64,000 nucleotides of DNA from Haliotis rufescens (GCF_023055435.1 NW_025964223.1:55614001-55678000), one strand, 5' to 3'. Shown: positions 1-64,000, counted from the stretch's first letter. Translations and numbers: made by a program. The notes: generated by a model from the sequence alone, not told the origin.

Positions 1-345
1 AAAATAGAAAACTTTGTAAATCTACAGTATTGTTAATAACCTATGTCCTATACCACCCAAAGTATCAACTATTAGTAGATATGAGTTACGAAATCTGAAC
101 AATATGAATTTGCCACATGCACGAACAGTTACATACCAACGATCATTTATACCTTCTTCAATCAAATTATGGAATGAGTTACCCCCTGAATACAGAAGTG
201 CAACATCATTATCAAATTTTAAACATATGATTAAAACAACCATTGCAGCTCCACCTAGATACTTCTCAACCGGCAACCGAAGAGCTTATATTTTACATAC
301 ACGGCTAAGGCAATCTTGCAGTTCCCTAAATGCAGACCTCTTTAA
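1..345 (+). mobile_element. LINE (CR1/L2-like) ORF2 C-terminal fragment, left of MULE insertion
   Basis: Translation ARTVTYQRSFIPSSIKLWNELP...RYFSTGNRRAYILHTRLRQSCSSLNADLF is typical of the C-terminus of non-LTR ORF2. It continues after 1583. Confidence 0.75.
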
Positions 346-1583
346 AGACACAAGACCTTGCCCCTCCTGACAGCAGACCCCAGATCCAGCTGGAGGAGAA
401 GTACTCCCAGACTGAGGGAGGCGACCGGTTCCTACACTGTGTTAGTGACGACATCCTCATCTTCACTACAGACAAGAACATTGAACATTTGTGTACTGCA
501 GACATTGTATTTTGTGATGGTACATTTTATGCCTGTCCCAAGTTGTTTGATCAGCTTTATTGTTTACATGCTGAGGTGTTTGGCCATATGTTTCCATTAG
601 TTTACTGTTTGTTGTCCAATCGAAAAAAAGAGTGTTATGTCAACATGTTTCAGTACCTATGCGATTTTGCTAGTAGAGGAGGTCTAGAGTTTGCCCCACT
701 TACAATTCAGTTGGACTTTGAACGTGCAGCTCACAATGCTCATGACTGATGTGTTTCCTGGGACATTAGTTAGAGGGTGTTTCTTTCACTTCACCCAATG
801 TATCTGGAGGAGGGTGCAGAAAGAAGGTCTGGTGATGGACTATAAGGAAGATGAGGAGGTGAAGAAGCTGGTGAGAAGAGCTGCTGCCCTTCCTCTAGTA
901 CCTCGTGACAAAGTGGATGATGTGTGGCTTGATGCCATTGCTGACTCTCCTGCTGGCCCTAAAGTGACTGCCTTCATGGACTACGTGACAACCAGTTGGG
1001 TTCAAGGAGGGGCCTTCATGCCAGAGATTTGGAACCATTTCGAAAACCAAGGCCACCTTACCAACAATCACCTGGAAGGGTGGCACAACAGGATAAAGAG
1101 ACCCGATCATCTACGAGGTAGTGAAGCTATTTCAGCGAGAGCAGTCACTCAAAGAGGTTGCAGTCCTGAGACTCTCTCACCAGTGGTCAGAACCTTCACG
1201 AAGAAAGTACAAGGCAATCGATGCACGTATTGCGTCCCTCAAGATCCAGCTCCTGAACCAACACCTGAGTGAGATGGAATATGCTGACCACGTGGGCGAC
1301 CTCCTTCATCTGCAGTCATGACATTAAATCCATTATGATATTCATATGCTATTCATATTCATCAATGTAAAGTTTTGATGAATATGTTATCCTTGTTGAA
1401 TAAAAAATGAGAAAACAAGACTTGTTTTGTTATATACGGTAACCTGTTAGAATCAAAAAGCATGTTTTGACAGCATAGCCGCGAGAGCCACATTATACAA
1501 TCACGCAACCATAACCATTGCCGCGAGAGCCACATCAATTTGGGCTATCTATTTTCGAAATGTGGCTTTGCCGGCCTGTAACC
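346..1583 (+). mobile_element. Mutator-like (MULE) transposon, 5'-truncated, with frameshifted transposase
   Basis: Motifs FCDGTFYACPKLFDQLYCLH, DFE, GCFFHFTQCIWR and TNNHLEGWHNR are split over three frames (330-749, 691-1272, 1121-1321). AATAAA near 1399; terminal ...gccggcctgtaacc at 1583. Confidence 0.85.
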
Positions 1584-2490
1584 AATTTATCTGATACTTT
1601 GTCCTGCTCTTGTGAAAACCCATGTGAAAACAACATACACTTTTTTTTTTGAATGTCCCAATTACACTATTCCCATAAATATCATGTTCGCTAACATTAT
1701 AAAAGCTGGAACTACATGTACAATACAAAATGTTCTCTACAGTGATGTATCCCTAGACGAAAGTCACAATAACCTCATCTTCAACAGCGTTCAAAAATAT
1801 ATACATGTGTACTGTCGACTAATAGATTCGAGTAACCCTTTATCATAAATATAGAATATCGCTCTGCGACCACTTATTATTAATTACGCCATAAGTGTAT
1901 AAACTGCATGCATGTATATGAATACATGGATATCTCTGCCTCCTTCTGTAAGCATAATGTTTACGGGTATGTATATCCTGGTGTATGTGTGTAAATATGT
2001 GTATGTGTATGTATATACATGTATGCATGCGTATACAAGGGTATATGTGTATGTATGTAGTGTGTGTATGTGTGCATATATGTACATGTATATAAGTGTA
2101 TGTATGATTGTGTAATTATATATGTAGTCTTGCATGTATTTTGGATTAATGTGTATATACAAGTAAATTGTGTTTATATAGGCAATTCTTATGTATGTCT
2201 ATGTTATTCTTGCAAACATTATGTTTATGTTCTTATGTAAATACATTTCTCTTTGTTACTATAAATGTAACATGCATATGTATATGTATATGAGTATGTG
2301 TATGTATGTATGTATGAGTATGTATGATTATGTGTATATATGATTATGTGTTTATGTCTGTATTTCTGTATACGTATGTATATGTATGTGTGTATGTATA
2401 TGTGTATATATATGTATAATCAATGTCTTTACATATAGAGTAAGGAAAGGGCCACCTAAGTTGGATAACTTTTGCCCAATCCCGTTGACG
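1584..2490 (+). mobile_element. Continuation of the LINE ORF2 end (Cys/His motif) and (TATG)n-rich 3' tail
   Basis: NLSDTLSCSCENPCENNIHFFFECPNY joins logically to ...LNADLFK at 345. Low-complexity TATG/TG tract at ~1900-2420. Confidence 0.65.
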
Positions 2491-2497
2491 ATATATG

Positions 2498-5200
2498 TCA
2501 ATAAAATATGTTTAAAACAAACATTTCGTTCCCAGCATAGGAGAGTGCCTCTCTAATAAACTCGATATTTTCATCAATATTTGTGAATACGGCATCAACT
2601 GCTTTTTCAACCAGTGATACAAACTTGTCTGAAGCTAGGTTACAAAGAAATATTTCTTCTTTATCAATTCTCCACTTAAATCTTAATGTACTTGCATAAT
2701 TGATATCATCATAACCCTCGATGACTGAGTGAAGCGTACACGTACGTAAAGCCATTGTTAATGGAAAATGTTGCTGACTCGTAACGTGTGTCTATGTCGA
2801 TGTTTTACAGAGTTCAAACATATGTACGGTGGAGATAATATAGTCATTTACGCTTGCCCCTGTGCTACTGATGAATGTATAGTCCCCAATACCAGCGTCA
2901 CTGCCACAACGACCATTCATAATATGAATATTTAAGACAGAGCATAGGTTTAACAAACATTTACCAAACCTATTCAAATAGTATCAACCGAGTATCTCTG
3001 CAAAACAAAATAGTCTATCAAGAAATCCCAAGACGAGTTATCACGCCCTTCAAGATAATCCAAAATGTCGTCTTCCACAAAGTCGGGCTCTGTCCCTGTT
3101 CTGGAGTTAAAATCTGCCCCCCCCCCCAAAAAAAAAAATACATGAAACGTCATCGATTTGATTCAATATATCCAGGAGCTCGTCTTGGAACATCAGTACA
3201 CCATTTCTAGAAGTAGCACATTTATCATAAAAGGTTGAGCCTTCTGGGTGTATATATGCACAACAGTATAGCACATTTGTTACAGTACCAAACAGTAATT
3301 TATCTAATAGAATGTAAATACCACTTTCTTTCAGCCAAGTCCGCTTAATATATTTTTTCAGCTGTTTTCTAACCATAACTATGATACCGCCAGAGAGTCT
3401 CCCTGCTTTTGCTAACTTATCACCTGGCCTATTATAATATAAATAATCAGCCAACTTGTTCTTGAAGTCTAACTTCTGAATCCAAGTCTCTGTGAGGCCT
3501 ACAATGTCAAATGAATATATATATATGAAACAAAGTCACAGTCATCTAATTTAGATTTCAATCCAGATATATTCCAATATAAGAGTTTTATTGTAGGAGA
3601 GTCATCACTTTTTAAATCTTCTGAGTCTTGGTATGGGCCCCGGCCATACCCCTAGGTAGTGCGGTCCTGCTGGCTGCCCCTAGAGCTGGTAGCCTGACTG
3701 CGGGTAGTGGGCCCCGGCCACTCCCCTAGGTAGTGCGGTCCTGCTGGCTGCCCCTAGAGCTGGTAGCCTGACTGCGGGTAGTGGGCCCCGGCCACACCCC
3801 TAGGTAATGCAGTCCCGCTGGCTGCCCCTAGAGCCGGTAGCCTGACTGCGGGTAGTGGGCCCCGGCCACACCCCTAGGTAATGCAGTCCCGCTGGCTGCC
3901 CCTAGAGCCGGTAGCCTGACTGCGGGTAGTGGGCCCCGGCCATACCCCTAGGTAATGCAGTCCCGCTGGCTGCCCCTAGAGCCGGTAGCCTGACTGCGGG
4001 TAGTGGGCCCCGGCCACACCCCTAGGTAATGCAGTCCCGCTGGCTGCCCCTAGAGCCGGTAGCCTGACTGCGGGTAGTGGGGCGCGAACTCCCCTAGTTC
4101 CTTGGTGATTGATTCTGCCAGAGACCCCACCTCTTCTGCCATCCGAGACATTGATTGAAGCATCCGTAACCTGTAACATTGTTTCCACCTTTTATAAAAA
4201 ATAATGTTTAGATTGGTCTTCATCTTTACATTTCTTTAATTCTTTCCTCTGTTTTAAAGTTAAGTCATTGGAAATGCCATATCCCTTTGACCTAAGGGAA
4301 TCTCTCAAACTTAGAGACTTCATCTTATCCTCCCAGTGCACACGTTTAGCGATCACAGGGCGTGGTCTATCCGTGTTAGGTTGTCCTGTTCTATGTGCCC
4401 TCTCAATGTCTCTTGGAACAAACAGATCTATATTATTGGCCTCCTTGGCATTGTTCAACACTTCCAAAGTTTTATTTGCAGATTGCATAGGATTCGCTCG
4501 GTCCCTCTGGAATACCACACAAAATTATATTATTTCTTCGACCCCCTTCTCTCTAGATTCTTTAGACGTATATCAACATTGTCAAAGTTATAATATACAT
4601 CTTCTAGTTTTTGACAGACCGCATCCACATTAAGCCTAATTGTATCTTGTTCTCCCTTGTCCGTGCTCGCTTGATTTCATAAATCTGTGACGTCACACTG
4701 TAATGTTTGTAATTCTTCTTTCACTGAACCAATTTCGGATGCCTTGATTTGTTTAATAATTGCCGATTTCATATCATCCAGATCCTTACTAAATGGGCCA
4801 GGGTTCAATTCAACATCATCTGACAGGTGATATTAGCAACAGAGACCATATACGATCTCTGTTACCAATGATTGATACACAAGGACAAAACAGGCGCAAC
4901 CAACCTCGGTCCGGAATTCGATATGTGGACAAAAGTTCGCAACCCTGATACTGTGTGGTGGATTTGTCGATATATCGCATGTATACTTCATCTTATCTAC
5001 GATGATCGTACCTGAGGTATATATTGAGAGAAGAAGTACTGTGCACAAGAGTAGTCGATAGGCCATGTCAGTCCCGGCTGTCCATTCCGATGTCGTCGAA
5101 TAGGGTCTGATTTTCTCAATCTCCCTGTGTCCTCGGGCCGGTACAAAACATCCGACCTTGGCTCTCCAGACATCTGTCGAGACCCCCATTTTGTCCCAAA
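2498..5200 (-). mobile_element. Degenerate LINE (CR1/L2-like) 5' half: ORF1 plus APE endonuclease
   Basis: ORF1 motifs MGVSTDVWRAKVGCF (start 5189) and ERAHRTG..RPRPVIAK..GISNDLT (4192-4518). Endonuclease motifs FDIVGLTETW, RLSGGII, YIHPEGS, NRFGKCLLNLC..NGR, YTFISSTGASVNDYII, with many frameshifts. Confidence 0.85.
3635..4081. repeat. GC-rich minisatellite, 74-bp unit x6, between LINE ORF1 and ORF2
   Basis: gggccccggcc recurs at 3635, 3709, 3783, 3857, 3931 and 4005. Confidence 0.95.
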
Positions 5201-5289
5201 GTGCTTGATTAGGTTGGCCTAGGCTCCGAACTCAATATTTTTCTTTTTTTTTACGAGAGACAAAGCGAGATGCAACCACTCCCCAAGGG

Positions 5290-5525
5290 AGCTAACTATG
5301 GACGTTTTGCATAGTATGATTAAACACAAATAACTGTATCTTAGGTATACCTTTAGATGCAAGACATTTGTAAAATCAAAAATTATTCGTGAGGGATTCT
5401 TTGACCGAAGAACTTGAAGTCATACGCGCATTCTGACTGGTTTGTCGTATTTTCGCACATAACATTCATCGATAGGAGGACGAGTCTTCTTGCAGGTTAC
5501 GGAATGGGGCGAGTGGTGACGAATG
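5290..5525 (+). repeat. Dispersed ~230-bp repeat (copy at ~46360-46585 +, diverged copy at ~21990-22150 -)
   Basis: Shared gggattctttgac..gaagaacttgaa.tcatacgcgcattctga.tggtttgtcgtattttcgcacataacattcatcgatagg..gacgagtcttcttgcaggttacggaa. Confidence 0.8.
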
Positions 5526-7383
5526 TCTACCCCGCCGCCCCTGGTACAACTGAAACACTGTTGGAAGAGCTGCTCAGCCTTACTGACTCATACTTCCGAA
5601 TTTATCGAAAACGTCCTTATGAATTCAGTATATGACGATGTGACAACTCCATTTTATCACTCCATATTTCTGTTGAATATAAACTGGTGATAATGAAGTA
5701 ATAGATCATAATGTTTTTAATTCAGTTGGTTGACCTCACGCTACATGAAACTGGTGATGCTCAGGGGAAATACAACTAGACCGCGGTTTAAACTGGAAAT
5801 CCCTGTAACAGCTATTTACTGCAGCCAAACTTCCTAGATCAGTCATGAATCGGGGTTTTGCCTTTCCGGTTTAATCCCGTTGTGACCTTTCGTGTATTTA
5901 TCACATCCCGTGGCCTGTGATGTCTTTGTCGTAGTTTCTAGAATGTGTGATTAACGTGAAGGGGGAACAATGTGGTTCAGTCGATGTGCAGATCATATGG
6001 TTGCCGAAAACCTATGATCGTCGTTCGAATCCCGGTTCAACAAAACCGGGTCTTGGTTTATTTGGACCATGCCCTTGATTGTGATAAAGTGGTAAACGCC
6101 TGAGATCATCACTTCGGGCTTTCTTGTCATATCATGCAGTCACGCCGATATAACTGGAATATTGTTCAACGCGGCGTTTAACACAATTAACTCACTCACT
6201 AAATGTGACGCAAACCGATAGATGATGGCATCCCTTCTTCATGAGATGAAAATGATACACAACTATAAATGACTTTGTTCTGGCAAATTGGCAATCTAGG
6301 CAAGTTAGACGCAATTTTAAGTTAACTTATAGTCTCAATACACAGAGGACATATCTCAGTTTTATACATAATGCTAAATACAACGTCTGATTGAATCCGG
6401 GGTCGCCCAGTCGTTTTGGGCGCCGCAGAGTTGTGCCAGAAACTAAGGTCTAGGCCGAGACTAATGATCGATGAATGACTAAAGTCTGAAACCTCGCTTT
6501 GAAATCCATTAATAGTGCAATTACGTTTCGCCATGTCATCACTATCATGACTGAAGCTAGGTTTGAAGGAGGGTAGCCTATTTTTCACTGAGAACATATT
6601 CAACATGGACATGTCTTTTTGCCAAGGTGTAAAGATACGACCCAATCGTCCAAGGCGCCGAAATTCGCAGTGCAGAGTTGTACCCCTTGAACGTACAAGG
6701 ATCCTAAAATCCTGGATTCGAAGCCACGATTCCTCTGGTTATGACCCTTGCTTGGATGGAGTTTCGTCCTTGGTGGGTTCCGTCAAGAGGTGAAGAGGCG
6801 TCGCTTTGTGTCCCCTACAGTACATGGGGGTCAAGATGTAATGCTAACCAAAGAAGCCTTTACCCCAAGCTGAAATTTTGACAACAATTTTTTGTTGAAT
6901 TACAACATTAGAATAAACGTTAAACAAACCTCTCTCGCTATCCTGCTCCGGTTTTATCTCAAATATATGACACTAGCAGTTACACCTGATTATACACGTG
7001 TACGTTTTCAATACATTGTAAAACATGTGTTAAGAATGTACACACTTACAAGACTTTAGGTTTAAACAAATTTTAACATGTGTTTAAATCCTAAACGGAA
7101 TACTCATTTAGTGTTTACTATCTAAACATGTTTAGGGTCTAAACATGAAATGTCTCTCAGGCTAAACACCACCTTAACACAACATCCCCATAGTATGAAC
7201 AAGTTTAGAATCTAAACATGTTTATGACAAAATGCACATCAATGTTTATTATCCTAATAATCTTAACATGTTTAGAATTGAAACATGTTTCATAGAGTGC
7301 ATAACACTGGGCATTAAATCAAATATGGATAAGAGATAAACACGTCCCATTTTTATTCTGTAAACCTATTTGTCAATATATAT

Positions 7384-7662
7384 TGAGTGAGTGAGTTTGG
7401 TTTAACGCCGCTTTTAACAGTATTACAGTTATATCGCGGCGTGTCAGCTTAATGTGGGAGGGAAGCCCGAAGTGATGCAGGTCTCAGACGTTTACCACTT
7501 CGGGGAAACCCACGAGCACGGGTTTGGTGCTGACAAACCTAGAAACATGATCGGGGCGAACCGGGATTCGAACCCACAATCATAGGTTTCTGGCGTGCCC
7601 AAGGGACGCAACTCTGCACAGCGAATCGCGGCGCCTTAGACGACTGGGCCACCCGTGCCCCC
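7384..7662 (-). mobile_element. SINE family 1 (tRNA head, V-domain-like core, (ACTC)n tail)
   Basis: Box A/B (ggcccagtcgtctaagg; ggttcgaatccc), core gggtttc..cgggctttcctcccaca, TSD CAATATATAT (7374-7383/7663-7672). Confidence 0.9.
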
Positions 7663-7988
7663 CAATATATATCGAAATTAGATGTGCAAATCAGATTCAC
7701 AGGCACTTGTATAACACAGGTACCACCAGGTCTTACAAAGAACTTGTACAATATCAACATTTACAAATAAACCAAGTTAAGGTGATGATGACTAGGAAAA
7801 ATGACAGGTGCGAAGACAACCGTCTTCAAAGCAGAGTGACGTCAGGAGGTGCGGGTTCGTATCCCGCCGAGGTTTTAATAGTGTTATTATACAGGGAGTT
7901 GACAATGAAATTATACCTGATTGCTACGTATGTGATAGACCCCATATTTTTTAAATTTACCTCCATTCTTCTATATCCCCATTATTTG

Positions 7989-8140
7989 AGGGACGGTGGG
8001 GTAGCCCGGTGGGTAAAGCGTTCGCTCGTCACGCCCAAGACCCGGTTTCTATTCCCCCTGGTACAATGTGTGAATATTTCCCCACCGTGATATTGATGGA
8101 ATATTGCTCAAAGCGGCGTAACACTATACTCACTCAGCCA
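7989..8140 (+). mobile_element. SINE family 2 (short tRNA-derived)
   Basis: ggggcggtggggtagcc..gtgg.taaagcgttcgctcgtcacgcc head and the shared atattgct..aaagcggcgtaa..actcactca tail. Confidence 0.8.
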
Positions 8141-9070
8141 CCCTACTATATGCTGAAAAAAGAAATATATAGAAGGCGCCCCTTTATTAAACTACCTACA
8201 ATGAATTTCAAAAGGGGAATACGAAGTTTTCCCACAATCAAACCCTGAACACGTTTATCTGTAAAACACAGTCTTAAATATGTTGTGACCGTAAACGCAT
8301 CAAGGGTATAGGACAAGAAATGATTTAGGTCTGTGTTTAGGATCTAAACATCTAAACACACATTTACAGTGCAGTCTTTCCGTTATATCACGGCGTTTCA
8401 GTTTGATGTGGGAGGGAAAAGATGCATTAGAGTTGTATTGAAATGTGAAATTAGAGCAATTGTTTATTGTGAAATAATTAAACTCCAAATCAACATGAAA
8501 TATATTTGAAGTTTTGTATATGTATCATAGTAATCCACGAAAACATAACATTGACTCTCAAATAAATAAATAAAATATTAAGGTGAGAAATCAGTTCCAG
8601 AGTCGATTGTACGATTCCAATTTTATCATGAGCATGTGCTTATGAATCACCATCAAATAGTGATGTCTCCAGGTGTTCGCAAAAAGGTGAGCGTATCCTG
8701 CCCCACCAGGGGCACCGGTCCGGGGTAAATACTAAAAGTATTAGTATTCGTTAGCACATACAATATTTGATCAGTTGATTATTCATATACGCCAATTGCT
8801 TGTATACAGTATGGTTAAGGTTACTCCACATCATATCACGGGTCGTGCAGCCACCCACCCACACTACCCCCCGCCCTCACCTAACCCTTCCCCACCCCAC
8901 CCCACCCCACCCCCCGCCCCAACCCACCTCTCCCTCCCCGTTTTGCTACTTTGAAATAAGGGAACTTCGTCTCACAGTTAATACATATACTGCACTCTCT
9001 TCTAAATCCCAGTTTGATCAGTAAACTACTTCCTTCTTCATATGTGGATATATACCGAGAGTGATTCGTG

Positions 9071-9141
9071 AGACGTCAGTCGGTGCGCTCTCCTGAATGC
9101 GTGCGTGTATTTAACTGCAGCTTTGTATATCACATCTAACG
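9071..9141 (+). promoter_or_regulatory. Putative gene A core promoter and short non-coding exon 1
   Basis: CRE-like AGACGTCA 9071-9078, TATA-like TATTTAA ~9108-9114, donor G|GTATGT at 9141/9142. Matches the layout of paralogs C, D and E, but the exon would be very short. Confidence 0.4.
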
Positions 9142-9383
9142 GTATGTATAACACCATGTACTATTTAACATAGGCGAACCTGTTTCAGAACTACACACTT
9201 AACACAATGAAATGTCATTGATTATTATTTCAAACATTATTTGTCATCATTGAGTTTACGGACCAGTTCATATGGTTTCATCTAGAAGGCGTTCTTATTT
9301 GTTTGTTTATCAATACATTTAAAATATTACATTATTTTGTCTTAGGGAATAATGCAGAAATTATATATTTCAGTTCAATCAGG

Positions 9384-12108
9384 ATGAAAGGTCTGAGCAG
9401 CTGTCTGCCCATGTGTCTGTGTCTTGCTGTCTGTCTGCAGATTATCTGCGGGGAAGATACCCAGCAAGTTGACACGCCTCTGTCCCGACAAAAGAGGTTT
9501 GACTTTGACTTTGACAAAATATTAAAGGGTTTGAAGACGGCAGGCACCTTCGTAAAGACGGCCACCAACCTTCTTGGCCAAGGGAATTCAACGTTTGGAA
9601 GATTTATTAATAGGCTCCCCTTCTTGGATCTGCCAGATGCCAAAAGCATTTTAGGCCGATTTGATGACATGATGAAGAAAGAGGCCATGACGCCAGTTCA
9701 GATGGACCTCGCCCACCAGTTGATGGACGCCCTTAATCATACAATCTCGCTAAAGGAGCAGTTCGAGGAAAGTAGCGGTACGTTATTAACGAGAACACTC
9801 ACTTTCGTTACAGCGGACACGTCTATAGGGGCATTAAAATGCTGCTGGGATGTGGTTCTGGTGTATGGGGGAAGTCATTATGCTGAAGTGGACTGATCGC
9901 TAGCCCAGTAGGTATAGCTTGTGCCGAAGTGTCCGGCTCGATTCGATAGATACATGTACATGCCACTTCCAATGTGGTATTGCTGGCATATTGTATAGGC
10001 CATTCTCACTCAAATACAACTTACGTGGGAGGACACATGGTCGGCAACCCTATCTCAGTTTAACAGTTTCTCGTCTCATGAATGACAACTAGTAGTTATT
10101 TTTCTCGTACAATTTACTTTCAAGTACAGATTAAAGTACATTGAATGCGACTGTAAGTTTAAGATAAAATAATTGGTACTTGTCTGGTTGGACTTCATGC
10201 AAAACTATTTTTAAGTACAAAGCAATTATGTTTTACACACCGAATCAGTAGTTTAAACCCGGATACTCTCAGAGCAACCGTCTCTGATAGTTGAAGTCTA
10301 AAAGGCAATAGGTTCAAGTGAGAAAGAAGCTGGTGAGCGAACGCTAACCACATGGCCACATCCCCGACTGACACAAAGACGTTTATTGATGTCACAGGTG
10401 ATCGTGGATGACCCAGTGCAAAGTTGCGCCCCTTAGATATATATGTAGGGATCGTATGGTTATAGTCAGTAACGTAGCTGATATTGTATCCTTAAATTGC
10501 TCATGTCATCACCCACTAGATCGACTGATCCTGTCACGAGTACTTACAAGCTTCCGTGATAGGTGAAAGGTTGCGGCGAAGGCGTGAACACACTCAGTTG
10601 CTGTAAACCAGGAAGAAAACCATTTGTATTGATGGGGCGGTGGGGTAGTCTAGTGGTTAAAGCGTTTGCTCGTCACGCCGAAGACCCGGGTTCGATTCTC
10701 AACATGGGTACAAATTGTGAAGCCCATTTCTGGGCCCACTTGCACAAAGCGATCTTAGCGCTAAGAAGGTCGTAACTCCCATACTTTAACATAGGCTTAC
10801 GATAGTCTTAGCGCTAAGATCGCTTTGTGCAAGTGGACCCTGGTGTCATCCGCCGTGATATTGCTGGAATATTGCTAAAAGCGGCGTAAAGCCACACTTA
10901 CTCACTCACTTCTGTTGATTACAGAACATTGTTCTTGTACCTCAGGGGGCACGGGTGGCCCAGTCGTCCAAGGCGCCGCGATTCGCTGTGCAGAGTTGCG
11001 TCCCTTGGGCACGCCAGAAACCTATGATTGTGGGTTCGAATCCCGGTTCGCCCCGATTATGTTTAAAGGTTTGTCAGCACCATACCCGTGCTCGTGGGTT
11101 TCATCGAAGTGGTAAACGTCTGAGACCTGCATCACTTCGGGCTTTCCTCCCACACGCCGTGATTTAACTGGAATATTGTTCAAAGCGGCGTTAAACCCAA
11201 CTCACTCACTCATTCACATTCTTGTACCTCAACATGTTCTTGACCATGTCGTATTATTCCATTTCCTGTTCTTGTAAATGCAACAGTACTCTTCTTGTTC
11301 AGTTTCTGCTCCTGTTCTATTTTGTTCTTGTTGACCTCCTGATTCAAGAGCCTGTTTCCCCGCTGTCTTTCTTGTTTACTTTCACACTGTTCTTGGTCTC
11401 TTTCCTGCTCTTGTTCTTGACCTTGATCTTTTTGTTTCTGATTCTGTTGTACCTCCTCTCGCTCTAAGTCGTAGACTACATGCTATTTGTATATATTTGT
11501 TTATCGTCTTCAGGTCAGAAACAATTCGATTTGGTCAGTCTGTTGGCGGGACTAAGGACTGCCGGCACTGTGACAAAGACCATCACCAACGTCCTCGGCT
11601 TCAGAAACTCCGCTTTCGGAAGGTTCGTCAACCAGGTGCCTTTCTTGGACGTACCTGATGCCAAGAACGTCCTTGAACATGTGGAGAACATGATGAAGAC
11701 AGAAAAGATGTCAGAGGTCAAGATGGACCACGCCCATCAGCTGATGGAGGCTCTGGAATACTCCATCCAGATGAAGGAACAACTAGGAGAGGGCAGTGGT
11801 AAGTTCTCTTTCAACCAGGTGTAACTTAAATATTGTCCAAGAAGGAGTTAAACCCACTCAGGAGTAATTGATTGGCCTAAAGAGATTATCGAACTTTGTT
11901 GTCTATAGGAACTTTTGGTTAGAAAGTAGTCTTGCAGTCAGAGAGTTAAATTACGCAGCAAGCTTTAAATGAATATCTGCTGATGAGTTTACTATTTGTT
12001 TAAATAAATTCGTGCATGGGTTTGTGTGTTTCAGGTTCGTCAACATTGCTGCAGACATCGACCTTGATGATGCTGCCGGTCATGTGTGCAGTGAAATTTA
12101 CCATATAA
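9384..12108 (+). CDS. Gene A, join(9384..9777,11514..11798,12035..12108), 250-aa precursor: signal peptide, RQKR site, two helical domains, GPI-signal-like tail
   Basis: Acceptor tttcag at 9373, then MKGLSSCLPMCLCLAVCLQIICG...LSRQKR|FDFDFDKILKGLKT. Phase-1 donors at 9778 (GTACGT) and 11799 (GTAAGT); acceptors at 11513 and 12034. Last exon GSSTLLQTSTLMMLPVMCAVKFTI*. Total 753 nt in frame; AATAAA at 12284. Confidence 0.85.
10633..10910 (+). mobile_element. SINE family 2 interrupted by a MITE
   Basis: Family-2 head and tail flank the insertion at 10733-10839. Confidence 0.85.
10733..10839. mobile_element. 107-bp MITE, PIF/Harbinger-like
   Basis: ~34-bp TIR ggcccacttgcacaaagcgatcttagcgctaaga and 3-bp TSD CTG (10730-10732/10840-10842) in the SINE target ttctggtgtc. 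Confidence 0.85.
10945..11218 (+). mobile_element. SINE family 1, full length
   Basis: 13-bp TSD TTCTTGTACCTCA (10932-10944/11219-11231). Confidence 0.92.
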
Positions 12109-12539
12109 ATGTGTGGACAAGCATGTTGCCGGGGACTAATTGCTCATGATCAAATTCTCTTTGAGTTGCGTCCCCTCATCTGTGCCAGGATCGGCTTGTC
12201 GATTCACGGAAGAGCTCCTATTATTATCCTCGCCACCATATCTTATAGTAATCGTCTCGGTGTCCGCGCTCTGATATAATTGAAATAAAACTATTTCTCA
12301 AACGTTGTACTTGTTTAATTCACTATATCACAACTGCCACAGGGTGTGCTGGGGGCAGTGTCGACCCTCACTGTGAGCGCTAGCCCAGTGCCTGGCCTCT
12401 GCGTGTGTACGCTCTCTACTAGTGAATGAGTAGGTGAGTGTTCTTTAACACCCTAGTCAGCAATAGTCCAACTGTACCTTTAAGTAACCGTGCGTGCGTG
12501 TGTGCGTGCTTGCGTGCGTGCGTGCGTGCGTGCGTGTTT

Positions 12540-12742
12540 TGTACCTTGGGTGCGCCAGAAACCTATGATCTTGGATTCGCCCAACTTGTTTCTAGGTTTG
12601 TCAGCACCACACCCGTGCTCGTGGGTTTTACCGAGGTGGTAAACGCCTGAAACCTGCACAAACAACACCGGGTTTCCTCCCACGTTAAGATGACACATTT
12701 AGCGGCGCTGTAAGTGACGTTTAACCCAACTCACTCACTCAC
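12540..12742 (+). mobile_element. SINE family 1, 5'-truncated
   Basis: ccttgggtgcgccagaaacctatgat...ttcctcccac...aactcactcactca. Confidence 0.8.
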
Positions 12743-12780
12743 ACGTCGTAGGGGTAAGACTACACTCCGTCAACCAAAAG

Positions 12781-12908
12781 NNNNNNNNNNNNNNNNNNNN
12801 NNNNNNNNNNNNNNNNNNNNNNNNNNNNNNNNNNNNNNNNNNNNNNNNNNNNNNNNNNNNNNNNNNNNNNNNNNNNNNNNNNNNNNNNNNNNNNNNNNNN
12901 NNNNNNNN
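12781..12908. other. Assembly gap (other gaps at 19794-19936, 47144-47272, 53200-53518)
   Basis: Runs of N. Confidence 1.
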
Positions 12909-13169
12909 CTAGCCCACAGTGATAGCATAAAGAAGTTTAACATGAATATTCAACTCAAAGTATACTGACTCCGAGTCGACAAGAAAGATGTACCAGTGTA
13001 TGTATACGTAGCACTTCACACAGCAATCTGTGTGTGGAATCTGTCTAAACCGGACTCACTTGAGAATGGAGGTCAAGTCTGGTTTAGACAGCAGTCCGTA
13101 TTATGCGGATCGATAGGAAGTATCTCAAAGGGAATCTTTGACATTGATGCCAGTAAAAATCAGATGGGA

Positions 13170-13320
13170 TAATGTAAATGCAAATTTAACGTAAATGGAA
13201 ATGTAACTTTGACGTAAATTTAATGTAAATGTAAATTTAATGTATATTTAATGTTAATGTAAATTTAATGTAAATTCAATGAAAATGTAAATTTAATGTA
13301 TATTTAATGTAAATGTAAAA
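13170..13320. repeat. AT-rich tandem repeat (aatgta/aattta hexamer variants)
   Basis: taatgtaaatgtaaattt repeated imperfectly. Confidence 0.8.
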
Positions 13321-14693
13321 GTTGTCCTGCTGTTATAAATATATCGACTTCCGACGTTTTTATCAGGAAATGATGTGCGTTTGTCTCTCACTTGATCTCT
13401 AGGTTCATGTTCATATAAACGTTATATTAATTGTTTTTCAAACAACAAGGATATGAACTAGTGGACGGGTTGCTGAGTGTAAGAGCAATGTGTCCGGAAC
13501 TGTTAACTTTAATTGTCATCCTGTCCGGAACAGGCTGTCCCAGAGAATCGTGCACGTCATGCACATTCAAACTCTACTGCAGTTTCCCTAGTTTCACTCG
13601 TTCACGTAACTATCCCATTACATGGCACAATCCGCGACATCCGTGGTCTATAATTACACGATTATCATCCACTTCAAAAGTCTACATACGACCGAACACC
13701 GCCAAACGGACAGCACACATCGCTTATTTTTATATATTTTTGTTTGTTTGTTTAAGGCCGCACTCAGCAATATACGTAATTAGGATACGATGACATGCAT
13801 CAACGAAGTCAGCGAGCCTGACCACCCGATCGCCTTTTACAACAAACATGGGTAGCTGAAGACCAATTCTAACGCGGATCTTCACGGGTCTTATATTCAA
13901 CGGATATATGTAAAATATGCTAGATCTAGATCTAATAGTTTAGTCTAACCGTGATTCTAATAGTCGTATACAGGAATGTGCCGAACTGACTGTAATCCAA
14001 ACAAAACGATTTCGGTTTAGGTTACAATAGTACAGGCATGACACATGTAGTGTGAGGGAATACTTCCTTACAGGCCATGAGGTAATAGCACGCGTGAGTC
14101 ATCTTTCCGCCAAAGATCTATATTCAGCCGCGATGACTGGCCCATGGTTTTTTTTTATTGTCGATTGTCTCTGTCCGCCTCAAAACGACTATTGAGCAAA
14201 CAAACTACCACGCCTGTGTAGAGACGATTGGCAACTTATAACATGAGACGTTTCCATCCCCACAGAAAGGGGATGGTGTCCGGATATCCCCTGGTGCCAT
14301 TCAGATCCACTCGGCTTATTCCGTTGATCACATTATACCTCGGCGGTGTAATGATATTTTAGATATCCCTCCGCATAAAATTAGCACGACATGACGGTCC
14401 ATTTTGAGAAAAGCTAATTCTGTTTGTAAGAAACAAAAAATATGTTTAGATCACAGCTCGAGGACACACGGTACGATTTGTTTTGTCTGAGGCATTCTGG
14501 AGAAATTCCAGCATTTCAAGCGAACATTTATTATTTTGTATACATTTTTCTCAAACATCAAATTCCATTTCAATTTTCAACTTTAAATCAAACGGACGGT
14601 TGTTAAGAGACGTCACATGAGGGGGTGATGTTCATGAAAGACCCAGACACTGGCAACATGATGAAATTGTCATTTGATATGTCTTTGTCCAGG

Positions 14694-14848
14694 GTGAGTG
14701 AGTGAGTATAGGTTTACGCCGCTTTCAGCAATATTCCAGCAATATCACACCAGAAATGGGCTTCACACATTGTACCCATGCTGGGAATCGAACCCGGGTC
14801 TTCGGCGTGACTAGTAAACGCTTTAACCACTAGGCTACCCGACCGCTC
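14694..14848 (-). mobile_element. SINE family 2
   Basis: Reverse complement of the family-2 head and tail. Confidence 0.85.
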
Positions 14849-15348
14849 TATGTTTGTCCAGGATTTATGTGTCAGATGGCGGTTATATTTCACGAAAAGG
14901 GGTCTTAAATGGATTTGACATTTGAAGTCCCCGTGTCAAGGAGCGAAAGTTGAAGATTTATTTAGTAACGCTTAGAGCACTAAGTAGAACGGCAGGATGT
15001 GAAATATCAAAAGCCATTTATTCTCAATTCGGGATTTTGTTTGTTTGTTCATTCTTTAAGGTTGATTGATGATTGAACTTAAACCACATCTTCATATTAT
15101 TTCCAATTATTGATCGGTGTTCATTATTTTGTATCAACGAAACTGAACATTCAACAGTTCAAATATTCTTGTAGGGGAGACAGTTAATCGTTGAACTATA
15201 ATAAAATATGTTGACCATGCTGTACTACATAAATGTACGTTTGTCCATTTGGAAATCGAATTCTAAAATCTAAAACTTTACGTATTACTATTTCTTGAAA
15301 TGTTTTTACACATTTGATTAAGTTCTACCTGTTTTTTACTGAGAACTT

Positions 15349-15998
15349 TAGGAAACCCAAAGACTGTAGCACTCATAGCACAGTCTAATGTGAAGATTAG
15401 GAAACTGAAGACTGTAGCACTCATAGCACAGTCTAATGTGAAGATTAGGAAACTGAAGACTGTAGCACTCATAGCACAGTCTAATGTGAAGATTAGGAAA
15501 CTGAAGACTGTAGCACTCATGGCACAGTCTAATGTGAAGATTGGGAAACTGAAGACTGTAACACTCATGGCACAGTCTAATGTGAAGATTAGGAAACCCA
15601 AAGACTGTAGCACTCATAGCACAGTCTAATGTGAAGATTAGAAACTGAAGACTGTAGCACTCATAGCACAGTCTAATGTGAAGATTAGAAACTGAAGACT
15701 GTAGCACTCATAGCACAGTCTAATGTGAAGATTAGGAAACCCAAAGACTGTAGCACTCATAGCACAGTCTAATGTGAAGATTAGGAAACTAAAGACTATA
15801 GCGTTCCTAGCACAGTCTAATGTGAAGATTAAGAAACTAAAGACTGTTGCACTCATAGCACAGTCTAATGTGGAGATTAGGAAACTAAAGACTATAGCAT
15901 TCCTAGCACAGTCTAATGTGAAGATTAGGAAACAAAAGACTATAGCACTCATGGCATAGTCTAATGTGAAGATTAGGAAACTAAAGACTATAGCACTC
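15349..15998. repeat. Minisatellite, 48-bp unit x~13.5
   Basis: Unit aggaaactgaagactgtagcactcatagcacagtctaatgtgaagatt, with an internal inverted pair AGACTGT/ACAGTCT. Confidence 0.95.
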
Positions 15999-16584
15999 AG
16001 GGGGTCAGGGGTGTGGGGTGAGGGGTGGTGAGTTTTCGGAAGCATTTCCTAAGTTCACTCTTCGTCTCTGTGACCACGTCACGCTTGCCCTCAGGTCTTG
16101 GTGATCCTGGGTCAGAATTGGTCCCCTGGACACTTCTGAATTCACATTTAACTTCATGCCACAACCTCATCGGATAAAAACTTGTTCAACGACCCTCTGC
16201 GATTATCATATTAATAGGTTACTTTTTCATACTCTGAATCATCTCCTAATCCCAAACTATTTGTGTATTAGCGGAATATTGTGTCTGAGATGTATCGATT
16301 GATCGAACTATCGATTTATCTCCATTGTCAACGCTCCGACAATACATCGATGACAAATACAAATGTCAACAGTTAAGATCGATGCCGCCCCACACAATCG
16401 ATACTATCAATAGACGTATACAAATAATGTAAATCATAAACATAAGTTATGGCCAGAAAACCAAAGGTTGATATTATTAACCACATACCACGTGGGTTCG
16501 GTACGACGACACGCAACCAACCAAGTCGCAGAACCGTATGTTATCGCATGATGAATAAACTTCTTATGAAATTGTTAATTCTCT

Positions 16585-16840
16585 ATTGTTTGTTTGTTTT
16601 AGTTGGTTGTTTAACTCCGGATTCAGCAATATTCAAGCCATATGACGGCGGTCTGTAAATAATCGAGTCTGGACAAGACAATTCAGTGATTTACATCATG
16701 AGCATCGATCCACGCGTACGCAATTGGGATAAGATGATATGCATCAACCAAGTCAGCGAGCCTGTCCACCCGATCCCGTTAGTCGCCTCTTACGACAAAC
16801 ATGGGTTGCTGAAGACCAATTGTCACCCGGTTCTTTACGG
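16585..16840 (-). mobile_element. SINE-like family 3 (non-tRNA head, (AAAC)n tail)
   Basis: Matches the full-length copy at 49055-49321. Confidence 0.85.
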
Positions 16841-17407
16841 TTTATTTCTCTATTGCATTATTTAAAAATTATCGGTTTAAAATACATGTAGAACTATTTA
16901 TAATGACTTCAGTTCAGGGAGGGGCAGCAGCCACTTTGTTATCCCCTTGGAAATTTGAGTGGTGACGAATGACGCACTAGCTGCTATTGTTATAGACGCA
17001 TCCGGGCACTTCTCATCAACGAGGTTGAAGTCAAATTGTGAAGTGGTTAAGTAATCAAGTGAACAGGGAAGGTAATTCAGCCATACTTCTCTCTTATCCA
17101 ACCCCTCGACGAGCGTGATTGAGTGAGTTTGACGCCGTTTTGAACAGTATATTAATAACATCAAGTCGTGTCAGCTTAATGTAGGAGGAAAGCTCGAAAG
17201 GATGCATTTCTAAGACGTTTACCACTTTGATCAAACCCACGGGCACTGGCACGGTGCTGACAAACTTACAAACATAATCAGCGATCACAGGTTTCTTGAA
17301 GCAACACTGCACAGCGAATTGTTGCGCCAAAGACGACTGGGGCTACCGAATCTATTCTATTCTATTCTATATAACTCCAAAGAAAATAAGGATCTCCTGA
17401 TAAAGTG

Positions 17408-17665
17408 TGTTTGTTGTTTAACGCCGCACTCAGCCATCTTCCAGCTATATGACGGCGATATGTAAATAGTCAAGTCTGGACAAGACAATCCAGTGATTAA
17501 CATCATGAGCATCTATCCACGCAATTGGGATCGATGATATGCATCAACCAAGTCAGCGAGCCTGACCACCTGATCTCGTTAGTCGCCCCTTACAACAAAC
17601 ATAGTCGCCTATTGCGGCAAACACCGGTTGCTGAAGACCTATTCTACACCGGATCTTCACGGGTT
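17408..17665 (-). mobile_element. SINE-like family 3
   Basis: Matches the copy at 49055-49321. Confidence 0.85.
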
Positions 17666-18224
17666 CCTTTGGGCTGTTGTTGTTTTGTGGAACTCTATAT
17701 ATTTTCACGAAACACTGTATGTCCTCTTGTGACCCTTGGACATGAAGGGCCTGAACGTGTCATCGCCTACTTCGGTATTTCCTTAAACTGATTCCATTGT
17801 TGAGACCAGTTACGCATTTCTATCATCAAATACGGAATTAAGCTGGTCGTTTAACGGCGTATTAATGTAATCTCTTTCTGGTGACGGAATTGTATATATA
17901 TTTTGCTAAAGAAAATGATTTGAATCTCCAAAAACAGGATGATAGTAGTTAATGGGTTTGTTTTTTGGTTTAATGTATCTGAATTACTCATGAAAGAGCT
18001 TGCGCTTAATGAATCACATTGTCACATTGTCTTCGGTTGCAAATTGTGATGTCTATATGGGTGTTCGTATATTAATTCATACATTTTCAAATGTTTTCAT
18101 ATAAGGGAATCATTTGGGTCCAGTATGATCTGTATAGAATGGAATTTAAATGACCAAATACTGAGTAACTAACTTACTCAACGGATGTAGACGTACATCA
18201 AAGAGTGAAATCGACAATCATGTG

Positions 18225-18284
18225 TATATATGAAATAGACTAGCTGTGTATGTATGTACTCTGAACCTCCGCTGTTACAACAGG
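18225..18284 (+). promoter_or_regulatory. Putative gene B TATA box and non-coding exon 1
   Basis: TATATA at ~18225-18230 and a strong donor CAGG|GTGAGT at 18284/18285, 1.1 kb upstream of the acceptor at 19364. Confidence 0.45.
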
Positions 18285-18944
18285 GTGAGTTTCTCTATTT
18301 GTTCAAAACACGATATATATTTAGTTAGTTTTTGGTATATGTCCTATATACATGAATCTAGGCTTTAATTCATTTACAATTATAAAGAGAAAGAATCCTT
18401 TACAATTCTCCATTTATTTTACAAGCAAATGAATCGATACCAACTGAATTATTGCGTTTATATGGCAATTAATATAATGGCCTTTTGGAATCAAATGCTT
18501 TAAATAAGAAAAATGATAAAAAAATGAAATGATCTCTTTTTCAAAATAGCTCCAAGTAGAGTGATTACAATACACTTACATGGCTCTAACACTGACAGAC
18601 AATATCGTTTAATTGATGAATGTTGATTTATAACGTGACCATTCGCAGAGTAAAAGGCGTTTTTTCATTAATAGGTATAATCGAATATTACAGAAAATAG
18701 ACATTAGTGTAACAATCAATTTCAAATAATGGCATCTGAAACTAACTGATATAATAGTCAGCTGAAACGTCGCACTAATTGTAATACAGAACTTGTTCAT
18801 CCATGGAACTTACTTCAGCTGAATGCATGTATGTCATATATGTATTACACAACTCAATTTTATGTAGGATATATCATTTGTATGACATTATAGGACATAT
18901 TTTAAATGGCTGAAAAAGATTATAAGCTTCTCGATGGTTAAGTG

Positions 18945-19280
18945 TGGAATCGTAGAAGAACATCGTCGCGTTGTTGCCCTTATAAAAAAAAGGCAAAACT
19001 TGTCAAAATTAACCAAGCGTCAATGCATCAACGTGACATTTTGACCATTTGTCGCATTGTCAAGTTGTCGCATTGTTCTGCTTTAAATTAAAAAAAATAC
19101 TTTTACCAAAGGGTGACAATGTTAAAAGTAAGAGAAATATCATTCAATGCGCGACAATGCCATAACTGGCTTAAATGTCGCGTTGTCGCATAGTCGCGCT
19201 TGGTTAATTTTGACACTTTTTGCGTGTTTCTGACGGGCGACAATGCGACAACGCGACTATGTCCCTTCTAGGATTTCATA
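18945..19280. mobile_element. Degenerate MITE with long inverted repeats in gene B intron 1
   Basis: gaatcgtagaagaacatcgtcgcgttg..tgtcaaaattaaccaagcg versus cgctttggttaattttgaca..caacgcgactatgtcccttctaggattt. Confidence 0.65.
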
Positions 19281-19374
19281 ACTGTGTGATATTTAATAAA
19301 ATCAATGGTATATCCATTCTGTGTATTGTCATTTCTTGTGCATATAATACCATAATATTTTCAGTGTCAGCGCG

Positions 19375-20415
19375 ATGAAAGGTCAGCAGGTATTCGTCTG
19401 GCAATATTTCTGCATGTCATCACCGCAGATTCCAGACAATCTGCAGACAAAGCTCTGTCGCGACCGGGAAGATTTGACTTTCGTTCTCTACTCCGTGGGT
19501 TGAAGTCTGGCGGCTCTCTCGTTAAGGCTATCACCAACATACTAGGATTGGGGGACACGGACTTTGGTACGTTCATCAACAGTTTACCCTTCTTGGATCT
19601 TCCTGCCAGCCATCATGCGCTTGCCCACTTTGATGACTTGATGAAGAGAGACAGGAACATGACGGAGATTCAGAAGGCCCGTGTGGAGAAGCTGATGGAG
19701 AAGCTGCAATACAGCATGGAGATGAAGACAGAGCTCGGTACTTGCGATAACGGTAAGGCGCTGTTCTTCCTCCTCCATCTCACAATAAGTGATNNNNNNN
19801 NNNNNNNNNNNNNNNNNNNNNNNNNNNNNNNNNNNNNNNNNNNNNNNNNNNNNNNNNNNNNNNNNNNNNNNNNNNNNNNNNNNNNNNNNNNNNNNNNNNN
19901 NNNNNNNNNNNNNNNNNNNNNNNNNNNNNNNNNNNNCCCTTACCTACATAATAGCATATCCAGCAATGGAGTAGTGTTATTGGATAAACAATAATTGAAA
20001 TTGATATTATCTAGCGACATCAATCCTTTCCATATTTATAAGAAATATCTGACAAAAGCCGATTCCGACTGTATTTAGACCATGTGTAAACTTGATCCTG
20101 ACCGAAGTGTCCGATCCTGAGATCTTAATATTTGTTTGATAAATAGACATTAACTGTAGGTTTTTAATGTCAAGCAATATTACTATAAAGGTCATAAAGG
20201 TTATATTATCATATGTATTATTATAGTCCCGTTTTTGTTATTTCTTGGAGTTCCGTGTCGTGATGTATGGGAATAATGCTTAAAGCGGAGTAAAATCATC
20301 CCAAACAGCCACACTTACTGATAATGTTTTGTCAGTGGTTTCAGGGGCCACGGCGTCAACGCTGCCGATGACTAGTCTGATGTTGTCGGTCATCTATGCA
20401 GTAGTCTCCATCTAG
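19375..20415 (+). pseudogene. Gene B, join(19375..19752,20345..20415): single-domain paralog of A with a frameshift in the signal peptide (pseudogene, null allele or assembly error)
   Basis: ATG AAA GGT matches gene A, but the homologous frame LAIFLHVITADSRQSADKALSRPGR|FDFRSLLRGLKSGG...LPFLDLP is shifted, and the joined length is 449 nt. Donor 19753 GTAAGG and last exon GATASTLPMTSLMLSVIYAVVSI* are intact. Confidence 0.75.
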
Positions 20416-20509
20416 GCATCCCAGCATGCACCTGGCATACCTATCCTCGACGCAGTGAACCCATGTTTAAACTGGATGCAGCAGTTAAACTACGGGGAAA
20501 TTACTACAT

Positions 20510-20760
20510 ATAAACTGCAACTGGAAGCAAATACTGGACAACTGGATTTAGCCATAAATGACAAACGTTATCAAAACGGTACTAGCTTGAAAACAAGTTG
20601 CCGAAACACGCCAAAGTTAAGGTCCAAAACAGAACTATTTTACCCGTATCAAATACATCACCATCGAATAACAATTTCTTGTTTGTTTCATTTTTAGCCA
20701 CCATCAAACATGGATGTGTGCTTCCTTTGCCTGGAAGTTTATATTGTTTAACATAGGACG
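20510..20760 (+). repeat. Old dispersed repeat (also ~38555-39250 +, ~58560-58830 -, and at the window end)
   Basis: Shared acaaacgttatcaaaacg and tacccgtatcaaatacatc.ccatcgaataac.atttcttgtttg.ttcattt.tag..a.catcaaacatggatgtgt. Confidence 0.7.
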
Positions 20761-20923
20761 TGGATCAATGACACCTTCGATGATAGGGCTCATTTAACGA
20801 AAACAATCTTCTGCAATGTGTTTCTTTTTATATACAATGGGGTTTGTTCTGGTTAAGTAGGTTTTTCCGGAATTATGTCCACGAAGGTAATAAAACACCT
20901 ATTATGAAATGTATGTTTCAATA

Positions 20924-21211
20924 GTGAGTGAGTTCGTGAGTGAGTTGGGTTTAACGCCGCTTTTAACAGTATTACAGTTATATCGCGGCGTGTCCGCTTA
21001 ATGTGGGAGGAAAGCCCGAAGTGATGCAGGTCTCAGACGTTTACCACTTCGGTGAAAGCCACTAGCACGGGTATGGTGCTGACAAACCTAGAAACATAAT
21101 CGGGGTGAACCGGGATTCGAACCCACAATCAGAGGTCTCTGGCGTGTCCAAGGGACGCAACTCTGCAAAGCGAATCGCGGCGCCTTAGATGACTGGGCCA
21201 CCCGTGCCCCC
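20924..21211 (-). mobile_element. SINE family 1
   Basis: Near-identical to 7384-7662. Confidence 0.9.
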
Positions 21212-21496
21212 TATAATTCAACAGGCTATGGACAATACGAATGTGGAGCATATACCATGAGCCAGTGACATATTTGTGCATGAAAACAACTCACTCACTC
21301 ACTCAAACATTCATAACCCACTCTCTTCCTTATGAGTGTAGAATAACGATGGTAGAAACAATTCATCCAATGTCATCAGGTTTTGTTATTTTCGGTGGTC
21401 GGTCGTGGGTTCGAATTTTAGATTCACCCTGATTATGTCTCCATGTTTTGTGACCACTGTGCACGTGCTCATGGGGTTCTGCAAAGTTGGAGTCTG

Positions 21497-21498
<2 letters not shown>

Positions 21499-21557
<59 letters not shown>
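21499..21557. repeat. (CA)n microsatellite
   Basis: Seen directly in the sequence. Confidence 0.95.
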
Positions 21558-21559
<2 letters not shown>

Positions 21560-23690
21560 AGCCCCCAACCCCAACCCCCATCCCCAACCCACAACACATA
21601 AAGCTGACACGCAATGGTATAAATGAAATACTGTTAAAAGCGGCGTCAAACTAAATCCACACACCACTCATTCACCCGTTCACCCGTTCACCCACCAACT
21701 ATTGTCGTGTATATTTGCGACAAACAGAGTTGTGTCCCTTGGTCCATATGATACTCGTTTCCACTCGGTTAATTCCGACAAATACACAGAGCTCGGGAAT
21801 AACGGAATCACTAGTTCGAGAGTATATCGCTTAAAGTTCATAAACAGCTAACTATATGTGTAACAATTAGATGCGCAGTTGGACTTGGAGTAGAAAGAAG
21901 AGAAACATACTTTTAAAATTATAAAGAATGTCACGACTGTCACAAGGTAGGCATGAATCATGTGATAGTCACGTGAACAAAACACGCTCTGATCGCTTTC
22001 GTTAACCACTCGCGTCTTTCCGTAACCTACAGGAAGACTCGTCCCTTTCTCGATGGCCGCCATGGGTCGAAACAGCGCAAGCCAATGAGAATGCGCGGAA
22101 GGATTTGAGTACTTTGACCAATATAATCCCTTATATATGGTATAGGATTATTAAATGTTGTTTGTGTAATTTTTGAAGGGAGTGTAGATTGTCAGTTCAC
22201 AGTGCGGCTTATACGGATAACAGAACTGAATTACATTAATGGTGGTTGTCACTTATTGGACCGTGCAGGATGATAACCCTACTTGCGTTTGCTCATGTTC
22301 AGGAAACGTCACACTTGACAGCGACATACTTTCCACTGAGCTAGAACTCCACTTAGCTGCTTTACAAAACTATGGATGTTGATAACATACCAAGAGTTGA
22401 AAAATGAAGTAACTGAAATAATCACCAGTTTCAAAACAATAAATATGCCTATCAAAGTCTCGTTATGAATATTGTCATAATTTTTTGTTTCGGACATTTC
22501 AGTCATTTTTGCACTTATTTACACATTTGTTTGTAGCATACCATGATTTTTAATGCTTCAGTAAAGACAATAAAGCATGAGTCAGTTTCATACCATCTTT
22601 CCGGGGCAAGGGAGTAAACTGACTTTAAAAGTACAGTGGAAACTTGACTTTTTATAGTCAGTTAACTTTCTTGCCTCGGGAAGATGGTTTCATACTGAAA
22701 TATAAGAAATATAAAGGAGATGTTTGAAGAATATCTGTATGGAATCCTTCGTGACTTGTACGAGTCTCCGTTCTGATCGATTTGGTTTTATCACGTGCAC
22801 AGTGGCGGCAAAGATATGCTTTGTGAATATGATGAATCGAGTTTTGAGAAACTGTATTGCAGCTGAGTAAATTAAAGCATTCCTACTTTAAACTATATTC
22901 ACATGTCGATAGTAAAGGGAATCAGTCAGAATAAAACATAAATGAACATTCAAGAGACTTCAACTGAATTTAAGATTCAGGAGAGCAAATATATAAAGGA
23001 AGCTATTTAAAGGGAAAACATGCATCTTGGTACGCGGGTGAGTGATGTAGGACCTTCTGAAGCCTCCTTCCTGAAAGCAGGTCACGTGTATCAGAGTGTG
23101 TCAGCTTCAAGTGAGGGGAAAGACAAACGTGACGCAGGTTTAATCTCAAGCTCCAGCTAGGGGAAACTGACTATATATATACATACTAGTATATAGCCTG
23201 TGGCGGTTACAAAGCAAGAATCATCTTCGATTCAAAACAAATGAAATTATGAAAACGTAATTTTATTACGGCGTTGCGAACACTGACATGATCATCAGCT
23301 TCACTATCATAGATGAGGAGCGATCACTCCTACACCTTTTGAACGGAATACGTTCCTGAAATGAAGAACAAAAAGTAAATAAAATGTCGAATGTTCTTTA
23401 AAATATCAATAAATGCTCCCATTCAGGATGTGCAATTTAAGTACTATTCAAGTAATAAGTAAATTTCATGATTGAATAAAAACAATTCTCATATTTTTTT
23501 GTAATTAAAAACAATTCATTGAGTGACGGGGTGAATGTTGTTTTGTGGTGGACTAAAACAAAGATATAAACACAAATGGACGAGGTGAGTCCAACAGATT
23601 TGCATTGTTTGGTCACTTCAAACATTTGCCATTTTAAGTAAGAGAAAGCCAATTATTAAGTGAAATGTCAGGTTAGTTTCATTCTCCGTG

Positions 23691-23930
23691 TGGGGGCGCG
23701 GGTGACACAGTTGTCTAAGGCGCCACAATTCTCTGTGCAGAATTGTGTCCCTTGGGCACACCTGAAACCTATGATAGTGGGTTCGAATCCATCCCGCTCA
23801 TGTTTCTAGGTTTGTCAGCATCAGACTTCTGAGACCTGCATCACTTCGGGCTTTCCACCCACAGAAAGCTGACACGACGTGATATAGCTGGAATAATGTT
23901 CAACGCGGCGTTAAAACACTCCCTCCCTCA
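23691..23930 (+). mobile_element. SINE family 1, internally deleted
   Basis: Family-1 head and tail present. Confidence 0.8.
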
Positions 23931-24317
23931 CTTATTCTCCATGTACGTTCGTTTGAAAGGAACAAAAAAAACATTTTTCATCTGTAAAGCCGTATAGTCA
24001 TAACATCATCAAAATATATTTTCTTTCATCTTCGATTAGAAAAGGCCTGTTTGTATTACTGTAGTTCATACGCACAACAAATGCAAATCAGCATCAGCCA
24101 AAATAACTTCTTTTATTACATGGATGTGATATAGAGCTATATCATCCTATGTTGAGATTGAGCTCCGTCATTACGATTCTCATCGTCATGAAGATGAGCC
24201 TCCGTTTCCTGAACCAGCCTTAAATAGTTTGTAATATGACCACGCTTTGTCAAATCTACTTAGTCTATCTACAATTCAACTCGACGCGGTCGCCCGTCAT
24301 CGCCTCTATCAGACTCG

Positions 24318-24589
24318 TGACGTCATGACAACACGGGAGAAAACTGAAGAAACTGAGTCACCCTGACCATCTGAGCGGATACTTCCAACTGTCCTCCCAA
24401 CACGACCCTCCTACGACGAGCAAAGAGGCTGTGTCATGAATATATGGCACCACCTACTGAATCACCCTCGGAAACAGTGTTGCAGAATGACAAGGTTCCC
24501 AGCTTCCCTATATAATGGTACAGACTCAGTGTTCAACATAGAAGCTGAACCGAAGCTTACCTACCTACAGTTCTATATCTCAGAGAAAG
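24318..24589 (+). promoter_or_regulatory. Gene C promoter and non-coding exon 1
   Basis: TGACGTCA 24318-24325, TATATAA 24509-24515, donor AAAG|GTAAGC at 24589/24590. Conserved in gene D and recognisable in gene E. Confidence 0.7.
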
Positions 24590-24671
24590 GTAAGCGTTTC
24601 TGTTAAAAATGATATAACATTGTTAAAATATGTCAATAGTTTGCATAGCATGTTGGAAAGCAGTTATTCAT

Positions 24672-24920
24672 TTATTTGTTTGTTGTTTAACGCCGCACTC
24701 AGCAATATTCCAGCTACATGACGGCGATCTGTGAATAATCAAGTCTGGACCAGACAGTACAGTGATTGACATCATGATCCACGCAATTGGGATCGATGAC
24801 ATGCATCAACCAAGTCCGCGAGCCTGACCACCTGATCCCGTTAGTCGCCTTTTACGACAAGCATAGTCGCCATTTACGGCAAGTATCGGTTGGTGAAGAC
24901 CTATTCTACCCCGGATCTTC
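24672..24920 (-). mobile_element. SINE-like family 3 in gene C intron 1
   Basis: Matches family 3; absent from gene D intron 1. Confidence 0.85.
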
Positions 24921-25522
24921 ATTTACAGATACTTACTTAAACTAAAAATAAATACTCTCGTTAAAACATTCTTGAAAATACCCGCCTGCAAATACCGCCC
25001 GAGACGTTATATGTGTTTGGCAATATCATTGCTTCGGTCTTCAACAAATTTAGAACACGAGGAGCCTAGTCGTCTAAGACACGGGACTTGCGTCACTTAG
25101 AACTATGCCTGGATCCTAGGATCGTGGGTTAAAATATCAGATTCACCGTGATCGTGAGTCTTGCTTTGTAAGCAACATAACGTGCTCGTGGTTCAGCACG
25201 TGGTAATTAAACGTCATCACTTTGTGATGTAACCGAAGTACTGTTCAAAGCAGCATTAAACCAAGTCCCAGTGATAGCGATAGTATGCATGTTTCATGAA
25301 TCAACAAATTAAAATTGGTTGGTATCGTCCTTCAGCAGGGACAGCAGCAAATGCCGTCGATATTTCCCGATTTAAAACACTAATTCGAACCTTATTTTTT
25401 GAGCTTGCAAACTTGGAATGAACTGTTTACTAGTTACACTGCATGATAAATATATATTTATTAAAATGCATTTATAAGGCGAAATGCATGTGTTATTCCC
25501 ATCCTCTTAATTCCAAAGAGAA

Positions 25523-25738
25523 CGCCAGAAACCTATGATTGTAGGTTGAAATTCCCGGTTCGCCCCGATTATGCTTCTAGGTTTGTCAGCACCATACCTG
25601 TGCTAGTGGGTTTCACCGGACGGGTAAACGTCTGAGACCTGCATCACTTCGGGCTTTCCTCCCACATCAAGCTGACGTGCTGTGATAAATCTGGAATTCT
25701 GTTATTAGCGGCGTTAAACCAAACTCACTCACTCACTC
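25523..25738 (+). mobile_element. SINE family 1, 5'-truncated
   Basis: cgccagaaacctatgattg...actcactcact. Confidence 0.8.
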
Positions 25739-26102
25739 TAAATTCCAAATATAGACCAGTGATAGGCATGTGATATGGATTCCCTTCCCATACGTGAACT
25801 ATTTACAACTTACAACTGTTATATTTTGTCTTCGGTGTTATGCATAAATTAATTGAAATTTCAAAATTGGAATGGGCCAGCATGGAAGTATTGTTGCTGT
25901 GTAAATTTGCTCAAGTTTACAAATATAAACCCATCACAGTCTACGTTTCATGGTTTCAAATTGGAAATGACACGAGACACACTGCAATTCAGTGTAGCAG
26001 ACTCAACGCCCCTTGTTCTGTTCACCGTACAACGGAAGTGACTACACGTACATAAACCCACTCATTTAGCATTACGTTAGAGGAGGCTATCAATGCTTAA
26101 GT

Positions 26103-26460
26103 GAGGTGAGGTGAGGTGAAATTGGGTTTAACGTCGCGTCAAAGATTATTGCACTTGTATAGCGACGTGCATGCACGTGTATATGTGTGTGTGGCTGCTT
26201 GTACTAGTCCGGACTGATGCCGATTTATAGTGCTAGCTCACTGAGATACCATGCCGCAGTTTAACATGAATACCCCACTCAGACACAGTATACTGACTTC
26301 GAGCCGACCAGTCCTTGTTTTAGCCCCTAATGCCGAGCGCCAGACAGGGTAACAACAAGTACGATCTTTTAACGTCTTTTGGTATGACGCGGCCGGGGAT
26401 CGAACCCCGGACCTTCCGCTCCCCGGGCGGACGCTCTACCACTAGACCACGGAGGCGGTC
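26103..26460 (-). mobile_element. SINE family 4 (tRNA head, Meta-like core, (CACCT)n tail)
   Basis: Head ctccgtggtctagtggtagagcgtccgcc..ggttcgatcccc, core gtcataccaaaagacgttaaaa..ctggcgctcggcattag, TSD CAATGCTTAAGT (26091-26102/26461-26472). Confidence 0.9.
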
Positions 26461-27089
26461 CAATGCTTAAGTACTTTATAGTGTTGAAGTTATTGTCACC
26501 ACAACTTCTAAATGTCGCGAACACCTGGTGTCATCACTGAGTTTCAGTGATCCATGCGTGTGATTTTGCCTCTTACGTCAAATGGAATCGGTTTCTATGG
26601 ATGATCGAGGCTGCTTATTCTCTGCCGTTGACGTGTTATACTTGAGTGAGTGAGTGAGTGAGTGAGTGAGTGAGTGATGCCACTTGGAACAGTAGTTCGG
26701 TTATGTCAGCTTAATGTGGAGGAAGTCCTAGAGGGTCTTGGATAATTATCACCGAGCATAGGTGGTCTGCAAACAAGGGGTCACCATCAGGGAGAATCTG
26801 GGATTCAAACCCATGTCCATAGGACCATGGCAGGCCTAAATGACGCAAGTCTACTTATGTGTTCAGCATCCTGGAAGACTATGTCAAAGTGCCTACCACC
26901 GTTTCTTGAGGGATCTCTGAACAAAGACCAACTCTTTGTATTGTGCAAATGCCCTCGGCTATGTTAAAGAAATAATGACTATTATTGTTGTGACTTAAAG
27001 CTAACCAAAATTGCGGATTGATATGAAGGGAAAATGTAATACATAATCATTAACATTGCCATATAACTTTATATCTCTAATTCAGAAAC

Positions 27090-28503
27090 ATGCAGTCCTC
27101 CATCGCTCTCCTGTGCCTCGTTGTCCTGGTGTGCGTGCACTCCAGCGTGACCGACACCCTGGACACCCTGGACACCCAGGACACCCACCTGTCACGTCAT
27201 AGACGGGTGAGGTCTGTGGGTGACATCGTGGACGGACTGACCACCAAGTTCAGTAAATATCTGTCATCTGTTTTCGACGTGGACGAGGACGACTTCAAGG
27301 ACATCCTGAAGGCGCTGGGGAAACTGAAGTTGGCGGTACTGAAGGCACTCCTGAATAAATTCTTTGACTTGAAGGACAAGCACCACGATTTTGGAAGCGC
27401 AGAAAATTTCCAGAGAGTTTCCCAAATGATGGAATCCTTGGAGGCAGATATTCAACAGCAGGAGGCAACCAGCGGGGTCACCCAGGACACCCAACTGTCC
27501 CGCCCTGTGGATGGCATCGTGAATGGACTGACCACCAAGTTCAGTAAATATCTGTCATCTGTTTTCGACCTGGACGAGGACGACTTCAAGGACATCCTCA
27601 AGGCGCTGGGGAAACTGAAGTTGGCGGTACTGAAGGCACTCCTGAATAAATTCTTTGACTTGAAGGACAAGCACCACGATTTTGGAAGCGCAGAAAATTT
27701 CCAGAGAGTGTCCCAAATGATGGAATCCTTGGAAGCAGATATTCAACAGCAGGAGGCAACCAGCGGTGTCACTCAGGACACCCAACTGTCCCGCCCTGTG
27801 GATGGCATCGTGGACGGACTGACCACCAAGTTCAGTAAATATCTGTCATCTGTTTTCGACGTGGACGAGGACGACTTCAAGGACATCCTGAAGGCGCTGG
27901 GGAAACTGAAGTTGGCGGTACTGAAGGCACTCCTGAATAAATTCTTTGACTTGAAGGACAAGCACCACGATTTTGGAAGCGCAGAAAATTTCCAGAGAGT
28001 TTCCCAAATGATGGAATCCTTGGAAGCAGATATTCAACAGCAGGAGGCATCCAGTGGTGAGTGTGTTGTACTTTAGTGCGGCAGTTTTACCGTTATATAT
28101 TGATTAATTGAATAAATTGAAAAATATTAATTGGATAATACAGACACAAAATATACAATAAAAGCATTTCTACATGATGAGCGTTTGGCATGTCAACGTT
28201 GGTTGAGACAGCTTATTTACAGCAAATATGCATCAATATAACAAATGAATTAACAATCGTTGTAACTAGTAACCACTTATGTCAAGAGAATTCACCATAA
28301 GATTAACCTGGGGTTTTTTAACATGAACCATGAACATTCATGGTAGAAAATATATTTGAACTATGCACATTGTCATCAGATTAACATTATTGACTTGATA
28401 TATGATGTGTTTTTGTCTAATTTCAGGGGCACCTGCAGCTTACGTTACCATGACGTCATTGACAATTCCACTGCTGCCAGTGATAGCTAAAGTTTTAAAC
28501 TGA
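27090..28503 (+). CDS. Gene C, join(27090..28056,28427..28503), 347-aa precursor: signal peptide, RHRRVR site, three 97-aa helical repeats, GPI-signal-like tail
   Basis: ttcag|aaacATG; MQSSIALLCLVVLVCVHS; 291-bp internal repeat x3; donor G|GTGAGT at 28057; last exon GAPAAYVTMTSLTIPLLPVIAKVLN*; 1044 nt in frame; AATAAA at 28549. Confidence 0.9.
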
Positions 28504-29340
28504 CCTGTGAGGAATATGTTATATTCATTTGTGTGTTGATGTCAGGGAAATAAAAATTCGTTTTTTTAAACAAGTCTATGTGTTTTTCTTCTGGTGCTAG
28601 AGAAATACAAATTTATGTATTCAATGAACCACGTGAATGAGTTCAGTTTAGCTTAAGACAGTTTGAACAGTTGTTCAGTTATATCACAGTGTATCAACTT
28701 GATATGGGAAGTAGAACTTTGGTTAAACCTACGGGCATCTATTGGGTGCTGACAAACCTGGAAACGTTATCAGGGTGCATCTGGAATTCGAACCCACGAC
28801 TATAGTATTCTAGCCTGCCTAGGGGATGCAGTTCTGCACAGTGCATTTTGGCGCTTCAGACGACGGTTCCTACTGCATGTACACATGATGTTGAAGGCGT
28901 TGTCCGAAATGGGACTGATAGCATAGAGGAGTATATCACAGCACATCAAACGCTCAACTCAAACATCGTGACACTGTAATTTGACAATAACTGGATATCC
29001 CATGTTATATATCGCAAATATTTCACACAATGTATATTTATACACATACTGTAAATAATCGAGGGTGGGATAGATAACCTAGTGATTGATATAGTGAGCA
29101 TCGTCGTCGGTGTACGATGACACACAATCAACCAGGACACCCAGCCTGACCCTCCGAAATATTTGGTCGCCAATAACGACCATCCTAAGTGGGATAGATA
29201 ATCTAGTGATTGATATAGTGAGCAACGTAGTTGGTGTACGATGACACACAATCAACCAGGACACCTAGCCTGACCCTCCGAAACATTTGGTCGCCAATTA
29301 CGACCATCCTAGGTTACTGGGGACATATCATTCTATCACA

Positions 29341-30259
29341 TAATTCCTGCATGGAGGACAATCGGGCGCTCCCCTTTACCAGGGGGGATCTTGCGCTGTG
29401 GCTCTCTGGTATCTGGGTGAGACCATTGGAAAGACGCTGTGTGGCAGGCGTTAACCCAGGTTTCGTCCAAATAGACAGGTTCATAGCCTTCTTCTCGTTT
29501 CTTTTTAATAGTGCGCAAATAATTGATACGCAAACGCGAATGATATCTGGTCGTTCACACATTGCTAGTTTCGACCTTTTCGTCTTTTTGTACTGATATC
29601 CAAATTTGGAAAGGAGTTTACAAATGGTCCATTTGGAAATATCAAAGTCATGCTCTGTAAGGAGAATCTGTTTTAGTTTTCGCATTGAAATAAATTCATT
29701 TTCTCGTGTTAACCGCCGAATCACGTCCCTGACAACTTTCTTATCAAAGGAATCTAACTTTAATTTCCTATCCTGTTTTGAGATGCCCCCTAAGGGATGT
29801 GCAGGGGAGCATGTGTTTTTATGAGAGTTCAAAAGCTTAACTACGGTTTGTTTGGGAAGCCGTAACGCATGAATTGTTCTTTTCGTGTACTTTGAAATGT
29901 CAAAGAAGGGCGAACGTCTTTCACTTTAAGCCTTAAAGTATTCAAATATTTTAACAACGAAACCTTTCGCATCAGCAGAAAGATGCTTGCGCTGAGACAT
30001 CATGAAATCTAATGCTAACACCGTATGCGTGCGTGCGTGATTCCCGTGCAACCTTTCGAGTCGAACAGGTCTGGTTGTTGATGAAATATAGTGATAGCTA
30101 AATAGACAGATTTTTTATTCATGCACCGATTGTCTTTAAATGTAATATCCAGTTATGTATGACTGTTTAATAATCTAATACCAACTTTGACTGGAGTAGG
30201 TCCAATAGTTTTTCAGATATTGTAGTAAACGTCGGTACCTTAAATTAACTTCCAGACTA
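29341..30259 (-). mobile_element. IS630-Tc1-mariner transposon relic (5' part, disrupted transposase)
   Basis: HTH-like LKQILLTEHDFDISKWTICKLLSKFGYQYKK and catalytic VYLDETWVN..GKGERPIVLHAG in shifted frames. TIR-like end tagtctggaagttaatttaagg next to TA. Confidence 0.8.
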
Positions 30260-30936
30260 TAGGTAGGAATTGTTTCCATGAAAAAATATAAATTGAAGCA
30301 TTTGATAATGCAAAAGCTACCATGCTGATGACTAGTGCATATGCTAAGTGTCGTTGAAAAACATAGAACGGTTTTCAGTTATGGCTCGGAATATGATGAG
30401 AACGCAAACGCACACGCAAATTCAAACGCCCATGCGTATATACACACATATGTATGAAGGTGCATGTGAACGGGATATAAGTCGCCGCAAGCAGTTGTGC
30501 GTCTCTCGAGACATATGATCGTTGGTTCAAATTTTAGATTCACCATGATTTTGTTTCCAGGTATCTTTTACTTTTCACACACTCACTCACTCACTCACTC
30601 ACTCACTCACTCACTCACTCACACTGTTTCCCTGTTTCATGTGTGGAGATAAACAGTTATGTCCCTTCTACCATGTGACACTCGTTTCCACAATCATCAC
30701 CACTGGCGTGTTTCCGTAACCTACAAGAAGCCTGGCCAAGGATGACACGAATTGGTCATGAACGAAAATGCAACTCGAGATATGATGCAAAATGACTGCC
30801 AGAAGTAGAAATACTACATCCATACGATGTTAACAATGTTACAGTGTTTTGTTTTTTTTGTTTTTTTTTGTTTTATTGCTTGAAAAAGCTGCCATTGTAC
30901 TACGAATGTACACCGCATACAGATGAACTATTTTGG

Positions 30937-31099
30937 AGTGAGTGAGTTTGGTTTTACGCCGCTTTTAGCAATATTCCAGCAATATCACGGCGGGGGACGC
31001 CAGAAATGGGCTTCAAACATTGTACCCATGTCGGGATTCGAACCCGGGTCTTCGGCGTGACAAGCGAACGCTTTAACCACTAGGCTACCCGACCGCCCC
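30937..31099 (-). mobile_element. SINE family 2
   Basis: Family-2 match; flanking ctattttgga is duplicated. Confidence 0.88.
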
Positions 31100-31412
31100 T
31101 CTATTTTGGAAAACAGCTCATAATGTGTAGAAGAAATTACATGTAAAGTGTGACTTGATCATGAGGTAAAACAAAAAGGAAAACACTTTGAACATTATGA
31201 AGAGGTCATGACTGTCAGAGTACAGGAATGAAGGATGTGATCGCGCATCTTTCCAAATCATCCAACTCCCCATCCGCTACCTACAAGAAGCCACGCCCCC
31301 TTTCTCGATGGCCGCGAGTGCTTAAATTGTTGGGTTGTCAGTTTCGGACCCGATGTATACGAATAACATATTTGAGGTGATAAGATTTAGGTTGTTACCT
31401 GTAGGATCATGT

Positions 31413-31697
31413 GGGGGTACGGGTGGCCCAGTTGCCCATTCGCCGCGATTCGATGTGCAGAGTTGCGTCCCTTGGGCACGCCAGAAACCTATGATTGTGG
31501 GTTCGAATCCCGGTTCGCCCCGATTATGTTCCTAGGTTTGTCAGTACCACACCCGTGCTCGTGGGTTTTACCGAACTGGCAAAAGTCTGAGACCTGCATC
31601 ACTTCGGGCTTTCCTACCACATTAAGCCGACACGCCGTGATATAACTGTAAAGCTGTTAAATGCGGCGTTAAACCCAACTCACTCACTCACTCACTC
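31413..31697 (+). mobile_element. SINE family 1
   Basis: Family-1 match; flanking ctgtaggatcatgt is duplicated. Confidence 0.88.
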
Positions 31698-32087
31698 GCT
31701 GTAGGATCATGTTCGTTGACATTCAGGAAAAAAGCTCGCTTGACAGTGACGAACTTGTCATTGAGCAATAATACATCAAACGTTAGAGCACGCATTAACG
31801 CAAAAGATAGAATAACAATGTATGTACCTATCAAAGTCTTGCTGTAAAATATTCTGTTTTCGTCAATATCCATTTGCGATATTTACATATTTGTATGTGA
31901 CATACAAAGGGAGCTAATGCTTTCCGTAAATGCGATAAAACAGAATTCAGTGTCATACGTTAGATCACGACAATGTTCTCAAATACTGGAATTTGTTGTG
32001 TGGACATGTAAGTAGTAAAAGAACAGGGGCGGGATCTGTTCAGGTCATTCCTATATTTTTGACGACACTCTTCAATCATTTTAAAAT

Positions 32088-32973
32088 TGAACAAGAGTCA
32101 TCCGAAGATGACATATCCCCCCGACGTGGCATGTCGGTAAACTGTGTGTACCTTCAAATGTATTTAGATTGGCAAGGAAATCTTTTTCCTTGATGCCAAA
32201 ACCAGAAATATAATGATTGTTATTAAATATCGGTTCATGTAGCTCACTTTCTGATGATCTCATGAAATTGTAATAACAATAACTTCGCAGATTCTCATAT
32301 GAATAGCTCTGGAGTAGCCTCATGACACAAAGGCATAAAGAGAATGTACTAGGTTATGTAGCTCACATCATATATAGTATATGATATCGGTAAATAGTAC
32401 TACACCTTAGAATTATATGTCAGGGGCTACAAATTAAAAAGATTAAAATCTATAAATAACAAACTGCACTACTAGTGAACATGATTGATATGTGCATAAA
32501 GTTTGGTGAATCTCTGCAGCATGGTTTAGAAGATATGCTCCAGACGAGGACATTACCCTACTAGTAAGTTCATCAATTTTCAATTTAAATTGGTAAAGAA
32601 AAAAAAGAAAAAATCTGTTAATAGCAAAAGCACCACAACATAACCTGCGTGAAAGGTGTAAAAACTTTTGAGAAGCTAAGTTGTATGGTTCGGGAGATAA
32701 GGCCGGACAAGAGCACTACCCTCAAATTTCCTAAGTTCATAATATTTCCATGGAAACGACAAAAACATAAAATTCTAAAAATCTCTAAATAGCAAAAGGC
32801 ACTTCTACTGAGCCTGATTGGTAAGTGTACCAAGTTTTGTGAAGCTAGGTTGTACGGTTTAGGAAATAGGCTCCGGACAGACAATGATTACAGACGGACA
32901 AACTGACGGATGGACGGACAGACGGACATACTGATGGCTATATCCCCCCGTCATTATATGTCGGGGGGATAAC
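32088..32973 (+). mobile_element. Non-autonomous Helentron/DINE-1-like (HINE) element
   Basis: 5' aacaagag.. with sub-terminal tatccccccg repeated at the 3' end, internal degenerate repeats, (GACG/GACA)n microsatellite, and 3' hairpin atccccccg..cggggggat. Confidence 0.7.
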
Positions 32974-34458
32974 AATTGTAATATTTATTTGCGGCGGTGT
33001 AACAATTACACGATAAGCCGCTTCAGTATCAGTTTCAGTGAGCGACATCTTCCTGTGATTTACATGTACAGCAACTGTCCAAAGTTCATTCAGTACGTAC
33101 AAGGAACGAATTGATTATTTGTGATTTAACAGAAACATTTGATAATTTACATGTATGTTAATAACAACTGTGTGTACCTTTATGCGAATTCTGAAAAAAA
33201 CAATCCTGAATCTATAGACCATTTATTCTATTAGTGTGAAATTGTTTCTAATATATGACACAAAATAGAAAAATGGATTCTCTTAATAAGTACTAATACA
33301 GTTTTCAAATCTAACTATTCTATTAGGCATAAAAAGGTAAAAACAACAATCCTATTAATGCAATCATATCATTGGTTTAGAAAATTATTTATAGATCTAG
33401 CATAAACAAGACTATGCCAAAAAATGTGTTGAAGACATAAATGAGAGAGGATTAGATATAATGGCCTCACTAAATTTATTATTTTTCTAGTGGAGAAAAA
33501 GAAAAGTTCTTTTCTTTCTGGTCATATCTATACTAACTGTTGAAGGAAAGTAATTTGTTGAATGTACCTTAATGTGCCTTATCTATAAAGGTTAAGTATA
33601 AACCTGTATTGACGATCTATATTGTTTCCAAATTGAATGCATATCAAAACCTATACACGTATATTGTGATGTTCTTATTAGCTTTCATTTAACATGTACC
33701 TTTTTTAAATACAGTATGTATCTATATATACACAGCTATCAATTTCAGCAATATGTAATTATGCATAATAAATGTATTGATTCATATTAAGTCAAACATA
33801 ATATGCGTACTGTATCAATAATGTAACATGTGTTGCTTGCCTGTACCTGAAGATACAGGAAATTAAAAATAAACAAACTGTGTGAGGGGTAAAATGGTGT
33901 TTTACGGGGAAATAAGAATACGAAATAAATGCAAAATTATATACAAAGCGTGCCCATAAGATTGTTTTAAAATATCGACCTTTTTAGGAGGCAGGAAAGG
34001 AGGGCCAATGCACAGGAAAAAAGAAACAGTGAATTATTTATAGATTGATTCGTCAGACCTATTGTCCATACCTTAACAAAGCAAATACAATTAGATTGCT
34101 TCTGCTACTGAAAATCATCTTCCGGAGGCAAGCGTATCCAGTAGCCTGTATCAAAGACTTTGATAAAAACGCTAGTGGACGCTCATGCCTCGGGGAGATG
34201 CTGAAAATACGGACAATGATATTGCATATTCACCATCACCCAAAATAACTCGTTTGATTATAGTGTTGTCATTTGTGCAGACAGATATAGAGCTGTATCA
34301 TGCTATGTTGTTATTGAGGGTCGACATTACGACTACCCGCGTCATGAAGATAAGACTCCGTTTCCTTATGAGTAACATCTCCACGCTTTGTCACATCTAC
34401 TTAGGTTATCTATAGTTAAGTCTCCATGATCGCCCTGTCATCCCCGCTATCAGGGTCG

Positions 34459-34807
34459 TGACGTCATAACAACACGGGAGATAACTCTTGCTGTTATTGT
34501 CTTGTACTGTAAAGATCAAACCTGACACCTAAATAAATAGGTCACAGGAAGTTATACGTGAACTGGAAGGGAAACCCTCTCCACCTGAGCGGATGCTTCC
34601 AATTGTCCTCCCAAATGACACGACCCTCCTACGACAAGCAAAGAGGCTGTGTCATGAATATATGGCACCACCTACTGAATCACCCTCGGAAACAGTGTTG
34701 CAGAATGACAAGGTTCCCAGCTTCCCTATATAATGGTACAGACTCAGTGTTCAACATAGAAGCTGAACCGAAGCTGACCTACCTACAGTTCTATATCTCA
34801 GAGAAAG
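34459..34807 (+). promoter_or_regulatory. Gene D promoter and non-coding exon 1
   Basis: TGACGTCA 34459-34466, TATATAA 34727-34733, donor AAAG|GTAAGC at 34807/34808. Confidence 0.7.
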
Positions 34808-35225
34808 GTAAGCCTTTCTGTCATTTATATTATGACGTTTTATTCATTTGCATTTCTTGTATGGATAAGATATTCAGATGCAGATTTTTGCCTAAGGTAC
34901 AAATAATATTCTTATCGTTGAAACAGGCTATCGGTGCTTCAGTACTTTTATTATATAATTATTATTATAAATATTGATTTTGCTGTCAATGTGTTTTCGC
35001 GAACACCTGGTATCATCACTGATTTTCAGTGATTCATGCGTAAAACTTTCACCTTGGCTTTAATTTTATGCACTTAGGAATCTAATAATGTTTGAGATAT
35101 TACTATTGTCGTCACTTAAAATTAACCTTACACATACAGAATATATTTTAACTAGAAATATTGCGGATTTATATGTGGGGAAAATAAAAAACCATAAAAC
35201 TTAAGTCATTTCTCTATTCAGAAAC

Positions 35226-36593
35226 ATGCAATCCTCCATCGCCCTCCTGTGCCTCGTTGTCCTGGTGTGCGTGCACTCCACCGTGACCGACACCCTAGAC
35301 ACCCAGGACACCCACCTGTCACGTCATAGACGGGTGAGGTCTGTGGGTGACATCGTGGACGGACTGACAACCAAGTTCGGTAAATATCTGTCATCTGTTT
35401 TCGACGTGGACGAGGACGACTTCAAGGACATCCTCAAGGCGCTGGGGAAACTGAAGTTGGCGGTACTGAAGGCACTCCTGAATAAATTCTTTGACTTGAA
35501 GGACAAACACCACGATTTTGGAAGCGCAGAAAATTTCCAGAGAGTGTCCCAAATGATGGAATCCTTGGAGGCGGATATTCAACAGCAGGAGACAACCAGC
35601 GGTGTCACTCAGGACACCCAACTGTCCCGCCCTGTGGATGGCATCGTGGACGGACTGACCACCAAGTTCAGTAAATATCTGTCATCTGTTTTCGACGTGG
35701 ACGAGGACGACTTCAAGGACATCCTGAAGGCGCTGGGGAAACTGAAGTTGGCGGTACTGAAGGCACTCCTGAATAAATTCTTTGACTTGAAGGACAAGCA
35801 CCACGATTTTGGAAGCGCAGAAAATTTCCAGAGAGTGTCCCAAATGATGGAAACGTTGGAGGCGGACATTCAACAGCAGGAGGCATCCAGCGGTGAGTGT
35901 TATGTAGTTCAGTCTGGAAGTATTACCGCTATTAAACTATTCCAAAAAATATCGATTGGATAATACAGATACAAACATATTACGAAACCATTTCTATAAT
36001 TGTTTGCATGTCAACGTTGTTTGAGACAGCCTATTTCTATACCAGATGACATTAACGGATGTTTGTAAGCAAATATGCATCAATATATCAAATTATTAAT
36101 AATCGTAGCAAGTAACCACTTATATTAGGAGCCTATAAGATTAACATGAGGTGTTTTATGACATGAGTGAGTGAGTGAGTGAGTTAATGCTTTACGTCAT
36201 CACATCGGCAATATTTCAGCCATATCGTGACGAGTTATGACATGAAGATGCATGGTAGAAAATAAGCTTTAACTATGCATATTGGTAACAGTATTAACTT
36301 GTTCTTTTGTTTGGCTGTTGTGTTTCTTGGTTTGTTGTTTAACTTCGCAATATTCCAGCTGTATGACGGCGTCTGTAAATAATCGCGCCTGAACCAGACA
36401 ATCCAATGATTGCCAAGATGAGCATCGATCCACGTCAATCTAGGGTTGCTGTAGACCTGATTCTTCAAGAGTACACTAATTTGGAATGATATATGATGGG
36501 TTTTGTCTTATTTCAGGGGCGCCTGCAGCTTACGTTACCATGACGTCATTGACAATTCCACTGCTGCCAGTGATAGCTAAAGTTTTAAACTGA
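35226..36593 (+). CDS. Gene D, join(35226..35892,36517..36593), 247-aa precursor, two-repeat paralog of C
   Basis: Same signal peptide, RHRRVR site and last exon (GAPAAYVTMTSLTIPLLPVIAKVLN*). Donor 35893, acceptor 36516; 744 nt in frame. Confidence 0.9.
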
Positions 36594-37637
36594 TCTGTCA
36601 GGAATATGTTATATTGTGTGTTGATGTCAGGGAAATAAAAATTCGTTTTTTAAACATGTCTATGTGTTTTTCTTCTGGTGCTAGAGAAATACAAATTTCT
36701 GTATTCAATGTACCACGTGAATGAGTTCAGTTTAGCTTAAGCCAGTTTGAACAGTTGTTCAGTTATATCACATTGATCAACTTGATATGGGAGGAAATAG
36801 AACGATAACATGTATGGTGCTGACACAAACCTGGAAACGTTTTTAGGGTGCATCAGGGTTCCGAACCCACGACTATAGTATTCTAGCCTGCCTAGGCGAT
36901 GCAGTTCTGCACAGTGCATTTTGGCGCTTCAGACGACGGGTCCACCCTGCATGTACACATGATGTTGAAGGCGTTGTCCGCAATGAGACTGATAGCATAG
37001 AGGAGTATATCACAGCACCGTGACACTGTAATTTGACAATAACTGGATATCCCATGTTATATATCGCCAATATTTCACACAATGGATATTTATACACATA
37101 CTGTAAATAATCGAGGATGGGATAGATAACCTAGTGATTGATATAGTGAGCATCGTCGTCGGTGTACGGTGACACACAATCAACCAGGACACCAAGCCTG
37201 ACCCCCCCGAAACATCTGGTCGCCAATAACGACCATCCTAAGTGGGATAGTTAACCTAGTGATTGATATAGTGAGCATCGTCGTCGGTGTACGATGACAA
37301 CCAACAAACCAGGACACCCAGTCTGACCTTCCGAAACATTCGGACCAACTACGACCATCCTCGGTTACTGGGGACCAGTTCTATCACAGAACCCCCCGAT
37401 TTATAAGAAAGTCGTAGATATACGACCCTTGATATGAGTATGTGTTCGGTAAATCGAATATTCGATAACACGGACGTTCTGTACTTAAATACACGCACTG
37501 ACATTACAGACCTGGCTATAAAAACAGTAAGGCATCACACTATACACACAGTGGCAGTGGCAGTGAACAACCTATCGCAAAAGAAGTAATCATCAAGTGT
37601 CTCAAGTGCATATTTAACCTGTGGTTCTGGTGATGGC

Positions 37638-37797
37638 GGGGCGGTCGGGTAGCCTAGTGGTTAAATCGTTCGCTCATCACGCCGAACACCCGGGGTCGAT
37701 TCCAAAGCTTGGTACAATATGTGAAGCCCATTTCTGGTAATCCCTGCCATGGTATTGCTTGAATAGTGTTAAACGTAAAACCATATTCACTCACTCA
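37638..37797 (+). mobile_element. SINE family 2
   Basis: Family-2 match. Confidence 0.8.
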
Positions 37798-38643
37798 CCC
37801 CTACACACAAGGGTAGACAGAATGTCGAAGGGAGCATATCGTCAATGCCATATATTTGCCTAACCAAAATTAGAACTAAATCTTAATAATGCTTTAACAG
37901 AAATAGTTTCAGACATAGAATTATAAACGTTCTGTAGTTATAATACGATGCAGGTGTCATACATACAGGCGCTATGAATTTAGAACACGGTTATTGTGTG
38001 AGACACGAAATGGCAGACATCAGCCCCATTGTTGAGTAACAGAACTACAAAGTTCATATATTGACAGGAAATCTAAAATATCCGTGTGCGACAAACCGTT
38101 TTGGTTATATGATTCCCTTATCTATCAGGTGCAGGTATGTAATTAAATTGTCGAACTGACCTTTGTCATGTCGGTTTGACCATGTGCGTGGCCGCGTGAC
38201 GTGACGTACCTTTTGACACACACTGACCTGTAGAGATGAAGGTCAATCCCTGTATAGCCTTCACTGCATTTACTGCCTCACTAACTCAAGGTTTGACTCA
38301 AATAAACATCAGTAGTATCAGGAATATAAAAATGAAATGTTCACAAACACAGCATTTATATTCATTTCCCAAAACGCAACGTTGTGCTGCAATGAAAGGG
38401 TCTTTATAAAAAGCTCGATTTGTCCTAAAACATCAATGCCAATCACAGCAACAGAAGAAGGATATATTACGTGAACTACAGAGAATAACTGTTAAAAAGT
38501 ATTACTGTTAAAAAGTATTTAAAGAATAAAATAATGGAAACAATGAATATGTAATTTAAACTGCCGGGCAAACGAAAGTATACACGTAAAACGTGGATTT
38601 GACCAAAAAATTACAAACGTTATCAAAACGTTCCTAGACTGAA

Positions 38644-38907
38644 GGGGGGCACGTCTGTGCGCCGTGATTCGCTCTGCAGAGTTGCGTCCCTTGGGCACGC
38701 CAGAAACCTATGATTGTGGGTTCGAATCCCGGTTCGCCCCGATTATGTTACTAGGTTCGTCAGCACCATACCCGTGCTCTTGGGTTTCACCGAAGTGGTA
38801 AACGTCTGAGACCTGCATCACTTCGAGCTTTCCTCCCACATTAAGCTGACACGCCGCGATATAACTGGAATACTGTTAAAAGTGGCGTTAAACCCAACTC
38901 ACTCACT
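38644..38907 (+). mobile_element. SINE family 1
   Basis: TSD CCTAGACTGAA (38633-38643/38908-38918). Confidence 0.9.
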
Positions 38908-39289
38908 CCTAGACTGAAAAAAGTCCCCGAAACACTGCAAATGGAAACACATAAAGTTTCCTGGTCGAAAACCGTAAGGGGGGAATATTCATGTGGGAAA
39001 ATATTCCAGTGTTAGTAACACACTGGCTGTCGAAATAAAATCCTTGGCAAACATTTCCACTGGATCCGAGAAAGGATCTCCAGGGGGACTACATATCCTA
39101 TTACACAAACTAAAGGTCCAAAGCACAACGATGATACCCGTATCAAATACATCCCCATCGAATAACCATTTCTTGTTTGCTTCATTTCTAGACATCATCA
39201 AACATGGATGTGTACTTTCTCTTGCCCGGCAGTTTATATTGTTTAACATAGTTCCTCACACACACGCATGCACAATTACTGTGATATGT

Positions 39290-39430
39290 TGTTGGTTGGT
39301 TTGGTTGGTTGGTTTGTTGTTTTACGCCGCACTCAGCAATATTCCAGCTATATGACGGTGGTCTGTAAATAATCGAGTCTGGACCAGACAATCCAGTGAT
39401 TGACATCCTGAGCATCGATCCACGCAATTG
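39290..39430 (-). mobile_element. SINE-like family 3, 3' half, at the edge of the minisatellite
   Basis: Family-3 tail match; a minisatellite unit also lies before it at ~39255-39288. Confidence 0.8.
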
Positions 39431-51642: not shown

Positions 51643-52071
51643 TAGGGCTGGGACGAGTCCGAATTTACTACCCGGGTACCCACTCCCCTATTACCCGACC
51701 CTACCCGGGTACCCTCTGTAGGTCTCAAGAGATAGGTACAAAATGTCCGATTGGGCATTTTCTTACCATAGCACTGGCAAAACGCATTTAGATACATGAA
51801 CATGTATTAAACAATCTGGTCATGCATACACTGAATTTGACTCAAATTATATCTTTATTAAAAGATATGAAAAGTCAGAATGAATGGGTGCATAGTCAGA
51901 AAGAAATACGGACATTCGTGACTTATAGTGAAAGCATAGAGTTCTAGATAAGATTTTGCCATTAAACAATATAATCACGTGAATAACCACTGGTCCGAGT
52001 AGTCCTGTGGGTACCCGGCCCTACTTAGTACCCACCCGACCCGGGTACCCGAATTACCCGTCCCAGCCCTA
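51643..52071. mobile_element. hAT-type MITE
   Basis: TIR TAGGGCTGGGACG and 8-bp TSD CTTTCTAT (51635-51642/52072-52079). Confidence 0.9.
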
Positions 52072-52425
52072 CTTTCTATCTATTAAGATGGGTGAGATAC
52101 TTTTCAGGTTCGATTAAGCTTTTAAACTCTTTATATATGTTATATCTTGAACTGTTTTCTATAATACTATTCCATGATTGATGACACCTATCAGTTGCAA
52201 ACTTTTTCTACAGTCTAAGAAAAGTAAATATATCTCCAACACACTAAGCAATCCATACAAATACAAATCCATGTGAAAACAATAAAGTGCGTATAGGAGT
52301 TGCATGGGTTTGGTGTCCACAATTATCATAGTACATAAGCATATCACAGGCTTTCTTAGGAATCCTATCATTGTGCATTTCGGTACGTTAAAGCCAGTAT
52401 TTTATACGACGACATGATGCATTTG

Positions 52426-52600
52426 CAGTAAACTACGGTTATAACGAACACGCTTATAACGAACTAACGGATATAACGAACTAACTTTTTAGTCCCGACT
52501 ATTTGCTGTAGTTATGCTGTATATATGCTTATAACGAATTACGGTTATAACGAACTAAAATTAGTAGTCCCTTTGTTTTCGTTATAACCGTAGTTTACTG
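52426..52600. mobile_element. Tc1/mariner-pogo-type MITE
   Basis: TIR CAGTAAACTACGGTTATAACGAA, internal ttataacgaa repeats, TA on the right flank. Confidence 0.85.
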
Positions 52601-53737
52601 TATATATAAAGGATATCGGCCACATTCATCATATACAATAACACTTGATGCTTTGGGACCAACGCTGAGACATTTCTTGCAAGCAATCAAATTGACTGTT
52701 TCAATCTTTTTAAATATGATGCCAAGGTTTGATTGAGGTATATATGTTTAGCAACAACGAGGATTATTCAGATATGTATTATTTGTAAAAGAACGGGAGA
52801 GTTGCGTCCCTTTTGTGTGGCAGGATCCGAGGTTTCTCACCTCAGATTCGCCCTGATTATGATCCTTGGTTGGTCAGCACCATACCCGTGATACAATATC
52901 GCGAAGTGTATGTAATTTGCTAATTAATAAGGTGTTTTATAAACGACTGTCATTTGGCAACATAATGTATCGGTCAAAACAAATATAGATGTAGAGGACT
53001 TAAGAAAATAACGGACGTATTTGTTACGACTAGTCGACTAAAATGAGGATTGGGTGGATGCAGTGTGTGACCCGACAGATTGTATGTCACCATACACAGA
53101 CGCCGTTGATCGTTGCTCTTGCTGTCAACCACTCGTGTGTCTGCATGGCCAGACTGGATTAGTATATAGATGACATGATACAGACGCGATATTGCTGACN
53201 NNNNNNNNNNNNNNNNNNNNNNNNNNNNNNNNNNNNNNNNNNNNNNNNNNNNNNNNNNNNNNNNNNNNNNNNNNNNNNNNNNNNNNNNNNNNNNNNNNNN
53301 NNNNNNNNNNNNNNNNNNNNNNNNNNNNNNNNNNNNNNNNNNNNNNNNNNNNNNNNNNNNNNNNNNNNNNNNNNNNNNNNNNNNNNNNNNNNNNNNNNNN
53401 NNNNNNNNNNNNNNNNNNNNNNNNNNNNNNNNNNNNNNNNNNNNNNNNNNNNNNNNNNNNNNNNNNNNNNNNNNNNNNNNNNNNNNNNNNNNNNNNNNNN
53501 NNNNNNNNNNNNNNNNNNAGTACTGCTATGTAATATCAGGCAACAAATACGTCATTTTTATCCTAACTGTGTCAGTGGCGGGTGCTGCCGGTAGAGCAGA
53601 ACACCCTTTACGCGAACACCTGGTGTCATCACTGATTTTCAGTGATCCATTCATATAGTTTTCACCGCTATTTTGCCTTCTACCCCCAACAGAATCTGTT
53701 TCGTCGGATAAGCGAGACATATACTTACACCACGTAC

Positions 53738-53816
53738 CTGAGTAAGTCTGTGTGGTTCTCGTTGTAACAGGATAATGATGTCTATGGAAGAGTGAACAAC
53801 TTGCGCCACTTTTATA
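53738..53816 (-). promoter_or_regulatory. Putative gene F TATA box and non-coding exon 1
   Basis: TATAAAA on the minus strand at 53810-53816, donor CAG|GTACGT at 53738 (an alternative GTAAGT lies nearby). Confidence 0.5.
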
Positions 53817-53947
53817 CCAAGTATTGATGCTGGCTCATTTCCTTCTGGTCATGACAGAAACCGAAAATGCAGCAGAGGATCATGTCACGTATATTTGTAT
53901 ACATGAGTCAACTAGTTCCCGGAGAATTGTCCTCGACTCCATTAACT

Positions 53948-53981
<34 letters not shown>

Positions 53982-53998
53982 ACCACCACCCCACCCCC

Positions 53999-54029
<31 letters not shown>

Positions 54030-54879
54030 ACACACACCCCACCACCCATCCCACCCAACCCCACCACCCCAACCCCACTCACGTTACTCATGGTGTCGTC
54101 GTGCATGTACACTCCCTATTTCGTCTTTAATCTGTTTCAAGTTAGAAAATAGCAAATGAGTTATCAGAGGCCGTTTCCATCCCGTCTACATATTTACGTA
54201 TGCTATGAGGATATATCTTTCCTCATTTTATATCCATGTAGAATTTAATATGAAATTTCACATTGTTATAGAATTTAACACTAATGGTCATTTTATCTGG
54301 TTTGGTGACAAAATACACTGAAAACATAATCCGGCAGATCAAGTCAATCATAGATCGATTGAAAATGTTTTACAATGAAGAAACCCTAATAGGCATTACC
54401 CTCAGTGGCAAGTGAGTGAGTGATTATTGTTTAATGTCGCATCAGCTTCACAGCTTATGGCTGCACACAACAATATTCCAGCGATATAACGACGGTTTGT
54501 GAATAGTCGCGTTTGGGCCAGACAGTCCAGTGGTTGGCATCATGAGCATCCATCCACGCATGTGGGATGCGATGACACGCAACCAGCCAAGTTACTGCGG
54601 CTGACCACCCGATGTATTTAGTCGCCTCTTACGACACAGCACAGACTGCTGGGATCACTACTATGGATTACACGGGATCCCCATGGGTAGTTGATTAAGA
54701 TCGCCGAAATATTTCCAAATGGTTGGTTAATCCAGACGGTCTGTAAATAATCGAGTCTGGAAAAGACAATCGATCTGATCAAATTAACAGATCGAAATTA
54801 CGGTCTGTTTTACAACGAAAAGCTGGATTCCAAAAATGCTGGGCTGTATCAAATCAATTTGATTGTCTCAAGTTAAACG

Positions 54880-55330
54880 TTAATTTGATTATTCTTATTT
54901 CAGGTTTATTTGAATGTAATATTGGTGTACGTCAAGGGGGTGTGCTCAGCTCCTTTGTATTTTCTATATATATTAATGATCTATTAGGGGTGAACTATTA
55001 TCCAGGTATACCGTTTTATACCAAGCTAACGCATTTTTTCTTTTGTTATTCGCTGATGATGCCATTCTACTTTCTTATGTTAAATCTTGTCTCCAAAAGC
55101 GACTGTGTATTTTTTTTTTTTCGAAAATATATCATATGACAATACTTTAAACAAATCTCATGTTTATTTTTGAAAAAAATGAGTTGTTCTTTCAAAATTT
55201 GAAACTGTTTCTTTGATGTTAAACTCACTGAATGTGTTTCGTCATTTTAACATTTAAAATGTTTATTATTCAAAGTTATGTTTGGACTGGTAAATCTTGC
55301 ATCCACATTAATACATTTCGAATTGTTTGG
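54880..55330 (+). mobile_element. Degenerate LINE reverse-transcriptase fragment
   Basis: GVRQGGVLSSFVFSIYINDL followed by frameshifted LLFADDA. Confidence 0.7.
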
Positions 55331-55418
55331 GCACGGTTCAAGTATAGTACACATCGTTTAAATATCGAAACTGTCAGTAGAATAATATGCAATGTGCTCC
55401 CATGAATATATTGAAGAT

Positions 55419-55493
55419 GTGTGAGGTGAGGTGAGGTGGAATGGGGTTTAACGTCGCGTCCATGATTATTTCACTTATATAGCGACGTGCATG

Positions 55494-55524
<31 letters not shown>

Positions 55525-55830
55525 TTATGTGTGTGTGGCTGCTTGTGCTAGCTGATTTATAGTGCTAGCTCATTGAGATACCATGCCGCAGTTTAACATG
55601 AATACCCCACTCAGACACAGAACACTGAGTCCTTGTTTTAGCCCCTGAATGCTGAGCGCCAGACAGGGTAACAACAAGTACCATGTATGACGCGGCCGGG
55701 GATCGAGCCCCGGACCTTCCGCTCTTCGCTCCCCGGGCGGACACTCTGTGAAGCCCGTTCCTGGTGTCCCCCGACGTGATATTGCTGGAATATTGCTAAA
55801 AGTGGCGTAAAACCAAACTCACTCTCTCAC
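55419..55830. mobile_element. SINE family 4 (-) abutting a family-2 3' half (+)
   Basis: Family-4 match at 55419-55748; family-2 tail at 55750-55830. Confidence 0.75.
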
Positions 55831-55991
55831 TATCCCTTCAAAATTTTAATATGTTGATGTCTGCACACACAAAACTGCTGTCATAAAGTAATTAGGCACG
55901 GACATATTTCGTGCCTTTCATCACAGATCTAAAATGCTGTATTAAATGAATGATTGTAATGTCGATAATGCTATTGTCTATGGATACCCTA

Positions 55992-58252
55992 CACTCTAAA
56001 CCCAAGTGTTCTACTTCTGAACACTAGACAGAACACATGGATGTAACACTTTTAGAACGCGTCCAAGTGTTCTGAAAATATTCTGAACGTTGATGTTCTC
56101 GACCTAGAACAGGAGTGTTCTACAAACATATTTAGAACGCTTCAACGTGTTCTGACGATGTAACACTTTTAGAACGCCTGTAAAGTGTTCTGGACCGAGA
56201 TTCAGAACACTACATGTTCTCGGACACGTACTTCCACAGTACTGAAATGACAACTCATCGTGTGTTGTCGAATACAATTTACCCGATGTTTTTTCAAGGC
56301 GTAGGAATATGAACCATACACCCATACATATTCTCTGGCATAAAATCACACGGACGAAATTCTGAACTGCAACCATGAATTCTTTATTACATTTATTTGT
56401 CATGATCATGGATATTCAAGTCACTTAAATATGTTAGTCAGAGTTCTTCATGAAACATTACAAACTGTCATGTAGCAAAGTGAAGCATACTTCCATACTT
56501 AAGATAACTTAAGTGTCAAGTCTTTCACGAAGCGCAAGTACTTCGCAGATGTTTCTTGTGGGTAAATATCCCCAAGGACGTTGTTCGTAACAGCGACATG
56601 ACCATCGCATGCTTCAGGAAACTTCATGTCAAATACGACTCCGCAACATCCTACAACACCAAACATTTATTTGGTCATAGTCATATAGTTATCAAACTCG
56701 TACATATTACATAAGACATTATTCTAACAAATGTTCGTTAGTAAACGCAAGATTACCGTGACATTTGTTTCATTATTTATAGGTTGCAAAGTGTTTTGCC
56801 CAAAATGTTATTTGACAAAGTTATCACTTACTTGGATAAAGACTAGACCAAAATATACACAAGTACCTTCTTATTTGATCTGAAAAACCTTGTTTCTTTT
56901 CCTCCTTTGCGTAGACGTGTGCTGTGTGCAATAATTTCCAAGGATGGTACTGATTATCTGCAATGCAACCTGTAATAGAAACAACAAGACTCTTTTAAAA
57001 TATTTCACATAAAATAGCCCAAAACATGTCCTGTGAAGGTTTAATTCTTTTTGTTCATTACATACTTACCCTACTCTCTGCTGATTCGATGCATTGTCGA
57101 TGCATGCTGATCATGCCCTCGGATCCCAAATTTAGATCTTCAGAGATTTGTTGCATGAGATTTGTTGCCCGCTTCGTACTTTCAGGCGATTCATATAGAA
57201 CCTGAAATATATATTCATTTTATTTGAACATCATTCAAATAAACGGAAACTTTCAAAATGTCACAAGTGCAGTTTGGATTGGGATTTCATCTCACAATTT
57301 GCAAATAATGCTTGTGGAACAATGGCAGAAATGACGGTCAAAATGGCGGGGAATATGTCGTCTGCTATAAGTTTCGTAAGGGGCCGGTTTTACTTCGCAT
57401 GCAATCAGCATATGAATATATCGCCGAAATATTACACAATTTTAGGTAAGGATTAAATATGAAACAAAATTATTCCTAGATGGATACTTACCACAGATAC
57501 CCCTCAGATGATAGGAAATTGTAGCACCAAATACATGCTACGTCACGTCAGTTTCTCACATAACGGATGTGGTTCAGAGGACATGGGCAGCTTCGAATGC
57601 TAGTTAGATAAATAGAACCCCTATGTTCTATTAATGGAACACGTGTTCTCCCCTGTAACATTAGTGTGCTGCTTATCACTATAGAACATAGCAGAACACA
57701 TGCGTTCTAGGAGAGAACGCATGTGTTCAGCAAATAGACCGTATATGTTCCATAGCCCCCATAAAATATCCAGGTAAAATTAGCCATCAGAATGCCAGTG
57801 TTCTGATACACGTAAATGTCCCATAATGTTATTTCCATGTATTAGCAATGAGTTGTATTTCAGTAATGTTTCTTGTTGTATTTAGTCAGGCTACATATGA
57901 GTTATTATGAACACAAGGTATGCCATGTTTATAAACTATTTATCATTCATCAAACTCAAAATATGACACATTTTCTGTTTGACTTACCAATCTACCAGCC
58001 TCTCTTCTTCTCAAAAATAAATATTCCGAAAACACAAATATATGGTCGAATTTAAATTTGTCTAACAATAGTCAGTACATTATCTCTGCTAATGTGCATG
58101 GACTTCTCCCAGGAGAGAACACACGCGTTCTACAAAAGATCACAGGCGTTCAGCAATAGAACACTTGCTCCCCGAATAAGAACATTCGTATTCTGTGGCA
58201 GAACGTATGGACGCGTCCAGAGTTCTATATTAGAACACATAGATTTAGAGTG
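55992..58252. mobile_element. 2.26-kb DNA transposon with CACT termini (EnSpm/CMC-like), carrying degenerate exon-like segments on the minus strand
   Basis: TIR CACTCTAAAcccaagtgttcta / tagaacacatagaTTTAGAGTG, TA duplicated on both sides, many sub-terminal agaacac/gtgttct repeats. Confidence 0.75.
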
Positions 58253-58284
58253 TATACGTTAATGATTTGACATCTTTTTTACAG

Positions 58285-58529
58285 CGTGTGTGTGTGGCTG
58301 CTTGTACACTGAGATACCATGCCGCAGTTTAACATGAATACCCCAATCAGACACAGTATACTGACTCCGAGCTGACCAGCCCTTGTTTTAGCCCCCTAAT
58401 GCCGAGCGCCAGACAGGGTAACAACAAGTACCATCATTTAACGTCTTTTGGTATGACGCGGCCCGGGATCGAACCCCGGACCTTCCGCTCTCCAGGCGGA
58501 CGGTCTACCACTAGACCACGGAGGCGGTC
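58285..58529 (-). mobile_element. SINE family 4
   Basis: Family-4 match. Confidence 0.85.
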
Positions 58530-59128
58530 GCTTTTCCTCTGAACAATGGGGCGATGGCTTACACTCATGAATAAAGCACGAATGAAATACACATGGACTT
58601 AACAAAACTGCGGGGCAAAAGAAAGCATACACCCACGTGTGATGGTGGCATAAATAAAACAAACAAGTAATGGTTACTCAGTGTATTTGATACGGGTATC
58701 ACAGTTGAGTTTCAAACATTAAGCTTGCAGTGTTTCTGTGACTGTTTTCAACCGTTTTGATAACGTTTGTAATGTGTTGGTCAAATCCAGTTTTCAAGGG
58801 TATACTTTCTATTGCCGGGCAGTTTCTTATTAGTATTTACAAATCGTCAGATCGGTTTAAATTTAAACAAGCTAAATATATCTCTGTCTAATGTTAATGA
58901 GGCATGTTCTTGAAATGTAGTTCCGCCAGCCAGTCCCAACATATGACAGTCATCTATATATAACTGTCTTAAGCTGAAAGACTAAAACTGGTCAACGTTA
59001 TTTCTGGTTATGGTATATTCATTCATCGATTCTGTCATCGGGAAGGAAGTACATGCGATAGTCACTCTTAGGCTAAATACCACCGAAATGACTGAAATAT
59101 TTCCTGGAAGACGCGCGTTACATTTGCA

Positions 59129-59219
59129 TATAAAGAAGGGGTCAGTTTATCGTCCGTCAGTCTGTCATGAAGGTAACTTACAGATAACTCTCACACACGA
59201 AGCTGCGCCGATCACAAAG
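59129..59219 (+). promoter_or_regulatory. Putative gene G TATA box and non-coding exon 1
   Basis: TATAAA 59129-59134; exon contains gaagctgcgccgatc (compare gene E gaagctgcaccgatc); donor AAAG|GTAGGA at 59219/59220. Confidence 0.55.
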
Positions 59220-60920
59220 GTAGGAGACTTCTGCGTTCTTTATTGGAGTGCAGTTTCTATTATCCTGTCTCGGTGTGCTAAAACTTTCATTCATTCATTC
59301 ATTCATTCATTCATTCATTCATTCACTCCGTTTTATATTTCCCCATAAGGACAGTATTATAGAGTATGTTAAAGTGTCCATGATACACATTGTGCCTACA
59401 CCTACACCTTGTGGGTTACACACAACAAAATGTTTTCCCATAGACTTCTGTAGTAACGTTATATTTTTTTTTAAATAACTAAGCATTCAACAGCTATTAC
59501 CTGTATGTGTGTGCACAGTTTGGCCTTAGAGCAGCAATAAAAAAATAAAAAATGACCAGCTTAGCCAGCTCCTTTTCCGAGTACAGGAAGCTAAATACAC
59601 CATCCCCAGTTTCGCACCAAATGTCACCTACTTGAAAGTAGCTGTGGTCACATTCAGCATAAGTCATCATGTTGAAATAGACAGTACTAAATATAGAAAA
59701 ACATGGTCACTTTTAATAACTGGATGGATGTACATTTGAAAGACATAAAAATCTTACAGAATATCCTCCAATCACAGCCTGCAGATATCTCTCGATCTGC
59801 ACTGAAAACCGCACTGTCCAAACTAGTTCTGATTTGGTGTAGTAGCCGTCAGAATGCTTGTAAATATGAAATATTAACTGCCGAGAATAACCAGTCTCGA
59901 TTATCCTCCCGAACAGATTCCATTGGGTGTAATATGCAAAATAGCGGTGAGAACAACATGAATGGGTCACTGAAAACCTTTCATCCGACCAATCAGACCG
60001 TCGCTTAGGAGATTGCGAAAATGAAAGTCCGAATGTAATCATACGTATACGACCTCGAAAATGTTAATGCGCAACATTCCGAACGACAGTTACCGGCTTT
60101 ACGAGTTTTGGGTAATAATAATCCTGTATGTGGGTGCTAAAGGTCTCATTGCCGATATTTTCATATTTTTTTATATTATCCAATTTCTTTGAATAATTTA
60201 TGTTCATCAATGTTTACTAGTTCTACATCCAAGTCTACCTCTGTGTAAGATCTGTGTGTTAAAGCATGATCTCAGTTTAGAGACTCACAAAAGCCAAATA
60301 TGAAACCTTCCAGGAATTACTAACGACTTTATTTTATATCAATGTAATTCTGTGGTCCTTACACATCTGTCTCCAAAGGCGCTTAAACCATTCATTCACT
60401 CTCCAAAGGCCCCGGGATCATTCGTTCACGAGGGACAGATTATCCGTAATTAAGTGCTTCGGGCAGCGTACTCTCTATATATTACTTATTGTCATGTTAG
60501 GATAGAAAATGTAGAATTACGCCCGAAATATCAACACTACCACGTCAGTGAAGTTAACATATTGTTATGATGATGTAATGTTATCCATTTGTGCGGTCAT
60601 GAACAATGACCCCATTTCGTACTATCCTCAATAACGACTGCAATGTGACGTCATATCGCTTCAACTGACCAATAAGCATTGAGAACAGCTAAAATGTGCA
60701 TCTGCTAAAACTGGATATCTGTTCCCTACTCACACACATGAGTCCCAAAGAGGGGCATTGGTTTGGTTTGTTGGTAAGGCCGCACTCAGTTATATGACGG
60801 TGGTCTGTAAATAATCGAGTCTGAACCAGACAATCCAGTGATTAATATCATGAGCATCGATCTCCACCTCAAACCTCCGTGGGTTGCCTTTGAGCGGCAC
60901 ATCCTGCTCGCGCTTGTACG

Positions 60921-61186
60921 TTTGTTTGTTTGTTGTTTAACGCCGCACTCAGCAATATTCCACCTATATGACGGCGGTCTGTAAATAATCGAGTGTGGAC
61001 CAAGACAATCCAGTGATTGACATCATGAGCATCTATACACGCAATTGGGATACGATGACATGCATCAACCAAGTCAGCGAGCCTGACCACCCGATCCCGT
61101 TAGTCGCCTTTTACGACAAGCATAGTCACCTTTTACGGCAAGCATGGGTTGCTGAAGACCTATTAGAACCCGGATCTTCACGGGTC
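60921..61186 (-). mobile_element. SINE-like family 3 (partial copy also at 60762-60860)
   Basis: Family match. Confidence 0.88.
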
Positions 61187-61336
61187 AGCAAAGGGGCAGG
61201 TCAGCCGAAACTGCTGAAGCAGTAGGCGCCTCTTAAACACCTAAAGCAGCAGCAACAACACTCTTCTCATAGGGGTAATGTTATCCATTCTGGGTTGGTG
61301 GGTCCATTCGGTTCCATGTTATCTGGCGATACGTGG

Positions 61337-61483
61337 GTGAGTGAGTTTGGTTTTACGCCGTTTTTAGCAATATTCCAGCAATATCAGGAATGGGCCTCAC
61401 ACATTGTACCCATATTGGGAATCAAACCCGGGTCTTCGGCGTGACGAGCGAACGCTTTAACCACTAGGCTACCCGACCACCCC
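61337..61483 (-). mobile_element. SINE family 2
   Basis: Family match. Confidence 0.85.
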
Positions 61484-61949
61484 TCTAACGATACGAAAAT
61501 GAATAGATCTATGGTTTGACGATAAGGAACCATTTTTATTTTCAGGGGGTTGGTTAGGCCTTAAAATGCAATGAGACTTCTTTGACACGAGGTTTCACTG
61601 TCCAGGGGATATTTCTACGTGAATTGTGTAATCATCACAGCTGGTATTAACATTTTTTAACAATATCTTTATATTGTATTTCATATTGTCGCCAAACGTT
61701 TATGTTGCATTGCTCTGTCATATGCGATGTTGTGATGTAAATACATGGGGAAACATAAGCAGCGCAATATTTAATCGTATCCTGTATTACTTTTCTGACG
61801 AAACGCTACTATTTTGGCCTAAAGAGTGACAAACTCATACTGTAATACAGACACCAAAATTTAGTATCTAATAAAATGTTTTTTACTCTTCTATGGCAAT
61901 AATTATTGGATTATACTTTCAGTTGTTTTCTCTACTTCTTAGCAACGTT

Positions 61950-62243
61950 AGGGGCAGGAGATGCCCAGTCGTCTGAGGCACCGCAATTCGCTGTGCAGAG
62001 TTGCGTCCCCTGGGTATACCAGAAACCTATAATTGCAGGTGCGAATCCTGGTCAGCCCCGAATATGTTTTGAGAGCACCATACCCGTGCTCGTGGGTTTC
62101 CCCAAAGTTGTAGACTAACGAGACTCACCACTTCGGGTCTTCCTCCCACATTAAGCTGACACGCCGTGCTAAAACTGGAATACTTTGTTACAGCGGCGTT
62201 AAACCCAACTCACTCACTCACTCACTCACTCACTCACTCACTC
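61950..62243 (+). mobile_element. SINE family 1
   Basis: Family match with a long (ACTC)n tail. Confidence 0.85.
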
Positions 62244-62925
62244 TAAGCAACATAACTAGTGTAGGTCTCAGTACTGGACCGTCTGGAGACATGCACTGTT
62301 CTCATATCAACTTTTATCTCATTCTGTATTTTACTTTACAAATGATTACAAGAAACTTTGACGCGCTGACCATCGTGTCAACCCTGTGTCATCATTAACT
62401 CTTATTTTATTATTGTTGTTTCAATGCATTTGTTGCTTCAATTTCTATTTGGAATTATTACTTTTTCACATACGAGGACATTACATTATACATGCATATT
62501 ATTATTATTATTATTATTATGTACAGATTAAAATAAAAAATGCAGCAAAGAAGGTTTGGGTGATCCTGGCACTGTCAGGCTGGTTAGGCTCATCATCAGC
62601 TCAGGGCCCTTGCCCCCTCTACACACAGCCCAGACAGCGAATGGGAGTTCTCTGCATTACCCAGATTGTCAGAAGGGCTGTATTCCTGGTAGCAACCCCG
62701 GGTACTCTCCCAATGTCAGTCAGCAGATTGGGAGGTACCAAACCTAAGGCACCGAGAACAAATGGAGAATGGAACAAATTGGTACTTGGGATGCAAGCGT
62801 GACATTTCGAAAGCGAAGTCTGCATATTTGCCATGTTTTTCAATCACATTTGCGTCAAAAGGGACAGAAAACTCAATAACATAAATGATTTCATTGGATT
62901 TATCATTATTATTATTCCAGCAACC

Positions 62926-63576
62926 ATGGTGACCCTTTACTGCACATTGCTCCTCCTGACTCTGACGTCAACACAGGCCACAGGGACATATATGACGTCA
63001 AAGTCTGATGATGTCATCATCCCATCCACCAATGACGTCACAGAAACACAAACCGGCCCTGATGAGGACAGCAGAATACCCTTCCACCGAGACATCCGAT
63101 CTCCTAAAAGATTTCTACCCAGCGCAAGAAAAGTAATTAAAACACTTAAAGTTCCTTTGGTGAAAAACACTTCCATATACAAGAAAGCAACATCCCAAAG
63201 TAATTTCTTTCTGACAAGATTTCGAAATAGCGCCAAGAAAGTAAAATTTCAAAACAGATTGTCACACCTCTTCAGGGCCGCTAAAGCTGGGTCGAACACA
63301 GCACGACTGTCTCTGAGATCCTTGGTGCCAACCCTTCTGGGTTTCGGCACAGCAGGCGCTGGCCTTGCGACGGCCATTTCCCAGTTACTGACAGTTACGA
63401 GAGACCAACCCGCCCAGAAACTCCCCAGCGTGTCTCCTCTTCAGCCTCATGAGATAGAGTCCTTGTTGCAAGGACTCGGGGCACCTACTTCCGGCTCTGG
63501 CGCAACTGTCAGAAAGAATGCTGTATTCGTGACTATTCTGAGTGCATTCCTGTGCACAGTTGTTTATCATGACTGA
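62926..63576 (+). CDS. Gene G, single coding exon, 216-aa precursor: signal peptide, acidic pro-region, RDIR/PKR sites, highly cationic region, Gly/Ala-rich hydrophobic segment, GPI-signal-like tail
   Basis: ttccag|caaccATGG (acceptor plus Kozak context); MVTLYCTLLLLTLTSTQA; ends SGSGATVRKNAVFVTILSAFLCTVVYHD*. Confidence 0.82.
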   Translation: MVTLYCTLLLLTLTSTQATGTYMTSKSDDVIIPSTNDVTETQTGPDEDSRIPFHRDIRSPKRFLPSARKVIKTLKVPLVKNTSIYKKATSQSNFFLTRFRNSAKKVKFQNRLSHLFRAAKAGSNTARLSLRSLVPTLLGFGTAGAGLATAISQLLTVTRDQPAQKLPSVSPLQPHEIESLLQGLGAPTSGSGATVRKNAVFVTILSAFLCTVVYHD

Positions 63577-64000
63577 AATGGATTACAAATACCGTATCCG
63601 ACGTAATAAGCGCCCACGGCGATATTTGCTAATATATTGGCTAGTGAACAATCCCAATTAGCACCCCTTCCGATTGATTAATGTACACAACACTTATTTA
63701 TTCGCGTATAATATGCACTCGCGCATTAAATTCTGGAAAAATATATCTGTCGTACATAAACATTTCAGGCTGTCAGCATAAACCACGAAATTTATCTTTC
63801 AACTCAACTTTTTTATCACCAAAATAATATTCTAATTTTGAGAGCGTATTGGGCGCTTATTACGTCGAATACGGTATGCTTTTGGATCCCTGTACTTTTG
63901 TGTATATATGTCTTTGCGGCGTCAGCGCGAGTGCTGGAATTGTAAGATCCTAGTTGTTACGGCGACTGTTTCGGCCTACTAATGTTTTGATAACGTTTGT

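What the first reader, a model, noticed from the sequence alone, without database searches (positions are those of the whole stretch)
9071..63576. Seven-gene cluster of convertase-cleaved, GPI-signal-bearing amphipathic-helix precursors (candidate membrane-tethered lytic or defence system)
Seen in the sequence: genes A-G all read signal peptide, short polar/acidic pro-piece, R-X-X-R site, amphipathic or cationic helical region, small residues (S/G/N/A), then a ~20-30-aa hydrophobic C-terminus with no cytosolic tail. The sites are RQKR in A and F, RPGR in B, RRVR in C and D, RSRR in E, and RDIR/PKR in G. Established: signal + acidic pro + basic site + cationic amphipathic helix is the layout of linear antimicrobial/cytolytic peptide precursors such as dermaseptin/brevinin, and omega site + spacer + hydrophobic tail is the GPI-attachment signal. 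Inference: the combination would display a protease-activated membrane-active domain on the cell surface, or release it by GPI cleavage. I know no named family with this design. Epithelial/mucus defence, haemocyte killing and gamete membrane interaction are candidate roles.
Basis: partly seen in the sequence, partly recalled or inferred. Interest (0 to 1): 0.93.

Follow-up and report, generated by a model that had tools for sequence, protein, structure and literature searches.

The report
Abalone-only surface helical-bundle gene cluster
A red-abalone gene cluster encodes small secreted helical proteins, found only in abalones, that are probably lipid-anchored (GPI) to the cell surface; the genes are real and expressed, but nothing supports the proposed membrane-killing role.

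Summary
The window is Haliotis rufescens DNA. My exon models for six of the seven genes (A, C, D, E, F, G) match RefSeq "uncharacterized protein" models exactly. Spliced transcript contigs confirm the last-exon junctions of E and F. Gene B has all the parts, but its ATG is out of frame with the rest. No assembly gap touches a coding exon.

A to E, plus two paralogs about 90 kb upstream, form one family. It has one to three copies of a roughly 90-residue, cysteine-free domain predicted as a five-helix bundle. A profile search of 1.84 billion proteins finds it only in Haliotis. There is no Pfam, PDB-sequence or fold match. F and G are unrelated single-copy genes with the same layout.

All have a signal-peptide-like start, and a small-residue site followed by a 24 to 30-residue hydrophobic end. 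GPI anchoring is therefore likely, but no dedicated predictor was available. A furin-type or dibasic site precedes the domain in most members. It is missing in some orthologs, so cleavage is not obligatory.

The lytic or defence reading is unsupported. The helices are predicted to pack as a fold. Mature A, C, D and F are acidic. C and D are under purifying selection. Function and tissue remain unknown.

The parts
9384..9777 (+). Gene A exon 1: signal peptide, short polar pro-piece, RQKR site, helical domain 1. Ends in phase 1 inside a Gly codon.
   Evidence: Equals residues 1-131 of RefSeq LOC124125562 (P0004). AF2 gives helices 43-132.
11514..11798 (+). Gene A exon 2: second copy of the domain. 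It is a phase 1-1 cassette with no basic site.
   Evidence: Equals residues 133-226 of P0004. It is 56% identical to domain 1. The H. rubra ortholog P0005 has three domains.
12035..12108 (+). Gene A last exon: small-residue site plus a 23-residue hydrophobic tail and the stop codon (candidate GPI signal).
   Evidence: Equals residues 228-250 of P0004. The crude GPI rule is met. Tail pLDDT is about 28.
19362..19752 (+). Gene B main exon: domain ORF with an RPGR motif. The ATG at 19375 is out of frame with it, so this is a probable pseudogene or an assembly indel.
   Evidence: tblastn of the H. cracherodii ortholog P0007 puts residues 1-4 in frame +1 and residues 10-128 in frame +3, at 92% identity.
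20345..20415 (+). Gene B last exon (hydrophobic tail). The assembly gap 19794-19936 lies in the intron before it.
   Evidence: Matches P0007 residues 127-150 at 92% identity.
27090..28058 (+). Gene C exon 1: signal peptide, pro-piece, RHRRVR site and three tandem 97-residue domain copies.
   Evidence: Equals residues 1-322 of RefSeq LOC124127180 (P0014). The 291-nt repeat has 2.9 copies at 97% match.
28427..28503 (+). Gene C last exon (hydrophobic tail).
   Evidence: Equals residues 324-347 of P0014.
35226..35892 (+). Gene D exon 1: as in C, but with two domain copies.
   Evidence: Equals residues 1-222 of RefSeq LOC124127171 (P0013). dN/dS against C is 0.04-0.07.
36517..36593 (+). Gene D last exon (hydrophobic tail, identical in protein sequence to that of C).
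   Evidence: Equals residues 224-247 of P0013.
44830..45196 (+). Gene E exon 1: signal peptide, pro-piece, RSRR site and one domain.
   Evidence: 100% identical to RefSeq LOC124125550 (P0001). Transcript contigs cover it in four runs. The AF2 domain has pLDDT 71-87.
45550..45623 (+). Gene E last exon (hydrophobic tail).
   Evidence: A GT..AG joint from 45195/6 to 45549/50 is seen in four runs. One 741-nt contig spans both exons.
49371..49815 (-). Gene F exon 1: signal peptide, pro-piece of about 80 residues, RQKR site, then a conserved 48-residue region that begins with a hydrophobic stretch.
   Evidence: 100% identical to RefSeq LOC124127165 (P0020). The basic site and the region after it are conserved in four Haliotis species.
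48464..48555 (-). Gene F last exon (29-residue hydrophobic tail). The intron is at the same phase-1 position in a Gly codon as in A-E.
   Evidence: An 843-nt contig of run X3 joins 49370 to 48554. Equals residues 150-178 of P0020.
62926..63576 (+). Gene G, single exon: signal peptide, RDIR and PKR sites, a strongly cationic region (+16), a Gly/Ala-rich segment and a hydrophobic tail.
   Evidence: The exact sequence is in the protein collection as P0018. It is 93% identical to an H. cracherodii protein. It is single copy in the genome.

Best explanation
The window holds a tandem cluster of a gene family restricted to abalones (Haliotis). Genes A to E, with two more paralogs about 87-96 kb upstream, encode pre-pro-proteins with a common plan. 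Each has an ER signal peptide and a short polar pro-piece, which in most members ends at a furin-type or dibasic site. Then come one to three copies of a roughly 90-residue, cysteine-free five-helix-bundle domain. A separate last exon supplies a small-residue site ([S/N]-G-[A/S]), a spacer and a hydrophobic end. The most likely mechanism is that the last 24-25 residues are exchanged for a GPI anchor in the ER. In most members the pro-piece would then be trimmed by a convertase in the late secretory pathway. The mature product would be one to three folded helical beads tethered to the outer leaflet, acting as surface coat or recognition proteins rather than as pore-forming peptides. F and G are unrelated single-copy genes that share the layout, and F also shares the intron position.

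Shown: the genes, the splicing, the expression, the family limits, the purifying selection and the predicted helical fold.

Inferred: GPI anchoring, convertase cleavage and a surface role. Biological function and tissue are unknown.
For: Species and models. RefSeq H. rufescens proteins match the exon models of A, C, D, E, F and G exactly.

Expression. Spliced contigs cover E in four runs and F in one run.

Family limits.
- The domain profile hits nine domains in the window and two weaker paralogs on the same contig, and nothing else in the 1.33-Gb genome.
- In 1.84 billion representative proteins it finds only Haliotis proteins and one 685-nt NCBI record of unknown species.
- The Physella hit is an mTERF protein, so it is a false positive.

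No named relative. Pfam, PDB sequences, Foldseek, VIA-align (best Z 8.4, generic helical) and the Atlas all gave nothing.

Fold. AF2 gives five helices per domain at pLDDT 70-87 in two subfamilies. The pro-piece, linker and tail are all below 50.

GPI features.
- The tail is 24-30 residues long after the small-residue site in all members.
- The crude rule is met in 13 of 13 proteins, against 0 of 26 control ORFs and 2% of shuffled tails.
- The tails are conserved in character across four species.

Basic site. It is unique in each protein and always directly before the first helix.

Constraint. For C versus D, dN/dS is 0.04-0.07 at dS 0.12. Their exons are 95-97% identical, against 89-91% for the intron and 3' flank.
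Against: No dedicated GPI, signal-peptide or convertase predictor could be run, and there is no biochemical evidence.

The hydrophobic ends are only moderately hydrophobic (mean Kyte-Doolittle 1.3-1.9 over the last 15-20 residues) and several contain Pro. A weak membrane anchor or a removed C-terminal pro-peptide therefore remains possible.

The basic site is missing in the E orthologs of H. rubra and H. asinina and in the B ortholog of H. cracherodii. It is only a dibasic KR in the upstream paralogs and in G.

The AF2 alignments are shallow (12-15 rows), and for A only one of five models was confident.

The tissue of expression is unknown because run labels were coded.
Confidence: 0.6

Rival explanations
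1. One reading: these are membrane-tethered, protease-activated lytic or antimicrobial effectors. Convertase cleavage would arm an amphipathic or cationic helix that attacks target membranes, either while GPI-tethered or after release.
For: C, D and E carry one strongly amphipathic Lys/Leu-rich helix inside the domain. G is very cationic, with mature net charge +16 and pI 11.8. In F the conserved basic site is followed at once by a hydrophobic Ala/Ile/Gly-rich stretch, conserved in four species. An acidic pro-piece followed by a basic site recalls antimicrobial-peptide precursors (own knowledge).
Against: The mature parts of A-E are 85-281 residues and are predicted as packed helical bundles. 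Amphipathic helices are what any soluble bundle is made of. Mature A, C, D and F are acidic. No cleavage site flanks the cationic helix, and the internal repeats of C and D lack the site. The site is absent from some orthologs. There is no similarity to any known lytic family.
Confidence: 0.1
2. These are soluble secreted or matrix proteins (for example mucus, shell-matrix or signalling proteins). The hydrophobic C-terminus would not be a GPI signal. It would be a weak transmembrane anchor, a removed C-terminal pro-peptide or a lipid- or partner-binding segment.
For: The hydrophobic ends are short (12-20 residues), of moderate hydrophobicity and interrupted by Pro. Lineage-restricted, repeat-rich secreted proteins are common in mollusc mantle secretomes (abstracts of PMC5400390 and PMC4897951, seen but not read in full). 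C and D are Asp/Glu-rich, with sub-threshold EF-hand-like Pfam hits.
Against: Signal peptide, small-residue triplet, spacer and a terminal hydrophobic run with no residues beyond it are all kept in paralogs only 25% identical and in four species. That combination is the classical GPI signature. The EF-hand hits are far below Pfam cut-offs.
Confidence: 0.2
3. These are peptide-hormone, pheromone or cytokine-like precursors. The basic site would release a bioactive helical ligand. This fits F best, because its 48 residues after the site are its best conserved part.
For: In F, R-[Q/P]-K-R and the following region are nearly invariant in four species, while the pro-piece varies. The sites are dibasic or furin-type.
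Against: There are no amidation signals and no multiple flanked copies. The repeats of C and D are not separated by cleavage sites. A hydrophobic C-terminal tail is not a feature of neuropeptide precursors. The domain folds as a bundle of about 90 residues.
Confidence: 0.07

Closest known systems
GPI-anchored surface proteins that are also cut by furin-type convertases (repulsive guidance molecules, glypicans, mesothelin; Drosophila GPI-anchored FGF Branchless, PMC9203819, seen by title and abstract)
   Same: Signal peptide, a basic-site processing step and a C-terminal GPI-attachment signal occur in one precursor, giving a tethered extracellular product.
   Different: There is no sequence or fold relation. 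Here the domain is a 90-residue cysteine-free helical bundle found only in Haliotis. Both modifications are inferred, not shown.
Linear cationic antimicrobial-peptide precursors (dermaseptin, brevinin or cecropin type)
   Same: Signal peptide, a polar or acidic pro-piece, a basic cleavage site, then helical amphipathic sequence.
   Different: The mature part is 85-281 residues, is predicted to fold, and is mostly acidic. It carries a hydrophobic C-terminal tail. There is no homology.
Abalone sperm lysin and sp18 (helical-bundle fertilization proteins of Haliotis)
   Same: The same genus. Both are small, secreted, cysteine-poor helical bundles that differ strongly between species (own knowledge of lysin).
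   Different: No lysin structure appears among the Foldseek or VIA-align matches, and there is no sequence match in PDB. Lysin has no GPI-type tail (own knowledge). C and D are under purifying selection.
Exchangeable apolipoprotein or apolipophorin-III type amphipathic helix bundles
   Same: A cysteine-free bundle of amphipathic helices that could in principle open on a lipid surface.
   Different: There is no significant fold or sequence match. The Bombyx lipoprotein hit has Z 5.2, which is within the noise for helical models. The domain is smaller, and it carries a pro-piece and a GPI-type tail.

Membership tests
GPI-anchored proteins (C-terminal GPI-attachment signal) | N-terminal ER signal peptide | tested here: met
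   An uncharged hydrophobic run of 8-13 residues lies within the first 16 residues of all 13 proteins tested (crude rule). SignalP was not available.
GPI-anchored proteins (C-terminal GPI-attachment signal) | Small residues at omega, omega+1 and omega+2, a 5-11-residue spacer, then a terminal hydrophobic run with no cytosolic tail | tested here: met
   [S/N]-G-[A/S] lies at the exon junction, and 24-30 residues follow it. The rule is met in 13 of 13 proteins, against 0 of 26 control ORFs with both features and 44 of 2100 shuffled tails.
GPI-anchored proteins (C-terminal GPI-attachment signal) | Positive call by a trained predictor (NetGPI, PredGPI, big-PI), and PI-PLC release | not testable with these tools
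   No such predictor and no network were available in the sandbox. The release assay is bench work.
Proprotein-convertase (furin/PC) substrates | An R-x-[K/R]-R site, or a dibasic site, in an exposed segment | tested here: met
   There is one canonical site per protein in A, C, D, E and F, always in the low-pLDDT segment just before helix 1. The upstream paralogs and G have only KR.
Proprotein-convertase (furin/PC) substrates | The site is conserved among orthologs | tested here: inconclusive
   It is kept in A (3 of 3 species) and F (4 of 4). In E it is kept in H. rufescens and in organism B, where it reads RSKR. It is absent in E of H. rubra and H. asinina and in B of H. cracherodii.
Linear cationic amphipathic antimicrobial-peptide precursors | A short (about 10-50 residues) mature peptide with net positive charge | tested here: not met
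   The mature parts are 85-281 residues in A-E, with net charge -4, -14, -10 and +2 for A, C, D and E. F has 48 residues and is acidic (-2). Only G is cationic, and it has 129 residues.
Abalone lysin/sp18 family | Sequence or fold similarity to lysin | tested here: not met
   No lysin entry appears among the PDB sequence hits, the Foldseek hits or the VIA-align hits.
EF-hand calcium-binding proteins | A Pfam EF-hand match above the gathering score | tested here: not met
   Only sub-threshold hits in C and D: EF-hand_8 at 16.8 bits against a cut-off of 28, and EF-hand_6 at 15 bits against 25.

The most novel reading that the evidence does not exclude
A genus-specific set of GPI-tethered proteins that convertase cleavage makes membrane-active. 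Candidates are the Lys/Leu-rich helix of C, D and E, the hydrophobic new N-terminus of F, and the polycationic G. Such a set could serve as a surface-tethered effector or fusogen module in abalone defence or gamete-membrane interaction.
Probability: 0.08. Interest if true: 0.8.

Novelty: new variant of a known kind. Interest (0 to 1): 0.35.

Why it matters
The result defines an undescribed protein family restricted to Haliotis. It has a new helical domain, and the domain number is labile: two copies in A of H. rufescens against three in H. rubra, and three against two in the sister genes C and D. The family probably belongs to the abalone cell-surface (GPI) proteome. Abalones are a classic model for fast-evolving secreted recognition proteins, so a clustered, expressed, constrained surface family is a reasonable candidate for tissue-resolved expression and localisation studies. 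It does not show a new defence mechanism.

Tried and rejected
Searches that found no relative:
- Pfam on all exon products and orthologs gave nothing above cut-offs.
- PDB sequence searches with the two profiles and with G gave nothing.
- Foldseek and VIA-align on two AF2 models gave only generic helical matches.
- ESM Atlas searches for E and G gave nothing usable.

Homology of F and G to A-E was rejected. BLASTP and hhalign find nothing, although F shares the phase-1 intron in the Gly codon before the tail.

The Physella 828-residue hit of the profile search was rejected as an mTERF protein. A bacterial repeat protein (P0011) was rejected as a compositional hit.

Link to the abalone shell-matrix protein Hdh-SMP5 (PMC10741955): its cDNA is 685 bp, the same length as the record behind P0009. 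However, its 134-residue ORF and the published motif positions do not fit P0009. I treat this as coincidence, and it remains unverified.

Literature searches by locus names and by topic found no paper on these genes.

The run labels are coded, so no tissue could be named. Only one stretch could be laid, so C, D, A and G were not checked against reads.

Spliced products were taken only as RefSeq proteins returned by the searches, and exons were checked one by one.


Full report
**Origin and gene models**

The window is Haliotis rufescens (red abalone). Exon 1 of gene E is 100% identical to RefSeq LOC124125550. The window sits on a 63-Mb chromosome-scale contig.

I built exon models from the sequence and checked each exon on its own against the RefSeq proteins that the searches returned. 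For A, C, D, E, F and G every exon translation is a contiguous substring of P0004, P0014, P0013, P0001, P0020 and P0018. A single Gly bridges each junction. I did not build joined proteins myself.

All are named "uncharacterized protein" by their sources.

**Transcripts**

One call of read laying covered 44300-50000 with four runs that had been found through the C-D region.
- All four runs carry a GT..AG joint from 45195/6 to 45549/50 (gene E). One of them has a 741-nt contig with no mismatch on exon 1.
- Run X3, from a related species, has an 843-nt contig joining 49370 to 48554 (gene F).

In one study, runs hold very different shares of the C-D words (0.15, 0.05, 0.00). This hints at sample-specific expression, but the labels are coded.

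**Assembly gaps**

None touches coding sequence.
- 12781-12908 lies about 670 nt past A's stop codon.
- 47144-47272 and 53200-53518 are intergenic.
- 19794-19936 lies in B's last intron, between the donor at 19753 and the acceptor at 20344.
- The intact H. cracherodii ortholog P0007 joins the two B exons exactly as modelled.

**Gene B**

B's ATG (19375) and the next three codons are in one frame, and residues 10-128 are in another. This is a 4-nt shortfall relative to P0007. No H. rufescens protein for B turned up: the 90% cluster of P0007 has a single member. B is either a recent pseudogene or an assembly indel.

**One family plus two singletons**

- The domains of A (two), B, C (three), D (two) and E align over about 92 columns. 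A/B and C/D/E form two subfamilies, 23-25% identical to each other.
- A profile of these domains finds, in the whole 1.33-Gb genome, only the nine copies in the window and two weaker paralogs 87-96 kb upstream on the same contig (L010 = LOC124125590; L011).
- Against 1.84 billion representative proteins it finds only Haliotis proteins (H. rufescens, H. cracherodii, H. rubra, H. asinina) and one record of unknown species.
- A Physella hit is an mTERF protein, so it is a false positive.
- F and G show no similarity to A-E by BLASTP or profile comparison, and both are single copy.
- F does share the position and phase of the intron before its tail. G has no intron.

**The domain**

AlphaFold2 with the family alignment gives five helices per domain at pLDDT 70-87. 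It does so for E and for both domains of A (though only one of five models was confident). The pro-piece, inter-domain linker and C-terminal tail are all below 50.

Nothing gives a significant relative:
- Foldseek against PDB.
- VIA-align against 48,161 chains: best Z 8.4 on dynein stalk helices, below the tool's stated noise level for helical models.
- PDB sequence searches.
- Pfam.
- The ESM Atlas.

Abalone lysin does not appear in any list.

**The basic site**

Each protein has exactly one basic site, always directly before the first helix.
- Canonical R-x-[K/R]-R: A (three species), C and D, E of H. rufescens (RSKR in the related species of run X3), P0009, and F (four species).
- Dibasic KR only: the two upstream paralogs and G.
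- No site: E of H. rubra and H. asinina, and B of H. cracherodii.

Convertase trimming is therefore plausible for most members, but it cannot be essential to the family.

**The tail**

In all members the main exon ends in [S/N]-G, with the Gly codon split in phase 1. The last exon adds A or S, a polar spacer and a hydrophobic end. Exactly 24-30 residues follow the small-residue site.

I applied a crude rule set of my own, based on the classical description of GPI signals.
- It is met, together with a signal-peptide rule, by 13 of 13 proteins from four species.
- No control ORF (0 of 26) meets both rules.
- It is met by 2% of shuffled tails.

This is a heuristic, not a trained predictor. The tails are only moderately hydrophobic and several hold Pro. 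That speaks against a stable transmembrane helix, and it also leaves GPI anchoring unproven. I put GPI anchoring at about 0.65-0.7.

**Against the lytic reading**

- Mature net charges are A -4, C -14, D -10, E +2, F -2 and G +16.
- The Lys/Leu-rich helix of C, D and E sits inside a predicted bundle, flanked by acidic helices, with no cleavage sites around it.
- Amphipathic helices are expected of any small soluble bundle.

**Selection**

C and D are recent duplicates. Their exons are 95-97% identical, while the intron and 3' flank are 89-91% identical. Nei-Gojobori estimates between corresponding repeats give dS about 0.12 and dN/dS 0.04-0.07 (small counts, 13 synonymous against 3 non-synonymous changes). 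D against E gives 0.17. The domain is therefore constrained, not decaying.

Between more distant species the proteins differ strongly: E is 64-67% and F 57-60% identical to H. rubra and H. asinina. Domain number also changes: A has two domains here and three in H. rubra.

**Verdict**

Its functional claim of a lytic or defence system has no support. I searched locus names and topics and found no paper on these genes.

Noticed in passing
L010:1369-1788 and L011:1339-1746 (G000:C445:55517838-55518098 and 55527289-55527474, about 87-96 kb upstream of the window): Two more distant paralogs of the A-E family. Each has a signal peptide, a dibasic KR site and one domain. L010 is RefSeq LOC124125590 (P0010) and has a hydrophobic tail. 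I did not find the tail exon of L011 within the locus.
   Followed up: partly
window 19375-19400: Gene B's start codon is out of frame with the rest of its first exon, a 4-nt shortfall against the H. cracherodii ortholog. It is either a pseudogene or an assembly indel.
   Followed up: partly
window 39464-41071: A 42-nt minisatellite with 38 copies at 92% match. It produces long spurious ORFs in several frames on both strands, in a region of strong GC skew.
   Followed up: no
window 15348-15999 and 3630-4081: Tandem repeats of 48 nt (13.6 copies) and 74 nt (6.1 copies).
   Followed up: no
window 7384-7662, 10945-11217, 20936-21211, 31413-31697, 38659-38908, 61951-62225: Copies of a dispersed element of about 280 nt, 78-95% identical. 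A second repeat family lies at 17405-17664, 24671-24921, 49047-49323, 50966-51240 and 60920-61186. These are the places of very high contig depth in the laid runs.
   Followed up: no
window 330-1272 and 29314-29832 (minus strand): Transposase remnants: a MULE-domain ORF (E 1.3e-5, just under the Pfam cut-off) and a weak Tc3-type HTH match (E 8.7e-4).
   Followed up: partly
window 44936: In the related species of runs X2 and X3, the E basic site reads RSKR instead of RSRR. Five of the eight listed coding differences in E are non-synonymous.
   Followed up: partly
window 47507-48164 (minus strand): Run X3 contigs continue F's 3' end to about 47507, with a non-canonical 329-nt skip (47834 to 48164). 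This is probably an insertion difference between species rather than an intron.
   Followed up: no
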